A stretch of 64,000 nt of DNA, taken from positions 36,855 through 100,854 of the IMG/VR virus record IMGVR_UViG_3300046713_000096; one strand, written 5' to 3'. A program made the translations under genes and the position numbers. Below the pieces are notes generated by a model that was not told the DNA's origin, did not search any database, and saw only the letters and a program-made list of their open reading frames with translations. This DNA comes from a virus. This document shows, in pieces, positions 1 to 64,000 of this stretch. Position 1 is the stretch's first letter. The number at the start of each line of letters is the position of its first letter.

Positions 1-184
1 TGCGCCACTTGCCGAGCAAGTAGTCGCGCATTCGCATCTCAGTGCGTGCGATCTGCGCGACGTCGCTGATCATCAGCGCCTTTGCGATTGAAACATCGCT
101 CAGCCTGATGACGTCGTGCAAGACGTCGAGCCGCTGCGCGCAGCACTCGCACGCGAGCTCGTGTTGCAGCGCCGCGAGTCTCAT
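1..184 (-). CDS. 5' part of the gene after portal (possible head morphogenesis protein); runs off the window
   Basis: ATG at 184 overlaps the portal stop (ATGA) and the frame is open to the edge (MRLAALQHELACECC...). Product inferred from position only. Confidence 0.45.
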   Translation of the reverse strand, partial: MRLAALQHELACECCAQRLDVLHDVIRLSDVSIAKALMISDVAQIARTEMRMRDYLLGKWR

Positions 185-2052
185 GCTGCCTCGACGCTCT
201 TGCGCCACATCATTTCGGCAGCCTTGTTCAGCGCGAAAAGCTTCTTCGCCACGTCGATCACGCTGTCCGGATCGTCTTCGTCGAGATCTTCGAGGTCGAG
301 CACGCTTAGATCGAGCTCGTTCTCGTCACTGAGTAGGCCGAGAGCCTTCAACGTCTTGATCGCGGTCACTTGCTGACCGGGCTCGGTCGGCTCGGCCTGA
401 TTCTTGACCGCTTCCGCCATCGTCAGACTGAACGGAATGTCGGCCGGGAAGCCGCCTGCGAAGTCGGGCAGGTCGATCCCGAGAATGTCTTCGAGCATGT
501 AGCGCGCGATCCGGGGCGTCATGCCGCCCGTTTTCTCGCTGCCACCGAGGATCTTCACGAGCTGCGTGTTATCGGTCGTGTTGGGCGTGTTGCTCTTGAA
601 CTTGTGGAAGATCACCCCCATCTCGGGGAAGATGAAGCGGTTCATGATCTCGTCGAACTCGGTTCGCTCGGGGGAAAAGAGTTGCTCGTCGGCCAGCCGG
701 CGCGATGACTCTGCTGTCGAGCGTGAATAGTCGCTCGACTGCCCGACGAAGATGGGCGGCAAGCGGAACGAGCGCCGGATCTTGTCGTGGTTCTTCTCGC
801 TGTAGTTTTGAAAGAGCGCATCGGCGTGCTGCTCTTTCGTCAGCGGCTTGATGTCGATCTTCACTTGGCCGCCGTCTTCGCCCGTGTCTTCGCCCATGGG
901 CTCGGCTTCGACGATCAGAAACTTGCTGTAGTTGTCCGAGCCCTGAATCTGCGACTCGACGAAGGACTCGATACGCTCGATCGTGCCCTGCGTCAGCTGA
1001 CCGTTCGACACCGCGACGACCATTGACGGGATGTTGTTGTTCTTGAACGTGATCCAATTGATTTCTTCAGCTGCGCGGTCACCGAAGATCGAAAGCAAGT
1101 TCCCGATGAAGCGCGGCATGCCGTACGGACTGCGCGGGCTATACAGCTTCATGTGGATGATCTCGCTCGCGCGATCGCTCACCTTGAGCTTGTCCTTCAG
1201 CTCGCCGTCGCGCTTCGACCAGAAGCGCGGATCGCCGAACTCTTTGAACCACACGACCTTATGCCCGCTGATCGACGACGTCGTGCGGCCCTGATGGATC
1301 GAGCGAGACTGCACGAAGGTCCGGAAGCGACGCATCACTCGCTGCGTTTTGATCTGCACGCTGCCGTCAGGCTGCAGCTCAGCGATTTTGCGAGGCACCT
1401 CGATCGCGTCGTCTTCGACCTTGCCAAGACGCATTTGATAGCTCGGAATGTGCGTGAACCCCTGAATCTCGTTCGCGCTGTTCCGGATCACTTCGAAATA
1501 CGCATTGCCGGTCGTCTCAAGATCGCGTCGCAGGCGACGACGAAACGAGATGAACGACTCGTCGGTGCAGTACGTGAAGAAGTTCGTCAGCGCGACCTTC
1601 TCAGCGTGCGAACGATCGAGCAACTTGCGCTGTTCCGGGGTGAGGTCCTTCGTGTCTTGCCCCGCGTCGTCTTCGGTGCGCGTGACTTCGTCGAGGCGCA
1701 AGCGCGAAACGAAGCGATAGCCGGTCGCCTCGATGTTCGTTTCCATGGCTTCGATGCACTGATTCAGCTCGCTCGAATTTTCGGGCAGCATCGCGAGCGT
1801 GAGCAGGTCGAACGGCGGCAAGATCACGCGGCCCTTGTGGCCGAGTGCGCTGAATGGTTCCTCGGGCAGCGCCTCTGTCTGCCCCGGCTTGATGTTGGGA
1901 TCGTCCGACCGACCGTTCGCGCCCGTGCCCTTGCGAACGTCGATCACGAGGGCCCGCACCTTGTTCAGCGCGCGCTTGTTGACCGTGTTCGAGTGAGCTG
2001 CAGCGGCGCGTTGACTGTCGATCGAGAGAACGTTTGCGTTTGCTGTTGACAT
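181..2052 (-). CDS. Phage portal protein (PBSX-like)
   Basis: 623 aa. Contains DLETTGNAYFEVIR, EIIHMKLYSPRSPYGMPR, FKNNNIPS and IRRSFRLPP. Lies directly downstream of terminase. Confidence 0.9.
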   Translation of the reverse strand: MSTANANVLSIDSQRAAAAHSNTVNKRALNKVRALVIDVRKGTGANGRSDDPNIKPGQTEALPEEPFSALGHKGRVILPPFDLLTLAMLPENSSELNQCIEAMETNIEATGYRFVSRLRLDEVTRTEDDAGQDTKDLTPEQRKLLDRSHAEKVALTNFFTYCTDESFISFRRRLRRDLETTGNAYFEVIRNSANEIQGFTHIPSYQMRLGKVEDDAIEVPRKIAELQPDGSVQIKTQRVMRRFRTFVQSRSIHQGRTTSSISGHKVVWFKEFGDPRFWSKRDGELKDKLKVSDRASEIIHMKLYSPRSPYGMPRFIGNLLSIFGDRAAEEINWITFKNNNIPSMVVAVSNGQLTQGTIERIESFVESQIQGSDNYSKFLIVEAEPMGEDTGEDGGQVKIDIKPLTKEQHADALFQNYSEKNHDKIRRSFRLPPIFVGQSSDYSRSTAESSRRLADEQLFSPERTEFDEIMNRFIFPEMGVIFHKFKSNTPNTTDNTQLVKILGGSEKTGGMTPRIARYMLEDILGIDLPDFAGGFPADIPFSLTMAEAVKNQAEPTEPGQQVTAIKTLKALGLLSDENELDLSVLDLEDLDEDDPDSVIDVAKKLFALNKAAEMMWRKSVEAA

Positions 2053-2054
2053 GG

Positions 2055-3623
2055 TCAGATGACTCCCGGTTCTTTGCGGTTGCTGCGCCCACGGCGTCGC
2101 ATCTTGCTCGTCGTAACGGCGAGATCTAGCGCGTCGAAAAGGTCTTTGTATTTGTGGTTGGGGAAGAGCACTAAGTGCTCGATCAAAAGTGCTTGGGTAC
2201 CCTTGCGAAAGAACATGCGCTTGTCTTCAAATAGCGCGCTGAGCTTCCATGCGCGGGTGATCTTGTCCTTATCGGTCTGCTGACGACGAAGCCGAATGTC
2301 TTTGTCGACCTCTCGCAGCGTCTGGTATTGCGCCGCTTGATACTGATTCGTCTCGATGCCACAGCGGATCGGCTTCCAGCGCTTGTAATATTCGAGAATC
2401 TTTTTCGTCTGCGCGCTGAAGCGCAACTGATCCTCGAAGTAGTCGAGCACGTAGTATGCGCTGCGATCCTTGTTGATCCCGATGACGACGATCGCGAACT
2501 TGTCGGCCTTCTCTTCTTCGCTGATCGCGAGGTCGACGCCCATGAAGATGCGAAGCGACTTCGGGTCGGGCCAATCTTCTTCGACGAGCTGTTGACAGTA
2601 GTCGTACTGAAAGATCTCGCCCTTCATCGCCTCCGTGTCGCACTGATATTGGGCGTTGAAGATGATCAGGCCGGCGCGTTTCCTGCGCTCTGCGAACCAC
2701 TTCGCGGGGTACTTCTTCGGCCACGGGCTTCGCCCCTTGCGATCGAGCGCAGGAATCACTTGATGGTGCTTGCGCAGCTCGCTCTTCAGCAAGTGCCCAT
2801 ACAGATCGTCGTAGTGGTAGCGCGTGCCCAGCATGTGATGCTCGCCCCGGTGCGGCACATTGACGTCGGGCGGTTCGAGCGTCGGCATGAGCGTATTGTA
2901 AAACCACGTCTTCGTCTTCTCGCGCTGCAGCTTCGTCGAGCTGTTGTCTTCGTCGACCAAGTCGTCGCTGATGATCACGTCGTAGTGCTTCGAAACAACC
3001 GTGCCCTCACGCCCGACGCACGTGACAGAAGCTTCTTTCGCGACCACGGTGCGCGGCAGCACCTCGATCTCGCGCTCGTCCCATTTGCCGACGCGCTTGC
3101 TGTCGTAGTACTGACCGAAGATCTCTTGCAGGCGCGTGTTCGTTTCGAAGTGCGACTTGATGTTCTTCAAAAAGCCGCACGCGTTCTGCAGCGTCTTCGA
3201 CGCGATCAGAATCCGTAGATTCGGATTCTTGAGCAGAAGGTGAATGACCTTCAGCTCTGTGCACGTCGTCGACTTACCGGCGCCACGAAAGCAGAGCTGC
3301 AAGCTTTCCGGGTGCTCGAACTGCCACTGCAGCATGGCAAGGTGAAAGGGTTCTATCTTGAGCCCGAGCACCTCTGTCGCGAGAATGTCGATGCGATCGT
3401 TGTTGAGAACCTGATCGCGAATCCAGTCGTTGCGCAGCTTGTAACTGTTCTCGTAGTACCCGATCAGCTCTGCACGGTCTGCCCGCCGAAGTTGCTTCGA
3501 CGTGGGAATGACTAGTGCCAAGTGCGATCGCTTTTTGCTGCGCGCCCGTTCCTTGTCTTTGGTTGCAAGCGCTGTCACGCAAACCTTCTTTCGCGCAGCA
3601 ACCCGGGCCCTGCGTGGCCACAA
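2055..3623 (-). CDS. terL: Terminase large subunit
   Basis: Walker A (RGAGKST), Walker B (IISDDLVD), GTRY coupling motif, nuclease motifs GVDLA and KDLFDAL. Exact start uncertain. Confidence 0.92.
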   Translation of the reverse strand: MWPRRARVAARKKVCVTALATKDKERARSKKRSHLALVIPTSKQLRRADRAELIGYYENSYKLRNDWIRDQVLNNDRIDILATEVLGLKIEPFHLAMLQWQFEHPESLQLCFRGAGKSTTCTELKVIHLLLKNPNLRILIASKTLQNACGFLKNIKSHFETNTRLQEIFGQYYDSKRVGKWDEREIEVLPRTVVAKEASVTCVGREGTVVSKHYDVIISDDLVDEDNSSTKLQREKTKTWFYNTLMPTLEPPDVNVPHRGEHHMLGTRYHYDDLYGHLLKSELRKHHQVIPALDRKGRSPWPKKYPAKWFAERRKRAGLIIFNAQYQCDTEAMKGEIFQYDYCQQLVEEDWPDPKSLRIFMGVDLAISEEEKADKFAIVVIGINKDRSAYYVLDYFEDQLRFSAQTKKILEYYKRWKPIRCGIETNQYQAAQYQTLREVDKDIRLRRQQTDKDKITRAWKLSALFEDKRMFFRKGTQALLIEHLVLFPNHKYKDLFDALDLAVTTSKMRRRGRSNRKEPGVI

Positions 3624-3642
3624 GACCCGGGCCAGCTAGCGC

Positions 3643-4101
3643 TTACAGTGCTTCGGCGTTGTATCCCTGTGCCGAAATGGCGACCACGCCAGCGGGTGTG
3701 CTCGTCACGAAGCAAGCGACGATCGATCCGTTCGCGTTCGGCACGTCGATCACGTGCGGCACGCCAACGCCTGCAGCTGTATGCGTGATCGGCGTCGACA
3801 TCGGCACGAACGTGCGCGACTCGTCTGACCACACACGGATCTCGGTCGCAGGATTTGCGAGGCCTCCCACGACTGCAGCGGGGCTCGTTCTCGGGTCGGC
3901 CGTCATCGGCACCACCGAGAAGCGCACCCCTGTGAAGCCGCCCGCGTTGACGCCTTCAGTGCGCTTCGTGTAGGCGGCATCGGCTGCGGACACCACGCGC
4001 GAGAGCTGCCAATCTGGCGCCTTCGCGGGTGACACATCCAACGTCGTCCGCGGGTCGGACCTTCGCCGCCCGTCTAGATTCGAAAAAAAGGGCTCGGTCA
4101 T
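3643..4101 (-). CDS. Hypothetical protein, possibly virion-associated
   Basis: 152 aa, beta-rich, with an RBS-like sequence upstream, in the packaging cluster. Confidence 0.55.
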   Translation of the reverse strand: MTEPFFSNLDGRRRSDPRTTLDVSPAKAPDWQLSRVVSAADAAYTKRTEGVNAGGFTGVRFSVVPMTADPRTSPAAVVGGLANPATEIRVWSDESRTFVPMSTPITHTAAGVGVPHVIDVPNANGSIVACFVTSTPAGVVAISAQGYNAEAL

Positions 4102-4196
4102 GTTCGTTCGATCCTTTCCCGGTTGTTAGATGCGACAAGGGCGAGCCCGCTTCTTGTTGACAGCAGTGCTCGCCCTTGCCACGCGTGTTGTCCGAC

Positions 4197-4499
4197 CTAC
4201 TCGTGCGCGACCCAATGCACCTTTTCGCCGTCGACGTTCACATCGGTGTCGGCACCGATGCGAAACCCGTTCGACAACGGGGTGACCCCGAGGCCCGCTG
4301 CGATCTGTGTCATGTCGCCAGCTGTCACGCGCTTGAAGCCGCGCCCCTCGGTCATGCTGTCGGTCCAGATGGCAGTAACGAGCCCGCCTTCGTTCACGAG
4401 CTCGACGCGACGGGGGCGATAGCCGACCGTGCGCACGTCGAGATTGGCGCCCGTGCCGATGACGGCGCCATTCTTAGATAGCTGTGTTCCGGATGACAT
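4197..4499 (-). CDS. Hypothetical protein, possibly a virion structural protein
   Basis: 100 aa, Gly/Thr/Val-rich, with a GGGAG RBS upstream. Confidence 0.55.
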   Translation of the reverse strand: MSSGTQLSKNGAVIGTGANLDVRTVGYRPRRVELVNEGGLVTAIWTDSMTEGRGFKRVTAGDMTQIAAGLGVTPLSNGFRIGADTDVNVDGEKVHWVAHE

Positions 4500-4600
4500 G
4501 TGCGTTTTCTCCCTGACCCTTGACAGATCGCGGCATTGCTCGCGGCCCTGCTTTCGCTCGGGTCAAAATTACGTAACGCACGAAGAGTAGCCGGGCGCGT

Positions 4601-5105
4601 TCAGGGCTTGCTATTTCCAGCCGCGAGCGCGTAGGCCGCTTCTTCATTCGCCGATCCGCTGTACGCGTCGTCACCGCGCAGCCACGCGACGACGTTGCCA
4701 CCGAGCATGTACAGCCACGGGGTGACGATCCAAGTCGCAAGACTCACGTGCAGCGGCGCGCCGAACGCGAGGCCGCACAGCGCGAGCACGAAGCCCGTCA
4801 GGCTTGCGCCTTCGTATTGCTTGCAGTGCACGTGTTCGTGCTCTTGCAGCATCGACCACCCTTGCGGGAAGTGGCACCCCCTTCTTGTAGACGATGACGT
4901 GCGGCGCAATCGTGATCGCGACGAACGACCCGAAGAGCTTGTCGACGTCGACGGTCAGCGACCATGGCCCGGTCGCGTTGGGCTTGTGCTCGAATCGCAA
5001 CCCGAGGCCCGACTGAAACGGGGCGAGCAAAATTGCGACAACTGTGGCGAGCACGTCTGCCGGTAGCCCGAACAGATACAGTAGCCAGCTGCGCGCCTTG
5101 ATCAT
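4601..5105 (-). pseudogene. Membrane HExxH metalloprotease-like gene split by one extra base in a G5 run
   Basis: N-half MIKARSWLLY...AITIAPHVIVYKKG and C-half CHFPQGWSMLQEHEHVH...EEAAYA join if one G at 4877-4881 is removed. Span is 505 nt (3n+1). Confidence 0.6.
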
Positions 5106-5226
5106 ATTTCCCCCGATCTCTGTTCGCGTGAAGCGACTTTTGCCGGTTCGTGAACCCTGCAAGCAAGAAGCCCCGGCCCGCGTGGAAGCGCGAACCGGGG
5201 CCCTTGGGTGGTCAGCCGATGAAGCT

Positions 5227-6039
5227 CTAAACGAGGCCGTCAGGTGCGAGCACGCCATGCAACTCGGCTATCGTCATGAACGGGGCTGCAAATCGCAAGT
5301 GTTTGCGTTCCATGGGGCCTGGCACGCCTCGCTTGCCCGCGAACCATGCGGCCGGCTGCAGCATCGTGCCCCTGTCGAAGGGCGCCTTTCCGGCACAGCC
5401 AGCGACCCACAATGACCAAAGCGGGTTCTTCGGTGGCGGCTGGCGCACAAGCACTTCGCCGCCCATCCCGCCGACCGTCGAGCCCTTGCCCTCGAACACC
5501 CTGACCTGTGGATTCATCGTCGTATGGCCCGCCGTGGTGTGCGCGTAGACACGCACCCATGGCGTGCCTTGCTGACAGAACGCGTCGCGCATTGTGTCGG
5601 CGAAGCCGCCGTCGCCGCCCGTCTCTGAAGCGGCTTCGGGCACGCTGCCCTTGGCTGCAGTCGAGCAGCAATACAGCGGCACGTGCAACACGCTGCGCGC
5701 GTCAGTGCCGATCTTTGTCGCGGCGTTCACGAGGTTGACGAAATCGGGGATCTGCGCGTTCCCGATCCCTGCTTGAATGCCGTTGTGCCAACCATGGCAG
5801 AAGAATGCGACGCCGCCATAGTCGAGGCCCTTCAGCTTGCCGAGCTCGTCGAACACATAGGCCCGACGCGCAAGCGGGCCCTTCGACGCGTCGAACTTGA
5901 TCAGCGTGTGCTTGCCGGGCACGAGCGACATGAAGGTCAGCGACTCGGGCTCGAACGCGCCCTTGAAGTCGGTCGAATGGATGTTTCGGTCGGGTGTGAT
6001 CACGATCATGTTTGGCATTGGGTGTCGATCCTTTTTCAA
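5227..6039 (-). CDS. Hypothetical protein, possible caspase-fold (His-Cys) hydrolase
   Basis: VAFFCHGW and LYCCSTA motifs; about 265 aa. Confidence 0.45.
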   Translation of the reverse strand: MKKDRHPMPNMIVITPDRNIHSTDFKGAFEPESLTFMSLVPGKHTLIKFDASKGPLARRAYVFDELGKLKGLDYGGVAFFCHGWHNGIQAGIGNAQIPDFVNLVNAATKIGTDARSVLHVPLYCCSTAAKGSVPEAASETGGDGGFADTMRDAFCQQGTPWVRVYAHTTAGHTTMNPQVRVFEGKGSTVGGMGGEVLVRQPPPKNPLWSLWVAGCAGKAPFDRGTMLQPAAWFAGKRGVPGPMERKHLRFAAPFMTIAELHGVLAPDGLV

Positions 6040-6725
6040 TCGCGCACGCGCCGTCTGCCCGCGGCGCGCTTACCCGACTTCGCCCGGTTCTTCTTGTCGC
6101 TCGAAGCCTTCGTCATTGAAGGCTCACCGAGCGACGGGGCAGTCGCTACTTCGCCGATACCTTCGCCGTGATGAAGCGGGCCGGGCGACAGCTGGCGCAC
6201 GTTCGCGCCCGTGCCGTACCGTTCGATCATCTGGCTAAGTCCGCCGATCGCGGCCAGAACACCCTTACGCAAGTCGGTTTCGCTCATCTCGGTGATCGAG
6301 ATACCGCCTAAGAGCAGGCGCCGCTCAGGCTCTTTCGCGATTACCCCGAGCGTTTGACCTGTCTTGATGACCGCGTCAGCGATTTCTGTGCGAATGCGAA
6401 TCGCGCCGACCACGGCGCTGTATTGTTTCTTGTGGTCGAGGTTCGCGACGAGGTCGTTCAGATCGGCGATGTTCCGTTCCTGATCGATCAGATACCGGGC
6501 GAAGCGTTGTTCGGGCGTGAGCTCGCGCTCTTCGTTGCCCTTCGACGTGAGCAAAAACTTCTTGGCGATCTGGTAGTGCTGCGCCGTGAGCCCGAGATCG
6601 TCGATGATCTCTTCTTCGGTGCTGCCGTCGACAAGCTGTTGATAGATCGTGGTCGCGAGCTCGATCTTCTGCTTGCGCGTCAGAGGCAGATCATCGTCGC
6701 GATCGCGTGTCTTCTTTTTCTTCAC
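6036..6725 (-). CDS. Candidate terminase small subunit
   Basis: N-terminal HTH-like segment (STEEEIIDDLGLT), helical middle and basic tail, upstream of terL. GTG start at 6725 assumed. Confidence 0.45.
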   Translation of the reverse strand: MKKKKTRDRDDDLPLTRKQKIELATTIYQQLVDGSTEEEIIDDLGLTAQHYQIAKKFLLTSKGNEERELTPEQRFARYLIDQERNIADLNDLVANLDHKKQYSAVVGAIRIRTEIADAVIKTGQTLGVIAKEPERRLLLGGISITEMSETDLRKGVLAAIGGLSQMIERYGTGANVRQLSPGPLHHGEGIGEVATAPSLGEPSMTKASSDKKNRAKSGKRAAGRRRVRD

Positions 6726-7397
6726 GTGCAATCCCCAATCGAGCACACACTTCGCGTGCGGCTTCAGGTTCGAGCGCCTTCAAGATCGCGTCGCGCAAGT
6801 CGGGCCGGCACCGTGCATAGAACGCGATCGACCCGAGACAGTTCTCGCGCGCTTCTTCGATGGTGTTGCCGCTCTGCACGAACCACTTGAACACGAGGTC
6901 GCCCATTTCCGCGTCACCGTCGACGATGTGGATCAGCTTCACGTTCAGCTTGAGCTCGTCGGTTGACTCGACCCCGACGATCACAGACGCGTGCGGGCGG
7001 GGCGGCTTCATCGTCGATGCTCCCATGTGATTTGCGTTCGCCATAGGCGCAGCACGCGCGTGCGCGAGTGCGATTGATACGAGAAGGCTGGCCTGACGAA
7101 TGCCCCGAGCTGCGAAATGCAGATCGTGATCGTCATTCGTCCGACCTCGCATATGGCCGATAGAACATTCGAAAGAGCATCGCGGTTTCCGCGAACCACG
7201 TGAACGCCCCGTGCGCCGAATGAAACAGGGGCGTGTAGATCTGCGAGCCGTCCGCGCACGTCACGCGCGTGCGCCACATGCCGCCACGATCCGGGAAGGT
7301 GTGCGAGGTGATGCCGGCTGGATCGGTGAACACCGCACACCACCTTTCTTTGTCTTCGTCGCTGATCTGCGTGATGAACCGGGCGCGGTCGTCTTGA

Positions 7398-7940
7398 TCA
7401 AGCATCGCCGTCGACCTCCTTGCGGATCCATTCTGGCACGTTCTTCTTCGCGCCCCGAATCAGATCCTCGACCTCGTCGTCGGTGAGTTCCATGCGCAGC
7501 TGCGCCGCCTTCAACGTGCCGCGCACCATGTGCCCGTGCAGTCGCAAGCCCAAGACGGCCCGCCCTTGTTCGATGGCACGACGCACGGTCGATTCGGACA
7601 CGCCGAGCTTCAGCGCGATGCGCCGGTTCGAAAGTCGCTTTCGAACCTTCACGAGCGCGATCGCCTGACACTTCGCGAGGGGCAGCGCGCGCGTCGAGCT
7701 GTAGTCGCGCGTCCCGATCAGGCGACCCCGGGGCTTGACCGTCTTCCACGTGGCGCCCGTGGCGATCTTGTAAATCGTCATGTAGCCGACGCGATATTCT
7801 TTCGCGATCGGCTTCAAGGGTTCTTTCTTGACGATGCGCTTCTTGATCGAACGCACATCGTCGCGGGACAGCTTAGGCTCGCCTACTGGCACGCCCCTAT
7901 GTATCGCGTCAGCGGGCCCGCCGCTGAAGTTTTCGGTCAA
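7398..7940 (-). CDS. HTH DNA-binding protein with two HTH-like segments
   Basis: LKPIAKEYRVGYMTIYKI and LSNRRIALKLGVSESTVRR. Confidence 0.65.
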   Translation of the reverse strand: MTENFSGGPADAIHRGVPVGEPKLSRDDVRSIKKRIVKKEPLKPIAKEYRVGYMTIYKIATGATWKTVKPRGRLIGTRDYSSTRALPLAKCQAIALVKVRKRLSNRRIALKLGVSESTVRRAIEQGRAVLGLRLHGHMVRGTLKAAQLRMELTDDEVEDLIRGAKKNVPEWIRKEVDGDA

Positions 7941-8271
7941 ACAGTTTCCCGAGAAAGCTAGCGCTTAGTGGGCAGGTTCGAGCGATGACGCGATGTTATC
8001 GTAACCGTTCGCACGCATGCGCATGTCGGCTGCGAGCTCTCGCAGCTCTCGCGCAAACGCCTTTCGCAAGCTGTCATCGCTCGGCAGCAACGCCGACAAG
8101 TCGGGAATGTCTTGACGATTGGCGATGTACCCGAGCAACTTGATAACGTCCAGGCGCGTAGCGGCCACGAGCTGCGCCTTCAACAACTCGCCCTGCGTAG
8201 CCATCATGGCCCGCTTGACCTCGATCAGGTCGGCTCGTAACTGCTCGTCGCCTTCGTTGCTCATGCTGTAA

Positions 8272-8670
8272 TTACCGCTTTCGGGCCGGCTTCGATGAAT
8301 CTTCTTTCGGCAACGTGTCTTCGAAGTGCAAGTGTTGCTCGCCGTCGATCACGTAGTCGCCGCCACCGAGCCGGCCCAATCGAACGAGGTAGCGCACGAG
8401 CACATTGTCGCCGTCGGTCAGCTGATTGTGAAGCCAGCCAATGCACGGCCTCTCGCGACCGACTGGCGACTCGTGACAGGCCATGATGTGCAGCGCGTCA
8501 ATGTCGAGATTCGCCTCGCCGACTCGCGCGATCGTGTTCGTGAGTCGACGATGCGCAGCGCGGTCATAGCCGAGCGGGATCTTCGTTGGATCGGCGCCGA
8601 CCTTCCACGGGCATTTGCGACACTGGCGTCGGCGCGTGCGTGACGGCGGCTCTTTGTCGTCGTCGGTCAC
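8272..8670 (-). CDS. Cys/His-rich protein (DUF6283-like)
   Basis: CRKCPWK, MACHES and CIGWL motifs. Confidence 0.5.
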   Translation of the reverse strand: MTDDDKEPPSRTRRRQCRKCPWKVGADPTKIPLGYDRAAHRRLTNTIARVGEANLDIDALHIMACHESPVGRERPCIGWLHNQLTDGDNVLVRYLVRLGRLGGGDYVIDGEQHLHFEDTLPKEDSSKPARKR

Positions 8671-9728
8671 GTTCAGGCCTTCGGGATGTTCGTCAGGTCG
8701 CGCTTCAAGTTGTCGATGAAGATGCGCATCAGCTCGATCGTGTTGTCGAGCGTGTCGCCCACGAGCTCGGCTTGCATCCGAACGATCAGGCCGGCGACTG
8801 CGAGCGCTGTCACTCGTCGCTGACTGTTCCGCTCCATGATCGACATAACAGCTCGCACCGCTTCGACGACGGTCAGCGGATTGTAAGCGACTGCTTTGAT
8901 CCCGTGCTTCTTGAAGCTGTCACCGAGTGCCGGCTCGTGGGGCGTGCCGCCCTCGCTCACGAGCTCGGCTTCGTAGATGCCGGCGAACTCTCGAAGCGCG
9001 AACGTCAGCGCGGTCAGCACGTTGACCTTCGACGTCGTCTTGTTGTTGAAGACACCGTGCGCCTGCACGTCGATGCACTGCTCACTCGTCGGTCGGATCT
9101 CGACGATGAAGATCGTCGACTCGCCACGCAGGTCAGAGATCGCCTTGCTCAGCTTGTCGATCGGCATCGTCTTCAGTCGATCGATGAACTCGCCGTCGCT
9201 CTTCGCTTCGTCGTCCATGGCTTTCCTTTTCGCGCGCACGCGTTCGAGCGCACGCGTCACATCGGCGACCGTGAAGCCCCCGTTTCGGATCGCATGTGCG
9301 CCCTTGATGAAGTCGTCGGTCGTCATCGCTTCACGTCCAGGTAGGCGCGCTTGAGCCGAGCGCGTGTGAGCTCGTCGAGCGACCCGACGGCCTTCAGCAG
9401 CGCGACGAACGACTCGCACCACAGGCAGCCACTCAAGGTGTCGTCGGTCGGCTTCGTGACGGCCCTCACGCCCCGGGCACGCAAGAGAGGGCCTTCGGGG
9501 TCGAGCTTGAACCCGGCGAGTGCAGGGCACGCGCAGCGGTCGTGCACGAGGCACCCCGCGGTCAGGATGAAGTCGAGCCCGAGGGGCTTCGACTCGCACG
9601 TGCACAGCATCTCGATCAGGGTCGTCGCGGTCGTCGCATCGTCGGCCATCCCGTCACCTGCCTTCCGCGCGGAAAGCTACCGTGCCCTGCTCGCCGTCGC
9701 GCGCCCCAAAGCACTGAACATCGCGGGC

Positions 9729-10008
9729 ACTGTCTGGGTGACTGTCTGGGCTTCAGTCGCCCGCGATGCTCTTCGGCCCCGTCATTCGCGTCGAAAACAG
9801 CTTGTTTTTCAGTCTTAGTAGCCGAGGTGAGACTCGAACTCACACGACCCGAAGGTCACCGGATTTTGAGTCCCGTCGAATACCATGCTAGGGTGCTCTT
9901 CGGCGAGTTTAGAAGGGTCTGACCTTCCAAAACTTCACTGAACAGACCCACCCAGACAGTAACCCAGACAGTTGCCCGAAGGACCCAGACAGTCGGGCAC
10001 TGTCTGGG
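9729..10008. repeat. Six integrase arm-type sites (ACTGTCTGGG) flanking the att core
   Basis: Direct copies at 9729-9738, 9741-9750 and 9999-10008. Inverted copies at 9951-9960, 9963-9972 and 9984-9993. Confidence 0.75.
9816..9873 (-). mobile_element. attP core: 3' half of tRNA-Leu(CAA)
   Basis: Minus strand reads GGACTCAAAATCCGGTGACCTTCGGGTCGTGTGAGTTCGAGTCTCACCTCGGCTACTA: CAA anticodon loop, long variable arm, GTTCGAG T-loop and acceptor 3' strand. There is no D-arm or 5' half. It lies about 165 bp upstream of the integrase. Confidence 0.85.
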
Positions 10009-10041
10009 TGCAGCGATAGCCTACAAAACAAGAGGTATTTG

Positions 10042-11379
10042 ATGTCGAAAGCACAGGGAAAAGCACCGATCGTCGAGGCCCGCGCACGCGGCACCGTCGA
10101 ATGGCGTCCCGAAAAAGGGGGGCGCTACATTGCCAAGATCAGCGCCCCCGGTGGTCGGCGCGTGTATGAAGAAATGGTCGACGACGATGGGGCCTTTCTG
10201 TTCACCGACAGAGAGAAGGACGAAGACGCGGCCCGTCGATGCGCTGCCGAGTATTCGGCAGCGGTGCGCAACACCGACGCGCCCATGCCCGACCGGCTTC
10301 GGTTCGAAACGACCGTGCGCATGTTCGGCGAAGAGTGGACGTCGGGAAAACTTCTGCTGAAGCACGGCAAGGTCAAACGGCTGAAGGCCAAGAAGTCGGT
10401 CGACGACGACGTGCGCCGACTCGAACAACACGTCTACCCGTACATCGGAACGCTGGCCGTCTCGGCCGTGACTGAGCAGCACATCGAACAAGCTTTCGCG
10501 AAGGCATGGGTCGCCTTCGAAAAGCGATACGGCTACGAGCCTTCATCTGGTACGCGACGTCAGGTGTACATGGTGACGCACCGGCTCTTCGACCTGTCGG
10601 TCAGGCCCGGGCGCTTGCGCAAAGACAACCCGGTCGACATCGGGCTCTTGCCCGAGCCCGATCCCGAGAAGCTCTACAGCTATTTGTACCCGAGCGAGCT
10701 TTTGATGTTGCTGAAGTGCGTCGAGATCCCGATCGAGCGTCGCGTTTACTACGCGCTCGCGACGTACACCGGCCTGCGCAAGGGCTCGATCCTTGTCGCG
10801 TCGAAAAGGAAACGGGGCAACGCGAACGAAGACGATAACCTGATCAAGCGCTACCTGTGGTCGTCGATCGACCTCGAACACTCGACCGTGCTCAGCTTGA
10901 TCAACAAGAACGGCAGACCACAACTTTTCGATCAGCTCGACGACACACTGCCCGGGCTCGGCTCGCTGATCGAGTTGCTTCGTCGCTGGCGTGAATACAG
11001 CGGATGGCCACCTGACTCGGCACCGATCATCGAGACGCTTCACTGTCGACGACGCAACGAAGCCGCGACGCTTCGACAAGATCTGCTCGTCGCTGGCGTC
11101 ACGCGCGGCATACTCTTCTCGAACACCGACGAGATCCAAGCGCTGCGCTTTCACGACTTGCGCGCGACGTTCGTCACGTGGGCAAAGCGCGCAGGCAAAC
11201 ACGACGGCTGGATCAAGCATCGGACCGGCCACATCACCGACACGATCATGGAACGATACAACCGCGCAGCGAGCAACGTCAGCGAGCTGCGCATGAAGCC
11301 CGGCCCGTTCCCTGACATCTCGCTTGCGATTCCCGAGCTCGTCGACGTCAACGTGACTCGGCTGAAGCGTCGACGCTAG
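10042..11379 (+). CDS. int: Tyrosine recombinase / integrase
   Basis: Catalytic motifs TGLRKG, FHDLRATF, TGH and ERY; next to the tRNA fragment. Confidence 0.92.
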   Translation: MSKAQGKAPIVEARARGTVEWRPEKGGRYIAKISAPGGRRVYEEMVDDDGAFLFTDREKDEDAARRCAAEYSAAVRNTDAPMPDRLRFETTVRMFGEEWTSGKLLLKHGKVKRLKAKKSVDDDVRRLEQHVYPYIGTLAVSAVTEQHIEQAFAKAWVAFEKRYGYEPSSGTRRQVYMVTHRLFDLSVRPGRLRKDNPVDIGLLPEPDPEKLYSYLYPSELLMLLKCVEIPIERRVYYALATYTGLRKGSILVASKRKRGNANEDDNLIKRYLWSSIDLEHSTVLSLINKNGRPQLFDQLDDTLPGLGSLIELLRRWREYSGWPPDSAPIIETLHCRRRNEAATLRQDLLVAGVTRGILFSNTDEIQALRFHDLRATFVTWAKRAGKHDGWIKHRTGHITDTIMERYNRAASNVSELRMKPGPFPDISLAIPELVDVNVTRLKRRR

Positions 11380-11774
11380 GCCAGGCCGTTGCGCTTGAGC
11401 ATGCGCTGAACGGTATCGCCGAACTCGCCCTTTGGTTTCGGCTTCGCATCGGCCTCGGGTTTCACCTTCTTGGGGCCGATGCGTCGCGCGGCCAAAAACT
11501 TCGCGAGCTCTGACCGCTGCATCATGAGTCGACGACCGACCCGGCTGACTTCGCATTCGCCTCGCTCGGCAGCTGCGACGATGCGCTTCCACGGGTAGTC
11601 ATCGCTGCGGATGTTGATCCAGTCGCCGTCATTCGCGGGCAACGCTCGCTCGGTGAGCGCGCCCAAGAGCTCGCGCACGGTCATGTCGAGCGGGTCGCCG
11701 CCCGAGAAAAGCGACGGCGCAGGCCGTGGTGCTTCTTGAACCGCTTCGACTCGGGGCGGGTGCTTCTTCGACAT
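11376..11774 (-). CDS. Excisionase-like winged-helix protein
   Basis: WKRIVAAAERGECEVSRVGRRLMMQRSELAKFL; convergent with int. Confidence 0.6.
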   Translation of the reverse strand: MSKKHPPRVEAVQEAPRPAPSLFSGGDPLDMTVRELLGALTERALPANDGDWINIRSDDYPWKRIVAAAERGECEVSRVGRRLMMQRSELAKFLAARRIGPKKVKPEADAKPKPKGEFGDTVQRMLKRNGLA

Positions 11775-12519
11775 GCCGATCAGATACCGGCTCGTCGGGC
11801 TTCCGCTGAAGTTTTTAGAGTGAGGCGCGCGCCCGTTTGGGGGCTTCAATGGGGCCGACCCCGAGGGCGGGTCGGAAGGGCGCGCGCCGATCCCGGGTTA
11901 CCGCCTCTCGCGCGCGCACGCAAGGGGGTCGGCATGGATCGGGCACGACGTCGCCAGCCTGTGACTCGCTTCGGCGTCCCGTCGCACGCGCGCTGCCTGT
12001 AGCCCTGCATGATCCACGGGCAGCGCAGTGCTTGGGTCGTACACCATTGTGCGCGCGTATTTGTTTTCTTCCCTACGAACGCGATCCGCGCGCACGCACG
12101 CGAGGGCGACTTGTCTTTCGTCGTGGTTCATCCGGCCAGCATGGTTCACAGAGGGTCACGACGCCAGCTTGCCAACACGGCAAGCACCACATGCCCATGC
12201 GCCCGTCGACGAGCTCTGCATAGAATGGCATCGGCTGCGCGTGCCCCGCGGGGCACCTGAAGTGCTGGGTCACTTCACTTCCGCCGTTTCTCGATGAACT
12301 GATCGACGACAGCGTATGCGAGCACCGGCCAAACCAGCGCCACGAGAAACCACGTGTAAAGCCCCATGCCCGAGTAGTAGCCGCCGCCGTCACCGTAGCC
12401 CTGTCGGCGGCGCTTCATCGCTGCGAGGTGTCGCCGTTCCGAGCCCGTCATGTAGATGACGTGCGCGAAGCCAATCGCAAGCCAGACGCACGCACCGGTC
12501 AGGACCCATCGCATCGCCG

Positions 12520-12819
12520 TCATCTCCAAACCTCGCAAGCCGCTTCCCATGCCTTCAGCGCGAGAACACCTTCGCGCGTCGCATAGTACATCCGACGAGA
12601 GGGACCGATCTCGCCGACGGGCGGAAGCTCTCGACGCGACCACAGGAAGCCGCTCTTGACCAGTCGCCCAAGTAGCACGTACATCGTGCCTCGCTTCACG
12701 TCGGCAGCTCGACAGAGCTGCAACCCATACGAGCCACCGAGATCCACGATCATCGAAAGGATCTTCTGCTCGGTCGAACTGAGTCGCGTCGCGTTGCAGT
12801 TGTTCGCTTGTGGCGGCAT
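12520..12819 (-). CDS. PadR-family winged-helix regulator
   Basis: SYGLQL, GTMYVLLGRLVKSGFL and RRMYYATREG. Confidence 0.75.
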   Translation of the reverse strand: MPPQANNCNATRLSSTEQKILSMIVDLGGSYGLQLCRAADVKRGTMYVLLGRLVKSGFLWSRRELPPVGEIGPSRRMYYATREGVLALKAWEAACEVWR

Positions 12820-13442
12820 CAAACCTTCTTCGGCGCCACGCGCTGCAGCTGCGTCGTCGGCGAATAGAGATCGCGAAAGGTCACGACCGCTGCGTTCTGC
12901 ACGAAATCCCAAGCCTGCCCGGTGTGATCCTTGTTGCCGGACGCGTCGGGCGTGAAGTGATTTAGCAGCGCATGCAGAAGCTCGTGCATGAGCGGCTGCC
13001 CCGTGCCGATCATCTCTTTCGCGAGCGACTTGCGGATGATCGCCAGCGGCACGCGCTCGAAGGCGCTCGACACGTCGGTCAGGTAGGCCGCGATGCGCTT
13101 GCCGAACATCGCTGCGCCGATTTGATCGACGAGCTCGTCGTCAGCGAAGTGCACCCCGATCCTCGGGAACACGGTTTCGGCGCCAGCGTCCCCCGGGCGC
13201 CACGAGCGCCACGCTGTGAAGATTGCAGTCGTCGCGGTCTGACACGCGTCGAGAAGCAAAAGCCTCTCGCCGTCCGAGCCAGGCGGGTCGATCACGATGA
13301 CGTCGACCCCGAGCACGCTTGTGCGGATCAGCTGTGCGCCCTTCGGCCACGAGAGCCGGCGCATGTTGATCCATCCGACCACGCCGACCACGCTGAAGCC
13401 GATCATCGTTGCCACGACCACAAACCAAGCTTGTGTGCTCAT
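12819..13442 (-). CDS. Membrane-anchored HExxH metallopeptidase-like protein
   Basis: N-terminal TM helix and LMHELLH motif. Confidence 0.5.
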   Translation of the reverse strand: MSTQAWFVVVATMIGFSVVGVVGWINMRRLSWPKGAQLIRTSVLGVDVIVIDPPGSDGERLLLLDACQTATTAIFTAWRSWRPGDAGAETVFPRIGVHFADDELVDQIGAAMFGKRIAAYLTDVSSAFERVPLAIIRKSLAKEMIGTGQPLMHELLHALLNHFTPDASGNKDHTGQAWDFVQNAAVVTFRDLYSPTTQLQRVAPKKV

Positions 13443-13447
13443 ACACA

Positions 13448-13975
13448 CTAGGCTAACCGAAGAAATGACCACTCGGGCCCGTCGTACCCTCGCCACATTT
13501 CGAGCTGCGCGCTGTAGGGCAACATGAGCGGGCGCCTCGGGTGCCCGTCTTTGGACATGCCCAAGCACCACGGCTCGACGTCGAGCTCGTCCGATGCCTC
13601 TGCAAGCCAGCGCAGCGACCGCGCACGGGGGTCAGGTGGCACCTGCAGTATCGACGCACCCCATGCGAAGACGACGGCGTCTGTGTCCTGCAGGCGCGCG
13701 CGCACGGCTGCGATGTTCGACAGCACGCGCCCTGTTCTGTGGCGCAGTTCTTTGGGGTCGGTCGCGCGCAAAGAAAACAGGTTCACGACATACATGCGCC
13801 CATATCCGAGGCGCTGTGCGAATCCGATGCATTTGCGAATCGTAGGGTCGTCGACCTCGCCGTCTGCGACCGACGGATTCAGCATTACAAACGTAATCGT
13901 TCGCAAGCCATGCCAGTCGCGTAGCAGCCAAAAGCGGTTTTCGCCCGCGCGATCGATATATGCTTTTCGGATCAT
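13448..13975 (-). CDS. DUF1643 family protein
   Basis: FVMLNPSVAD, DDPTIRKC, VVNLFSLRATDP and AWG motifs. Confidence 0.85.
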   Translation of the reverse strand: MIRKAYIDRAGENRFWLLRDWHGLRTITFVMLNPSVADGEVDDPTIRKCIGFAQRLGYGRMYVVNLFSLRATDPKELRHRTGRVLSNIAAVRARLQDTDAVVFAWGASILQVPPDPRARSLRWLAEASDELDVEPWCLGMSKDGHPRRPLMLPYSAQLEMWRGYDGPEWSFLRLA

Positions 13976-13994
13976 CGCTTCCGCACCCGGATCG

Positions 13995-14714
13995 TCATGA
14001 GCACAACCTCTTGATCACGTGACCCACGACCTCGCCGCATTTCGGCACAACCGCATTGCCTAGCGCTTTACGGCGCGACGAAGGCTTGTCCAATCTTCCG
14101 GAAAGCCCATGAACCACTCGCACCATCTTGGGTTCAGCGGCCCGCCAGCAATCGCCTGAAGCGACAAGCGAATCTTTCCAACGCGACCCGCCGCCCCCCC
14201 CCTGTTCGAACCGTACGATTGAGCTGTTAGCGTGGGCAGCAATGATGAAGACGCGAGCGCGCCTATGTTTCGCGCCAACATATCGCGCCGCAATCGGGAT
14301 CGGTAGACACGCATAGCCGTCCCGTGCCAGGGCCCTGCATACAGCGTCGACCCACTTACGCGCGCCGCTGGCGACATTTTCCACCACGACCCACGACGGG
14401 CGAAGCTCTTGAACGATTCGTCGGAACTCAACCCATAAGCCGCTTTTAGAACCAGCAAGGCCAGCGCGCTTGCCGACGCTGCTGATGTCTTGACACGGGA
14501 ATCCGCCACAGATGAGATCGACTCGCGCGAGGTTCTTTTTGCCGACTGTTTTGACATTTCTGTATCTCTCAACGTCTGGCCAACGTCGAGCAAGAACCGC
14601 TCGGCAGTAGGCGTCTCGCTCGACCTGCCACACTGTTTCGCCGATGCCGGCGCGTTCTAGCCCCAATTCGAGCCCGCCGACGCCCGAAAACAACGACCCG
14701 ATCTTCATCGTCAT
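13995..14714 (-). CDS. DNA (cytosine-5)-methyltransferase, main polypeptide
   Basis: Motif I (LFSGVGG), IV (GGFPCQ), VI (ENV), VIII (HRRARVF) and X (LGNAVV). Motif IX is not evident in this frame. Confidence 0.9.
   Translation of the reverse strand: MTMKIGSLFSGVGGLELGLERAGIGETVWQVERDAYCRAVLARRWPDVERYRNVKTVGKKNLARVDLICGGFPCQDISSVGKRAGLAGSKSGLWVEFRRIVQELRPSWVVVENVASGARKWVDAVCRALARDGYACLPIPIAARYVGAKHRRARVFIIAAHANSSIVRFEQGGGGGSRWKDSLVASGDCWRAAEPKMVRVVHGLSGRLDKPSSRRKALGNAVVPKCGEVVGHVIKRLCS
14060..14557 (-). CDS. Nested alternative-frame ORF carrying a motif IX-like segment (putative methyltransferase beta subunit)
   Basis: Same strand, different frame, wholly inside the MTase. Ends LNPRWCEWFMGFPEDWT. 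Start uncertain. Confidence 0.6.
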   Translation of the reverse strand: MSKQSAKRTSRESISSVADSRVKTSAASASALALLVLKAAYGLSSDESFKSFARRGSWWKMSPAARVSGSTLYAGPWHGTAMRVYRSRLRRDMLARNIGALASSSLLPTLTAQSYGSNRGGAAGRVGKIRLSLQAIAGGPLNPRWCEWFMGFPEDWTSLRRAVKR

Positions 14715-15608
14715 GACTTGAGTCGCTGCCTACCGAGGTGGCCGCGCAAAACACGCAGGTAGTAGAACACGCGAAGCTTGGCCTTCTTCCACCATGGAAG
14801 CGCCGAGTACAGCGCACGGGCGTGATCCGTCACGACCTGCTTCGTCAGCAACACGACCACGCCCGTGCGCATGAGCTGCGTCTGCAGCCGGGCGAAGCGC
14901 TTGGCTTCGTTCGGTTTCAGCTTCCGCGCCGACGATGTCGTCACGAGCTGCGTGAACTCTTGAACCGACCGGGCATTCAGACGATTGACCCGGGCGTCGA
15001 CTACAGCGAATCGCATTGGTTGACCGCTCATGCCCATAGGTACGCGACGACCCGGGCCGGCGCTGACTCGACCACAGCACCCGCCACCTTGCCCGGGCGT
15101 TTCCAAGCGTCGCCGCCACAGGATACGATCGAGCCACATCCGATCGCCGTCACAGTAAAGGGAAGACGTCGAGCGCATGACGACTACAGCCGGGGCAGTG
15201 TGCGGCTTCTGCCATCGCCCGCGATGCCGCGCAGCTTCGTCTTACTTTCTTCGGATCGCGACCTCACACCGAAAGGCCCGCAACGAATGACGAACGAGCG
15301 GCACGCACAGATCAGGGTTCGACTGCGAGAGATGACCTGCAAACGAGTAAGCGTGCCGATCGACTTGTATTTCGTGGGATGGGGCCCGAACGAAGACGGC
15401 ACAAAGACGTTTTGGTGTGTTGGACCGGGGCTGCAGCTCGTCGAAGGTACGACGCTGCGCGCTGACACCGATGTCGCCGACTTCGAAACGCTTCACGAAT
15501 TTCTTGGCATGGTTACATCCGACCACGAATCGATGCTAAACGACTTGATGCGTTGAAGCGTTCATCCGATACTTATGGTGTCACGTTTCAACAAGAGGAC
15601 AAAACGCC

Positions 15609-16061
15609 GTGAAGTTTGTATCGACACTGTTCGCCGCTGCCCTGCTACTGACCGCAAACGTCGCCGAAGCCAAGAAGCCAGAAGCCAAAGCGACTTTCAC
15701 CTGTGCGATCGTCGACCTGAAGGTCGTTACCGAGCTCGATGGCCGTGGTTGGGAACGCTTCAATGCCCTCGTGCGCATGAGCTGCACGAACACGGGCCCC
15801 AACGTCGCGAGCATCGACGTCGCACATGTATTCTTAGAGGATCAAGAGTACGAATGGGACCCATCGAGTGATATCGACGTCTTCAATTCCTACTACGGCA
15901 ACGACCCCTCGGTCGACTTCGCGCGGCGCACCATCAAGACGGCACCTGGCAAATCGTCCGACTTCGTCTTTTTCTTCGAAGACGTAAACAGCAAGTACGG
16001 CGTCGACCTCGTACTTGACGCCGACGGCACGAAGTATCCCTTGCCAGTGTTGCCACACTGA
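15609..16061 (+). CDS. Secreted beta-sandwich-like protein
   Basis: Signal peptide (MKFVSTLFAAALLLTANVAEA) and GAGG RBS. Confidence 0.6.
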   Translation: MKFVSTLFAAALLLTANVAEAKKPEAKATFTCAIVDLKVVTELDGRGWERFNALVRMSCTNTGPNVASIDVAHVFLEDQEYEWDPSSDIDVFNSYYGNDPSVDFARRTIKTAPGKSSDFVFFFEDVNSKYGVDLVLDADGTKYPLPVLPH

Positions 16062-16101
16062 TATGACGATGTGGTGACATAACCCACCCACACAAAAAAG
16101 T

Positions 16102-16130
16102 TTGCGCGTTGAAGCAAACGGGACTAGGTT
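16102..16130 (+). promoter_or_regulatory. Promoter repeat copy for the leaderless gene at 16137
   Basis: TTGCGC-GTTGAAGCAAACGGGAC-TAGGTT, then 6 nt, then ATG. Confidence 0.7.
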
Positions 16131-16136
16131 ATAGCC

Positions 16137-16532
16137 ATGGACGCGACGAGCAACGGTTACCGCTTCGCAGAGCTCGCTCTCGGTGAGAGTTTGCAGTCGC
16201 CGACAGTGTGTGATCATTGTGGACGAGAGGATCTCAAGCGCACGATAAAGCTGATCAATCCAGAAGGTCGCGCCATGTGGATAGGTGGCGGCTGCGCCGC
16301 TCGGTTGATGGGCGTCGAAGTGAAAGTCGTACGTGCCGCCAAGAAGGTCGCAGAGGATCGCGCCTACGAAGCCGAGCAAGCTGCCAAGCGCGCGGCGCAC
16401 AGGCTCGAAGACGCTGCCTGGCAAGCCTTTCTCGACCGCAACGCGCCTGGCCTCGACCGCTACGATCAGATCCGTGCGTTGGGCGGCATGGCCAAAGCGC
16501 GCGAGCTCTTGCGCCAACAGTCGGCCAGCTGA
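16137..16532 (+). CDS. Hypothetical Zn-binding protein, leaderless
   Basis: CDHCGR and GGGCA motifs; ATG at the predicted +1. Confidence 0.7.
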   Translation: MDATSNGYRFAELALGESLQSPTVCDHCGREDLKRTIKLINPEGRAMWIGGGCAARLMGVEVKVVRAAKKVAEDRAYEAEQAAKRAAHRLEDAAWQAFLDRNAPGLDRYDQIRALGGMAKARELLRQQSAS

Positions 16533-16634
16533 TGTAAGTGGAAGCTGACGAAGGACATGCGCTCACAGTACGCCTGACAGCTTCGACTTTCCCACATGCG
16601 GCGCCGATCACCTGGAAGAAGTAAAACAGGGTGA

Positions 16635-17102
16635 GTGAAGAAGTTGTTTCTGTTGCTCGTTTTCGCCGCGGCATGCGCACCGCTTGGCGAGAATCAAGCC
16701 GCGAAATATCGGGCCGAGATGAAGCTGATCGTGCAGTCGATGGCCATCGACGGCCACCACGTCGACGCGAACGAGCTCGGGGGCATCGACGTCATCGAGT
16801 TGCCGCTCGACGAGCTGCACGAGCACTGCAAGCGCAATGCCTACGGCTGCACGACGGGCTACGTGTCAGGTGTTACGATCCTCTTGCCTGATCGACGCGC
16901 ATGGGTGTGCACGGGTGAACCGGGCACGCGCAAGGGTCAAGGATGCTGGTACACACAGGGCGAGATCGCGCTTCACGAATACACACACGCCGCCTATCGC
17001 CAGCTCGGGATCGAAACGGGCGACCATCCTGATTTTTTCAAAAAGACCTTCAAGCGCGCCTATGACGAATGGGCCTTGTGGAATCACCCCGACGAAGAAT
17101 AG
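16635..17102 (+). CDS. Lipoprotein with zincin HExxH motif
   Basis: Lipobox LLLVFAAAC and ALHEYTHAAY...GDHPDFF. Confidence 0.65.
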   Translation: MKKLFLLLVFAAACAPLGENQAAKYRAEMKLIVQSMAIDGHHVDANELGGIDVIELPLDELHEHCKRNAYGCTTGYVSGVTILLPDRRAWVCTGEPGTRKGQGCWYTQGEIALHEYTHAAYRQLGIETGDHPDFFKKTFKRAYDEWALWNHPDEE

Positions 17103-17448
17103 AAGGCGAACCCAATGGATCCGAACGCAGCCCTTGACGGCATTCTCTCGAACTTCATGATCTCCGATCACGCAGAGGCGCTCGCGGGATGGCTCGCAAA
17201 AGAGGGCTTCGCGCCTGACGAACGCACATTGCCCGAGCACGACAGGTGCCCGGCGTTTATCCGCCAGCACGTCGCGCGCCATTACCCGGGCGCTGACTTC
17301 GAGTCGATTCGTGTGCGCGCGGATCGCGCGGGCTTGTGGACTGCCCCGCCCGCGGGGCAGTGGTTGTCACTCGCGATCTGGCCTGACCTCATGAGCGCCG
17401 ACGACGACGAGTGCGACGAGCAGTCAGAATAGCTTACCTAAAAAGTTG

Positions 17449-17476
17449 TTGCGTTGAAGCGAACGCCTGCTAGTCT
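17449..17476 (+). promoter_or_regulatory. Promoter repeat copy for the leaderless gene at 17484
   Basis: TTGCGT-TGAAGCGAACGCCTGC-TAGTCT, then 7 nt, then ATG. Confidence 0.75.
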
Positions 17477-17483
17477 AGTTCTC

Positions 17484-17885
17484 ATGGACGCACGCCGCTT
17501 CATTCTCGCTGGAAACGCAACGTTCACGATCACGAGTGCCAAGTCGGGCACGCGGTTCACGTACAAGATCAAGGCGAAAGAGCTCGACGGCGGCCGCACG
17601 TTGCACTTCGTCTCGGTGCTGACCGGCGACGACAACGAATCCGACTACACGTTTTTGGGAACGATCTTCGAGGGCCGCGAGTTTCGCCACAGCTCGAAGT
17701 CGCGGATCGGTCGCGAGGCCCCTTCGGCGCGCGCCTTCGCTTGGTCGTTCACGCGGATCATGGGCGAGTCGCTGAACGGTCAGGCGACCGTGCACCACGA
17801 AGGCCGGTGCGGACGCTGTGGCCGCAAGCTGACCGTGCCGAGCTCGATTGAACTCGGCCTCGGGCCCGAGTGCGCTGGCGCGTGA
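17484..17885 (+). CDS. DUF6011-domain protein
   Basis: C-terminal CGRCGRKLTVPSSIELGLGPEC. Confidence 0.75.
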   Translation: MDARRFILAGNATFTITSAKSGTRFTYKIKAKELDGGRTLHFVSVLTGDDNESDYTFLGTIFEGREFRHSSKSRIGREAPSARAFAWSFTRIMGESLNGQATVHHEGRCGRCGRKLTVPSSIELGLGPECAGA

Positions 17886-19849
17886 CCGCTTTTGGCAAAG
17901 CGCCCCGAGGCGAGACTCGCTTTCGGGGCGCCTGTCGCTCATCTTGCGAGACGGATCTCGCAGACACGTGCCAGCACGAAAGTCTCAAGCCCCGGGGCGG
18001 CTTACGATTTAGTCACAGGCCCTTGCAGGCCAGCAAGCTTTGGCTAACTGTGGCCCCGCTTTCGTGTTTCCGAGGGCTTGCGATCTCGGGGGGACACACG
18101 AGGGTCGCGCGGCAGCGGGCCGCTAACCCGCTGTGCCGCGCTTGCGAACTTCGCGGTCGACTTCGGCCCGGGCACGTCGACGAGCTCGACGATTGCCGCC
18201 GTACTCGGCTGCGAGCTTCTTGTATTTCGCCTCGGTCGCGTCGAGCTCTTGCCGCTTGGCCAGCAAGGCCGCTGACCGCTCGCGTGTCGGGCTCGACGCT
18301 GGCGCCTGGCCTGCGACGGCCTGCTCGTCGAATGGCGGCTTGCCCGGGCGCTCAGTGTCCATTGCGCGGGTCGTTCTCGACCGCGTCGTCGGTCAGCTTG
18401 ACGACGGGCCCGGGGTGGCCCTGCACGACCGGTGCGATGGGTAGGCTTCCGACCGAGCTCGTAAGTGCGAGCTCGACCCGGTTCATAGATGCCTTCATGT
18501 CGTCGAGATCACGAAGTAGCGCGTCGCGGTTCGACTCGCACGTCGACACGTCGACAGCACCGAGGCCCCATCGCATGACGCGACCGACCGCTGTTTGCAC
18601 TCTGCCGCTCGCCTCGACCAATAGACCGAGCTGCACACCGAATCGTTCTTCTTCGATCGTCATCATCTTGGAATCCCTCACTCGCGCCGACGATGGCGCT
18701 TGCAGAAGATCTGTGTCGCTGACTTTTCGCTCACCCATCCCCACGACCACCCCTCGGGCAAAACGACTTTGACCGGGGCAAGTGCGATCGGATGCTGCAT
18801 CCCGTGAAGCGCGGGCTTCATGCGAAACAGCACAAGCGCGCGCGTGCGCGCTCGACAACCGGGCACGTCACACAGCGCTATGAACCGCTGCGCGAGCATC
18901 GCCTTCGACCTTACGTCGCTCGCTGAAGTTTCGTAACGCATCGCCGCACGTCGCTGCATCGTGCGGAATGCGGCAGAACGTATCGGCACAAACGTACTTT
19001 CGGCAGTGCTCGCACTTGGACACGACGAAGTGATCTTTGCGAACACGGCTGCAACACTCACAACTAGGTTTTTTCACGTTTCCTTTTCCTTGCGAGCTTC
19101 GCGAGCGCGCTATCGCGCGAGCTCTGCAGCACGCGCAAATCGACTTCGAGCTTCGAGAGCTTCTTCTCGACCTGTTCGAGCCGGGCAGCTGCACAGATCG
19201 GGCACATGCCGTGAAACTCGAATTCGCAGGCCCAAAAACGCGCGCACTCGGGGCAGCGTCGCTCGCGTAGTCGGACGATGATCGGTTGAATCTCGATCGC
19301 CACGACGAGAGTTACCGCAAACGATCAGACGCCGCTGACTACTTCTTTCGTTTCCCGCCGCCGCCTTCGTCGCCTTGTCCCCGATCTTTGGGCGGCGGGA
19401 CGATCGGTGTCGGCAGCTTGCTCGATCGCATCTTCCGACCGTGTGGCCCTACAATCGGTGTAGCGTCAGTCGACGACGCTACGTTTTCATTTCTCAGCGC
19501 CGCCGACACGTTGCCGAAGCGAACCATCGTGTCGCGAACGCCCGCGTGATAGTGGGCATTGCTCAGCGCGCGCAGCGTCGCGATGACTCGATCACGAATC
19601 GAGTCGGGTAGCACTGCGAGCTCGACGCGAAACTCTGCCGCGATCGAAGCGAGCGCGAGGTGTATGTCGCCGTTGCGGTTCGTCGTCTGAGACACCACGG
19701 CTACAGCTTACCCGATCGACTCACCTGCACACTCGACACCGATGGGGCTGCGCCACGCAAGCGACTTCACGGCCTGCGCTCAAGCCCCGACTTCTGCGAC
19801 ATTTCCCCCTGTTTCGTGCCGAAACTTGCCGCGTTCCTGTTCTCAGGCG

Positions 19850-20305
19850 TCACTTGTTTGCCCCGCCCTTCACACGCGCCACCATGGCGGCGAACGCGGC
19901 CCGGTTGCCGTAGCAGTCGAACACCGTCATAGGGCCCTCGTCGAAGCGCACGAGGCGCTTGTTGTACGTGATCGCAGTCCGACGCACTTCGGCCCGGCCC
20001 CGAAGCCACTCGGCACCGAGAGGCGTCAGGCGCCAGCGCCCATACTCGACCTGCTCGACGAGCCCCCAATGACGCAACTTGGCATAGTCGCCGTTGCCGT
20101 CGCGCAGGCCCTTCGTCGACGTCGTGTGCTGCAGATACATCTTGACAAGCGTCACGCACATCTTTCGCGTGATGTGCCTGCGACTCTTGTGCGCTGGCTT
20201 CCTGCAGCACGGGCACTTCACTGCGATCTTGCGTTCGAGCCGAGCTTCGAGCCAGCGCCTACAGAACGCGAGCGTGACTTTCTCGGGGTCATGCTTCGAA
20301 GTCAT
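19850..20305 (-). CDS. Hypothetical protein with CPCC and a winged-helix-like segment
   Basis: CPCC and YAKLRHWGLVE...WRLTPLG. Confidence 0.5.
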   Translation of the reverse strand: MTSKHDPEKVTLAFCRRWLEARLERKIAVKCPCCRKPAHKSRRHITRKMCVTLVKMYLQHTTSTKGLRDGNGDYAKLRHWGLVEQVEYGRWRLTPLGAEWLRGRAEVRRTAITYNKRLVRFDEGPMTVFDCYGNRAAFAAMVARVKGGANK

Positions 20306-21041
20306 CGATCGGAACTACCGAATCGCGCGCGTCGTCGCTGACCTCGTCGTCATCGTCGTCGCCCTTCGCTTTCTTGAGCCAATCGGCAAACGCTTCGATG
20401 TCGATCACGCGCAGCAAGCTCAGCGACGTGTACACGTCACGCGGCATCGTCGCGCCGACGGCGCGCTCGATGCGCCGAAGCGCCTTTTGCTTTTTCGTGT
20501 TCGGTGACATCTAGCTTGCGACGAAGCGCCTTTCGACCTTGGCGCCAACCGTCGCGCCACAGCTCGTACATGTACAAGTATAGTCCGGCGCTCATCACCG
20601 GGCGACCTTTTACGAGGTACGCGCGAGCCCGCAACGTGCGAACGAACCTCTTGCAGTCTTGCCAGCGCTTGGGGTGGCAATCTGCTTTCGAGGCGTCTGC
20701 GCTGATCTTCGTGCTCTTCTTCATCGCGTCTCGCATTCCCTTGGCTAGGTCGCCCATGTCTTTCGTCTGCTGATCGGGGGTGCCTTCGTCGAGATGGTGC
20801 TCGCCAGCCGAGACGACGCGCACCGCTGCGCGCGCGACGTGGCGCCCGTTCGGGCGCTCAAGACAGACGTGGCGCCCGAGCTGACAGAGATCGCAGGCGC
20901 ACGCCGAAATGACGAAACGTGCTTGACCGGCCAATCCGACTGACTGCCCCATCGCTCGCAACGCCTTGCCCGTGTACATCACCACGGCACCCGGTCGCAG
21001 CTCGCCCGCGAACCGACGAGAGCTCTCGTCGCGCGTGCGCT

Positions 21042-21503
21042 TCAAGTTCCCTGCATAGGTGTCGGGCTGCATGCCGCCTTCTTTCGCGCGCGCACCGCGC
21101 GCCGATTGCATTTGACCGAGCAGTAGATCGCGTCGACGCGACGACCCTTCACGCAACGACCACAGACCGAGCATGTGCGAGCCGTCTGCTTTCGAGCCTT
21201 CTTGCGCCGATAGTAAGCCTGCAGCGAAAGGTGTCGAATCCGGCACGCGTCCGAACAATAACGCGTGTTGCCACGGTACGGGCAGAACTGCACCTCGCAC
21301 CCTTTTCGCTTGCAGGTGATCAGGCCCCGACGAAACATGCGCGTGCGAAGAGCGCGCAGCGAATGGCGCCTTTTCGCATCGCGTTTGCGCTCGACGTAGT
21401 CGCTGTGCCGATGCCAGCCGATGGCCCGCAATCGTTCGGCATGATGCGACTGTGCATCGCAGAACACCTCGATCACGTCGGCAGTTAGATCAAGCCATGT
21501 CAT
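21042..21503 (-). CDS. Tandem zinc-finger protein
   Basis: YCSDACR and YCSVKC repeats. Confidence 0.55.
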   Translation of the reverse strand: MTWLDLTADVIEVFCDAQSHHAERLRAIGWHRHSDYVERKRDAKRRHSLRALRTRMFRRGLITCKRKGCEVQFCPYRGNTRYCSDACRIRHLSLQAYYRRKKARKQTARTCSVCGRCVKGRRVDAIYCSVKCNRRAVRARKKAACSPTPMQGT

Positions 21504-21949
21504 TTTGTGGATCTCGGCACGCGATGCACTCGCCTGTCACAAGACTGATCGGGCCCGCTTCATGATCGGTCGCGCCGCAGTTGCAACAACAAGGCAGACA
21601 GGTCGCGCACCAAAAGATCTCTTCTGGATCGAGCGGACCGGCACATGCTGCGCATTCGAGCACGGCCACTCTCACCGCTTCCGCTTCCGCTCGGTCGAGC
21701 TCGCGAGCACATGCCGGCGAACGTTCTTCCGGACGTCGACGACCTCTCGCTTCACTTCGCCCGGATACGGCGGCGGCGGCAAGCGAACCTCGCTCAGCGC
21801 GCGCTCAAGCGCCTTGTGCAGCGTCGAGCCTTCGAGCTCGGTCGCGACAAACGAGTACAGAGCACACAGCCCTTGCTTGCCGGCTTCGTTCGGATCGCAT
21901 TCGCTGTTCAGTAGCGCTGCCTGCACTTCTTGAAAAACGGTGTTGTCGC

Positions 21950-22399
21950 TCATGCTGCACCCTTGTTGTTTTTCACGATGCGAAGATGACCCTTCATCTG
22001 TCGCGCCTGATTGCGATCGGCTTTCGCTTTCGCGTTGGCTCGGTGGCCAGCGTTCGCCAAGATCTCGCGCTGCACTTCGATCGGCGCATCGGGCAACCAC
22101 ACCCGGCCAATGTCTAGCACTGGCGAAGACAGCGCATAGACGAACGGCCACGGGATGCTGCACCACATGCGCAGGCTCGCGCCCTCGCCAAACGACAGAG
22201 TGCCGCTCAGCGCTTCGCTGTCGCACTTCAAGTCATGGATCGGCCGTGGCAGGTCGAAGCCCCATTCGAGCACGAGGCTAGGCGTCGCGCGCAGGTAGCC
22301 CGGCACGACGACTTGTTTCGGGCGCGGATCAAGATGAACTCTCAAGAGGCCGTGACCCATCCAATTGATCGCGATCTCTGACTTGCTCGGCTGATCCAT
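21950..22399 (-). CDS. sspB: SspB-like ClpXP specificity adaptor
   Basis: VHLDPR, VVVP, LVLEWG, GTLSF and IPWPFVYAL core motifs, plus a C-terminal HLRIVK resembling the ClpX-binding LRVVK. Confidence 0.75.
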   Translation of the reverse strand: MDQPSKSEIAINWMGHGLLRVHLDPRPKQVVVPGYLRATPSLVLEWGFDLPRPIHDLKCDSEALSGTLSFGEGASLRMWCSIPWPFVYALSSPVLDIGRVWLPDAPIEVQREILANAGHRANAKAKADRNQARQMKGHLRIVKNNKGAA

Positions 22400-22753
22400 T
22401 GCCGGAAGTACCGGGCGGGCTCGATGGTCGCTGACCGCCCTTCGCGTTCTCGATCAGCTTCGCGTATTCGCTGCCCGAAAAGACCTCGGGCGCCATTGCG
22501 AGCGCGACGACAATCAGGGTGCGGAAGCGCGCAGCCTTCGGCAGCGCCCCGAGGATCGCGGACACGTGCGTCATGGCCTGCAGCTCAAGCACAAGCATTC
22601 CGGGCTCGGCAGCTGGCGGCACGTGCGAGAACAAAGGTGCTTCGAGCACTTTGCGCAGGCGCTCGACGGCCTGACAAAAGGCCATCATGCACAGCTCATC
22701 ACGGAACCTGTGATCGTAGGCCGCGACGACGGCGAGTGCGAGCTCGCGCAAAG

Positions 22754-23128
22754 TCACTTCGCACCTTCTTCTGTCGGTCGAGCGCGCTCGAACTTCCGCT
22801 TGTAGTATTCGCTTTGCACTTCGTGCTCGCAGGCGATCGCTGCGTTCGCGGTCATGAGCGCCTCGCGCACCTTGCGGATCGCTGCCATCTGATCGGCACC
22901 GGGCGGTGTGAACTCTGCAATGTACGTCGCGAGTTGCTTGCTCAGCCGACGAGTCTCTTCGTAGCGCGCTGTTTGGCCCGGTCGTGGCGGATGGTGCATG
23001 AACCAGTTGTCGAGATCGATCGCGTCGACGATCGGAACGAACGGGCGGTCAAGATCACCTTCTTCGGTCGTGTTGCGTGCCTTCATTGTCAGGGCTCTCG
23101 GTGTTGGGGGTTGCCACATCACTTCCAC
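22754..23128 (-). CDS. Acb2/Tad1-like helical hairpin protein
   Basis: NWFMHHPPRPGQTARYEETR...AIRKVREALMTANAAIAC, matched to a family pattern recalled from memory. Start uncertain. Confidence 0.55.
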   Translation of the reverse strand: MEVMWQPPTPRALTMKARNTTEEGDLDRPFVPIVDAIDLDNWFMHHPPRPGQTARYEETRRLSKQLATYIAEFTPPGADQMAAIRKVREALMTANAAIACEHEVQSEYYKRKFERARPTEEGAK

Positions 23129-23910
23129 TAGCTACCCGGTCCGGGCCGCTGTGGCTGAAACTCTCTTGCGGCGCGGTCGGGCCCCGTGCGATACCGAGCC
23201 AGCCAAGAGCTCTATGACGATGACATTCGAACAGGCCAAAGCTCGCGCCTATGGCGTAGCGTTCGGCGCATTTTTTCGTGTGATGCGACGACTCGTCGGC
23301 GAGACAGGTATCGCCCGCCTCGCAGGCGACAGCGACGATCACTTCACGCTGATCAGCGTCGGCGACGGCAAGGCGTTCGCGGTGCACGTGATGGTCAAGT
23401 GCGGCCCGATCTTCAACGCGTCCGAGCTCGACGCAATCATCGACCCGCCGTCGACGCTCGACCCCACGAAGAACTAAGAGGTGACACTGTGGCCATCACG
23501 ACGCGGCCCTATATTCGCTGCAACACGTGCCAGCGGAAGAGCTACAGCGAAAACGACATTCGGCATCGTTTTTGTGGGGCATGTGACAAATTCCACGATG
23601 ACCCGAGCAGCTACACGCTTGGATCGACCGACCGCGTAGCGTCACCTGACGAGCTGCATCAGATGGCCAATGCATGCGCGCTGTACCTGACGCAGGCCGA
23701 GCTCTCGACCGTGGTGAAAGCGTTTCTCGAATGCAATGACGAGCTCATGCGAGAGCTCTCCCTGCAGCACGGCAACGACGCACCGATCACGCCGCTCGAT
23801 TGGGCGCGGATAATGTTCACGAGCGCACACGCGGCGCTCGCGTCGCGAGAAGTCGATAACGCGATCAGGCTGTGCTTCGGGGCGCGCAAAGACAAAAAGG
23901 AACCGACACC

Positions 23911-24351
23911 ATGACAGAGACGGCCACGCTGAAGTCATATCGCCACTACAAAGGGGGCACGTACACGCTTCTGCACGTCGCGCGTAGCAGCGAAGAGCGC
24001 GAAACGCTGCTCGCTGTCTACGTCTCGCATCAGACGCAAGCCGTATGGGTGCGCCCATGGGTGATGTTCAATGAACCGGTGCGCTGGCCTGACGGCGAGA
24101 TCCGCGCGCGCTTCTCCGAAATGGCGCCCAAGCGCTGGCGCCTGATCGGTCACGACACGCTCGAAGGCGCCGACTATCCATTGACCGAACACGACAGCGA
24201 AGAAGCGGCGCAGCGAGCTGCAAGTGAACGAATGCGCATGCTCGAAAGCACACAGCCCTCGCGCTCGTCGGGCGGGCAAGACGGCATACAAGATCGCGTG
24301 TACATCGAGCGCCCTGACGGTTCGCGCTTCCGCTTCGGTGGCACCCCATGA
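23911..24351 (+). CDS. DUF1653-domain protein
   Basis: YRHYKGGTY and VWVRPWVMF. Confidence 0.8.
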   Translation: MTETATLKSYRHYKGGTYTLLHVARSSEERETLLAVYVSHQTQAVWVRPWVMFNEPVRWPDGEIRARFSEMAPKRWRLIGHDTLEGADYPLTEHDSEEAAQRAASERMRMLESTQPSRSSGGQDGIQDRVYIERPDGSRFRFGGTP

Positions 24352-26516
24352 CGCACACCTATGCCTTCCTCGAAGTGCTTCCCTCGACGTGGCATGACGT
24401 CCGCAAGCGTCTCGAACAGGCCGACTACGTTCACGCCTTCCACGACAACGCGATCGACATGCACGGGCTCGCGCTGATCGAAATGCGTCGACCGCCATAC
24501 GAGGGCGAGAGCATCTTCGCGCGAATCGAGCGTGGCGACTATGACTACCCAATCGACGACGTCACGGGCGAGGTCGACACGAACGCGATCGAACGCTTCA
24601 ACCGCGAGGCGCTGCACTTCGTCGGCCTCACCGATCACCCGAAGGCGACCGAGATCTTCAACTTCTGCACGGGGCTCGTCGCGCACCACGTCGATCTCGA
24701 CATCAAAGACACCGTCGGGTTTATGCGCAAATACAAGACAGAGATCGTGCGGAAGCTCGAAACGATCGCCTCGTTCATGCAGTGACGCGAACAGGGCGCC
24801 TTGCGATGAACGAGGCGCCCGCCTCACTGCACGTCGAGTGCGCCACCCAAGAGCGCGCGAACTTCAGCGCGCACCGACTGCCGCACCATAAGGCGCAAGC
24901 TAAGCGCCAATCGATCCGCGACCTCTTTCTCGTCATTCGGATCAAGAGCTTCGTGTGTCTTCTGCATGCCGGGATACTTCGCGAGCACAGCGGACGGCAC
25001 CTTGACGTTGCTCTTCGCGTGCCCATTCGTCGCCGTCTTCGCAACAACCTTCGCAGTTGCCGCCTTCTTCGCGGCCTTGCGCTTCTTGCCCTTGGCTTTC
25101 AGCTGCGCCTCGAACCTCGCTTGGTGACGAACCTGATGAACGGCCTGTCGCGAGATGTCGATGCCTTCAGCCTTGCCAGCCGCGATGACCTCGTCGACCG
25201 AAGCCGTGGGCCGTGCTCTCACGAAAGCAGCTTTCGACACTTTGCTTTTTTGCTTCTGCGTCATAACTCTTGGCCTATCCTTTCTAGGGTTTCGGTGTCT
25301 ATCATTTTGCGCCACGGCTGACAACTTTGCCCCGGGGAACCGACGCACATGGCTGAAGACGCTCGCACGATGAAGCTCTACATCCTGCACACCGCAGCAA
25401 CGCATGAAGAAGTCACCGAGTGCGGCGCATGGCTCGCGACGAAAACCGGGCAGCTTGCTGTGTTCGACGAAGCGCCAAGCGGCTACGTCGTCGCAGCGCC
25501 CGCCGATACGGTGTGGACGCAGACGCGTTGGCTCGCCGCGATCGCGGTGCTGAGCGCTTCGCCCTTCGTCTTTCGCTTCGCGCAGCACTTCGCGCCCGGC
25601 TTGACGCCGCTGCAAGGCTTCGGCGTCGGATGGATCGCCGCCGTGCTCGTGTTGCTTCTCGGGCGTAACGCTATGAGAGCGCCATGACCGAACGCTTCTA
25701 TCGCGACGCCCCCGAGTATCGCGCGGCCGTGCGAGCTCGAAAGCTGAAGCTCGCAGGTGCCATCGCCTTCGCGTTCATTCTCGGGGGCGCGCTGTGCGCG
25801 CTCGGCTTCGCCGCGCTGCGCTTTGGATGGCCATGACGGGCCCCGATTGGATCAAGGTCGCTTTTTTGCTTTGGCTCGTCGCGCGGGACTTTTTCGACGG
25901 GCCCGCGGACTGGCCTGACGAGCCGGAAGAGTGACGGCGGGGTTATACTGTGACAGCTCGAACGTGTCGCCCGAGAACGCTGCCATCGCCGACACCGCGC
26001 CGATCTCGAAGAGCCGTGCGAGCGAATGCGGGTGCGCCGTGATGAACTTCAGCAAGCGATCGTAAAAGTCTTCGCTGAAGAGCGCTTGCTCTCGCAGCTC
26101 GCCGATCTCAATCACGACTCTCGTTTTCATGACCTTCGTGCGCTTCATGGTGTTCCGCCTTTCGGACGACCGATCAGTCATCGTCATCGTCGTCTTGGTG
26201 GCGCCCGAACAGATTGTAAACGTTGAGCGCGAAATTCGTGAAGCGCTCGACCTTTTCGCGTGCCGTGTGCTCGTTCGATGCGTTGCCGGTCATTGCGATG
26301 ACGGGTTCGCTCTCGACGTCATTGTCGTCGACGTGAATCGTCAACGACCAACGATATCGGCTCGTGTTCGGATTCGGCGACTGAGTCTTCGACGCTCGCT
26401 CGCCCGATGTCGGTGCCAGCGTCGCGAGCTCAATAGTCTGATTGATTCGGTATTTCTTCGACGCCATGTGCGAGCCTTTCACGAACCCGGGGCGGCCCGA
26501 GCAGTCTGCAGTTTTC

Positions 26517-28201
26517 GGGTAACTACCTGAACGAGGGTAACTGTATGAACGACCGGGCCGACCTCGTCGCGCCAAAGGGGTCGACGGTTCTTCGGGTAAC
26601 TGCCTGACGGGTCATGCGCCAGCCGTCGACCACTCGCTCAGTAGGGCAAGCAGGTCGGGGCTCGTGCCGCACGCGGCCCGCCATTCGTGCCACCGGTCGA
26701 CCAGTGCCGAGACATCGTCGCGCGACGTGACCGGGCACGGTGTCTCGTTCCACCAAAACCACGTGACGACGAGCACGCTCGACATCTTCGCGCGCGTGTC
26801 GAGACAGATGGCCGCTGCATCGTTGACAGTGCCGCCCTTCTTCGCTTTCCCGCGCCAGTGCCAAACGCCCGCCCGGTCCTGCATCCATTTGTTTACGCCG
26901 CCCATTCGGCGAACAGTGCCACGGGCCCGGGGACAGTGCCAAGTCATCTGCGTCGCGCGGCCCGACCGACGGCGGACCGAGGTGTCAGCGGTAACGGGTA
27001 ACTGTTTGAACGAAGGCGCCTTTCGGGTAACTGTTTGAATGACACCCCGTGGGTAACTGATTGGCGGAAAACAGGCCCCGGGGCGGCTTCGGGTTTCATA
27101 CCCGGGGCCATGCCTGGCACTGTCGCTCGGATTCCCGAACGCGCGTCAGCGCGAACGAAGGGCCCTTCGAGCTGTCTCGCCTTTCATGGGTCATTCAGTT
27201 ACCCATCAGCTCGGCAGAATGGTCGAAGCGACAGCTCGACCCCTCTGCTCGCTCTGCCGAATCGACACCGCTGCCCCGTGGGCGATAAACCGCCCGCATA
27301 GACCGACCGATTAGTAGCGTCGCCCTTGTGGGTCCGCCATCACTGCCGACCGTGTAGGATAGGTCGGAAGGGAGCCCTCACTAGTGGGGAGGGGGTACCC
27401 CATTCATACAGTTACCCTACCTCGTTCACATAGTTACCCGAGGCCCGGCTGTACTACTGGGTAACTGTTAGAACGATGCCGGCCCCTCACGCCAATCATT
27501 CACACAGTTACCCTACACCGTTCTACTAGTTACCCGGCACACGGGTAACTGTCAGAACGAATCCAGGTAACCATGTGACCGATGCATACACCTGCACGAC
27601 CTGGATGCCCTGTCAGTCCTGTCGAGCTGCAGTAAGACAGGGCTAACAGGGGGTGGCGCAGGGGGCGGGGCGAGTCAGTTGGGACCGGGATGTTCACGCT
27701 GTGCTCTATTCGGGATTCCACAGATACAGCATGGATGAGCTGCACAGGGGGATGCTCTTTTCCCTGGCTCTCATACATACGCTGCAGGTGCACGCACAAC
27801 CGGGGTGCATGCGCGCTACTGATGGGTGAGAGCATAGCGTTACGCATGGATTGAGCTGACGTGGTGACAGGGGACAGAAGGTCACGTTTCCCCTACTGGC
27901 TCGTGTGGTGTATTCGGGGAATGCGCTTGATAGGTTGGGCGGTTGTTTTGTGGCTGGCACTGGGTTGCTGCACTCCTATCCCCGAGCTCTCGCGTACTGT
28001 GTAGAGGTGCATTCGTGCTGCCTAGCAAGGGGTTGCACGTACTAGCCTGCAGGCGCTTAGCGTCACGTAGCGGGCTTGCCCTATGCGCTCCTACTCCCAT
28101 GCTCTAGATGCGCACTTCGGCGAGCTCCGCTTTCAGGTCGTGTTTTCGGGCGCAGGTGAGTGCGTGAAGAGCTATGCTCGCATAGGGGTAACTGCGTGAA
28201 C
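26517..28201. repeat. Dispersed GGGTAACTGTNTGAAC repeats (about 14 copies, both orientations)
   Basis: Forward cores at 26517, 26535, 26594, 26996, 27025, 27051, 27459, 27543 and 28186. Reverse cores at 27196, 27409, 27431, 27505 and 27527. Confidence 0.85.
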
Positions 28202-28236
28202 GAAACGCGCAGCGTGATCCGAGGTCATGCGGGCGG

Positions 28237-28605
28237 TTATTTGCCTGACATTCGGCTCTCGATGTGTCCGCACACGCAGAGATACACGTGATGGATGTCG
28301 GTGCGCTCGTCTATCTCGAAGGCGCGCGCAGCTCCACAGGCAGAACACTTGCATGCCATCATGAACGCTGTGCGCGCCGCTTGCTCCACTTCGAACGCGT
28401 CCAGGCGCGCGCCGTACCCATGTTCAAAACGACCCGCAAGCACGTCGTAGCAGTCACTACGGCATTCGGCGCACACTGCGCTTTGTTCGTGCGTGTCTTG
28501 CAGGTCGTGGGCTACGCGCTTGCAGCATGAGCAAACCGGGCCCGCTGGATTCGGATCGGCGCCTTCGCGGTCACGTAGCGCTGTACGTAGCTCGTGCAGC
28601 TTCAT
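28237..28605 (-). CDS. MKLxxLR-family Zn-finger protein
   Basis: Starts MKLHELR; CSCC, CAEC, CSAC and CVCGH motifs. Confidence 0.65.
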   Translation of the reverse strand: MKLHELRTALRDREGADPNPAGPVCSCCKRVAHDLQDTHEQSAVCAECRSDCYDVLAGRFEHGYGARLDAFEVEQAARTAFMMACKCSACGAARAFEIDERTDIHHVYLCVCGHIESRMSGK

Positions 28606-29024
28606 CGGCGCGACTCCACGGCCACTAAACCGAGCAGTCGTGCCTTTTCGGACATGCACCGTTCGCAGATCATGCGATACGTCACGAGCTCGCCGTCGAC
28701 CCCACTGAACGACAGCGCTGTCGTCAGCGGCACGAGATCGCCCTTGTCGTCATACAGCGCTTCGCACATCGTACAGCCGTCGCACTTCGGGCATCGCGCA
28801 ATCGCGAGCGGCGACGTTTCGACCTCTTTCACGACGACGTAGGTCTTACAGCGCGGACACCGGAACGCATGCGCGCTTTCATCGGACTCGGATGCGAGAT
28901 CGACACCTGTGACGAAGGTGCGCCCGGGCGCAGGATCGGTGTTTTCGACCTCGTTTTCGTCGTCGAGGTCGTCATTGTCGTCTTTCGGCGCTTCGTACAG
29001 CTCGCGCAAGTCGCGCAGCTTCAT
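28602..29024 (-). CDS. MKLxxLR-family Zn-finger protein
   Basis: Starts MKLRDLR; CPRC, CPKC, CTMC and CERC motifs. ATGA overlap with the next gene. Confidence 0.65.
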   Translation of the reverse strand: MKLRDLRELYEAPKDDNDDLDDENEVENTDPAPGRTFVTGVDLASESDESAHAFRCPRCKTYVVVKEVETSPLAIARCPKCDGCTMCEALYDDKGDLVPLTTALSFSGVDGELVTYRMICERCMSEKARLLGLVAVESRR

Positions 29025-29034
29025 TTTGTCGACC

Positions 29035-29301
29035 TCACACGTATGAATCGCAATTTGCGCACACGCTCGGCACAGAGGGCAGGCTCGGATCAGGCACAAA
29101 GTACTTCAGACACTTCTTGCACCGATACATGCGCCCTTTGACCGGGCCGTCTTTCGTCTTCAGCGTGAACGAGATACCGAATTCGTCCTTTGGCGCGCGC
29201 TTGCGCCTCTTGCCGTGCCGATTCTTCCCTGCACGGGGCTTCGGTGCGCCCTGCACGTAGTCGGGCTCTCGCAGGCGCTGGCGCAGCTCTTCGAGCTTCA
29301 T
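29035..29301 (-). CDS. MKLxxLR-family Zn-finger protein
   Basis: Starts MKLEELR; CKKC and CANC motifs. Confidence 0.65.
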   Translation of the reverse strand: MKLEELRQRLREPDYVQGAPKPRAGKNRHGKRRKRAPKDEFGISFTLKTKDGPVKGRMYRCKKCLKYFVPDPSLPSVPSVCANCDSYV

Positions 29302-29303
29302 GG

Positions 29304-29561
29304 CTAGAGCGGCCCCACGAGCCAGATGATCCCGCACGGGTTGCACCGGTATGCCGCCGTCGGCGCAGTGCCACGCGCTGACGGGTGCTCGCGGATGATC
29401 TCGGCTACGTCAGGATCGGTCAGCTGCGCCGGCACGCGCGGCCCTCGACACTTCGAGCATCGCAAGCGCACCTTGCGCGTCTTGCGCGTCGCGGCCTCGA
29501 TCGGCGCCTTCGTGGGCGGCCTATCCTTGCGTAAACGCTTGCGCAATTGGTCGAGCTTCAT
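29304..29561 (-). CDS. MKLxxLR-family Zn-finger protein
   Basis: Starts MKLDQLR; CSKC and CNPC motifs. Confidence 0.65.
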   Translation of the reverse strand: MKLDQLRKRLRKDRPPTKAPIEAATRKTRKVRLRCSKCRGPRVPAQLTDPDVAEIIREHPSARGTAPTAAYRCNPCGIIWLVGPL

Positions 29562-29792
29562 CGGCGAAAGCGTCTTTTCGCCCATGCCTGCACGCTGCGT
29601 CAACGAAGAAGCACCGAGCTCGCCGCGCGCAGGCGCTCGCGCAAGGCCGCTGCCCGCCACGTGGCGCCCCGTCCCGATCTAGGGCGCTACCTTCGCACCT
29701 GCCCGGGCCCGCTCGTCGCCTGCAGGCGCGTAAGCGCCAGCGGGTCAGTGTGCGACACGGTATGTGTGGAAGTTGCTTTTTCAGGCCGCAAA

Positions 29793-30251
29793 ATGACGTC
29801 AGACTCGATCCATGTGCCAAGCGCGCAAGCGAAACGCTTGAAAGCGCTCGCGAAGTTCGTGCTGCCGATCATCGGTATCGCAGCCGGCACCGCCTGGACA
29901 ACGACCGCGACATGGATCCGCACGCGCCCGAGCTCTGACGAGGTCGCGAAAACGACCGCGGAATGCACGACGCTCGCGAAAGACGCGCAGGATCAAGGCA
30001 AAACGCACCACGCACAGATCTATGCCCTGCAAGACGCCGCCTTGCAGCTGGCGCGCATCACGATCGGCCTGCACGCGCAGGCCGAAGTCGAGCGAGCCTA
30101 CAGCGGCAGCAAGCGCCTGCCCGAATACATCGATCGGGCGCGCAAGTTCTATACCGCCGAATTCGAGCGCGAACTTGACGAGCACCCGGGCGAGCTCGTG
30201 CGCGCTGTCAGGCAGGCGCAGCGGGTCGTGTGGCGACCCGACCGCGACTAG
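29793..30251 (+). CDS. Membrane-anchored coiled-coil protein
   Basis: TM segment FVLPIIGIAAGTAW followed by a helical region. Confidence 0.5.
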   Translation: MTSDSIHVPSAQAKRLKALAKFVLPIIGIAAGTAWTTTATWIRTRPSSDEVAKTTAECTTLAKDAQDQGKTHHAQIYALQDAALQLARITIGLHAQAEVERAYSGSKRLPEYIDRARKFYTAEFERELDEHPGELVRAVRQAQRVVWRPDRD

Positions 30252-30513
30252 GCTGCGCGTTCGCCCTTCTTCGCGCGCACGATCGCGAGACACGCCTCGC
30301 ACACGTGCGGATCCATCGTTGCCACCCAGCTCGGGGCTTGCGGTCGCCCGAGCATCGGGCGCCATACCGCAAGCCACTGCTCGCCCTCGTCGCGCCCCAT
30401 ATCGTCGTAGGTTGGCTCGCCGCCACACAACACCGGCTTCGTCGCATTCAGGCCGCGAAAGCCGCGCGTGCGACGGTCCTTCGCGCTCTGCTTTGCCTTG
30501 CGGATGTGGTGAA

Positions 30514-30675
30514 TCACTTCGCCACCTGCGCACCGGGCATGCGGCCTTCGAGCCGATACAGCTCAGCAAGCCACTTCGTGCGCTGTGCGAGAAGGTACGG
30601 GCACCACGAGATGCGCAGCATGCCCGTGTAGGTGTCGATGATCCCGAGCACTTGTTCTCGCGTGACGTTTTGCAT
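30514..30675 (-). CDS. Leaderless small protein (53 aa; not in the ORF track)
   Basis: MQNVTREQVLGIIDTYTGML...; ATG 6 nt after the -10. Confidence 0.65.
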   Translation of the reverse strand: MQNVTREQVLGIIDTYTGMLRISWCPYLLAQRTKWLAELYRLEGRMPGAQVAK

Positions 30676-30882
30676 ACTCATACTCTAGCGCGGTTTCGCT
30701 TCAACGCAAGCACTTTTCAAAACTGCCGCGTTACGCCCTACCTCCCATCGCTACCGCCCAAAATCGAACCCACCCCGCGATCCGTTTCGCGTCCCGCAAT
30801 GCCGCCTCTGCAACCACTTGCGCCGCAAACCCCGCCCACCACATGAATCCGCCACTCATTTTGTACGCTCCGGTTGTTTGTG

Positions 30883-31266
30883 TCATGCCTGCACGGCGTC
30901 GACGTCGCAAGCGGCTGCAAGCGCGCGACAGTGCACAGAGAACTCGCCGTGCGCCTTGATCAAGTCGCCCTGCAGGCTCAAGAGCGCGCGACCGATCGCA
31001 GGCTTCTCGCTGTACCCGCTCAAGAGCGCAGCGGCTTCTGATACGCGTGTGGCCATCGGCAGATACTTGCGCGCAGCGGCCTTGTCGTTCGTCGCGATGA
31101 AGTCAGCGAGGTACAGCGCGCACAGCTTGATCGCACTCGACAGGTCAGCGAAGGCGATGGCGCGCGCGTCGCACATCTTGAACGTGTTGGGCAAGCTCGC
31201 GATGTGCAAGGCCTGGCCATTGAGCGTGCGCACGATGCTGTCGGCCGTTTTCGAGTTCGATTTCAT
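30883..31266 (-). CDS. Leaderless hypothetical protein
   Basis: ATG 6 nt after TAGATT. Confidence 0.75.
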   Translation of the reverse strand: MKSNSKTADSIVRTLNGQALHIASLPNTFKMCDARAIAFADLSSAIKLCALYLADFIATNDKAAARKYLPMATRVSEAAALLSGYSEKPAIGRALLSLQGDLIKAHGEFSVHCRALAAACDVDAVQA

Positions 31267-31308
31267 ACGTTCAATCTAGCGCGGTTTCGCTTCAACGCAA
31301 CGACTTTT

Positions 31309-31485
31309 TCAGCGGGCTTCGCGCGCACGCTGAGCGGCGACGATTTCCGCTTCGAGATCATCGGCTTGCTTCTTGTACTGCGCGACGAGGTCGTCGAAGC
31401 CGGATGCTTGCGCAGCATCCATCAGCGACAGTTTGGCGGCCTTCTTCATGCGTAGGGCTTCGATCCGGGGCGTTGCGAACATCAT
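31309..31485 (-). CDS. Small helical protein (58 aa; not in the ORF track)
   Basis: MMFATPRIEALRMKKAAKL... Its stop lies in the A-tract of the next repeat. Confidence 0.55.
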   Translation of the reverse strand: MMFATPRIEALRMKKAAKLSLMDAAQASGFDDLVAQYKKQADDLEAEIVAAQRAREAR

Positions 31486-31537
31486 GGCGATCTACCTGCT
31501 TTCAATGCGGAAAGGGCCCCGAAGGGCCCGATCTCGT

Positions 31538-31900
31538 TCAGATTGCGACACCGAGGCCGCTGGCGGCCTCTGCCCATTCGGGGCGCTCGACTACGAGGCG
31601 CGAATCGTACGCGTTGCGCGGTTCCATGCTGCGACCGCCGTGCGCGTTCTGCAGGTACATGCACGCCTGCGCGCGCTCGCTCGGCACGTAGCCGACGAAG
31701 CGGCCCTTGTGGTTGTAGTGCGCGGTCACGAAGCCGCGGTCGACGAGTGTGCACAAGGCACTGTTGTCGATGTGGTTGATCGACGTGGCGCCCATGTCGG
31801 CCGCCGCATTTTGGAAGATGGTTTGCAAGGCCATGAAGGCCTTGCCCGAGAGCGTGCCCATCACGAAGGTTTCGACCACGATTGCTGCGAGATTCAACAT
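31538..31900 (-). CDS. Leaderless hypothetical protein
   Basis: ATG 6 nt after TAGGAT; hairpin follows the stop. Confidence 0.75.
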   Translation of the reverse strand: MLNLAAIVVETFVMGTLSGKAFMALQTIFQNAAADMGATSINHIDNSALCTLVDRGFVTAHYNHKGRFVGYVPSERAQACMYLQNAHGGRSMEPRNAYDSRLVVERPEWAEAASGLGVAI

Positions 31901-31974
31901 ACTCATATCCTAGCGCGGTTTCGCTTCAACGCAACAACTTTTTAGCTAGCGGTTGCTAGGGCCAGCAAGGTCGG

Positions 31975-32373
31975 CTACTTAGCCGTCGGCGTGTACATCG
32001 CAGCGACTTCGAGACAGCCTGCGAAGTCGAGGTCGGCACCCGTCAGCGGGTGCTTGTCGGTGCAGAGCACAAGCATGCCGCTGCACGCGCGCTCGATCTT
32101 GATCTGGTAGCCGAAACCGGGGTTTAGGCGGTCGCAGGGGCCGAAGCTGACGTAAAGCGGGCCGCGCTGTGCGCTGGCAACGGCTTCGGCCTTGATGGCA
32201 CCGAGAAGCCCGGGCGCGTTCGAAGCGACTGGCACATATCCGCGTTGCTCGTTCAATACCCACCATTCGCCGTGCGGTGCCGCACTCGTGGGCTCGGTGT
32301 AGTAGTACTCGCCAGCGACGCCAGCGCGACGCACGAGCTCGCGCTTGCCATAGGGTGTGTTGATCATCGCCAT
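31975..32373 (-). CDS. Hypothetical protein (second gene of a cassette)
   Basis: 132 aa; AAGGA RBS upstream. Confidence 0.65.
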   Translation of the reverse strand: MAMINTPYGKRELVRRAGVAGEYYYTEPTSAAPHGEWWVLNEQRGYVPVASNAPGLLGAIKAEAVASAQRGPLYVSFGPCDRLNPGFGYQIKIERACSGMLVLCTDKHPLTGADLDFAGCLEVAAMYTPTAK

Positions 32374-32394
32374 GTGTGTCTCTTTCCTTCGGAA

Positions 32395-32655
32395 TCAGCA
32401 GAAGTCGCACGTGCCGGGCACGTTGTGCGCGCACGGGCCCACGTTGAAGATCGCGAGCGGGTCAGCGGCCTTCGGCGCGGTCGCGCCGCCGTAGTCGCTC
32501 GCGCTGTGCGCCGCAAACCACTTCGAGGCCGCCTTCGGATCCTTGCGCTGGCACTTGCCGCACGGGGTAGGGATCCGCTCGCTGCACAGGCCGTTGCACA
32601 GCGGGCAGTGACCGATCGAGCCGTACCACTTCGTCGCTTTGTTCGTCGTCGTCAT
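32395..32655 (-). CDS. Leaderless Cys-rich small protein
   Basis: MTTTNK start; CPLC, CGKC and CDFC motifs. Confidence 0.75.
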   Translation of the reverse strand: MTTTNKATKWYGSIGHCPLCNGLCSERIPTPCGKCQRKDPKAASKWFAAHSASDYGGATAPKAADPLAIFNVGPCAHNVPGTCDFC

Positions 32656-32881
32656 ACCCATACACTAGCAGGGGTTCGCTTCAACGCAAGATCTTTTTAG
32701 CCTAGAGACTCATGGGCCCATATGTGCCTACAAAGCTTCTTCGCTTCGAAGCATGTCTTGACGTCGTGCCCTGACAGGGCGCGCCTGCAGAAGTCGTGCA
32801 TCTTGTGGTCGCCCGCAATCTGCGCAGCGGCCATCTGCCCGCGGATCTCGTCGGCTTCGGCAGTGCTGAGCGCGCGCGTGC

Positions 32882-33136
32882 TCACACGCACACCCAAAGG
32901 CAATCTTTGTCGCTGATCAGCTTGATCAGGCCGGCCCTTGCAGCGGCGCGCAGGTTACGGCTGTAGATGCGCATGTCGGTGCGCGGAAAGCCGCGCTCTT
33001 TCAAGCCCGTCGCCTCGACGAGCTTCTGACCGTCGACCACGAGCCCGATGCTGCGCGCGTGCACGACCTTGATCGCGCTCGCGAAATTCGCGGTGTGAAT
33101 CTGCGCGTCGGTCAGTCCGTTTGTCTTCATCGCCAT
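32882..33136 (-). CDS. Leaderless hypothetical protein
   Basis: ATG 6 nt after TATTCT. Confidence 0.7.
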   Translation of the reverse strand: MAMKTNGLTDAQIHTANFASAIKVVHARSIGLVVDGQKLVEATGLKERGFPRTDMRIYSRNLRAAARAGLIKLISDKDCLWVCV

Positions 33137-33774
33137 AACCTAAGAATAGCGCGGTTTCGCTTCAACGCAACGCCTTTTTAGCTAGGGTTGTTTGGCACGA
33201 TTCTGCGCCTGTCAGCGGCACGGGTCGGCGGGCGCGCGTAGCTAAGCTATCTGCGCATCTCGGTGACCGCGCCTGCGACCGCGAGCGCAATCGGCGCTCA
33301 CAAGCGATCCTGACGCAGCGTCACGTGCGACATGCAGGCGCACAGCCTACACGGCGGGCGCGGCGCGGGGCGCGCGTAGGGCCCTGCAGGGCGCGCCAGC
33401 GTCGGACCCAAGCGAGCGCACCGGCCCGGGCGCCAGCGTGGCGCCAGCGGGCTACAGCTCGCCCCGCGGGCCTGTCTCGTCTTCGAAGCTGCCCACGACC
33501 TCGCCAGCGCTGTCGAGCACATAGCGGCGCGTGTACCAATAGCCGTCACCGTTGACCGGGCACGCGACCGTTTTCTTGTAGCGATCGCCGACCGTTGCGA
33601 GCTCAAGGCCGGCTGTCGCGAGGCAGGCGAGCTCTGCCTCGGTAGGCTCGCGATCGAGGCGCACGGCGCTCGCAGGCGCGCCCTTGCGGCACAGGTAAAA
33701 CACATTGGGTTTCGTGGCGTTCGTCATCTTCGTTTGCCCTTGCCCGGGCCCGTCGGCGCGGGCCCTGTTCAGCT

Positions 33775-34014
33775 TCACGCACCCGTAACGTTGCGAAAGT
33801 TCACGTTATATTCGTTGTAGGCGACTTCCTGCGCGGCGCGCAGGTAGAAACTCGGTGTCATTTCATAGGCTTCGCCGTCTGCGAGCTCGTGCATCAAGCC
33901 CGTCACCTTGCGGTTGAAGGTTTCGGCGCTGTCGGCGCTGTTCTTCAGGCAAGCGGCCATCAGGGCCTTGTAGCTGTTGCGAAGCTCGGTGACCGTTTTC
34001 GTCGTCGTCGTCAT
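33775..34014 (-). CDS. Leaderless hypothetical protein
   Basis: MTTTTK start 6 nt after TATTGT. Confidence 0.75.
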   Translation of the reverse strand: MTTTTKTVTELRNSYKALMAACLKNSADSAETFNRKVTGLMHELADGEAYEMTPSFYLRAAQEVAYNEYNVNFRNVTGA

Positions 34015-34097
34015 ACCCATACAATAGCAGGGGTTCGCTTCAACGCAACAACTTTTTGGCTAGGCGCGCACGCGGGCCCCGAAGGGCCCGGAATCAT

Positions 34098-34469
34098 TCA
34101 CGCGGCCTTCAGCGCGCGACCCGCTGCGATCACTTCGGCGCGCAGGCCGACGGGCAGGTGCGCAAGCTCGCGGCGCGCCCAAGCGGTGTCAGCGACGATC
34201 AACATGTCTGCCGCGGCGCGCTTCGCCATGTGCAGGGCCCACGAGCGATTTGCCGTGAGGATCCGGTCGCCTGACTCGGCCAGCGCACTGAGCGCGCACG
34301 ATGCGTTCAGGCGCGCGGCTTGCACCGCGGTGACCGAGCGCGCTGACAGCGTGCCCGCGCCCATGCACGCGAAACACTTGCCGTTGTCGATGTGCCCGAG
34401 CCAAAAGAGCTTGCCCTTGCCGTCGCACTTGCCGCACTTCACTCGAACCGTTTTCGTTGTCGTCGTCAT
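34098..34469 (-). CDS. Leaderless protein with a DnaJ-type Zn finger
   Basis: CGKCDGKG and CFACMGAG. Confidence 0.75.
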   Translation of the reverse strand: MTTTTKTVRVKCGKCDGKGKLFWLGHIDNGKCFACMGAGTLSARSVTAVQAARLNASCALSALAESGDRILTANRSWALHMAKRAAADMLIVADTAWARRELAHLPVGLRAEVIAAGRALKAA

Positions 34470-34551
34470 ACACATAGAATAGCGCGGTTTTGCTTCAACG
34501 CAACGACTTTTTAGGCGGGCGAGCATCGGGCCCCGAAGGGCCCGGAATCGT

Positions 34552-34845
34552 TCAGGATGCTTTCTGTTCGAGCGCAGCCAAGCGCGTCGCCTGCGCCTTC
34601 AGCTCGGATTCAAGTTCAGCGATCCGATCATCCTGTCGGATGCCGCGCACGAGGTCGCGCGTCTCGATCACGGCTGACCGCAGCTCTAGCAGCGCCGTCG
34701 AGAGTCTGACCTCGCTCTCGATCCGCAGCCGATTCAGGTCGGCGCCTTGCGCCTTCAGTGCTTGGATCTCTGCTTTCGCCTCGCGAAGCTCATCTCGGAT
34801 CTCACGCAACACCATCAGGGTCTGATCTGGTTTCTTCGTCGCCAT
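34552..34845 (-). CDS. Coiled-coil small protein
   Basis: 97 aa heptad pattern; AAGGT RBS upstream. Confidence 0.65.
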   Translation of the reverse strand: MATKKPDQTLMVLREIRDELREAKAEIQALKAQGADLNRLRIESEVRLSTALLELRSAVIETRDLVRGIRQDDRIAELESELKAQATRLAALEQKAS

Positions 34846-34863
34846 TGTCTTACCTTACCTCGT

Positions 34864-35142
34864 TCAGTGGTCGCCTGCAGGGCCCGCGCGGTAGCCGGGG
34901 GCGGTGATGCGTATCTCGCCGTTTACCTCGGTCACAGTCGCCTGCGTCGCTGTGAAGAATTCGACCGCTTCGCATGTCAGCTCGGTCGTGATGCCGAGTT
35001 GTGCGCAGAGTCGGTTCCACAAACCGATCTCGGCATGGATGCTGATAGGGCCCTTCCAATCGCGCGCGTCGCACACAACGTCGAAGGCTGTCTTCAGAAG
35101 GTCGCGCTTCGCGTTCATCGTGGCAAGCTCGGTCGAGGTCAT
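34864..35142 (-). CDS. Hypothetical protein downstream of structured leader copy 1
   Basis: GGAG RBS; 92 aa. Confidence 0.7.
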   Translation of the reverse strand: MTSTELATMNAKRDLLKTAFDVVCDARDWKGPISIHAEIGLWNRLCAQLGITTELTCEAVEFFTATQATVTEVNGEIRITAPGYRAGPAGDH

Positions 35143-35187
35143 GACAGTGTGCTCCGTTGCGAGGTGTTGAAAGTTGCTTTCGGGGTC

Positions 35188-35250
35188 CGACAGAGAGCCG
35201 CGTGCATCGAGCCCTGTGCGGGCCGCCGCTGCCTTTGCTCTCTGTCGACA
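35188..35250 (-). ncRNA. Structured leader/sRNA, family A, copy 1
   Basis: Begins at the predicted +1. Stem CGACAGAGAGC/GCTCTCTGTCG; a 38-nt core is identical to copy 2. Confidence 0.6.
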
Positions 35251-35284
35251 ACGTTCATACTAGCGCGGTTTCGCTTCAACGCAA

Positions 35285-35392
35285 CAACTATTTGCAGATG
35301 GTTTTCTAGGTGTATGCGTCCAGCGCACGCGCCCAATGCTAGCTATCTTCCCCCCGATCGAGAGGCGCTGAAGCCCGTAGAATCGTGCCAAC
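35285..35392. repeat. Block-conserved upstream element, copy 1
   Basis: Four blocks identical to 40395-40502, with 6/6/24-nt variable spacers. Confidence 0.75.
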
Positions 35393-35450
35393 GCACAGCG
35401 GGCCCGAAGCGCGCGCTGCGCCCGGGCCCGAGTGACTGTGCGAGCTTCGT

Positions 35451-35816
35451 TCACGCGATCTCGACTTGGTACAGCGGCGCGATCATCTCGACTGCGAGCT
35501 TCGCCGTCGAGGCGCGCCCGATGCCACGGCCTTCGGCGCTGATCTCGTAACCGCTGTCGCCGTAGGCGAGCTCGACCGTGCCGCGGCGCGTCTGGCAAAT
35601 CAGGATCGAGCCTTCCTTGCGAGCCTTGCGCATGTCCGACTGCGCGGCCTTGCACATCACATCCCACACGCTGCCCGGCTGCACGTCGCTCGCGTCGACG
35701 CACACGCTACCGCTCGCGAGGCGCACGTCGACGCCGTGTGCGTGCACGCGCTCGACGCTGCCCTTGTAGCCGTTCACCACCACGCTGTCGCCCGTCTTGA
35801 TTGCTGCGCTGTCCAT
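35451..35816 (-). CDS. Leaderless protein with an SH3/KOW-like N-terminus
   Basis: IKTGDSVVVNGYKGSVERV. Confidence 0.7.
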   Translation of the reverse strand: MDSAAIKTGDSVVVNGYKGSVERVHAHGVDVRLASGSVCVDASDVQPGSVWDVMCKAAQSDMRKARKEGSILICQTRRGTVELAYGDSGYEISAEGRGIGRASTAKLAVEMIAPLYQVEIA

Positions 35817-35929
35817 GACCTAAGACTAGCAGGGGTTCGCTTCAACGCAACGCCTTTTTGGGTGTTCCCGAAAAGCAAAGGGCCCGCGGCTACTTGCCCG
35901 GGCCCTTGTCCGACGCGATCCGCTCAGGA

Positions 35930-36253
35930 TCACACACCGACGAGCGCAGCGTGCACGCGAGCAGGCACGGTCGTCGCGCGCTTCCACTGCGCGAACCACG
36001 ACGGATCCATGTACGTGCGCGCCTTGACCTTGTAGGCGTAGCGCTGACCGCGATCCATGATGTCGATGAAGCGCACGACGTGCTTGCCGTTCTTCAGGCG
36101 CTCGCCCGTCGGCACCATGTACTGCGTCACGTTGCCGTCGCGGTTCGCCCACGTGTAGATCACGCCGGCTTGCGGCGCGCTGCCGATGTACAGCGCTTCA
36201 GGGGCCTGCAGGAAGTCGGGCGTCGTGTTCGTCGTGTTCGTCGTCGTCGTCAT
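35930..36253 (-). CDS. Leaderless hypothetical protein
   Basis: MTTTTNTTN start. Confidence 0.75.
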   Translation of the reverse strand: MTTTTNTTNTTPDFLQAPEALYIGSAPQAGVIYTWANRDGNVTQYMVPTGERLKNGKHVVRFIDIMDRGQRYAYKVKARTYMDPSWFAQWKRATTVPARVHAALVGV

Positions 36254-36294
36254 ACACATATCTTAGCGCGGCCTCGCTTCAACGCAACAACTTT

Positions 36295-36543
36295 TCACGC
36301 GACAATCAGGTAGGCGCCGATCCCGCCATTGTTCAGGGTGTGGATGTAGCCGCCGCGATCTTGCGCAGTGCCGACGTAGCCGCCGAAGTGCTTGAGCTCG
36401 TCGGGCGCTTCTTCGAGCTGCACCTGAAAGTCGACCCCGAAGCGGGTTTCGCGCTTGGCGATAACCGTGCCAAAGCGGTCGGCCTCGCAGATCGGATTGT
36501 GGAAAGCTACGCGGTCGCCGATGCTGGGTTGTTTCGTCGTCAT
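36295..36543 (-). CDS. Leaderless SH3-like small protein
   Basis: MTTKQPSIGDRVAF...FGTVI. Its stop lies in the A-tract of the next repeat. Confidence 0.7.
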   Translation of the reverse strand: MTTKQPSIGDRVAFHNPICEADRFGTVIAKRETRFGVDFQVQLEEAPDELKHFGGYVGTAQDRGGYIHTLNNGGIGAYLIVA

Positions 36544-36627
36544 ACCCATACAATAGCAGGGGTTCGCTTCAACGCAACGCCTTTTCACTTAGACGCGCAG
36601 GCGGGCCCCGAAGGGCCCGCAATCACT

Positions 36628-37425
36628 TCACTCTGCCTCGCGCTCGACGCCCACGTCTTCGACGCCCAAGATCGTCGAGGCGCAGTCGCGACCGACCCAC
36701 ATGCTAATCAGGCGCTCGCGACCGCTGCGCCGGTCGGTCATTTCCATCGCGACGAACATGCGCGACGGGATGAACTTGCCGCACACCTGACAGTGGCACG
36801 GCCCTTGAAACCGACTTTGATTGTGCACGATCCCTGCGCTCCACTTCACGCGGTAGCTTTTTTCCATCACAGGCGCGCCGTCACGGTCGAAGGTCAGCTC
36901 GCCCTGTTTGTTGCGCGCCTGCACCATGAACGCCTCGATCTCGGCTGGCTTGATCGTGCTCAAGTCTACGTCGAGGTTACAGTCTTTCAGCGTCGCAGTG
37001 ACCCGCGGGCTCGCGCCGATCGCGGTGATGACCGGGCGGGGTCGCGCGCTCGACAGTGCCGCGAATTCCGTGCTCTTGAGCGTGCACAGGTAGCCCCATG
37101 CTTGCAGCACTTCGAGCGACAGGCCCTTGACCGCGGTCACACCTTGCACGTTGCTGAAGTCGCCTGCGAAGCTTTGGCCGTACATGACGCATCTTTCTTG
37201 CTCGCTCGGATAGGGTAGCCAGCCGCTCAGCTTGCGAAGCTGCGCGCGCGACAGTAGGCCGCTGTAGAATGCCGAGTCGGCGCTCGCGTGCCCGCGCTTG
37301 ATCCAGCTGCCTTGCGCGATGCTCGCGTCCCACACGCGCATGCTCTCTTCGAACTTCGCGAGCTTCGCGCCCTTCAGAAAGCCCTTGATGGTCGCCGTCG
37401 CGGTTTCTTTTGTCATCGTCGTCAT
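36628..37425 (-). CDS. Leaderless hypothetical protein (265 aa) with a C-terminal Zn site
   Basis: CQVCGK and WVGRDCA, resembling the Zn site of the 16137 product. Confidence 0.8.
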   Translation of the reverse strand: MTTMTKETATATIKGFLKGAKLAKFEESMRVWDASIAQGSWIKRGHASADSAFYSGLLSRAQLRKLSGWLPYPSEQERCVMYGQSFAGDFSNVQGVTAVKGLSLEVLQAWGYLCTLKSTEFAALSSARPRPVITAIGASPRVTATLKDCNLDVDLSTIKPAEIEAFMVQARNKQGELTFDRDGAPVMEKSYRVKWSAGIVHNQSRFQGPCHCQVCGKFIPSRMFVAMEMTDRRSGRERLISMWVGRDCASTILGVEDVGVEREAE

Positions 37426-37434
37426 ACACATATT

Positions 37435-37692
37435 CTAGCGGGGTTTCGCTTCAACGCTACAACTTTTTGGTGCACAAAGCATGCACTCTTCGCAGAACTC
37501 AGGAAACCGCGCCAAGCGCAGCGCGCGGCGCTTGCTTGTCTCGCCGACGAGCGTGGCATGTAGGCGGCACACGACCGCGTAGCGCCCGTCGACGTCGAGC
37601 CCTTGCTCGCGCGCAACGTACACCACGACCCGGGCGCCTGTGGGCTCGTAGGTCGCCTGGCCTACGTAGCCCGCATGATTGGCTTCATCCAT
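37435..37692 (-). CDS. Hypothetical Cys/His protein
   Basis: YAVVCRLH and PEFCEEC; reads through the next promoter copy. Confidence 0.55.
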   Translation of the reverse strand: MDEANHAGYVGQATYEPTGARVVVYVAREQGLDVDGRYAVVCRLHATLVGETSKRRALRLARFPEFCEECMLCAPKSCSVEAKPR

Positions 37693-38001
37693 CAGCGCCA
37701 GCCGTCAGCGGCCTTCATGGCGTCTTCAGCGACGAACACTGCGCGCCAGCGCTTGTTGACCGTCGAGTTCTCGACAGGCTGCGCGCTTCAGCGTCGCGCG
37801 CTTTCGCGACAGCGGCTTCGTACTTCTCGCGGGGCGTTGTTTGCGTCGTCGTCATACACATAGAATAGCGCCCTTTCGCTTCAACGCAACAACTATTTTC
37901 CTAGCGGCCTCTAAGGGCCCGAGATGCGCCTCGCCACGCTGCGCCGACCGTCAACTGAAACGCGAAATATGACCACCAAATCAACGCCTTCGCTTCTTCC
38001 T

Positions 38002-38121
38002 TCACTTGTTGCCCCATTGCCGTTGCGATCTGCGCCACGCATCGCACGACTTGCATTCGCCGCTGCGACACCGCGCGTTGCACAGAATCAAGTACTGCAC
38101 TGCTGTCGTCGTCGTCGTCAT
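38002..38121 (-). CDS. Leaderless 39-aa Cys-rich microprotein (not in the ORF track)
   Basis: MTTTTTAVQYLILCNARCRSGECKSCDAWRRSQRQWGNK. Confidence 0.6.
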   Translation of the reverse strand: MTTTTTAVQYLILCNARCRSGECKSCDAWRRSQRQWGNK

Positions 38122-38210
38122 ACACATAGAATAGCGGCGTTTCGCTTCAACGCAACAACTATTTTCCTAGATTCGCATCGGGCCCCGAATGGGCCCGGAT
38201 TCGCTCGGGA

Positions 38211-38453
38211 TCACGCGCTGCGCACGAGGCCGCGCGTCGCGATCCGCTGCAGGCACACCGGGCACGTTACCGGGCCCTCTTCGACGAGGTCGCACAGCTT
38301 GCCCTGCTTGACCGTCTTGCACACCGCGGTGTCACTCTCGTCTTGCGAGGCGTGGCGCAGAAGCGCGCGCTCGCTGATGTCTTTGCCGCGGTACGCGCCC
38401 GCAAGCACGCCGTGAACCGTGTACGCCGTGGTGTCGATGTTCCGCTTGCCCAT
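38211..38453 (-). CDS. Leaderless Zn-binding small protein
   Basis: MGKRN start; VTCPVC motif. Confidence 0.7.
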   Translation of the reverse strand: MGKRNIDTTAYTVHGVLAGAYRGKDISERALLRHASQDESDTAVCKTVKQGKLCDLVEEGPVTCPVCLQRIATRGLVRSA

Positions 38454-38676
38454 GACCTCAGATTAGCGCGGTTTCGCTTCAACGCAAGCACTTTTTAGGC
38501 GGTCATCTCCCAACGCTCGAACGGGCACGCCTCGCCGCTGATTACATCGTAGGCACTCTGCCACGACCGGGCCGTGTGCTTGCTCGTGCGGCCACTCGAC
38601 CACCATACGCGCAGCGTTACCGAGCCCGTCAGCGCGCAGCGATGGCCTGCGCGCTCTTGCTCGCTCGTGAACTTCT

Positions 38677-38967
38677 TCATGACGCCACACCGAAAAACTT
38701 CTTGAACTCGGGCAGATTGCCGTGCCATGCCGCGATGTCGTTGATCGCTTCGGCAGCTTCGCTCGCGTCAGCCTTGCGCCACTGCTCGGCTACTGCGCAC
38801 GGCCCGAGCACCTTGCACGTCATCGGCACCCACACCGTCGTCGTGCCGCGCTTCGTCTGCGTCAGCACGTACTGTCGGCCGCTCGCGTTGTGGCGAAACC
38901 GTTGCCACATGTGCGCGCGAAACGTCTTCGTGTGAATCAGCAAGGTGTCTTTCGTCGTGTTGCCCAT
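38677..38967 (-). CDS. Leaderless hypothetical protein
   Basis: MGNTTK start. ATGA-coupled to a small ORF at 38495-38680. Confidence 0.7.
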   Translation of the reverse strand: MGNTTKDTLLIHTKTFRAHMWQRFRHNASGRQYVLTQTKRGTTTVWVPMTCKVLGPCAVAEQWRKADASEAAEAINDIAAWHGNLPEFKKFFGVAS

Positions 38968-39011
38968 ACGCTCAGATTAGCGTGCTTTCGCTTCAACGCA
39001 ACAACTATTTA

Positions 39012-39073
39012 TCGCATACACCATAGCCATTGTGGGTTCCAGTGTCACTGTAACCACAACTGTCGAGGCCCCT
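39012..39073 (-). ncRNA. Candidate sRNA, family B, copy 1
   Basis: The promoter copy is followed by AGGGGCCTCGAC...GGTTACAG...GAACCCACA.TGGCTATG and then the next promoter, with no ORF. Confidence 0.5.
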
Positions 39074-39274
39074 AAGTCCAGTATGGCGCGCGTTTCGCTT
39101 CAACGCAAGTCTTTTTTAGGCGGCTTCTTGTACCACTCGCGATCGCGTTTCGCGCGTGCACGTCGACGCAGCTCGCGCTCGACGAACCACCCCGCCGCCA
39201 AGACGAAGCCACACAGCACAAAGACGCCCGCGGCTTGCGCTGGCGTCTCGATCGAGTCTAGGCACATGCCTACA

Positions 39275-39577
39275 TCATACCGGGCCGCCCACGAACGCGA
39301 TGACGGCTTCGTCGCTGGCATGGCCCAAGATACGGCCCGCGGCTTTCCAGCTGTCAGAGCGGCGCACAATGCCGTCAGCGGCCACGAACGCAAGAGCCGA
39401 ACGCGACCCGCCCTCGGTCGACCAGAAGATCCGCGCGTACTTGCGCCCGAGCTCGAAGCCGAAGTCGTGATAGGTGGGCCGCCGACCGAGCTTCGCGGTC
39501 ATCAGGTCGGCGCGCGCGTTCAGCGCCGCTACGAAGGCCGTCGCGTGCGCGCTGATGCTCTCGGTCGTCATGGTCAT
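39275..39577 (-). CDS. Conserved phage hypothetical protein downstream of structured leader copy 2
   Basis: GRKYARI...AFV...SWKA pattern. Confidence 0.7.
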   Translation of the reverse strand: MTMTTESISAHATAFVAALNARADLMTAKLGRRPTYHDFGFELGRKYARIFWSTEGGSRSALAFVAADGIVRRSDSWKAAGRILGHASDEAVIAFVGGPV

Positions 39578-39588
39578 CTCTTCCCGGC

Positions 39589-39655
39589 TGTCGACAGCGA
39601 GCCGCATTGCATCGAGCCCTGTGCGGGCCGCCGCTGCCTTTGCTCGCCGTCGACA
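39589..39655 (-). ncRNA. Structured leader/sRNA, family A, copy 2
   Basis: Stem TGTCGACGGCGAGC/GCTCGCTGTCGACA; one compensatory change relative to copy 1. Confidence 0.6.
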
Positions 39656-39840
39656 ATGCTCATACTAGCGCGGTTTCGCTTCAACGCAACGACTTTTTAG
39701 CGCCGGTTAAATACCCGTCCGATATCCCAATGAAACCGGGCCCATCCATACACGAATGCCACGTCTTCGACGAAGGTCTTGATCCACTTTCGCACTGTAC
39801 TTCCCCTGATCCCCGAGCTTGCCCTATCGTGTCGCCCACC

Positions 39841-40125
39841 ATGGACGAACGCGAGAGATCTCTGACGTTGTACTACCGCGAGCTACCGGACGGCTTCGAG
39901 GTCGCCGTCTTGCCGCTCACCTATGGCCACGCGCACCTGTGCTACGGCAGACAGGGCGACGACGGCTACATGGACAGCTATTTCTACGCCGATCCCGCCG
40001 TTGCGAGGGCGGCTGCCGAAGTGTGGGACGGTCAGCACGACCCGCTTGATGGCTGGTACCGTCACCCGAGCACGGGTCGCCGTCGCAAGGATGGTGACCC
40101 GAAGCACGAATATTTCTTGCCCTGA
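39841..40125 (+). CDS. Hypothetical protein
   Basis: MDERER start; DPLDGWYRHPSTGRRR motif. Confidence 0.6.
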   Translation: MDERERSLTLYYRELPDGFEVAVLPLTYGHAHLCYGRQGDDGYMDSYFYADPAVARAAAEVWDGQHDPLDGWYRHPSTGRRRKDGDPKHEYFLP

Positions 40126-40132
40126 AGCGGCT

Positions 40133-40360
40133 TCAGCCGGCCAGCGGCCCGAGCCCGAGCATCGCGAGCTCACGGAAAAGTGCGTTCGTGCGCTCGACTG
40201 CATCCCATCCGCGCGCGATGCCCTTCTCGTCGTGCTTGCCCTTGACCGCTTCGACGACGGCATGTTCTGCCTTGCGTGCGGCGTCCAGGTCGGCGCGAAT
40301 CTGCGCCTCGGTGCGTGTCGTCTTCGTCGTCTTCGTCGTCTTGTTGCTGCGCTTGCCCAT
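40133..40360 (-). CDS. Leaderless small protein
   Basis: MGKRSNKTTKTTKTT start. Confidence 0.7.
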   Translation of the reverse strand: MGKRSNKTTKTTKTTRTEAQIRADLDAARKAEHAVVEAVKGKHDEKGIARGWDAVERTNALFRELAMLGLGPLAG

Positions 40361-40394
40361 GACCTAAGACTAGCGTGGTTTCTCTTCAACGCAA

Positions 40395-40502
40395 CAACTA
40401 TTTGCAGATGACCGTTTAGGTGTATGCGTCCAGCGCACGCCCCGAGTGCTAGCTATCTGGGCATCCTTCTCGGCCGCTACGCGCCCGTAGAATCGTGCCA
40501 AC
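40395..40502. repeat. Block-conserved upstream element, copy 2, between divergent promoter repeats
   Basis: Same four blocks and spacer lengths as 35285-35392. Confidence 0.75.
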
Positions 40503-40521
40503 ACGTGAGCCTAAAAAGTTG

Positions 40522-40549
40522 TTGCGTTGAAGCGATGTGCTGCTACGAT
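40522..40549 (+). promoter_or_regulatory. Promoter repeat copy for the membrane protein gene
   Basis: TTGCGT-TGAAGCGATGTGCTGC-TACGAT, then 8 nt, then ATG. Confidence 0.7.
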
Positions 40550-40557
40550 GTCTCTTC

Positions 40558-41631
40558 ATGGACAGCAACACACGACGCACGATCGGCCTTTGCGGGATCG
40601 TCGCCGCTTACCTCGCCTCGCGCGCGTTTCTTCTCGGCCAATGGACGGGCCCAAACGCTTGGATGTACGGCCTGTTCGCCGACGCCGCGAGCTGCGGAAG
40701 AAATCCCTACCTTCTGCCTGAAGGTGGGTCGATCGGCCCGGAATTGGCTGACTATCCGCCACTGTGGATGGTCGCGTTCGGCGCGTTGGCGCAGTGGATG
40801 CGCAGCGACTACGCCGTGCGAATCGTCTGCTATGCCGGCGATGCTGTGCTGATGCTCGCCGCCCTGCGCTTCGCACGAAAGCGCCTGACCGCCGACGCCG
40901 CTGCGACCGCTGCGCTCGTCGCGCTCAACCCCGCTTGGTTTTGGGCCGACATGTGGATGCTGCAATACAAGGCATGGGCAACGGCTGGCCTCGTCTTCCT
41001 TGCGACGACCGAGTCGGCGCTCGTGACCGGGGCGCTCGCTGGCGCCTTTCTGTTGCCCGGTGTCTTGCTGCCGATGCGCTGGCTCAAGGATCGGGACTGG
41101 CGCGCACTGATGGGCGGCACCGCGGTCGCAGTGGCCTTGTGGCTGCCATGGTTCCCAAGCTCGATCATGGGCGTGCTAGCTCGTCGCTCGGCCGCGCCGC
41201 ACAACACGGGCTATTGGGGTGAGTCACTCGGTGGCTACCTGCCCCGCGCCGTGCAGCCGTTCCTTCTCGCAGTCGCGGTCGGGCTCGCGCTCGTCATCAT
41301 GGCACGCGGTCGCGCGCCCCTCGCGGTGCGCTTTGCTGGCGCGACCTCGCTCGTCATCGCATGCATGCACGACGCGATGGTCAATCGCTGGCTACCGTTT
41401 GCGCTCGTGCCGCTGCTCACCTGTGAGCTTGGCGCGCGCTCACGGTGGGTCGCCTTCGGCCTGTGCTGCATCAGCTGCGCTGCGACCTGGAATGTGCTCG
41501 TGTTCCGCGCCGACGTCCCCGCCATCGTGGGCGTACTCATCAACGCCCCGCTGCCGCTGGCGGCATGGGCGGCCTACCGCAACGGCCAGCGCCGCCCATG
41601 CCCCGTGTTGCTGGCGCAGCCGTCAGCGTAA
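40558..41631 (+). CDS. Polytopic membrane protein, GT-C glycosyltransferase-like
   Basis: Many TM helices; GRNPY...DYPPLW in the first loop and ALNP motif. Confidence 0.6.
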   Translation: MDSNTRRTIGLCGIVAAYLASRAFLLGQWTGPNAWMYGLFADAASCGRNPYLLPEGGSIGPELADYPPLWMVAFGALAQWMRSDYAVRIVCYAGDAVLMLAALRFARKRLTADAAATAALVALNPAWFWADMWMLQYKAWATAGLVFLATTESALVTGALAGAFLLPGVLLPMRWLKDRDWRALMGGTAVAVALWLPWFPSSIMGVLARRSAAPHNTGYWGESLGGYLPRAVQPFLLAVAVGLALVIMARGRAPLAVRFAGATSLVIACMHDAMVNRWLPFALVPLLTCELGARSRWVAFGLCCISCAATWNVLVFRADVPAIVGVLINAPLPLAAWAAYRNGQRRPCPVLLAQPSA

Positions 41632-41805
41632 CCAGCAAGCGAGCAGAGCAAGCGCGCACAAAACGTTCACGATCCATCCGATCGCGCTCAGCACGATCGG
41701 GTTGCCCATGATCCGGCCTTGCCAAGCGTGCGCGAAGATGGCCAGCGCGACGACACAAGACGCTACAGCGTTCGTTTCCATGTGCATGTGTGATGCCTCC
41801 GACCG

Positions 41806-42729
41806 CTAGATAGCTGGCGCGTCGAGGTCACGCGGGTCGCGGAAGCCCTGAAAGCTGGCGATCCGCGGCTTGTCTTTGCGCCCGTGATCCTGGAAACGGT
41901 AGCGCACGATCCGCCCGACCATGATGTCGCGACACTGGAAAATGCGCCTGCGCAGCTCCCATGTGAGGCCGATCCCCGTCCCGATCTTGAACTCGACGCC
42001 CGTCTGCAGGTCGCGCACGACGAGCTTGCCCATCACGCCGCCGTCGACCTTGTTCGCCTTCAACGTGCGCCGCTTCGTCTGTCCGAGCTCGCCGACGAAG
42101 GCTTCGTTTTGGTTGTGCTGAAGTTCGAGCACAGCCACGATCACCGCCTCACTGTCGGTAAAGCGCTTCAGCTTCGACAGGTAGCCCTGACGCAGCGTTG
42201 CACGGCCGCACTTGTAGGGGCCTTCGAGCGCACGAAGCATCACGCCTTCATGCCCGGCTGCGAGCATCTCTTTCTCATATGCCGCGAGCGATTCGGGGGC
42301 GTCGATCCACACGTGCCGACACTCGATCACGTGCTTCCACGCCTCGCCGTGTTGCTTGAAGGTCTGACGCACGTCGCGCACGCGCGCAGCGAAGGCCTCG
42401 CCCGGAAGCACCGGCACGCGGTCGAACACCACGAAGAACCAGTCGTCGGGGGGTGGCTTCTCGCGCGACATGACCGCGCTCTCGACCGCTTGGAACGTCG
42501 CGGGGTATGGAAGCATCAGCTCGCCGTCGAAGCCCTCTGCGTGGCGGCCAAGCGCTTCGAGCACGGCCCGCATGTGCACATTGGGGATCGGCTTCAGCGA
42601 CCGAGCAACGGCCTTGCCGTCGCGAATCACGCACCGGATGCCGTCATACTTCGGGCTAGCCAGCACAGGGTAGCTGACCGCGCTCGCGTCCTTCAGCGTG
42701 GCGGCAAGCATCGGGCGAAACTGTGGCAT
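41806..42729 (-). CDS. lig: ATP-dependent DNA ligase
   Basis: SPKYDGIR, FDGEL, EGVMLR, KLKRF and FKIGTG motifs. Confidence 0.93.
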   Translation of the reverse strand: MPQFRPMLAATLKDASAVSYPVLASPKYDGIRCVIRDGKAVARSLKPIPNVHMRAVLEALGRHAEGFDGELMLPYPATFQAVESAVMSREKPPPDDWFFVVFDRVPVLPGEAFAARVRDVRQTFKQHGEAWKHVIECRHVWIDAPESLAAYEKEMLAAGHEGVMLRALEGPYKCGRATLRQGYLSKLKRFTDSEAVIVAVLELQHNQNEAFVGELGQTKRRTLKANKVDGGVMGKLVVRDLQTGVEFKIGTGIGLTWELRRRIFQCRDIMVGRIVRYRFQDHGRKDKPRIASFQGFRDPRDLDAPAI

Positions 42730-42810
42730 GTCAGGCCTTCCCAAAAAGAAAAAGGGCGGACCGCTCGCACGGCCCGCCCGCCCGTCGGGGGGGTGACAGG
42801 TCATCTGACC

Positions 42811-43677
42811 CTAGTACTTGTACCCGGCCTGCACAAGCAACTTGCCGAGCTTCGATGTCTCGCCCGGGATGTGTGAGCCAAGCGCAAGCCGTATGCCGAA
42901 GACGGTTTCGGGTTCGAGCTTCGCCGACAGATCTTCGTCGTCGACGAGCTTCACGAGCACGCGCTTCGGTACGCCTGTCACCTTGCCCGCCGCCTTCTTG
43001 GCGCTCGACGTAGTGACCTTCCGCTTGCCGTTCTTCTTCGGCGTGGCGCCCGCTAGAAGCTTGTCGAGCTGCGCAACTTGCTCTTCCTTTTCCAGGCCAT
43101 GCAGCTCGGCCGCTGCGCTGGCGCTGATGTCGCCGTTCGCGACCGCCTTCTTGACCTTCGAGGGCAGCGACGCCATTTTGACCCAATTTTTGACCGCCGC
43201 CGTTGTCACATTGAAGTGGTTTGCAGCGGCCTTGTAGTCGTTGCCGTTGCGTGCGAGCAGACGCATGCACTTCTCGGCCTTCAAGACGACGTTGTCGTCT
43301 TGTCGGTGCTCGTTCAGCGCAATCATGACGCCCTGCACGTGCACGTCGTCACCGTTCTCGAAGACGGCGCTGACGTATACGAGCTCTTCCCCGAGCTTCT
43401 TCAGTCGCTTGTTGGCTTCGCGCGCATGGCGCAGGCGCCCGCGACCGTCGACGACTTCGACACGGCCTTCGGCGCACTTACGAAGCACGATCGGCTCTTT
43501 GACGCCGATCGCCATGATATTGAGCACAGTCGCCTCGACGAGCGGCAAGTGAATGCGCTCATCGTACAGCTCGTGCTCGGGTCCATCTTTGGTGTCGAGC
43601 CCGATGATCACGGGCTCGTTCGGATCGTACTGATGCAGATTCCCGCGCTTAGCGGGCATGATAGCGGCAGCTCCCAT
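42811..43677 (-). CDS. ParB/Srx-like protein with HTH
   Basis: GVKEPIVLR, VVDGRGRLR, LNEHR, and an HTH-like AANHFNVTTAAVKNWV. Confidence 0.75.
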   Translation of the reverse strand: MGAAAIMPAKRGNLHQYDPNEPVIIGLDTKDGPEHELYDERIHLPLVEATVLNIMAIGVKEPIVLRKCAEGRVEVVDGRGRLRHAREANKRLKKLGEELVYVSAVFENGDDVHVQGVMIALNEHRQDDNVVLKAEKCMRLLARNGNDYKAAANHFNVTTAAVKNWVKMASLPSKVKKAVANGDISASAAAELHGLEKEEQVAQLDKLLAGATPKKNGKRKVTTSSAKKAAGKVTGVPKRVLVKLVDDEDLSAKLEPETVFGIRLALGSHIPGETSKLGKLLVQAGYKY

Positions 43678-43822
43678 GATTCAAGACTCCCTGCGTTTTA
43701 TACTTCGACATGCCGACATACCCCGGCTTGTGCGATAGCGATGACCCGAAGCCCTGTCAAGCGCCACTTTTTTCGCGTAGCGGGCCCGGGGGAAGTGTTC
43801 CGGGCCCGAGCTTCGTTTCACG

Positions 43823-44146
43823 TCACAGCGACAGGTAAAGGCCTGTCCCTTCTGAAATTATGCGGCGCAGCTGGCCAACGTCGACGCGCTCGACTTCCTG
43901 AAGTTGCTTCACACCGCCCGTGACCGCGCCCGTCTTCGCGTTGAATCCGATTTTCGTCACGCGATCAAAACGCACCGTGTACAGGTCATCAGCGGTCAGG
44001 GTCACTGTAACGTGCGTCACCTTCTTGCCGTTTGTGCCGATTTTGAACTGCAGGTGCGAGGGGCCGCCAAGCAGGTTCTTCGCGCCCATCATGGCGAATG
44101 CACGATTGCCGATTTGTTCTGCGATGATGTTTGCGACGTTCGACAT
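43823..44146 (-). CDS. Leaderless conserved phage hypothetical protein
   Basis: IAEQIGNRAFAMMGAK and DDLYTVRF. Confidence 0.75.
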   Translation of the reverse strand: MSNVANIIAEQIGNRAFAMMGAKNLLGGPSHLQFKIGTNGKKVTHVTVTLTADDLYTVRFDRVTKIGFNAKTGAVTGGVKQLQEVERVDVGQLRRIISEGTGLYLSL

Positions 44147-44191
44147 ACCCATATGGTAGCGCGCGTTCGCTTCAACGCAACCACTTTTTAA

Positions 44192-44252
44192 CGGACATGT
44201 CATAGCCAATGTGGGTTCTTGTGTAGCTGTAACCCGTGCCGTCGAGGCCCCT
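44192..44252 (-). ncRNA. Candidate sRNA, family B, copy 2
   Basis: Same conserved blocks and spacing as 39012-39073, between two promoter repeats. Confidence 0.5.
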
Positions 44253-44294
44253 ATGTCCAGTGTAGCGCGGCCCTCGCTTCAACGCAACGCCTTG

Positions 44295-44639
44295 TTAGCT
44301 AGACCTGCATGGATAGTGCATCGGGGGCAGGATCCGCGCCATGCAATCACCGCACATTCGATCGTCGAAGCTGACGGGGCGCGCCTTGCACTCGCAGCAC
44401 GAGTGCGGGCTTACGCGCCAAAGGATGCCGCACCGCCAACAAGCTATCTCGACGAGGTAGCCATTGCGGGCGCGAAGCCGGCGCTTGCGGCCGCACTCGG
44501 GGCACGGCTGGCGCAGCAAGCTCAGCGGCCACTGTCGGATCGTCGTGCGCACCTGCAATGACGGCTGCGCCTTCTTGGCGCGCTTCTTGGGCTTCTTGGG
44601 CTCGCGCTTGAGCTCTTCTCGTAGCGCGTCGAGCTTCAT
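44295..44639 (-). CDS. MKLxxLR-family Zn-finger protein
   Basis: Starts MKLDALR; CPEC, CWRC, CCEC and CGDC motifs. Confidence 0.65.
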   Translation of the reverse strand: MKLDALREELKREPKKPKKRAKKAQPSLQVRTTIRQWPLSLLRQPCPECGRKRRLRARNGYLVEIACWRCGILWRVSPHSCCECKARPVSFDDRMCGDCMARILPPMHYPCRSS

Positions 44640-44986
44640 CAGTTAGCCCGCCGCACGTCTCTTCCGTACAGCGCGCGCATTTCGAGCACCTTCGTCACAG
44701 CGTGATCGAGGTCGTCGCACTGGTAGGCCTCGAACGTCATCCACAGGTCGAACGGGTCGAGTCGGTGCACGCGCGCCTTGTGCGCGATCTCGATCGCCTG
44801 CCACACCTGCAGGCCGTCGGTTTCGTGCGCGTCCAAAAGCCGGTAGACCGCCAAAGCGTCTTTGATCGAGCCGTCGTCGTGCAGCATCGCGATCGCGCCG
44901 TATAGCCCACACAGTGCACGACCTATCGCACTCGCCATGGTGGAAAACATGGCGAGAAGTACCGCGCCGCCTGCCCGGGCGCTGGA

Positions 44987-45469
44987 CTACTCCCAGCGAA
45001 TGCGGGTCGCGCCCGAGCTCTGCGCTGCGCTGGCTAGCTCTTCGAGGCGCCCAAGCGCCTGCGACAGGCTCTCGGACGTGTAGCCGGCCCTGTAGAACCT
45101 CGGGCCCGCTTCCGAGGCGCGCAAGACAGCCGGCTGGCTCACGTTGCGCGCACGAAGCAAGGCGCGCCGAAACACCGCGAGCTCGATCGAGCCGTAGCCG
45201 TCGCCCAAGTCGAGGCCCATGGCCGAAGCCACCGTGCGCGCGTTCTCGTTCGCAAAGTTCACAGCGGGGCGCGCGTCACGCGAGCAGGGTTCGACGCCCG
45301 TGCCCTCACACTGTGCGCAATCCGGGGCAGCGTGCTCGGCCAGCGACGCCCAATCGGTCGACTCACCACGAAACAGCGAACCCCACGAGGGCGCCATTTG
45401 TGCGCACAGGCAGGGCTCGACGGTTTCTTCGCGCGGCACGCTGACGTCTGCGATGAAGCTGATCGACAT
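44987..45469 (-). CDS. Leaderless hypothetical protein
   Basis: ATG 7 nt after TAGACT; CAQCEGTG motif. Confidence 0.7.
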   Translation of the reverse strand: MSISFIADVSVPREETVEPCLCAQMAPSWGSLFRGESTDWASLAEHAAPDCAQCEGTGVEPCSRDARPAVNFANENARTVASAMGLDLGDGYGSIELAVFRRALLRARNVSQPAVLRASEAGPRFYRAGYTSESLSQALGRLEELASAAQSSGATRIRWE

Positions 45470-45511
45470 ACCCTACAGTCTAGCAGGGGTTCGCTTCAAC
45501 GCAACACCTTT

Positions 45512-46462
45512 TCAGGCGCTCATCTTGGCGGCTTCGGGCAAGATGTCGTAACGCTTGACGCCTCGAAAGCGCTTGAGCACGTCGGCCTTGATGGGCTTCG
45601 AGAACAGGATGAAGTCGCCGATCACTTCGGCGCCCTTGATCGCGCGGCGCTCGACGAGCTCTTTCGCGACCGCCTGCGCCCGTCTGGTCGGCTTGCCCGT
45701 CTTCGCCGTCGCGTAGTAGCCAGGCTCTCGATGCAGGTTCGTAGCGCGGTCGCCCTTGCGCTCAGGCTCGCGCGCAGCGTCGGTCACGCTGACCTTGCCG
45801 AACGGGGCGATCTGTTCCTGAATCACCTCGTTCTGCGTCTCACGACCGCGCAGCACGACCTCAATCTCGGGCACGAACGCACCGAAGATCGCTGCAGCCG
45901 GAAACTTGCCCGTCCCGCCGCACGCCGCACACATGTGTTGCTCGGTGACCTCGGTGCGCGCGTCGAACTTGTGCGGCTGTCGGATCCAGTAGTTGAAGGA
46001 TCGGTAATCCATGCGCGACCCGTCTGCGCGCACCACATAGCCGCCCGTGCCGCACTCGTAAGCGCCTTCGCCGTCGCACAGCTCGCACCCTGACATCGCC
46101 TTGCGTGCCGCTGCGATACGCGCTTCACGGATCTTGACGATCCGCGCCTTGCCCGCTGGCATATCTTCGCCCTTGTACCGGGCGCGTACAGCGTCGGCCT
46201 GCGCTTTCCACCGGTTGATCAGTCCGACCTGCTTACGGCACAGCGAGCACTCGATCTGTCCCAAACATGCATCACAGCTGAACGCCTCGCCGTCGTCGTG
46301 CGCCACGAGCAAGAGCGAGCCCGGTTCCGACAGCGTCTTCGCCATGCCGATACCTGGAAGTCGCTTCGAGACACCGAGCTTGCGCACCTCGTCGACGAAC
46401 TCGGCCGCACTGCCGTAATTCACTTCGCCTACCCACATCAAGTAACTGTGTTGAATTGCCAC
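45512..46462 (-). CDS. Hypothetical protein with several Zn-finger motifs
   Basis: CDAC, CSLC, CELCDGEG and CAACGGTG. Confidence 0.7.
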   Translation of the reverse strand: MAIQHSYLMWVGEVNYGSAAEFVDEVRKLGVSKRLPGIGMAKTLSEPGSLLLVAHDDGEAFSCDACLGQIECSLCRKQVGLINRWKAQADAVRARYKGEDMPAGKARIVKIREARIAAARKAMSGCELCDGEGAYECGTGGYVVRADGSRMDYRSFNYWIRQPHKFDARTEVTEQHMCAACGGTGKFPAAAIFGAFVPEIEVVLRGRETQNEVIQEQIAPFGKVSVTDAAREPERKGDRATNLHREPGYYATAKTGKPTRRAQAVAKELVERRAIKGAEVIGDFILFSKPIKADVLKRFRGVKRYDILPEAAKMSA

Positions 46463-47414
46463 TGCCTTTACCTCGCTTCAACTGTAGCACTTCGCTTCAA
46501 CGCGTCAACTTGTCGGGCAGAATTTCGTGATGCCGAAGAGCCGTTCGAGCCCGTACTCGTCGATAAGCGCGTTTGCGGCCGCATGGTTGCCCGTTTCCTG
46601 ATTCACAATCGCCAGCACGATCCCGACCGATGGCTTCGGCGCGCCCTTCGTGGCCGCTGCGATCATGCTGCGCAGGCGCTGGCGCGCGCTACGTATGGCT
46701 TCAGGCTCGCCGCTCTCAGCTTGTGTGCTGACGGCCCCGTTATCGTTCGCTGGCTCATGACTGCCGACCGGAACAGCGCGCGCACGCCGTCGCTTCCGAC
46801 CTCGCAGATCGGCACGTGCGACGCCATCAGCCGGCACCGCTTGAACCGCCTCGGCCACAGGCTTCGGTGGCTCAATGTCCTGACCGAGCAGCGTCAGGCG
46901 GACCTTCGAGACTGCATTTCGTAGCTTCGACAAAGCGCCCCCTTTCCGTTGGCAGAAGTCAGTCGATGGTCATGCGTGCGATCAATCCAAAGTCGATATA
47001 GTCATTCGGATCGCCATTGAGCTCGATCCGATTAGGCAGCTCGCGCGACTGCCCGTTGATCTCGATCACCCGGTTGCCGAGGCCGGTCAGCCGGCCCTCG
47101 CGCAGCAAGCCGTCGGACGTTTCCAGGTGCACATGTCGCCCGATTGCTGCGTGCACGTCGTCAATCCATTGACCCGCTCGCTTCTTCTTCTTTTTCTTGC
47201 TCTGCATGACCTTCTTCTTTCTGCCAACACGTTTCGCTGCAATACAGCTTCGTTCCTCGCGGCACGTCGTTGTCGCACCCTTCGGCTGCACAAATCGCGA
47301 CGCCGAACACCGTCACCGCGCCCGTATCGCAGAAGCGCTTGAACTCGCCTCGCTCGGAAACGCTCATGTAGGGCTTGTCGTTGAAGGAAATGCCCCACCT
47401 GCGCGACGCCGTCG

Positions 47415-47987
47415 TCACCGTCGCACCGCGACCGCGCCCACCTGATCCTGATAGCGACTGCCGAGCCCGGGCGTTCCATAGGGTCGCCGTGCGACCGTCA
47501 CGAGCTCACCAAACGACACCTGACAGATCGCGAGCCCGGGGCGCAGCCTGATCGGATTCGGGTTCAAGTTGTACATTTCAAGGGTCACCTGTCCGCGGAA
47601 GCCCGGATCGACGAAGCCCGCCGTGACATGCACCGCAAGGCCCATGCGCCCTAGCGAGCTCTTCCCTTCGATCTTTGCCCACATGCGCGGCCCGAGCTCG
47701 ACGCGCTCGACCGTCGTGCCAAGCACAAGCTGACCCGGGGCGAGCTCGAAGTACGTGTCACCGTTGCCGACGCTGACGGGGTAGCTCGGCACATCGCGGT
47801 CACGCATGTCGATCGCGCCCGGCGTGAGCAACTTCGTGAAACACACGAACGTCGTTCCGAGCCGAAGATCGACCGAGGCAGGTTGCACCTGCTCGCGCGC
47901 AAGCGGGTCGATCCGTATCCAGTTGTCACACGCGTCGCGCTCGCGAAACTGCGCGTCGAAGATGTCGGCGTCAGAGTAGGTCGTCAC
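47415..47987 (-). CDS. dcd: dCTP deaminase
   Basis: QPASVDLRLG, EGKSSLGRMGL and AGFVDPGFRGQVTLE. Confidence 0.93.
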   Translation of the reverse strand: MTTYSDADIFDAQFRERDACDNWIRIDPLAREQVQPASVDLRLGTTFVCFTKLLTPGAIDMRDRDVPSYPVSVGNGDTYFELAPGQLVLGTTVERVELGPRMWAKIEGKSSLGRMGLAVHVTAGFVDPGFRGQVTLEMYNLNPNPIRLRPGLAICQVSFGELVTVARRPYGTPGLGSRYQDQVGAVAVRR

Positions 47988-48625
47988 GGTGCTCCCTTCG
48001 CGAGCGCGCTCGCGATGCGAATGTCGTGCACCATGTGCCGCCGCACTTTGGCGCTGTTGCCCTGTCGCAGTAGAAACGAGGGGTGATAGGTCACCACGCC
48101 ACGCGCGCGCCCGTGCTCGCGACCGAGCCGCCCTAGATCGACGTCGACCGGTCGACCGCGCCACGGCCCGATCGACGTCACGCCCGCGAGCTTCGCGGCC
48201 GTAAGCCCGAGCATGAGTATGCAGTCAGGATCAATCGTGCACAGCATGGCGCGCGTGCGAGGCCTGCAGGCCATGAGCTCGGCCGCTTTGGGTGTGCGGT
48301 TGTTGGGCGGTCGACAGCCGACCATGTTCAGAAAGCACACGTCGTCGAAAGCGACTTTCGCTTCGATCAAGAGCCCGTCGATCACGCGCCCGCTCGACCC
48401 GATGAACGGCACCCCTCGCAAGTCTTCGTCGTGCCCGGGCGCCTCACCCACGATGGCTAGGCTCGCGTTCGGGTTGCCGCGATAGAACACCACGCGCTGA
48501 CGCGAACGGCACAGCTCGCAATCGGTGCAGCTGCGCCACGACAGCGCCAGCTGTTCGAGTCGCTTGTGTGCTCGCCCGGCTGCAGTCAAGCCGAGTAGTG
48601 CGATGTCCGGATCAGTCATGGCCAA
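47984..48625 (-). CDS. udg: Uracil-DNA glycosylase, family 4
   Basis: Fe-S cysteines, VGEAPG, PFIGSSG, CRPPNNRTP and YHPSFLLR. Confidence 0.93.
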   Translation of the reverse strand: MAMTDPDIALLGLTAAGRAHKRLEQLALSWRSCTDCELCRSRQRVVFYRGNPNASLAIVGEAPGHDEDLRGVPFIGSSGRVIDGLLIEAKVAFDDVCFLNMVGCRPPNNRTPKAAELMACRPRTRAMLCTIDPDCILMLGLTAAKLAGVTSIGPWRGRPVDVDLGRLGREHGRARGVVTYHPSFLLRQGNSAKVRRHMVHDIRIASALAKGAP

Positions 48626-49550
48626 GCCTCAAGACTTCCAAGAGCTCGGCCGCACTCGACAGGCTGCGAAACTTGTAGGCGCGCAAGAGGCGCACGACCT
48701 CGTCGCGGTCGAACACGACCGGCACGCGCTTCAGGCGCACGTCGGTTTTGACCGTGGTGAGCTTCAAGAAGAGCTCGGCCTTGTCCGCGCCCGCCTTCAC
48801 GATGTCGCGGAAGCGAGCGGCCACCGGCCAGCGCTCAGCCATGTCGGCGTGTACGTCGGCCCCGCGAGCGTGCGCTATCACACCGTCCAAATGACCAAAC
48901 GTGGCCACGAGCTGCGCCGCTGTCTTCTCCCCGATGCCAGGCAAGCCCGGGATGCCGTCGCTACTGTCGCCCGCGAGCGCCTTCAACGTGGCGAGCTGTC
49001 GCGGTCGCACGCCATAGCGCTCGACCACGGCATGATAATCGTAAAGCTTGTCGCCGCCGCTGCGAAAGCCCGGCGCTGCGACCGTGATGCCCGTGCGTGC
49101 CAGCTGGCGCAAGTCCGAGTCGCCCGTGTAGATGGTGACCTCGTGACCCTTGCGCTGCAGGGCAACGGCCAGCGTTGCGATCACGTCGTCGGCTTCGCAG
49201 GCGATACCGTAGAACTGTCGCACGCCAGCGTGTGACAGAAGCTCATTGAGCCGGCCCTCACTCGCTGCGACCTCGCGCGAAAGCTCTTCTTGCGCTTCGG
49301 TCGCGTCTTCGACGCGCTTACGCTTGTACTCGGGCCACAACTTGATCCGAAAGTTGCTCGCCTTGTCGGTGCCTTCCCACGCAACGATGACCGGCCCACG
49401 GTACTTCGATCGGATACGCAAGAGGCCGGACACGAAGCCGTACATGCCGCCCGTGCGCATCTCTTCGCCGTCGACGTGCGCGGTCAGGTCGCTGAACGCA
49501 TCGGCGTTGCGCCAAAGCAGATTTTTGCCGTCGACGATGGTGCAGCGCAT
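48612..49550 (-). CDS. 5'-3' exonuclease / flap endonuclease (Pol I N-terminal-like)
   Basis: IVDG, EADDVI, TGDSDL and LAGDSSDGIPGLPGIGEKTA. Confidence 0.92.
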   Translation of the reverse strand: MRCTIVDGKNLLWRNADAFSDLTAHVDGEEMRTGGMYGFVSGLLRIRSKYRGPVIVAWEGTDKASNFRIKLWPEYKRKRVEDATEAQEELSREVAASEGRLNELLSHAGVRQFYGIACEADDVIATLAVALQRKGHEVTIYTGDSDLRQLARTGITVAAPGFRSGGDKLYDYHAVVERYGVRPRQLATLKALAGDSSDGIPGLPGIGEKTAAQLVATFGHLDGVIAHARGADVHADMAERWPVAARFRDIVKAGADKAELFLKLTTVKTDVRLKRVPVVFDRDEVVRLLRAYKFRSLSSAAELLEVLRLGHD

Positions 49551-49777
49551 TCGAGTCAGATCCGATCCCAGATTTTTTCAAGCGTCTCGGCTTGCTTCTC
49601 GGTCAACGTGCGCGCGGCTTCGAGCCGGCCCTCGATGCTCTCGACGAATTCTTGCTCCCATTGCGACAGCGTGATACCGCCCGAGACGCCGTCAGCTGCG
49701 CGAATGTCTTCGACCCATTGCTCGTGCTTAGATTTCGGCATCGTTCATGCGCCTCGAAAGCTTCTTCGCCGTTTGCT

Positions 49778-50587
49778 TCAACGGGTCGCCCTAGATAGCG
49801 CAGAGATCGCTCTGCCGCTTAGAAGTTTTCGCTCGTCAAGCAAAGTAACTACACACCGCCCATGCGCGCACACACGCGCCTTCGGCTTGGCACTCGGATT
49901 GCGTATCCACTCGCGCCCAAGCACGCTGACCGGAAATGCCTTCGTTGCGCGGTTGAAGACTTGGATCTCTTTCTCGTGCAGCTCACTCAGGCGCACGAGT
50001 CCTTTGCGCAGCTGGTATTCAGTCCACGCCATACGAGCGAGGCCAAATGCATCGGCCAAGTCTTCGGACGTCTGACGCGATGGCCTGCCCTTGCCCGAGC
50101 TCAGCGCGTTGCAGTCGCCGAAGTCCGCGCCCCATCGAGTGCGCACGCTGTCTTCGATCAAATCCTTCTGCGCCGTCGCGTCGTGCGCGACGAAGAGCTT
50201 CAGCGCAATCGGGTCGTGCAGCCTGTAGCGCGTGCCGTGCAACCACATCAGCCGGCGCGCGTGCCCGCCGATTTCGCCAATCTGGTGTGCCTGCATGTCG
50301 GCACCGAGTGCATAGTCTTCGAGAGCTACGAACCCGGGCGCCTGTGCGAGTGCAACTCGCTCGATCCACCGTGTCACCCAATCGAGTCGGATGATCGCGC
50401 GGATGTGCTTGTCAGGCTGGCGCGTCGTCGTCGGCAACTCGACCCGCTCGCCGTGCTTCTTCGCCCGAGTGACACTACCTGCCTTGTCACTGTAGAACCA
50501 AAAGTCGTCAAGCTCGCCGTCGCGCAGCTGCACGACCGCGCCATGGTTCAGGCTGATATCCCATCCCTGCACGCTGACGCTCTTCAT
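49778..50587 (-). CDS. RuvC-like Holliday junction resolvase
   Basis: GWDISL, LEDY, LKLFVAHDATAQKD and DLADAF. Confidence 0.7.
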   Translation of the reverse strand: MKSVSVQGWDISLNHGAVVQLRDGELDDFWFYSDKAGSVTRAKKHGERVELPTTTRQPDKHIRAIIRLDWVTRWIERVALAQAPGFVALEDYALGADMQAHQIGEIGGHARRLMWLHGTRYRLHDPIALKLFVAHDATAQKDLIEDSVRTRWGADFGDCNALSSGKGRPSRQTSEDLADAFGLARMAWTEYQLRKGLVRLSELHEKEIQVFNRATKAFPVSVLGREWIRNPSAKPKARVCAHGRCVVTLLDERKLLSGRAISALSRATR

Positions 50588-50795
50588 CGGCCCTCACGAC
50601 GTCCGCGCTTGGATCGTCTGCAGCTCGCGCTCTGAGAGCACGCCTTCGTCTTTCAAGCCCTGCAAGCACTCTGCACAGATCGGCTGCGCGTCGCCGTACA
50701 CGCTGTGCGTGGCGGCATTCTGGCACGGGCTTTCCTGTCCCATGCCATCCATGTCGGGCCACACCTTGATCATGCCGCACAGCGTCGTCATCGCA

Positions 50796-52667
50796 TCACA
50801 TCGCCCTTTCTAGTCGCGACACACCCTTTTCCTTCGTCACGATCAGCGTGCGCTCGAACGCCTCTGCAAGGTCCGGATCGTGCGAGATCAGAAAGATGCT
50901 TTCGCGTTCTTTGCGCAGGGCCTGAAGCAACTCGACCACGCGCTGACGCCCCTCGCCGTCGAGCCCGTCGAGGCATTCATCAAGGCACAGAATGTTGACA
51001 TGCGACCCCTCGCGCGTCCTGACCAGATCCATCAGCGCGAAGTTCGTCGCGACTTCCATTTTCTTCCACTGCCCGCCGCTTGGCGGATAGCCGTCAATCC
51101 CCTCGATCGACCACGTGATCCCGATTTCGTCGCGCAGCTCGCCGCCCTTCAGCTCGCGCTGCGTGCTGAAGTTGATCGAGATGTCCCCGCCCGCGAGCGT
51201 GAGCAAGTAGTGATTTGCCCGGTCGGTCAGAAGTGGCATGACCGTGTCGGGCGCGAACGAGGGGATCCCCGTCGGCCCGAAGCCACGCGCCCAAAACGCG
51301 AGGTGTTCGAGGTCGGTCGCGAGCGCAGCGGCCCGCGCCTTCGCTTGCTTGCGCTCGGCCTTCAGCTCGCGCACCTTGCGCTTCGCCTTCACATATGGGG
51401 CAAGGTGTGGATTCGGCGCATCCTTCAGCACACGCGCCTCGTCGGCCTTCTCGCGCGACCGGGCCACAAGCTCGCGTACGCGGTCTTTGGACGTCTCGAC
51501 CGCTGCGAGCTCTGCCGTCAGGCGCGCACGACGCTCGCCCGTGCGGCGCTGGCTCTCTTCGGCCTCGCTGACGGCCCGGTCCGCGGCTTGCTCGGCCCGT
51601 AGCGCCTCCTGCTCGGCCGCCTCTGCCTTCCGCAGCTCGGCCGTGAGCGCCTCGCCCCGCGCGACGAGCTCGGCCTTGTGGGCGGCCGCATGGCCCTTCG
51701 ACAGGTCACCTGTGCAAACGGGGCACCTGTCGCCCGTCAGGCGCGCCAGCGACTGCATGTGCGTCCGCAGCTCGGCCGCCGTGTTCGCCTTCGCCTGCCC
51801 CGCGGCCCGCGTCGCTGCGCGCTTCGTGCTGCGCGCTTCGATGGCGCTGGCGACGGTCCGCTTGCCCGCGAGCCCGAATGAGTCGATCAGCGTGAGCTCG
51901 TCGCGCTTGGCTTGCGCGTCGATGTCGCTCGCCACCGACTTCGCCTTGTCCGCGAGCTCTCGCGCGTCCGCGGTCAGCCGTGCGACACGCTGCGCAACCT
52001 CGTCGGCGTGCCCGTCCCGACTCGCGCGCAGGCCGTCGAGGTCGTGATCGTCGATGCGCTGCGTCAGGCGCGCGATGTCCGCGAGCGCAGCGGCGTGCTC
52101 TTTCTCGGCTGTGAGCCGGCGCTTCTTTGCTTCGACGTGACACAGCTCGAAGACGCCCGTGCCAAGAATGCGATGCAAGATGCCCTTGCGATCGGCGTCC
52201 TTCGTCGTCGGATACACGAACCGGTCGCGGTCGCCCTGACCGTAGAGAACCGTATTCTTGAAGCCGTGCCAGTCGACCCCGATCAGCGCATTGATCGCAC
52301 GCTGCAGGTCGCCCTTCGAAGCGCTGACCTGCTCGCCGTTCTTTTCGAGATGCAGCTTCGGCGCTTGCTTCCAGCGCTCACGCACCACGCTGTACGCGTC
52401 CGAGCCGTCGACGATGTTCACGACCACGCGCGCCGACTTCGTGCCGCGACGAATCACCTTGTCGCCCGGTTCGCCGTCGATGGCCTCGCCGTACAGACCC
52501 CATCCGAGCGCCTTGAACAGGCCCGACTTGCACGCGCCGTTGCTCGTCGCCGCTTCGGTGTCTCGGTTGTCACCGATGACGAACACGAGCCCTTGCTTCG
52601 CGAGCGTCCAGTCGAACGACTCGAAGCCGGCGAAGTTCTCGGCTTGCACGCTAACTAGCCTCGCCAT
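50796..52667 (-). CDS. sbcC: SbcC/Rad50-like ATPase
   Basis: ENF, variant Walker A (NGACKS), zinc hook CPVC, SGGQ signature, LDECLDGLD and ISH. Confidence 0.9.
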   Translation of the reverse strand: MARLVSVQAENFAGFESFDWTLAKQGLVFVIGDNRDTEAATSNGACKSGLFKALGWGLYGEAIDGEPGDKVIRRGTKSARVVVNIVDGSDAYSVVRERWKQAPKLHLEKNGEQVSASKGDLQRAINALIGVDWHGFKNTVLYGQGDRDRFVYPTTKDADRKGILHRILGTGVFELCHVEAKKRRLTAEKEHAAALADIARLTQRIDDHDLDGLRASRDGHADEVAQRVARLTADARELADKAKSVASDIDAQAKRDELTLIDSFGLAGKRTVASAIEARSTKRAATRAAGQAKANTAAELRTHMQSLARLTGDRCPVCTGDLSKGHAAAHKAELVARGEALTAELRKAEAAEQEALRAEQAADRAVSEAEESQRRTGERRARLTAELAAVETSKDRVRELVARSREKADEARVLKDAPNPHLAPYVKAKRKVRELKAERKQAKARAAALATDLEHLAFWARGFGPTGIPSFAPDTVMPLLTDRANHYLLTLAGGDISINFSTQRELKGGELRDEIGITWSIEGIDGYPPSGGQWKKMEVATNFALMDLVRTREGSHVNILCLDECLDGLDGEGRQRVVELLQALRKERESIFLISHDPDLAEAFERTLIVTKEKGVSRLERAM

Positions 52668-53770
52668 TCGCCCTCGACTGCTGTGAAGATGTCGCGACCA
52701 AGCCGCTTGAGCGCCTTGCGATCGAGCCCGCTCGTGTCGACCTCGACCGCGTCGACGTAGCCGGGCACCATCTGCCGCGGTGTCAGCACGCCCGAGCCCG
52801 TCGCGCTGATGTCGGCCGCTGCCAAGCGCGACACGTGGTGATACACAGGCTCGTGTATCCAGCTGGCGCGCAGGCCCTTGCTGATGAGCTCGTCGACATA
52901 GCGCTGCGCTGCGAGCTGTCGCTTCACGAGTTTCGCGTGCGTGCAGCGCAAGAGCACGCGCACGTAGTCGCCGTGCCGTGCCTTGAGCCCGTCGCCGTCA
53001 CCCAAGCGCACCGTGTGGAAGCGCGGCGCACCGCCGTCGACGAAAGCTTCTTTGCGCCCCGACTCGTTCCACTCGTAGATCCAAAACCCCGCGGCGCGCC
53101 CGACGTCGTCGTAGCGATGATGCATCGGGGCCCCGAGGTAGCGCCCATTGCGCTTGCGCCCGAACGTTTGCGGGTCGTGGAAGTGCCCTGACAGCACGTA
53201 GTCGAACCGCTCGCACAGCTCGGTCGCTTCGAGCCCCTGACCGTCTTCGCATGTCCAGCCGCCATGTGTGCAGCCCACGATCGAGTTATGCATCAAGAGC
53301 ACGTTCGTGCCCGCGCCCGGCTTCATCGCTTCAAGCGCTGCGCGCGTGCGTTCGAGCGGGCTAAATTCCATCGGCCAAAACGTCAGCCACTCGCGCGGGC
53401 TATACGGTTCGCCCGTGCGCATGTAGTTGCAACGCTCGATCACGCTCAGCGCCTCGACCGTGAAGCGCTCGCCCCGCGTGTTCACGCCGTCATGATTGCC
53501 CGGCACGATGTACACAGGCGCTGGCGCGTCCGCCATGATGTGACACGTCTCGGCCAGCGTGATCGCATCGGTGCGCGAGTGATCGAACAGGTCGCCCTGC
53601 ACGTAGATCGCTTCGCACCGGGCGCGTTCAGCTGCCACGTACACGCGCCGCCACATCTTCAGCTGATCGGCGAGCCGGTCGGTCACACCACGCTTGTCCG
53701 ACTGCTTGGCATGGGGCAGCGAGTTGCTCATGTGGATGTCGCTGATGTGCAGCGACCGATACGCGCTCAT
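52655..53770 (-). CDS. sbcD: SbcD/Mre11-like nuclease
   Basis: SDIH, GDLFD, PGNHD and SGHFH. Confidence 0.9.
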   Translation of the reverse strand: MSAYRSLHISDIHMSNSLPHAKQSDKRGVTDRLADQLKMWRRVYVAAERARCEAIYVQGDLFDHSRTDAITLAETCHIMADAPAPVYIVPGNHDGVNTRGERFTVEALSVIERCNYMRTGEPYSPREWLTFWPMEFSPLERTRAALEAMKPGAGTNVLLMHNSIVGCTHGGWTCEDGQGLEATELCERFDYVLSGHFHDPQTFGRKRNGRYLGAPMHHRYDDVGRAAGFWIYEWNESGRKEAFVDGGAPRFHTVRLGDGDGLKARHGDYVRVLLRCTHAKLVKRQLAAQRYVDELISKGLRASWIHEPVYHHVSRLAAADISATGSGVLTPRQMVPGYVDAVEVDTSGLDRKALKRLGRDIFTAVEGEWRG

Positions 53771-54867
53771 GCTGCGAGCTCCCATCCCATGCGCTTGTAG
53801 AAGAGCTCGACGAGCTTGGCGCGAAGCTTCGGCCGTGCGCGTAGCGCCCGCGCTGCGCCCGCGTAGCCCGTCCCGAGCTCGACCTTCCCGATCGTCAGCG
53901 CGCCCTTCTTGCGTTTCTTCACGAGGCCCATGTCTTCGAGCTGCACCACGAGGCTGTGCTCGTAGTCAATGCCGCGATTCCAGTAGATCGCGAACTTCGC
54001 TTTTTTGAACGGCGGCCCGACCTGATTCTTCTTGCACTCTGTCTCGATCGAGCTGCCGATCTTGCTCTTCTCGCCGTCCTTCTCGGTGCCCGTGCGCGTC
54101 ACGTACACGATCAGACTGGCGTAGAACCGCGGCGCGTTGCCGCCCGCCATCTCTTCGTCTGACCCAAACATCACGTTCATCTTCTTGCGCACCTGCGAGA
54201 CGAACACGAGTGCGACGTGTTCGGTTTCCAGCGCCTCGACAATCGATGGCAGCTCTTCAGACCAGATCCGCGCTTCAGCCGGATAGCGCTTCTTGCCCGT
54301 CGGCGTTTCCAGCGTCTCGAACGCCTTGCACGCGTTCAGGCTGTCGACGATGATCACGAACGGCACTGCGACCTTCGTCTTCTTGCGGATCTCTCGCGCG
54401 CGCCGAATCGTCGCCTTGATGATCTCGATCACCGCTTCGAGCGTCTTGCACGTCGGCAACGCGAGCCGCCCGAGATCGACCCCGAGCTTCTGCGCATAGT
54501 CCGGATCGAGCTTGTGCTCTTTGTCGATGTACACAGCGATCCCGCCCCTGCGCTGCGCTTCGGCGCACAGGTGCAGCCCGATCGTCGTTTTGCCCGACCC
54601 TTCCTTGCCGTGCAGAATCGAAATGCGCGACAGCGGGAAACCTCCCCGGCTGATGGCTGCGTCGAGCGTCGCGCTGTGCGTCGACAACACGCCACGAACG
54701 CGCTTGCTGAACGCCTTGTCGCCCAACATGCGCACAGCCCCGGGCGCTGTGCTCGCGACTTCCTTGTCGCCAGCCATGCCGGCGAGGAAGTCCGCGACGA
54801 TGTCGCTCGGGGATTCGAGCCGAGCCTTGCGCTTCGTCGGCTTCTTCTTCGTGGTCGTTTTCGCCAT
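53767..54867 (-). CDS. recA: RecA/UvsX-like recombinase
   Basis: GKEGSGKTT, LDPDYAQKLGVD, IIVDSL, SQVR, GGNAPRFYAS and KNQVGPPFK. Confidence 0.92.
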   Translation of the reverse strand: MAKTTTKKKPTKRKARLESPSDIVADFLAGMAGDKEVASTAPGAVRMLGDKAFSKRVRGVLSTHSATLDAAISRGGFPLSRISILHGKEGSGKTTIGLHLCAEAQRRGGIAVYIDKEHKLDPDYAQKLGVDLGRLALPTCKTLEAVIEIIKATIRRAREIRKKTKVAVPFVIIVDSLNACKAFETLETPTGKKRYPAEARIWSEELPSIVEALETEHVALVFVSQVRKKMNVMFGSDEEMAGGNAPRFYASLIVYVTRTGTEKDGEKSKIGSSIETECKKNQVGPPFKKAKFAIYWNRGIDYEHSLVVQLEDMGLVKKRKKGALTIGKVELGTGYAGAARALRARPKLRAKLVELFYKRMGWELAA

Positions 54868-54942
54868 AAGCAAAGGGGCCGCCCGCACTGGCTCGGCCCC
54901 TTTCTCCCTTCGGTGGTTACGTCAGCGAGGCACTGCGACTAC

Positions 54943-56652
54943 CTACTTCTTCGAGCCCTTCTTCGCGGACTTCTTGTCAGCTTTCTTGCTGCCACTGCTC
55001 GCGGCCTTCTTGTCGACGGCCTTCTTGTCGGCTTTCTTCTTGTCCACTTTCTTCGCGCCCTTCTTGCCCTTCTTGGGCTCGTCGTCTTCGTCTTCGTCGT
55101 CGTCTTCGTCCAGGCCCGCGATCGCTTCGTCGAGATCGTCGAGGCCCAAGTCGTCATCTTCGTCGTCGGACTTTTTCTTGCCCTTCGACTTTGACTTGTC
55201 GTCGCCCTTGCTCGACTTGGCGGCCTTGCCCGGCTTGCTCGGCGCGCCCTTCGCACCCTTCTTGGGCTCGTCGTCTTCGTCGGCCTCGTCGTCGTCTTCG
55301 TCGTCTTCGTCGACATCTTCGTCGTCGTCTTCGTCGTCGTCTTCGTCGTCGGCCTTCTTGCTGCTCTTGCCCTTCGGCTTCGGCTTCGACTTGGCGCCCT
55401 TCTTGCCCTTCGGCTCGTCGTCGGCGTCTTCGTCGTCGTCTTCGTCGTCGGCGTCTTCGTCGTCGTCGCCGTCTTCGTCGTCGTCGTCGTCGGCCGCCTT
55501 CTTGCTCTTGCCCTTCGTCGGCTTGGCGGCGGCCTTCTTGCCCTTCTTGGGCTCGTCGTCGTCGTCTTCGTCGTCGGCGTCTTCGTCGTCTTCGTCGTCT
55601 TCGTCGGCCTCGTCGTCGCCGTCTTCGTCGTCATCTTCGTCGTCGTCTTCGTCGCGCGACGACTTCTTGCCTTTGGCGCCCTTCTTGCCCTTCGGCTCGT
55701 CGTCTTCGTCGTCATCGTCATCGTCTTCGTCGTCGTCTTCGTCGTCGAGCTCGTCTTCGTCGTCGCGCTCGTCTTCCTCGTCGTCGTCGACCTTCTTACC
55801 CTTGCTGCCCTTGGCGCCTTTTCCCATGCGAGACTTTCCCTTTCCGCTATCGTCGTCGTCCGCGTCGTCATCGACTTCGACGCCCTTGATGATCGCGGTC
55901 ACCTCGTCGGGTGACTTGATCATGTTGCCCACCACGCGAAACAGGTCGCAGTCGCCGCCCTCTGCCATCGCCTTCGCGATCGCTGCGCGCGTTGCCTTCG
56001 GCAGCTTGCGAGGCGACTTCGCCGTTTCCTGATCGACCTTCACGTCGTACTTGGTCTGACGGCCCTTGCCGCCCTTGATGACACGAATCAGCACCGCGGC
56101 CCGCGGGTCGCTGATGTCACCGTTGTCGAAAAAGCACTCCATGATCCCGTCGAAGATCTGCTTGCCGACCATGGCGACAAGCGGCTCGCCCTGCTTGTCG
56201 TGCTCTTGCCAGTCGCTCGATGACTTCTTCCGGAAGCCGAGCGGCGTCACGCCCCACAGGTATTTTGTTTGCGGGCGAGACTCGTCGGCCTCTTCGTCTG
56301 AAAACGTCTTTCCACCGTCGAGCGCGCGCTTCATCGGGCACTTGCCCGTCAGCTGCACCTTGCGCTTTTCGAGCACCTTGACGACGAACGGGTGTTCGAT
56401 GATGGGATTCGTCTCAGGATCGAGCCCGACCACCATGCGGTTATTCTTGCCGACGCCGTAGTGCACAGTGACCGGGGCGTAGTTCTTGCCCTTCGTCAGC
56501 TCGTGCTTGTCGTTGTCGCGACAGGGTGGGTGGACGTACAGCAGCGTCTCGCCGATCTCGAAATTCAGATACTCGCCGCCGCCGCGCTGTTGCTCTTCGT
56601 AGCCCTTGCGCATCGCGCCCATGTCAACGCCACTGCCATCACCACGTGCCAT
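54943..56652 (-). CDS. Putative ssDNA-binding protein with a very long acidic/basic tail
   Basis: Globular N-domain of about 260 aa followed by about 300 aa of alternating D/E and K-rich blocks; next to recA. Confidence 0.6.
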   Translation of the reverse strand: MARGDGSGVDMGAMRKGYEEQQRGGGEYLNFEIGETLLYVHPPCRDNDKHELTKGKNYAPVTVHYGVGKNNRMVVGLDPETNPIIEHPFVVKVLEKRKVQLTGKCPMKRALDGGKTFSDEEADESRPQTKYLWGVTPLGFRKKSSSDWQEHDKQGEPLVAMVGKQIFDGIMECFFDNGDISDPRAAVLIRVIKGGKGRQTKYDVKVDQETAKSPRKLPKATRAAIAKAMAEGGDCDLFRVVGNMIKSPDEVTAIIKGVEVDDDADDDDSGKGKSRMGKGAKGSKGKKVDDDEEDERDDEDELDDEDDDEDDDDDDEDDEPKGKKGAKGKKSSRDEDDDEDDDEDGDDEADEDDEDDEDADDEDDDDEPKKGKKAAAKPTKGKSKKAADDDDDEDGDDDEDADDEDDDEDADDEPKGKKGAKSKPKPKGKSSKKADDEDDDEDDDEDVDEDDEDDDEADEDDEPKKGAKGAPSKPGKAAKSSKGDDKSKSKGKKKSDDEDDDLGLDDLDEAIAGLDEDDDEDEDDEPKKGKKGAKKVDKKKADKKAVDKKAASSGSKKADKKSAKKGSKK

Positions 56653-56656
56653 AGGA

Positions 56657-57298
56657 TTACCTCTTGTCTTTGTTGTTGCGGCGCTTGCCGTTGTTGATCT
56701 CTTGCATGCGGCGCTCACGTTCATCGGACGACGAGCGCCGCACGTCACGCGATGGTGAAACTACTTCGTCGTCATCGCGGTCGCTGCCTTTGCCCGATAG
56801 ATTCCAGCCGCGGCGCCCTTCGCGCGGTGTCTCGGGTGTCGTCATGCCCTGCGCACCGAGCTCTGAACGCACTTTCGCGCCCCTGCTCTGCAGCTGGTTC
56901 GCCTTCTTGTCGAACGCGCGCACCATGGCCTCGCACAGGGCGAGGTTTTTCTCTGCCATGGCAATCGCGTCTTTGTGCTTGATGAAGCCGTCAGACACCT
57001 CGACAGCGTTCTTGACCTTCCACTCGGGCAGCTTCGGATCCTTGGCTAGGACGTCGCGCGTCGTCTCAGCGCGATAGCGCCGATACCACGCGTCGACCTT
57101 CGTCAGCTCGGCCTCTGCGTCGGCTGCGACCGCGCCCCAATACGCGAGCTGCGCAGCGACCCGATCCATGTCGCTCGACAGGTCGACGCTGATCGGAAGC
57201 TCGGCCCCTTCGCCCAAGATGTGCACTTCGACAGACGTGCCCATCACCTTGATCTTCTGGCGCGCGAAGCGCTCTGCGTATTCGGGTTCTGCGCTCAT
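56657..57298 (-). CDS. Coiled-coil protein, UvsY-like recombination mediator candidate
   Basis: Long helical region; lies between SSB and HU. Confidence 0.45.
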   Translation of the reverse strand: MSAEPEYAERFARQKIKVMGTSVEVHILGEGAELPISVDLSSDMDRVAAQLAYWGAVAADAEAELTKVDAWYRRYRAETTRDVLAKDPKLPEWKVKNAVEVSDGFIKHKDAIAMAEKNLALCEAMVRAFDKKANQLQSRGAKVRSELGAQGMTTPETPREGRRGWNLSGKGSDRDDDEVVSPSRDVRRSSSDERERRMQEINNGKRRNNKDKR

Positions 57299-57651
57299 TT
57301 GCGGCCCTTCTTCTTTTTCTTCTTGGGCGCTGGCGCTTCAGCTGCCGCGGCAGCTTCGGCTTCTTTGCGCTTGGCCTCGCGCTTCTTGAGAACGATATTC
57401 AGCCGGCGCTTGGCCTGATCGCTCGTTCGGAACGTGACCCGATACGTCTCGCCGTATCGGGTCGGCTTGCCGTCGTTGATCACCGGACTCTCGACCACGC
57501 GGCCCGGAAACGTCTTTCGATCGAAGCTGCCGAAGCCCGACACCCGCACCTGTTCACCTGCCTTGATGAACTGAAAGACGGCCTCGAACACGTCAGAAAC
57601 CACTTCGGCCTTTATGCCAGCCGCTTTCGCAATATCTCGGATGCCTGCCAT
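57295..57651 (-). CDS. HU/IHF-family DNA-binding protein
   Basis: GEQVRVSGFGSF...VTFRTS. Confidence 0.85.
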   Translation of the reverse strand: MAGIRDIAKAAGIKAEVVSDVFEAVFQFIKAGEQVRVSGFGSFDRKTFPGRVVESPVINDGKPTRYGETYRVTFRTSDQAKRRLNIVLKKREAKRKEAEAAAAAEAPAPKKKKKKGRK

Positions 57652-57669
57652 GTCTCTTCTCCCTTGTAT

Positions 57670-60600
57670 CTACGTGCTGACGGTCCATTCCGCTGACTGT
57701 CGCTTCAACACGCGCACTTTTCCCCCACTAAAGAAGTACGCGAGCCCCCGTTCTGAGTCTGTAGACCGTTCGAGCGGCATCGACAGAAGCCGCCCTCGTT
57801 TCACGATCTTGCGGATCGTGTGCCAGTAAGACGCGAACGCGATCACGTTGCAGAAACCGCGCTCACCGAGCAGGCCGAAAAATGCCATCAGCTCGCCCCT
57901 CGAATCGTATTTCAGACGCACATGCGTCACGACGCCCGTGAAGATCCCCGACCCGCTGCGCAGTAGCCGGGCGTTGAAGCGCCGCTTTCGTGCCTGCTCG
58001 GGGCTCGTCCAGCCGTAATCCGCTGCAGGGTGGCCACCTGCCACCAGCCTTTGCCAGAAGCCGAGCTCGACCCCGTCACGCACCGCGAGCCGGTAACGTT
58101 CGAGGTCGATCGCGAAATGCGCTTTCAGCCGGTTGTATTTCGCGTCGACCGTGGCGTGAACGATGATCGGCGTGCCCGATGGCGCCTCGATCAGTTCGTG
58201 ATGATCCTCGAAGATGTCGAAGTCGAAGCGCACGCGGAACGCCTCGCCGCTGTCGCACTCAAGATTCACGTTCGCGTACCTCGCGCCCCAAAACATCTGC
58301 TTGCGCTCGCGCTCTGTCGGCAAGTCGCCCGTGTGGAAGTCGCCGACTTGCTGCACGCGCGCGTCGATCATGAGCCCGGCCACGTACACCGATTCATTGT
58401 CGAGCTCGGCCATCGACGTCGCGTCAATGCGCGCTAGCTCGACGCCCACGTGTTCGGCCATGAACGAGCGGTATGCGTCGAGCGGATGATCGCCGAACGC
58501 CAGCGGGTTGACCTTCGCTGCGACGAGCATGCGCTCTTCGGCCGTGTAGTCTTTGGCCTTCTTCGCGCGATCCCAAAACTCGTAAATCGCTTCGCGCTTC
58601 TTGCGCTTCTTCGCAAGCGCCTTCCACAGCTCGTCAAGGTGCTCTTCGAAGAATTTCTGATTCGGGATCAGGCCCTCGAACGCGCCCGCCTTGATGAGTG
58701 TCACGACCACACCGCGATTGCACTTGCGTCGGTCGATGCGCTGCGCGAAGTCGAGGAAACTGCGGAACGGCTGATGTTCCATCACCGTCGCCGCTGCGCC
58801 CTTGCCGACCCCTTTGATGTCGCTCAGCGACCCGCGGATATGCCCGTCAGGATCGATGCTGAATACGTCTTTGCTGAGCGACACGTGAGGGGGAAGAATC
58901 GAGATGCCCGCGCGCTTGGCCTCTTTCGCGAGCGCCTTCAGGTGTGGCCGATCGTCTTCGTTGCGCATCAGCGCCCAAAAGAATTCTGTCAGGTAGTACA
59001 CCTTCAGGTACTGACACCAATAGGCGATCGTTGCGTACGCCGTGGCATGGCTCTTGTTGAAGCCGTACGCGCCGAACGCCTCAATCGCACCGAAGAGCTT
59101 CGTCGCAAGCTTCGGTGCAATGCCATGCAGCGATCCGCAGCCAGCCACGAAGTCAGGGCGCGCGACCTTGAGCTCTTCAGCCTTCTTCTTGCCGATGGCC
59201 TTGCGCAGCTCGTCGGCTCGGCCCGGCGTGAAGCCGGCGAGCTCTGTAAAGATCTTGATCACGTGTTCTTGGTACACGATGATCCCGAGCGTCTCTGCGC
59301 AGATCTTGTTGACGATCGGGTGGTAGTCGACCTCGTCGCGCTTGCTCGGATCCTTCTTGCGCACGAGGTAGCGCTCAGCGAGGCCCGAGCGTGTCGCGCC
59401 CGGGCGATTGAGCGCTGTCATCGCTGCGATGTCTTCGAAGTCTTCGAACACGACCCCGTCGCAGATCTTGTACGCGCTCGGGGTGTCGTACTGAAACACG
59501 CCCGAGAAGTCGTGCGCCGTGAAGCGTTCGAGCACCTTCGGATCGTTCATCTCGATCCGTTCCATGTCGAGCGAGACGCCGTGTCGCTCACGCACCGCGT
59601 TCACGCAGTCGCGGATCACGGTCAACGTCTTGAGCCCGAGCACATCGAGCTTCACGAGCCCGACCGATGCGATCTCGTTCATGTCGATCGCCGACACGAC
59701 GACCTTCTCGCCCTTGTGGTTGCGGATTTCGAGCGGGATCAGATCGGTCAGTGGCTTCGGGCTAACGACCACGCCCGCGGCATGGATGCCGAGCGTCTTG
59801 GCCATGCCTTCGAGAAGCTTCGCGTACTGCTTGACCTTCGGGTATCGCGCGTCGAAGCGTTTGCACGCCTCGAACTCGTCGAAGCTCTTTTCGAGCGTGC
59901 GGAACTCGTCGGGGTGCCCGTCGGGCAGCTCCATGATCGAAGGCGAAACCGCGTTCACTTCGGGCAGCGGCACGCCGATCACACGCGCGACGTCGCGCAA
60001 GACGCTTTTGCCCGACAGCCGGCCAACCGTTGCGATCTGACACACCTTGTCACGCCCGTACTTGCCGACCAAGTAGTCGATCACCTCGCGCCGACGCGAG
60101 TCTTCGAAGTCCATGTCGATGTCGGGCAAGTCGTGGCGGTCCGGATTGATGAAGCGCTCGAACAGTAGGCCATGCTCGATCGGGTCGATCCCTGTGATGC
60201 CGAGCAGGTACGCGACGAGCGATCCGCCCGCGCTGCCACGGCCCGGCCCGCAGAAGATGCCCTCGCCCCGCGCGAACTTATACAGGTCGCGCACGACCAG
60301 AAAGTAAGGGATCAGCTTCTGACGCTTGAGCGCTGCGAGCTCGACCTTCAGGCGCTCGATGTAGCGCCCGAGCGCGTCGCCCGTGCGCACGCCGTGCTTG
60401 TGCGCGTACGAACGAGCGCGCGCAGGGATGGCGCGCCACGTCCAGCCGTCGAGGCACAGATCCTTCAGAAACTTGAACTCGTCGCCCTCGTACTTCTTCG
60501 GCATGCCAGGATTCGGCAAGAGCGCGCGCAGGTAGTCGATCTCGATCTTGACGTCGCTTCGTTCAGCGAGCTCGACCGTGGAATTCAGCGCCTCGCGGAT

Positions 60601-61494
60601 GTGCGACTTGCGCAGGTAGCCATGATGGCGCTCGAACGCGTCGCGCATTTGCCGACGCGTGCGAAAGTAGAATTCGTCACCGTCGAACCGGAAGCGGTCA
60701 GCGTCGTCGACCTTCGCGCCCGTGCCAATGCAGAGCATGACGTCGTGCGCTTCGGCATCTTCCTTGCGCACGTAGTGGGCATCTTGCGTCGCGAGAAGCT
60801 TGCCGCCCGTGCGGTCGCGCAACGTCAGCTCGAACTCATTCACACGCGCTTGATCCGCGATCGCGTGCGGCTGTATCTCGTGGTACAGCCGATCGCCGTA
60901 GGCTTCGCGCAGCCGGTCGACATAGGCGAACGCGTCGCGCCTGCGCCCCTGCAAAAACCAGTCATGCGCAGGCCCATTCATGCAGCCGGTGCTGATGGCC
61001 AGGCCTTCGCTGTATTCGCACAGCGCGTCGAGGTCGACCCGCGGCTTGTAGTAGAACCCGTCGACAAACGCCTTCGAGCTCAGGCGCTGCAGGTTCAACA
61101 TGCCCTCTTGCGTGAGCGCCCAACACGTCGTGTGCCAGCGGTCGCGGATGCCCTCGCGCTCTTCGTACGCCTTGAGCGTCGAGCGTCGGTCGTTCTTCTT
61201 GACCCCGGTCAGGATCGTCGCCTTCTCGTCGTCGGTCACACCCTTGCGGTGCATGTCGCGCGACACGTAGAATTCGATCCCGTAGATGGGCTTGACCCCG
61301 CCTTGCTTCTCGCATTCCTTGCGAAGCTGCAAGTAGCCACGCATCGAGCCGTGTTCAGTGAAAGCCAGTGCGGGGTTACCGCGTTCCTTCGCTGTCTTGA
61401 CGTAGTCAGAGATCAAGCCGCAGCCGTCGAGCTGCGACATGTCACTGTGCGTGTGCAGATGCACGAAGTCTTCGGTAGGTTTGTCACTTGCCAC
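57670..61494 (-). CDS. dnaE: DNA polymerase III alpha subunit (family C)
   Basis: FVHLHTHS PHP motif, GPGRGSAGGSL, PDIDMDF, HAAGVV, KLDVLGL and YGFNKSHA. Confidence 0.96.
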   Translation of the reverse strand: MASDKPTEDFVHLHTHSDMSQLDGCGLISDYVKTAKERGNPALAFTEHGSMRGYLQLRKECEKQGGVKPIYGIEFYVSRDMHRKGVTDDEKATILTGVKKNDRRSTLKAYEEREGIRDRWHTTCWALTQEGMLNLQRLSSKAFVDGFYYKPRVDLDALCEYSEGLAISTGCMNGPAHDWFLQGRRRDAFAYVDRLREAYGDRLYHEIQPHAIADQARVNEFELTLRDRTGGKLLATQDAHYVRKEDAEAHDVMLCIGTGAKVDDADRFRFDGDEFYFRTRRQMRDAFERHHGYLRKSHIREALNSTVELAERSDVKIEIDYLRALLPNPGMPKKYEGDEFKFLKDLCLDGWTWRAIPARARSYAHKHGVRTGDALGRYIERLKVELAALKRQKLIPYFLVVRDLYKFARGEGIFCGPGRGSAGGSLVAYLLGITGIDPIEHGLLFERFINPDRHDLPDIDMDFEDSRRREVIDYLVGKYGRDKVCQIATVGRLSGKSVLRDVARVIGVPLPEVNAVSPSIMELPDGHPDEFRTLEKSFDEFEACKRFDARYPKVKQYAKLLEGMAKTLGIHAAGVVVSPKPLTDLIPLEIRNHKGEKVVVSAIDMNEIASVGLVKLDVLGLKTLTVIRDCVNAVRERHGVSLDMERIEMNDPKVLERFTAHDFSGVFQYDTPSAYKICDGVVFEDFEDIAAMTALNRPGATRSGLAERYLVRKKDPSKRDEVDYHPIVNKICAETLGIIVYQEHVIKIFTELAGFTPGRADELRKAIGKKKAEELKVARPDFVAGCGSLHGIAPKLATKLFGAIEAFGAYGFNKSHATAYATIAYWCQYLKVYYLTEFFWALMRNEDDRPHLKALAKEAKRAGISILPPHVSLSKDVFSIDPDGHIRGSLSDIKGVGKGAAATVMEHQPFRSFLDFAQRIDRRKCNRGVVVTLIKAGAFEGLIPNQKFFEEHLDELWKALAKKRKKREAIYEFWDRAKKAKDYTAEERMLVAAKVNPLAFGDHPLDAYRSFMAEHVGVELARIDATSMAELDNESVYVAGLMIDARVQQVGDFHTGDLPTERERKQMFWGARYANVNLECDSGEAFRVRFDFDIFEDHHELIEAPSGTPIIVHATVDAKYNRLKAHFAIDLERYRLAVRDGVELGFWQRLVAGGHPAADYGWTSPEQARKRRFNARLLRSGSGIFTGVVTHVRLKYDSRGELMAFFGLLGERGFCNVIAFASYWHTIRKIVKRGRLLSMPLERSTDSERGLAYFFSGGKVRVLKRQSAEWTVST

Positions 61495-61840
61495 GTTTGT
61501 GCAGCTCCAAGTGATATCGACACACGGCCTTGAAGGCCTCGTCGAAATCGCGGTCGAGAATCCACAGGATGTATTTTCGCCCTCGCGGGATCGTCACGAT
61601 CTCCGACAGGCGCTTGCCGTGAAACTGCTTGCCGAAGAGCAAAAGCGCGTCTTTGCCATCAGCGCTGATCTTGAATTGCTTGCTCGGCTTCGCGCCCGTG
61701 ATCACCGGGGGTTCGATCGGTGGCACTTGCTTGCGACGCACGCGACTCGGCATCCCGTCGATCGGCTCGCCCTGCAACCACCGACGCACTTCTTCAAGCG
61801 TTGGCACGGTTGAGCCCCTCGACCACGTCGCGGATGACAC
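61484..61840 (-). CDS. Small protein with an FGK..G...YxxW motif (ExoX C-terminal-like)
   Basis: LLFGKQFHGKRLSEI...YILWIL. Confidence 0.5.
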   Translation of the reverse strand: MSSATWSRGSTVPTLEEVRRWLQGEPIDGMPSRVRRKQVPPIEPPVITGAKPSKQFKISADGKDALLLFGKQFHGKRLSEIVTIPRGRKYILWILDRDFDEAFKAVCRYHLELHKRGK

Positions 61841-62681
61841 GCGTCACCGTGACGCCTTCATCCCAACACGCCACGCGCCCGATCGGCCTGACCTTCGGAT
61901 TCCAGACGGGTCGATCTTGCAGCTCGACAAGCTTGCCGGCCCCCATCACGAGGGGCCCGTCGACGTGCCAGCCTTCGGGGAAAAGATAGTTCAAGTCACT
62001 CGTCACAGAGTCCTCTGCGATCGCCCCGCTAAACTCGCACACGTAACCGCTTTCCTCGCCATGGTACAGCCTGTGAATCGCGTTGCCGGGCGTGTGTGGG
62101 GTGTAGACGACATCCCAGCGCAGAAAGCGCAGCTTGCTCGCGCGCACGGGCAGCATGTTCAGCGTGACAGCCATGGCGCCTTCGTGCCTCACAAGACGCG
62201 ATTCCCATAGCGGCACGGTTTCGAGAATGAGATCGGCCGTGGCTGCGAGCGGCCCGACGTCGCGCGCGACTTCCAGGCCCGTCGAAAGACGCTTCACGAA
62301 GTCGCGCCAGTCGAACGACACCGCATAGCGCTTCGACGTCACCTCGGGATCCGAGAGCCCGAGCGTGCCTTCGGGCATCGCCGTCAGGCGCGTCTTGCGC
62401 CAATGCGCATGATGCACAGCGTCGCTGACCTTCCGAGGGCAGCTCACGACCTGTGAGCCCTGCAGAAGCCCCGCCTTGAGCGTGTACTCACCGTAAACCA
62501 CACCGAGCGCGTCAAGCAGCGTGAGCACTTCCTGCGAGCGTTCGAGGTACTTGTGCGCTGGCGACAGCGCTGACTGTCCGAGCGGGCCCCGCTCGACAAG
62601 CACGACCGAGTGCCCGCGCGCACGACACAGGTGCGCAGCGATCAGGCCCGTGACGTCGCCGCCGTTGACACAGACGCGCAT
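61794..62681 (-). CDS. FAD/NAD(P)-binding Rossmann-fold protein
   Basis: VCVNGGDVTGLIAA...VVLVERG (degenerate GxGxxG) and C-terminal IGRVACW. Confidence 0.6.
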   Translation of the reverse strand: MRVCVNGGDVTGLIAAHLCRARGHSVVLVERGPLGQSALSPAHKYLERSQEVLTLLDALGVVYGEYTLKAGLLQGSQVVSCPRKVSDAVHHAHWRKTRLTAMPEGTLGLSDPEVTSKRYAVSFDWRDFVKRLSTGLEVARDVGPLAATADLILETVPLWESRLVRHEGAMAVTLNMLPVRASKLRFLRWDVVYTPHTPGNAIHRLYHGEESGYVCEFSGAIAEDSVTSDLNYLFPEGWHVDGPLVMGAGKLVELQDRPVWNPKVRPIGRVACWDEGVTVTRVIRDVVEGLNRANA

Positions 62682-62774
62682 TACGCGCCCCTCAACGAAA
62701 CAGGCCGTCGAGCCGGCGCACGCGAGAGATCGGCCAAGAGCTCGACGCACGCCACCGGACACGACGACCGACGC

Positions 62775-63701
62775 CTAGGCCAGGGCCTTCGGCACGCGGA
62801 TAATACCCTTGTTGAGTGCACGCGCAATCACCTCCGCTGCAAGCGAAGCCCCTTCTTTGCCGACCTGACATGTACGCGAGAGAAACCGCCCCTCGACGAA
62901 GTCAGCGGGCACGACCTTCTTGACCCCTTGCGCTGGCAAGAGTGATTCGAGCGTCGCCCGGTCAAACGGGAAACGAAACTGCAGGCTGTGCGAGCGCACA
63001 CCGAGCACGATGTTTGCGAGGGGCCTGCGCGAAAGCCGCTTGCGGTTGCCCTTCGGTCCGCGGCTCATCGTCTTGATGTACAACGTCACGCACCGCGATG
63101 TTTCGACGCGATCAATCACGAACAGATCGCCCACACTTGCACTGTCTTGATTGAGCGCGTAGGGGTGCGAGCGCGCGACACGTCGCAGGCGCAACACAAA
63201 CCAGTCGAGCAGCTTCAACGTCGCGCCCATGTCGTCGCGAGCCTTCTCGCGCAGCGCAGCGACCGCGAACTTCCGGGCCTTGACGAGTGCTGCTACGCTC
63301 TTCGCTTTGGATTCCTCGCTGCGATTTTTGATCTTGCGCGGCTTCTTCGGGATCTCTTCGTCGGGGTGGCGAATCGTGATTCGCCCGTTGCGGATCCCAT
63401 ACCGGTCGATCGCGCGCACAAGGCGCAGCTGAAAATCTTCGCTGTCCCCAACCGCGAACGCGTACACCCGGCGCTTGCCGTCGGGGTCGCGCACCTTGCG
63501 CAGCTTGAGCAGGTCGCGTGCCTTGTATCCCTTCACGCGCACGAGGCGCTGCAGCGCCACGCACCTGTCACGGTAGACACAGGGCATGCGCTCGTCGGCC
63601 GTGCGTGCGTGCGGGCGCCCGTCGCACTCGGGATTGCCCCGATCGTACTTGCGCAGGCAAACGGGCAGCTTCCGCCCATGGTCGACAGTTACTTCGGTCA
63701 C
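62775..63701 (-). CDS. Basic hypothetical protein
   Basis: 308 aa, Arg/Lys-rich, with an N-terminal Cys cluster. Confidence 0.6.
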   Translation of the reverse strand: MTEVTVDHGRKLPVCLRKYDRGNPECDGRPHARTADERMPCVYRDRCVALQRLVRVKGYKARDLLKLRKVRDPDGKRRVYAFAVGDSEDFQLRLVRAIDRYGIRNGRITIRHPDEEIPKKPRKIKNRSEESKAKSVAALVKARKFAVAALREKARDDMGATLKLLDWFVLRLRRVARSHPYALNQDSASVGDLFVIDRVETSRCVTLYIKTMSRGPKGNRKRLSRRPLANIVLGVRSHSLQFRFPFDRATLESLLPAQGVKKVVPADFVEGRFLSRTCQVGKEGASLAAEVIARALNKGIIRVPKALA

Positions 63702-63711
63702 CGGTTGTTGT

Positions 63712-64000
63712 TCAGCCTCCGTAGGGCCGAACTATCGACAAATCCCCGAGGTCGCTGAATTCTTCCGCTGCGAGCAGTTCTAAGGCCTTCTCGCGGATGC
63801 GACGAAGGGCCCAATCGACTTCGTTTTTCGACAGGCGCAAATGCTTGCCGATCATCGGGATCGTCGGCTCGGTCGCGAGCTCGTCAAGCATGAGCATGCG
63901 CAGGGGCCTCGGGGGATCGTACTTACAGCGCAGCACTTCGAGGTCACGGGGTGCGAGCGCCGCTTCGAGCGCAGCCATGAACGCGACCGAAGCGCGGCGC
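63712..64000 (-). CDS. C-terminal part of a sigma-70 region-4-like HTH protein (starts beyond the window)
   Basis: LAPRDLEVLRCKY and TIPMIGKHLRLSKNEVDWALRRIREK. Confidence 0.55.
   Translation of the reverse strand, partial: RRASVAFMAALEAALAPRDLEVLRCKYDPPRPLRMLMLDELATEPTIPMIGKHLRLSKNEVDWALRRIREKALELLAAEEFSDLGDLSIVRPYGG

Follow-up and report, generated by a model that had tools for sequence, protein, structure and literature searches.

A promoter-like repeat of about 50 bp heads a succession of mostly small, unrelated genes in an uncultivated soil phage of about 100 kb (IMGVR_UViG_3300046713_000096; record of 100.8 kb). The repeat was studied in a 64,000-nt stretch of this record (positions 36,855 to 100,854; the window), in which it occurs 25 times, and in related phages. 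The array probably consists of some 22 self-contained units, each with a host sigma-70-type promoter and most with a leaderless message, that are exchanged by recombination at the repeats and perhaps controlled together by a regulator of a short box in the promoter.

The phage is a GC-rich (62%) myovirus, not of the T4 type, that encodes an integrase. Its portal is of the Phage_portal family (PF04860) and its polymerase is DnaE-type; the integrase, a tyrosine recombinase (10042-11379), is assigned by a profile match only (phrog_1, 1.6e-20). The array lies in the non-structural half of the genome, downstream of the replication module. Pfam and PHROG scans of about 75 genes, among them all the large ones, out of roughly 140 called, revealed no RNA polymerase or sigma factor encoded by the phage. 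The relatives used for comparison were two phages (G001 and G002) and 15 contigs, from environmental metagenomes. Their DNA is 66-80% identical to that of the focal phage, with most long blocks at 70-78%.

Anatomy of the repeat

The 15-mer TTGCGTTGAAGCGAA has 25 matches in the window with at most two mismatches, compared with 0.27 expected, and none of 100 shuffles reached 25. There is no match in the first 36.8 kb, the remainder of the record. Twenty of the copies fall between 30,695 and 40,536, and all but three of the 25 lie on the minus strand; the counts in a preliminary description of this DNA (25 copies, 20 within 30.6-40.6 kb) were the same. The repeat consists of an A-tract, TTGCGT, a spacer beginning with TGAAGCGAA and usually of 16 nt, TAnnnT, and then ATG. 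The two ORF-less copies have a 17-nt spacer. TGn is found in about half of the copies, and the discriminator is 6 nt. The edges are sharp, at -10 and +40 relative to the start of the -35 element, beyond which identity is at background.

The repeats had been described as promoters, and their sigma-70-type geometry and orientation, always with the downstream gene, agree with this. The -35 hexamer TTGCGT resembles TTGACA only weakly, and the sites escape a generic sigma-70 scan. The repeat would be recognized by the host sigma-70-type RNA polymerase, with the A-tract resembling an UP element.

Twenty of the 25 copies have an ATG 6-8 nt after the -10 element (6 nt in 17, 7 nt in two and 8 nt in one), the pattern noted earlier with counts one too high (21 at 6-8 nt, 18 at exactly 6). 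In 11 copies the sequence is TAnnnT-ATG-nGT-ATG; of its two in-frame ATGs, the second is at the expected +1. Of the other five copies, two head structured leaders and two head units of about 107 nt that lack an ORF; the fifth is an atypical SD-led promoter (Table 1).

Table 1. Promoter copies, units and hairpins, with positions in the window
Feature	Position	Strand	Start codon (gap from -10, nt)	Genes and remarks
Cassette array	30514..45516	-		22 minus-strand promoter copies, ~35 ORFs of 39-307 aa; includes two structured leaders, two ORF-less units and a divergent plus-strand unit (40510-41631)
Isolated copy outside array	17437..17486	+	ATG 17484 (7)	133-aa DUF6011 gene, 17484-17885; copy kept in G001
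Copy	30673..30721	-	ATG 30675 (6)	-10 TAGAGT; 53-aa, then 89-aa ORF
Copy	31264..31312	-	ATG 31266 (6)	127-aa ORF, orthologue SD-led in G001; upstream ORF's TGA in A-tract
Copy	31898..31946	-	ATG 31900 (6)	120-aa ORF; SD-led orthologues in G001 and G002, with the same N-terminus
Copy	32653..32701	-	ATG 32655 (6)	86-aa and 132-aa ORFs
Copy	33134..33182	-	ATG 33136 (6)	84-aa ORF
Copy	34012..34060	-	ATG 34014 (6)	79-aa and 108-aa ORFs; orthologous unit in G001 likewise leaderless
Copy	34467..34515	-	ATG 34469 (6)	123-aa ORF; G002 orthologue leaderless, with different N-terminal tag
Copy with family-A structured leader	35179..35296	-		-35 starts 35284; leader 35179-35250, then GGAG SD, 92-aa and 97-aa ORFs
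Copy	35814..35862	-	ATG 35816 (6)	121-aa ORF; G001 orthologue leaderless
Copy	36251..36299	-	ATG 36253 (6)	107-aa ORF; upstream ORF's TGA in A-tract
Copy	36541..36589	-	ATG 36543 (6)	82-aa ORF
Copy, TAGCGT variant	37423..37471	-	ATG 37425 (6)	265-aa ORF, largest minus-strand leaderless gene
Copy	37853..37901	-	ATG 37855 (6)	46-aa ORF (weak coding score), then possible 85-aa ORF
Copy	38119..38167	-	ATG 38121 (6)	39-aa Cys-rich ORF, weak coding score
Copy	38451..38499	-	ATG 38453 (6)	80-aa ORF, orthologues leaderless in both G001 and G002; upstream ORF's TAA in A-tract
Copy	38965..39013	-	ATG 38967 (6)	96-aa and 61-aa ORFs; homologues split between two units in G002
Copy, ORF-less unit (family B)	39014..39120	-		-35 starts 39108, 17-nt spacer, -10 CATACT; ~60 nt transcribed (predicted); abuts next promoter directly
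Copy with family-A structured leader	39584..39701	-		-35 starts 39689; leader 39584-39655, then SD-led DUF7717 ORF of ~100 aa and 55-aa ORF
Copy, GAAGAGAA variant	40358..40406	-	ATG 40360 (6)	75-aa ORF
Divergent copy	40510..40560	+	ATG 40558 (8)	357-aa ORF, 40558-41631
Copy	44144..44192	-	ATG 44146 (6)	107-aa ORF and three further genes: ParB-like (42811-43659), ATP-dependent DNA ligase (41806-42729), 54-aa ORF
Copy, second family-B ORF-less unit	44193..44299	-		-35 starts 44287, 17-nt spacer, -10 TACACT
Copy	45467..45516	-	ATG 45469 (7)	160-, 103- and 114-aa ORFs; G001 orthologue begins with GTG at ~+4; TGA of upstream 316-aa ORF in A-tract
Atypical copy (match 46491-46505)	46462..46517	-		Working -35 TTGACG 3 nt upstream, 16 nt, -10 TACAGT; box 3 nt closer to -10, second half-box 20 nt downstream; SD-led (GTG/ATG) 316-aa Cys-rich gene, 45512-46462; layout kept in three relatives
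GGGCCC-loop-GGGCCC hairpin	38180..38196	-		25 nt upstream of next -35; possible terminator, no T-tail
Further GGGCCC hairpins	36603-36618, 34528-34543, 34074-34089, 31514-31529

Predicted leaderless starts

Bacterial leaderless mRNAs have reportedly been the subject of a genomic survey. In the 20 copies with a closely spaced ATG, transcription would begin at the A of the ATG, giving mRNAs that lack a 5' UTR and an SD and whose translation would be leaderless. The preliminary description had placed the start codon at the expected +1, and comparative and compositional evidence supports this ATG as the true start. Most copies have an in-frame stop 6-12 nt or 48 nt before the +1 ATG, inside the promoter, which rules out an earlier start there. 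The N-termini of orthologues align from the +1 ATG, as in MLNLAAIVVETF and its SD-led counterpart MTNLAAIIVETF, and in one case the orthologue initiates with GTG nearby. For the 34 mRNAs predicted to be leaderless, the folding energy of the first 30 nt is -2.6 kcal/mol, whereas windows inside the same genes give -7.0 (P = 2e-13); the A content is 33% compared with 20%. All 34 genes begin with ATG, compared with 73% of the remaining genes, and their A-rich first codons often read ATG-ACG-ACG-ACG. Such A-rich, unstructured first codons are what the leaderless route requires. Outside the predicted leaderless genes the phage uses SD sequences: an SD-like word is found at 40-57% of the remaining genes and at 5-9% of control positions.

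Support for leaderless starts in about 20 copies is indirect, and the messages could instead start a few nucleotides upstream, or arise by read-through, with the ATG reached by 70S scanning or re-initiation. The fixed spacing would then reflect merely a repeat that includes the first codons. In keeping with this, few units have a strong hairpin, which makes read-through likely, in four units the upstream stop falls within the A-tract, about 45 nt ahead of the ATG, and 11 copies have an additional in-frame ATG 6 nt upstream. We nevertheless consider such starts quite unlikely. The 6-nt gap of 17 copies is the usual distance from -10 to +1, the alternative leader modules start at the same position, and the low-structure, A-rich, all-ATG signature would be expected only of messages whose 5' end coincides with the ATG. 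Moreover, the layout is identical in first units such as those of the copies at 40522+ and 17449+, where no gene precedes in the same orientation.

In Caulobacter, weak 5' structure, an AUG start and the absence of leader nucleotides are the determinants of leaderless mRNAs (PMC8459731). The messages of C. crescentus and those predicted here are alike in having the -10 element 6-7 nt before the start, only AUG as start codon, no predicted leader nucleotides and weak structure in the first 30 nt. Unlike in Caulobacter, about 20 genes here are served by copies of a single promoter within one block of a phage genome, with the start predicted, and their orthologues in sister phages alternate between leaderless and SD-led forms.

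Interchangeable 5' modules

The same promoter is present in G001, G002 and the 15 metagenome contigs, where it is joined to three interchangeable 5' modules: leaderless, with a short SD leader, or with a structured leader. The SD leader is about 35 nt long with a GGAG SD and is common in the relatives. The structured leader is about 65 nt long and its closing stem covaries; in family A, compensatory changes are found at all 10 outer pairs (12 copies). Both alternative leaders start exactly at the predicted +1 or +2. Apart from these, the ORF-less module has a predicted transcript of about 60 nt in units of about 107 nt. One promoter would thus carry, alternatively to a leaderless gene, an SD leader, a structured leader or an ORF-less transcript. 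The SD-led and structured leaders under the same promoter had been missed before.

An invariant box within the promoter

All 15 positions of the 15-mer are near-invariant among about 60 copies in three phages, while the next 7 nt vary freely. The 15-mer contains a box, (GC)GTTGAAGCGAA, of 11-13 nt that overlaps the -35 element and the spacer, is asymmetric, and is always oriented with transcription. In non-canonical promoters the sequence of the box is kept while it moves 2-3 nt relative to the conserved 16-nt -35/-10 spacing. It is also retained in a subfamily from metagenome contig L122, in which the -35 reads AAGCGT, with TTG lost, and the -10 is good. The box thus behaves as an element separate from the promoter and is a candidate regulatory site. 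This 11-nt element inside the promoter had not been noticed earlier. Most likely, a phage regulator binds it and would switch all units together.

The box could be chiefly an operator, at which a phage repressor silences about 25 promoters in the lysogen or late in infection; this would supplement rather than replace the promoter and leaderless reading. We regard it as a real possibility, though not the favored one. The phage encodes an integrase and therefore may be temperate, the box is near-invariant despite the 66-80% identity elsewhere, it moves against the promoter spacing, and it is present twice, 20 nt apart, before the 316-aa gene. Its asymmetry and orientation with transcription are like those of L5 repressor sites (PMC9283540). 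However, no repressor-like HTH gene was recognized near the integrase or the array, the integrase is a profile match only, direct terminal repeats are present in the relatives, and gene conversion among copies (concerted evolution) could also keep the box constant. Cluster A mycobacteriophages (L5 gp71) have more than 20 asymmetric operators or stoperators of about 13 bp per genome (PMC9283540), which are intergenic, oriented with transcription and in some cases overlap promoters, in phages with an integrase. They differ from the present sites in that every one of the latter is built into a complete promoter at fixed register, with binding only proposed, and the two share no sequence similarity.

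T4 middle promoters combine a MotA box centered at -30 with a sigma-70 -10 element (PMC2988021). By analogy with MotA/AsiA, a phage protein on the box (at about -26) might replace the poor -35, so that the array would be switched on after an earlier gene class. The weak TTGCGT, the L122 subfamily with box and good -10 but no TTG, TGn in about half of the copies, the -10 TAnnnT and the location of the array downstream of the replication module fit this possibility, as does a conserved phage-specific box over the -35 position. We think it unlikely, since the 16-nt spacing from TTG to -10 is kept even where the box shifts by 2-3 nt, which indicates a functional -35 and fits poorly with an activator bound at an exact position. 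Moreover, the UP-like A-tract is typical of strong host-enzyme promoters, and no MotA- or AsiA-like domain was found in any Pfam scan of the phage.

Content of the units

The preliminary description gave each unit one or two unrelated small ORFs, which is mostly so, and there is no paralogy among the cassette proteins of the focal phage. Its term microgenes does not suit all of them, because one unit holds the ParB-like and DNA ligase genes and two leaderless genes encode 265 and 357 aa; at the other extreme, two +1 ORFs of 39 and 46 aa have no or weak coding signal. It also proposed an anti-defence library. The 79 cassette proteins of the three phages are almost all orphans, with no known anti-defence family among them, and such a role is therefore unsupported; the single Acb2/Tad1-like gene of the phage lies outside the array. 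Early expression, likewise proposed, can only be inferred. Stop codons taken from the A-tract of the next repeat were found as described at 31309, 36295, 38495 and 45512, whereas the ORF with its end at 32697 lacks coding support. There is no general excess of strong hairpins ahead of the promoters (P = 0.2), so read-through transcripts are likely and insulation of the units is incomplete.

Turnover of units

The repeats may serve as short homology patches for general recombination, for which the phage encodes RecA, as noted earlier, together with a RuvC-like resolvase and SbcCD. Recombination at the repeats would delete, insert and re-head units, which would account for the collinear backbone with many unit-sized differences that related phages share. 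The two phages and 15 contigs show gains and losses of whole cassettes. N-terminal tags are swapped between orthologues, flanking variants occur in mosaic combinations, and a chimeric junction lies within a repeat. The shuffling of cassettes suggested from the focal sequence is thus seen among the relatives as gain and loss, re-heading of orthologues and a junction inside the repeat. At 66-80% identity the relatives do not allow breakpoints to be assigned to single bases, and the repeat is present at all unit edges in any case. In G002, gene-level rearrangement is found also away from promoters.

A dedicated phage tyrosine recombinase acting on the repeats, as in an integron-like capture platform, is highly improbable. 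The phage has a tyrosine recombinase, and the unit-sized cassettes have an invariant asymmetric core. However, that enzyme is encoded 20 kb away and resembles a typical phage integrase, the repeats show no attC-like inverted-repeat structure, every unit has its own promoter, unlike integron cassettes, and some rearrangements lie away from the repeats. The full RecA/RuvC/SbcCD set argues instead for general recombination.

Promoter cassettes are already known in T4-type phages as PeSLs (promoter-early stem-loops; Arbiol et al. 2010, PMC2839356; Comeau et al. 2014, PMC4122927). The present array resembles them in the many copies of a single strong sigma-70-like promoter, preceded by an AT-rich tract, that cluster in a variable region and each head one or a few orphan ORFs. 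In both cases the phage has its own recombination genes, and at the repeats unit-sized pieces are inserted, deleted or replaced between relatives. The stem-loop part of the analogy, drawn in the preliminary description, applies to few units, as only about 5 of 22 have a PeSL-like hairpin. In PeSLs, crossovers were located to the interval bounded by the -10 and the SD (Arbiol et al. 2010, PMC2839356; Comeau et al. 2014, PMC4122927), whereas in 20 of the 25 copies here there is no SD between promoter and ATG. The present array differs further in lying in a 62% GC phage of non-T4 type and in having an invariant box in the spacer, alternative leader modules and ORF-less RNA units.

The predicted promoter repeat

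Matches to TTGCGTTGAAGCGAA with at most two mismatches number 25 in the window, against 0.27 expected, which agrees with the 25 repeat copies of the preliminary description; there are none in the remaining 36.8 kb of the genome. Twenty-two copies lie on the minus strand, spanning 30.7-46.5 kb, each oriented like the genes downstream of it. In pairwise comparison, identity between copies stays at the background of 0.28 up to 10 nt 5' of the -35, is 0.7-1.0 over ~50 nt, and is back to background by +50 relative to the start of the -35. Because identity rises and falls so abruptly, the repeat is a sharply bounded unit of ~50 bp. Its order is A-tract, TTGCGT, a 16-nt spacer, (T)GC-TAnnnT, 6 nt and ATG; the first 9 nt of the spacer (TGAAGCGAA) are near-invariant and the last 7 are variable. 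An ATG follows the -10 by 6-8 nt in 20 of the 25 copies (6 nt in 17, 7 nt in two, 8 nt in one), so that the pattern described earlier stands with its counts lowered, from 21 copies and 18 at 6 nt. The other five copies head a structured leader (35284, 39689) or ORF-less units of ~107 nt from promoter to promoter (39108, 44287), or are atypical (46505, preceding a 316-aa gene).

The repeat is predicted from its sequence to be a sigma-70-like promoter with an AT-rich tract 5' of the -35. A different register would have TTGAAG as the -35 and place the -10 in the six positions next to the ATG. These positions are information-poor, and TAnnnT, at 16 nt from TTGCGT, hardly varies; the register was therefore rejected. 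Reading the TGGCACGATTCT element as sigma-54-type was also rejected, by eye, the GC of the -12 element being off the canonical distance. A generic sigma-70 and terminator scan missed the repeat promoters and found T-tailed terminators to be rarer than in shuffled sequence.

The phage and its relatives

The record is 100,854 bp long, with 62% GC and an estimated completeness of 98%; the window covers its bases 36,855-100,854. Pfam and PHROG scans identified structural genes for a portal (PF04860), a large terminase with Terminase_6C, tape-measure, sheath-like and baseplate proteins; replication and recombination genes for a DnaE-type Pol III alpha, an SbcCD-like pair, RecA, a RuvC-like resolvase, a 5'-3' exonuclease and an ATP-dependent ligase; and genes for a dCTP deaminase, UDG, a ParB-like protein and a tyrosine integrase. 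These scans covered about 75 of ~140 called genes, including all the large ones, and detected neither an RNA polymerase nor a sigma factor. A tRNA scan found no tRNA. On the strength of the integrase gene the phage, a ~100-kb myovirus whose relatives have direct terminal repeats, may be temperate; neither an att site nor a repressor was found. Outside the array, a 110-aa protein (22754-23086, minus strand) has an Acb2/Tad1 hairpin domain (PF24729, E = 2.2e-11), making it a candidate sponge for cyclic-nucleotide defence signals. The ORF at 21950-22399 (minus strand) matches no Pfam family at E <= 0.01.

The array had no megablast match among 50,697 isolate phages. In tblastn searches against isolates, the best matches to TerL, DnaE, RecA and the tail sheath were 22-38% identical and came from unrelated phages of many phyla and hosts, so that no host can be inferred. 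A motif scan of 185,579 reference genomes gave 16 single matches, near chance (our own estimate being roughly 17), and no prophage relative; the sole match of plausible GC, a Curvibacter MAG contig, was rejected as unrelated.

An exact-motif scan of IMG/VR yielded two phages in which this promoter also forms arrays: G001 (107,690 bp, direct terminal repeats, 14 strong promoter copies) and G002 (81,974 bp, about 80% complete, 22 copies). Their core DNA is 70-78% identical to that of the window phage, and the array is alignable only in patches. A metagenome scan added 15 contigs with the promoter, among them L122, a 14.8-kb piece of a fourth array; their identifiers suggest that they come from soil or groundwater. 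The motif is absent from G006 and G008, two more distant phages whose TerL is 58-62% identical. G006, which has no TTGCGTTGAAGCGAA promoter, has another repeat, of ~35 nt in six copies; on the opposite strand this repeat resembles TCGACT, 17 nt, TATGAT, and it may be the equivalent promoter family of that lineage.

Predicted leaderless messages

The gap between the -10 and the ATG has no room for a Shine-Dalgarno sequence (SD), and its length predicts a primary 5' end at the A of the start codon. Most copies have an in-frame stop within the promoter (TAG or TAA in the -10, or TAA, TAG or TGA in the A-tract), so the ORF does not begin earlier. The sole alternative start, present in 11 copies, is another ATG 6 nt 5' of that at +1 and would precede the transcript. 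Orthologue N-termini from the two related phages align from residue 1, those of SD-led relatives included. The 120-aa protein begins MLNLAAIVVETF in the window phage and MTNLAAIIVETF in G001, there behind a GGAG leader; the 160-aa protein begins MSISFIADV in the window phage and VSVSFIVDV in G001, with a GTG at about +4. This comparative evidence argues for the ATG at +1 as the real start codon. For annotation, the promoter would then fix the true start; gene callers can go astray at the other in-frame ATG, 6 nt 5' of it.

The first 30 nt of 34 predicted leaderless messages from the three phages have a mean MFE of -2.6 kcal/mol, against -7.0 kcal/mol in internal windows of the same genes (Mann-Whitney P = 2e-13), and an A content of 33% against 20%. 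All 34 genes start with ATG, compared with 73% of other genes. Measurements in Caulobacter showed that such properties set the efficiency of leaderless translation, namely a 5' AUG, the absence of added 5' nucleotides and a low unfolding energy (PMC8459731). An SD-like word is found at -18 to -5 in 40-57% of the phage's other genes, against 5-9% at control positions; judged by this word, those genes use SD.

Interchangeable leader modules

The ATG at +1 is missing in about half of the relatives' promoter copies, and a conserved leader begins exactly there instead. That the joint between module and promoter falls at the predicted +1 supports this start site. Counting the predicted leaderless start, the promoter takes any of three 5' modules. 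The second is an SD leader (GUCAGCAACG, ~15 nt, ACGGAGCAAACGAAG-AUG), so that the 5' UTR is ~35 nt long and has the canonical GGAG. Two genes that are leaderless by prediction in the window phage, of 120 and 127 aa, are SD-led in G001 and G002, so the module switches between orthologues.

The third module, family A, forms a hairpin of ~65 nt followed by an SD and the gene. An invariant core of ~35 nt (GGCAGCGGCGGCCCGCACAGG...AUGCA) sits within a closing stem of 10 bp, whose sequence is different in every copy with the pairing kept. Compensatory changes occur at all ten pairs (12 copies, at least five genomes). The leader begins at +1 or +2, and in G001 it is tandemly doubled. An Rfam scan of the array, family A included, gave no match at E <= 1. 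This leader may stabilise the 5' end or bind a protein.

Family B consists of ORF-less units, in which a promoter copy with a 17-nt spacer is followed by ~60 nt (AGGGGCCUCGAC...UUACAG.GACAC..GAACC) abutting the next promoter. This unit, a candidate small RNA, is also kept in a metagenome relative.

Turnover of cassettes

The array is collinear with that of G001, sharing 12 gene families in the same order (the 160-, 103- and 107-aa, ParB-like, ligase, 98-, 110-, 80-, 121-, 79+108-, 120- and 127-aa genes). The window phage has ~11 additional units, for example five consecutive ones between the 80- and 121-aa genes, and four or five units are specific to G001. Cassette gain and loss, which the preliminary description had proposed to look for among relatives, is thus seen against G001: the backbone is collinear, and the differences are indels the size of a unit.

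Blocks of homology start 7-17 nt 5' of the -35; an identity of ~70% is too low for a base-level position of the crossover. In the G001 unit P41738 the left flank is that of the window unit 35284, the right flank is that of the window unit 34048, and the switch lies within the repeat. By its sequence this G001 unit would be the expected product of recombination between two promoter copies, with two units lost or gained; the left-flank element is itself repeated, and its orthology is therefore not certain. Exact matches between copies in the window phage are short, reaching 45 nt at most, with a median of 16 nt. For T4, homology patches of <50 bp are reported to be sufficient (PMC2839356). The variants that flank the invariant core on its two sides are found combined in all four ways, and the first three to five residues of orthologues differ, being drawn from a common repertoire of tags (MTTT versus MDSAA or MGNGK). 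Some genes of G002 have shifted between units away from promoters, and repeat-mediated exchange is therefore not the sole process.

The cassette proteins have few recognizable relatives. Among 79 from the three phages, the only matches were to DUF7717, a zinc ribbon, a metallopeptidase-like family and a handful of PHROGs of unknown function, which speak neither for nor against an anti-defence role. With so few Pfam and PHROG matches, and with patchy alignment beside a core that is 70-78% identical, the array is a set of orphan ORFs in a hypervariable region; any timing class given to it would be assigned by inference.

An invariant box within the promoter

The box GCGTTGAAGCGAA overlaps the -35 and spacer and occurs about 25 times in the window phage, always in gene sense. 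The conserved stretch, 11-13 nt of (GC)GTTGAAGCGAA, is more than a -35. The promoter of the 316-aa gene has TTGACG, 16 nt and TAGAGT or TACAGT; its box lies 3 nt nearer the -10 and a second half-box 20 nt further on, a layout kept in four genomes. Three G001 promoters (TTGCAC, 16 nt, TAGATT, 6 nt, ATG) have the box displaced by 2 nt. The distance from box to -10 is thus 7, 5 or 4 nt depending on the promoter, and the TTG stays at the 16-nt spacing. Two promoter subfamilies lie side by side in L122 (Ga0190271_10001122, 723-9441, minus strand), one with TTGCGT and GCTAnnnT, the other with AAGCGT and CCGTAtnnT, some ATGs being only 5 nt past the -10. The AAGCGT subfamily has lost the TTG and retained the box. 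Since the box shifts against a fixed -35/-10 spacing and survives loss of the TTG, two constraints are superimposed, sigma-70 geometry and a separate sequence-specific element.

The likeliest meaning of the box, by analogy, is a repressor operator, which is preferred because the phage encodes an integrase. The boxes resemble the more than 20 asymmetric 13-nt sites of L5-type phages (PMC9283540) and, like the operators and stoperators of Cluster A mycobacteriophages, are many, ~13 bp long, asymmetric and oriented with transcription. Those of the mycobacteriophages are bound by an immunity repressor, but no repressor-like protein was recognised near the integrase or the array of the window phage. 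An activator box as in T4 middle promoters (PMC2988021) is less likely because the position of the box varies. In MotA-type promoters a box at constant distance from the -10 takes the place of the -35; the array keeps the TTG, and MotA and AsiA domains were absent from the Pfam scans. The two boxes in its own promoter suggest that the 316-aa gene is autoregulated or co-regulated with the array. The 316-aa protein had no Pfam or PHROG match, and searches of the ESM Atlas with it and with a 265-aa protein found no usable relatives.

Features of the array, its relatives and the integrase gene
Feature	Position	Strand	Remarks
Tyrosine integrase, 445 aa	window 10042-11379	+	phrog_1 E = 1.6e-20; Pfam Phage_integrase match weak
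316-aa protein	window 45512-46462	-	conserved, just upstream of array; repeated CxxCxGxG-like motifs, like DnaJ zinc finger
Family-A leader	window 35179-35250, 39584-39655	-	covarying stem and invariant core
Family-A leader, other contigs	L053:19018-19145, L054:949-1020, L061:12563-12638 and 13562-13637, L114, L115, L120, L122
Family-B ORF-less units	window 39014-39074, 44193-44253	-
Family-B unit, other contig	L118:1382-1450
Third repeated element	window 33193	+
Third repeated element	window 35390, 40500	-
Third repeated element, G001	38063, 39656, 41630
Third repeated element, G002	73040, 75378, 76896, 79243
~35-nt repeat, G006 (IMGVR_UViG_3300022391_000001)	46957, 48103, 50515, 51196, 78461	+
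~35-nt repeat, G006	29294	-

We propose, with low confidence, that a single invariant ~50-bp element might combine three roles in what would be a temperate soil myovirus. It would be a leaderless platform, in which transcription start is welded to translation start; a common operator, through which one phage regulator turns more than 20 accessory units, small RNAs included, on and off together; and a patch of homology for exchange among phages. The choice of 5' module, whether leaderless, SD leader or structured RNA leader, would change without regard to the gene behind it and would set that gene's mode of translation.

Comparison with known systems

To our knowledge, previous descriptions of repeated promoter cassettes through which orphan genes are shuffled are confined to T4-type phages, and those cassettes have SD sites. 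The same logic is now seen in a GC-rich phage that has an integrase gene and belongs to an unrelated lineage, with related contigs from environmental metagenomes. The PeSL (promoter-early stem-loop) cassettes of T4-type phages (PMC2839356, PMC4122927) are nearest to the array in function. Like them, the array repeats a sigma-70-like promoter with an AT-rich tract 5' of the -35, heading orphan ORFs in a hypervariable region. However, each PeSL motif has a stable stem-loop and an SD, whereas the hairpin is not regular in the array and most of its units, built by prediction for leaderless translation, are without SD. The phages also differ, a T4-type myovirus against one with a PF04860 portal, Terminase_6C, DnaE Pol III alpha and a tyrosine integrase. 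Integron arrays have promoterless cassettes, attC hairpins, an adjacent intI and a common promoter; the units here each have their own promoter, the repeats are not inverted repeats, and the tyrosine recombinase is 20 kb off. The array adds a different lineage, that of a GC-rich, integrase-encoding myovirus. Its promoter has both a -35 and a -10, encloses the invariant box and takes alternative leader modules, and some of its units are candidate RNA-only units.

The predicted leaderless units and their SD-led orthologues in sister phages, under the same promoter, are natural matched pairs that could test the purpose of leaderless initiation in phage infection. One possible purpose is expression while host initiation factors or 16S rRNA are under attack. 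With the invariant box and the covarying leader RNA there are concrete starting points in the search for a new phage regulator.

Hairpins and a third repeated element

A GGGCCC-UUCG-GGGCCC hairpin lies 25-26 nt 5' of the -35 in four units of the window phage and one of G001. Hairpin strength upstream of promoters did not differ from controls (P = 0.2; 8/54 versus 1/54 at <=-18 kcal/mol). As strong hairpins are not generally enriched, a stem-loop does not regularly belong to the repeat, and transcription probably reads through.

A third repeated element, of ~100 nt, starts with TTGGCACGATTCT and includes GATAGCTAGC or TAGCTAAGCTATC. It adjoins promoter copies in either orientation, sometimes divergently, and is without sigma-54 spacing. 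The TGGCACGAT within it could be an extended -10 (TGn + CACGAT).

Follow-up and report, generated by a model that had tools for sequence, protein, structure and literature searches.

The early-gene array of this uncultured phage contains a non-coding cassette, here called family B, that is maintained by selection and whose payload is probably the first ~43 transcribed nucleotides and not a protein gene. The window analysed here is a 64,000-nt stretch of the 100,854-bp phage genome (G000). It carries two family B cassettes on the minus strand (39108–39002 and 44287–44181), each consisting of a promoter repeat motif, a conserved non-coding stretch and the next promoter, with the same promoter-to-promoter distance of 107 nt in both (Table 1). 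The original prediction had described two copies at these sites with 17-nt promoter spacers and the next promoter directly after the non-coding stretch. The observation is confirmed: the places and the spacers are both correct, the copies lie on the minus strand, and the 17-nt spacing is specific to family B. When the whole 100,854-bp genome is searched with a profile built from the copies, these are the only two sites recovered (E-values of 2.6e-20 and 2.5e-19, well outside what chance would give), and all copies have the same orientation relative to transcription. The element itself is 43 nt long, with 34 invariant bases, and its conservation starts at the predicted +1. The cassette occurs either whole or not at all, and it has its own predicted promoter and boundaries like those of gene cassettes.

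Table 1. Features of the two family B cassettes and of family A (positions in the 64,000-nt window)
Feature	Position	Strand	Remark
Copy 1: 13-nt promoter repeat motif (covers −35 region)	39096–39108	−	exact repeat match; 17-nt spacer
Copy 1: −10 hexamer CATACT	39085–39080	−	
Copy 1: −10 and discriminator (GGACTT)	39074–39085	−	
Copy 1: predicted +1	39073	−	
Copy 1: block I (AGGGGCCTCGAC), from predicted +1	39062–39073	−	12/12 identical in all three copies
Copy 1: free 6-nt spacer	39056–39061	−	1–2/6 agreement between any two copies
Copy 1: block II, 25 nt	39031–39055	−	25/25 vs L061, 21/25 vs copy 2
Copy 1: poorly conserved tail, then A-rich upstream element of next promoter	39002–39030	−	
Standard promoter motif of cassette after copy 1	38989–39001	−	leaderless 96-aa gene, ATG 38967
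Copy 2: 13-nt promoter repeat motif	44275–44287	−	17-nt spacer
Copy 2: −10 hexamer TACACT	44264–44259	−	
Copy 2: −10 and discriminator (GGACAT)	44253–44264	−	
Copy 2: predicted +1	44252	−	
Copy 2: block I, from predicted +1	44241–44252	−	
Copy 2: free 6-nt spacer	44235–44240	−	length fixed across copies
Copy 2: block II variant	44210–44234	−	4 changes in two adjacent pairs; inner symmetry gone
Copy 2: tail and upstream element of next promoter	44181–44209	−	
Standard promoter motif of cassette after copy 2	44168–44180	−	107-aa phrog_9437 gene, ATG 44146
Family A folded leader, same phage	35188–35252 and 39589–39657		

L061, an independent metagenome contig of 1.5 kb from a related phage, carries a third copy of family B. 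There it occupies the gene position that copy 2 has in G000, between homologues of the 103-aa and 108-aa genes. The related phage genome G001 contains the same pair of genes without family B between them. The G000 and L061 phages are identical at 63 of 128 four-fold sites (~49%), and the tail of the element (+44 to +61) agrees at 6 of 18 positions between copy 1 and L061 (6–8 of 18 between the phages). In contrast, blocks I (12 nt) and II (25 nt) of copy 1 and L061 are identical at all 37 positions, and over the 43-nt core the identities are 34/43 between copies 1 and 2 and 38/43 and 35/43 between the phages. For copy 1 and L061, the probability of identical islands of 12 and 25 bases amid scrambled flanks is P = 7e-8. 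That the blocks are identical while the four-fold sites, the spacer and the tail have diverged shows purifying selection on the blocks and not a young duplication. The proposal of a recent duplication with random drift is rejected on the same grounds, as neutral positions in and around the element are scrambled and the blocks are identical across two phages. The last conserved block of the original prediction, TGGCTATG, fares differently: it is not kept in the L061 copy, and therefore neither is the GGCC/GGCT pairing. The 108-aa protein encoded downstream has about 20 close homologues (P0002–P0023), whose contigs would probably hold more copies of family B; its predicted fold is a confident model with only middling matches.

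The element is co-conserved with a dedicated subclass of promoter. The spacer is 17 nt long in all three family B promoters. Across G000, G001, G002 and L061, another 56 promoters have an unambiguous −10, and every one of them has a 16-nt spacer. The three promoters also have a GGnAnT discriminator in common, and in every copy the promoter repeat is accompanied by a −10 hexamer with A2 and T6. At the position of the leaderless ATG in 18 other cassettes, family B has AGG. A sigma-70-like promoter inside copy 1 was also considered and shows no conservation in the other copies. On the minus strand, nothing terminator-like separates the element from the next promoter, which is unremarkable because that strand has only two terminator-like sites in the 16.6 kb of cassettes, fewer than in shuffled sequences.

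No RNA-fold signal was found in any of the three copies (z mostly −0.4 to +0.8, best −1.1); the family A controls have z of −3.8 and −5.5. The consensus fold of family B has an energy of −7.95 kcal/mol, a covariation term of +1.45 (positive values are penalising) and no compensatory pairs, in a sample where covariation could hardly appear because it comprises just three copies from two phages. The first 21 nt of block II form an imperfect palindrome in copy 1 and L061 (9 of 10 symmetric pairs), a strength matched by 14 of 20,000 shuffles. The inner stem of this block is present in the same two copies, and three of its four pairs are broken in copy 2. Copy 2 has only 5 of 10 symmetric pairs, yet it keeps 21 of the 25 bases, so the constraint is likely to act on an asymmetric sequence and not on a symmetric operator or hairpin. 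A folded small RNA like family A is thus disfavoured by fold z-scores near zero in three copies, the lack of any compensatory pair and the lack of a terminator. The idea of guide-like variable segments is weakened as well, since copy 1 and L061 agree in both 2-nt segments and only copy 2 differs. The original prediction had named a small RNA, an alternative leader or a multi-part DNA site; of this, the non-coding nature and the own promoter are supported, and a folded small RNA is not.

Family A itself has the same promoter repeat ahead of it, is non-coding and is present in two copies in G000, with a folded RNA that begins at about +1 or +2. It differs from family B in that it folds strongly and leads straight into a gene with a ribosome-binding site, whereas family B leads to another promoter. 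Family A also occurs in the relatives G001 and G002, where BLAST, pattern and profile searches find no copy of family B.

No curated Rfam covariance model matched in the window at the gathering score (best local matches with E-values of 0.96 and 7.9, far under the threshold), and ARAGORN found no tRNA or tmRNA there. Exact-pattern scans of IMG/VR (block II, or block I plus spacer) gave no matches, those of metagenomes one true match (L061) and one chance match, and that of 185,579 species genomes two chance matches without flanking blocks and no true copy. No match was found in cultured phages and no copy in plasmids, where one 31-nt chance match lies within a Caballeronia coding region. As there is no look-alike in the 185,579 species genomes, family B does not mimic a CRISPR repeat, tRNA or tmRNA at that stringency. 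Complementary targets in the phage do not rise above chance (only 10–11-nt matches at E-values of 4–15). Likenesses to sigma-54, CRP, LexA, DnaA-box and boxA sites were checked by eye, and none is kept in all three copies. A gene remnant was considered too; when the three phage genomes were searched with tblastx and blastn-short, the promoter repeat alone came up.

The best explanation, put forward tentatively, is that family B acts at the RNA level and in cis, as a 5′ leader of read-through transcripts that is recognised by its sequence. The start site that we infer is the A of block I, because the register of the −10 hexamer is fixed. Host RNA polymerase would start there and transcribe block I, the six free bases and block II. 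With no terminator in its path, it would read through past the promoter of the next cassette into the downstream genes. A phage or host factor would recognise the leader RNA by sequence, the small hairpin of block II being dispensable, and the leader would serve to mark the polymerase or transcript that bears it, or to control it. The level and the mode of action are, like the start site, the inferred parts of this explanation; it builds on the conservation, the promoter register, the non-coding nature and the lack of a stable fold, which are observed. Against it speak the missing fold signal and compensatory changes, the small number of copies (three, from two phages) and the lack of a defined 3′ end; the downstream genes in G000, moreover, are leaderless from their own promoters, which gives a long leader no obvious role.

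Lambda nut sites consist of boxA, a spacer and boxB in early transcripts. Like them, family B occurs twice per genome, immediately after an early promoter and on the strand that is transcribed. It too has a linear box that is conserved, then a free spacer whose length does not vary, then a box with a small hairpin, and its copies differ by few bases. Unlike in nut sites, the element starts at +1, block I is unlike boxA, and the boxB-like hairpin is not in every copy, being lost in copy 2. Moreover, no candidate for an N-like, arginine-rich antiterminator or for a Nus-factor box was identified, and the small proteins encoded nearby have no Pfam match.

The segment from −1 to +43 is likewise a place for a repressor or a roadblock, and all evidence except the loss of the dyad in copy 2 fits a DNA operator equally well. 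This alternative, in which a phage or host protein binds the duplex from −1 to +43 and either represses the family B promoter or blocks or insulates transcription into the next cassette, is nearly as likely as the leader, though on the unlikely side when taken alone. Copy 2 would then be a lower-affinity site. Similar to dyad-symmetric phage operators, family B overlaps the predicted start site and contains an imperfect palindrome of 21 bp in block II of copy 1 and L061, two of the three copies; the bipartite layout with a free spacer of fixed length and the absent RNA-fold signal also suit a duplex-binding protein. Unlike such operators, its conserved part is 43 bp long and asymmetric, and one conserved copy has no dyad: in copy 2, four of the nine symmetric pairs are gone and every other base is kept. 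The 34 invariant bases in 43 are also far above the need of one dimeric binder. No candidate binder was found either: of 20 neighbouring early proteins scanned with Pfam, 18 lack a DNA-binding domain, and the other two are ParB, with an HTH, and a 114-aa protein with a weak zinc ribbon only. A ParB centromere or operator was considered and rejected. The link fails because G001 has a ParB homologue (204/284 identical) and no family B, and because the ParB of L061 is nearer to that of G001 (129/159) than to that of G000 (113/156).

The reading preferred in the original prediction, namely that family B yields a separate trans-acting small RNA (a decoy, a guide or an anti-defence RNA) that is cut or stalled ahead of the next promoter, now appears improbable. 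It could draw on the predicted promoter, the conserved unstructured 5′ block as a possible seed and the possibly cleavable AU-rich tail, but family B has no terminator, 3′ hairpin or stable fold, no above-chance complementary target in the phage, no look-alike in the 185,579 species genomes and no Rfam or ARAGORN match. Improbable to the same degree is that the cassette, with its dedicated promoter subclass amid an array of leaderless genes, makes a short unstructured RNA or marks the polymerase that makes it, and that a protein of phage or host recognises this RNA as a novel type of regulatory or counter-defence RNA. The chances are slim as well for another kind of DNA site: one that is nicked on a specific strand, one for recombination at the edges of the 5.2-kb module between the copies, or an auxiliary origin for which the family B transcript serves as primer. 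The parB-ligase module is indeed bracketed by two direct copies, and CGAC with the free spacer and the conserved block recalls the phiKMV-type nick consensus, with an 8/9 match to the nick consensus of phage tf inside block II (PMC3517423). Known nick sites, however, are 9–19 nt long, occur in more copies and have no tie to a promoter; the rest of the genome shows no enrichment of the sub-motifs of family B, neither copy was found to adjoin a recombinase or nickase gene, the GC skew does not turn at family B, and a separate iteron field at 26.5–28.2 kb is a better origin candidate.

Tandem early promoters without intervening genes occur in other phages (e.g. T7 A1–A3), and family B could in principle have no function of its own and be simply one more tandem promoter, or what is left of a gene cassette after its deletion. 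Arrays of this kind are reshuffled when promoter repeats recombine, as in the T4-type PeSL cassettes (PMC2839356), but identical islands of 12 and 25 bases in two phages saturated at neutral sites (P = 7e-8) make this explanation quite improbable. In PeSL cassettes, the small genes of a plastic region are flanked by repeats of a strong sigma-70-like early promoter (Arbiol et al. 2010, PMC2839356). Family B is similar in the repeated strong early promoter at the cassette boundaries and in that relatives differ by whole cassettes; it differs in that its payload itself is conserved and that it has none of the terminator stem-loops carried by PeSLs (PMC2839356). A micro-protein gene read in frame from the AGG, at the position of the leaderless ATG of other cassettes, is highly improbable. 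Its frame is open in all three copies, and codons 7–16 have four synonymous and three non-synonymous changes, a ratio that is not significant (P ~0.07). Against it, no copy has a start codon at or before the AGG, GC3 is 0.45–0.69 vs 0.72–0.93 (mean 0.84) in 18 cassette genes, codons 5–6 and everything past codon 16 are unrelated and of different lengths, and a collection of 5.8 billion proteins contains no such peptide. A 41-aa open reading frame overlapping the L061 copy was also followed up, and the peptide search gave no candidate.

With only three copies, family B remains a candidate and not a mechanism. It belongs to a phage lineage whose early genes are arranged in dozens of near-identical promoter cassettes, most of which give leaderless mRNAs. 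Family B shows that the payload of such a promoter cassette can be conserved and non-coding and can come with a promoter variant of its own. The sequence family is without a match in Rfam, cultured phages, plasmids or reference genomes, and its small size and clear bounds suit it to studies of how transcription is controlled in the cassette array.

The window covers bases 36855-100854 of an IMG/VR virus record of 100,854 bp with a completeness rating of 98%, and its G+C content is ~62%. Its genes include those for a DnaE-type polymerase, RecA, an SbcCD-like pair, a 5'-3' exonuclease, a ligase, a ParB-like protein and a terminase. No close cultured phage was found for this genome. In its minus-strand array, each gene is preceded by a copy of the 13-nt motif TTGCGTTGAAGCG, which has 31 matches in the window at up to two mismatches (4.3 expected). 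Wherever the -10 element is unambiguous, TTGCGT is followed after exactly 16 nt by a TAnnnT hexamer, the exceptions being the two copies of family B, a promoter joined to a non-coding cassette. An ATG lies 6 nt past the hexamer in 18 motif copies of the window, so these 18 genes are of the leaderless type. The motif is common to two related IMG/VR records, G001 (107,690 bp) and G002 (81,974 bp), where every promoter with an unambiguous -10 also has the 16-nt spacer; this spacer is invariant in 56 promoter copies from the three phage records and L061, a metagenome contig. The motif spans about -34 to -22, is conserved far above the needs of a -35 hexamer and may be read by a phage-specific factor. 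Nearly all cassettes of this phage are leaderless, unlike many in G001, G002 and L061, which carry a conserved leader of ~35-45 nt (TGTCAGCAACG ... ACGGAGC ... ATG).

The original prediction described both family-B copies correctly, including their 17-nt promoter spacer. Each has a GGACwT discriminator and AGG at the usual ATG position, followed by the 12-nt block I, a free stretch of six bases and the 25-nt block II. The tail behind block II merges into the A-rich element upstream of the next standard promoter. In both copies that promoter begins 107 nt after the start of the family-B promoter. A profile built from the copies found no further match in this phage, G001 or G002. A metagenome scan with block II found L061 (1.5 kb, ~59% G+C), whose cassette combines the 17-nt spacer and AGG with a GGGAAT discriminator and has blocks I and II identical to those of copy 1. 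It is flanked by homologues of the 103-aa and 107-aa phrog_9437 genes, then ParB, and so occupies the gene position of copy 2, ahead of which our phage has an additional 114-aa gene (weak zinc ribbon). In G001 the same two flanking genes enclose one standard promoter without family B. The cassette is thus gained or lost as a unit at promoter repeats.

Conservation was measured against four-fold degenerate sites of three flanking genes, 63/128 of which are identical between our phage and that of L061. Over the core (+1 to +43), identity to L061 is 38/43 for copy 1 (P = 7e-8) and 35/43 for copy 2 (P = 1e-5). It is concentrated in blocks I and II (37/37 and 33/37), compared with 1-2/6 in the 6-nt spacer and 6-8/18 from +44 to +61. 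Between copies 1 and 2 the 6-nt spacer, promoter spacer and tail are all scrambled, so the duplication is old; with the blocks conserved against L061, a recent duplication followed by drift, named in the original prediction as a finding that would refute it, is rejected.

Coordinates of the features discussed (window positions unless a record is named)
Feature	Position	Strand	Remark
Promoter-motif array	~30.5-45.5 kb	minus
Promoter-motif array, G001	34.7-44.2 kb
Promoter-motif array, G002	62.6-80.3 kb
Inverted CGCATACACC, copy 1 tail	39013-39022
108-bp element	35285-35392, 40395-40502		each upstream of another promoter
Family A	35188-35252, 39589-39657	minus
103-aa gene	44642-44950		homologue on one side of L061 cassette
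107-aa phrog_9437 gene	43826-44146	minus	homologue on other side; downstream of copy 2
In-frame extension of 107-aa gene	43823-44203	minus	ATG at 44203, copy 2 tail
Hairpin without T run	43781-43808		G+C-rich
parB promoter-like site	43732-43760	minus	TTGACA, 17 nt, TATCGC
Post-parB terminator	42779-42754 plus T run (site 42745-42779)	minus
Long ligase ORF	41806-42804
Iteron field	26517-28200

No terminator was found immediately after a family-B element, and minus-strand terminator sites number two across the 16.6-kb array. One of these two, a strong intrinsic terminator whose 11-bp stem has 9 G-C pairs and is followed by a T run, lies directly past parB, before the ligase gene; polymerase starting at copy 2 would thus read through the next promoter, the 107-aa gene and parB before stopping at this site. 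Since this terminator falls within the long ligase ORF, the ligase probably starts at a later ATG near 42729 (MPQFRPML). The parB gene has a promoter-like site of its own, canonical unlike the surrounding repeat-promoter cassettes, with GGAG in the leader; the hairpin ahead of it is also found in L061. A link between ParB and family B fails, as G001 has ParB and lacks family B, and the L061 ParB is nearer to that of G001 (129/159) than to ours (113/156).

The in-frame ATG means that transcripts of copy 2 could encode the 107-aa protein with 19 additional residues, an extension not possible with copy 1 or L061. The model of this protein is confident (pLDDT 90.7) and consists of two helices, a five-stranded sheet and one helix; its structural matches are middling, and the T4 MotA DNA-binding domain (Z 5.6, 5.0) is one of many that tie. 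The 10-nt word inverted in the copy 1 tail occurs in both copies of the 108-bp element and is absent from copy 2 and L061. An 18-nt unit that starts with GGGTAACTG and ends with GAACGA occurs 14 times in the iteron field, in both orientations, and has only the word GTAAC/GTTAC in common with block II; the field is a better candidate than family B for an origin or centromere. Family A, another non-coding element, is also present in G001 (there once as a tandem pair) and in G002; because it leads into genes with a ribosome-binding site, it resembles a structured 5' leader rather than a free-standing RNA gene.

A folded RNA is not supported for family B: fold energies of all copies at several lengths do not stand out from those of shuffles (z -1.1 to +0.8), whereas family A, folded identically as a control, gives -3.8 and -5.5, and folding the three copies together yields a weak consensus (-7.95 kcal/mol, covariation term +1.45) with no compensatory pair. 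Block II of copy 1 and L061 is a 21-nt imperfect palindrome (9/10 pairs, matched by 14 of 20,000 shuffles), but four changes in copy 2 destroy it (5/10 pairs) while all other bases are kept, which argues for constraint on an asymmetric sequence and not on a hairpin or simple dyad. A known RNA or host mimic is rejected, with no Rfam, tRNA or tmRNA match and no true block II match in 185,579 species genomes, cultured phages or plasmids; a discrete trans-acting RNA, one of the original proposals, is unlikely. All three copies have an open frame from AGG, with 4 synonymous and 3 non-synonymous changes in ten codons. It has no start codon in any of them, a GC3 of 0.45-0.69 (0.72-0.93 in 18 cassette genes), unrelated ends among copies and no matching peptide found on record, all of which speaks against coding; a micro-protein is the least probable explanation of all.

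Also weighed were the co-conserved promoter subclass, conservation from the predicted +1, fixed orientation, unit mobility and a long, asymmetric, invariant sequence that does not fold. A DNA site of another kind, for nicking or recombination for example, is slightly less likely than a trans-acting RNA, although the nick consensus sequences of phiKMV and tf are similar in form (PMC3517423); a cassette without function is more improbable again, ahead only of the micro-protein. A DNA operator or roadblock spanning -1 to +43 is a realistic possibility and a close second to the reading that we tentatively rank first from sequence comparison, namely that family B may be a transcribed leader element recognised by its sequence. 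The PeSL cassettes of T4-type phages come and go as units at promoter repeats (PMC2839356), and family B resembles them in being present or absent as a whole unit.
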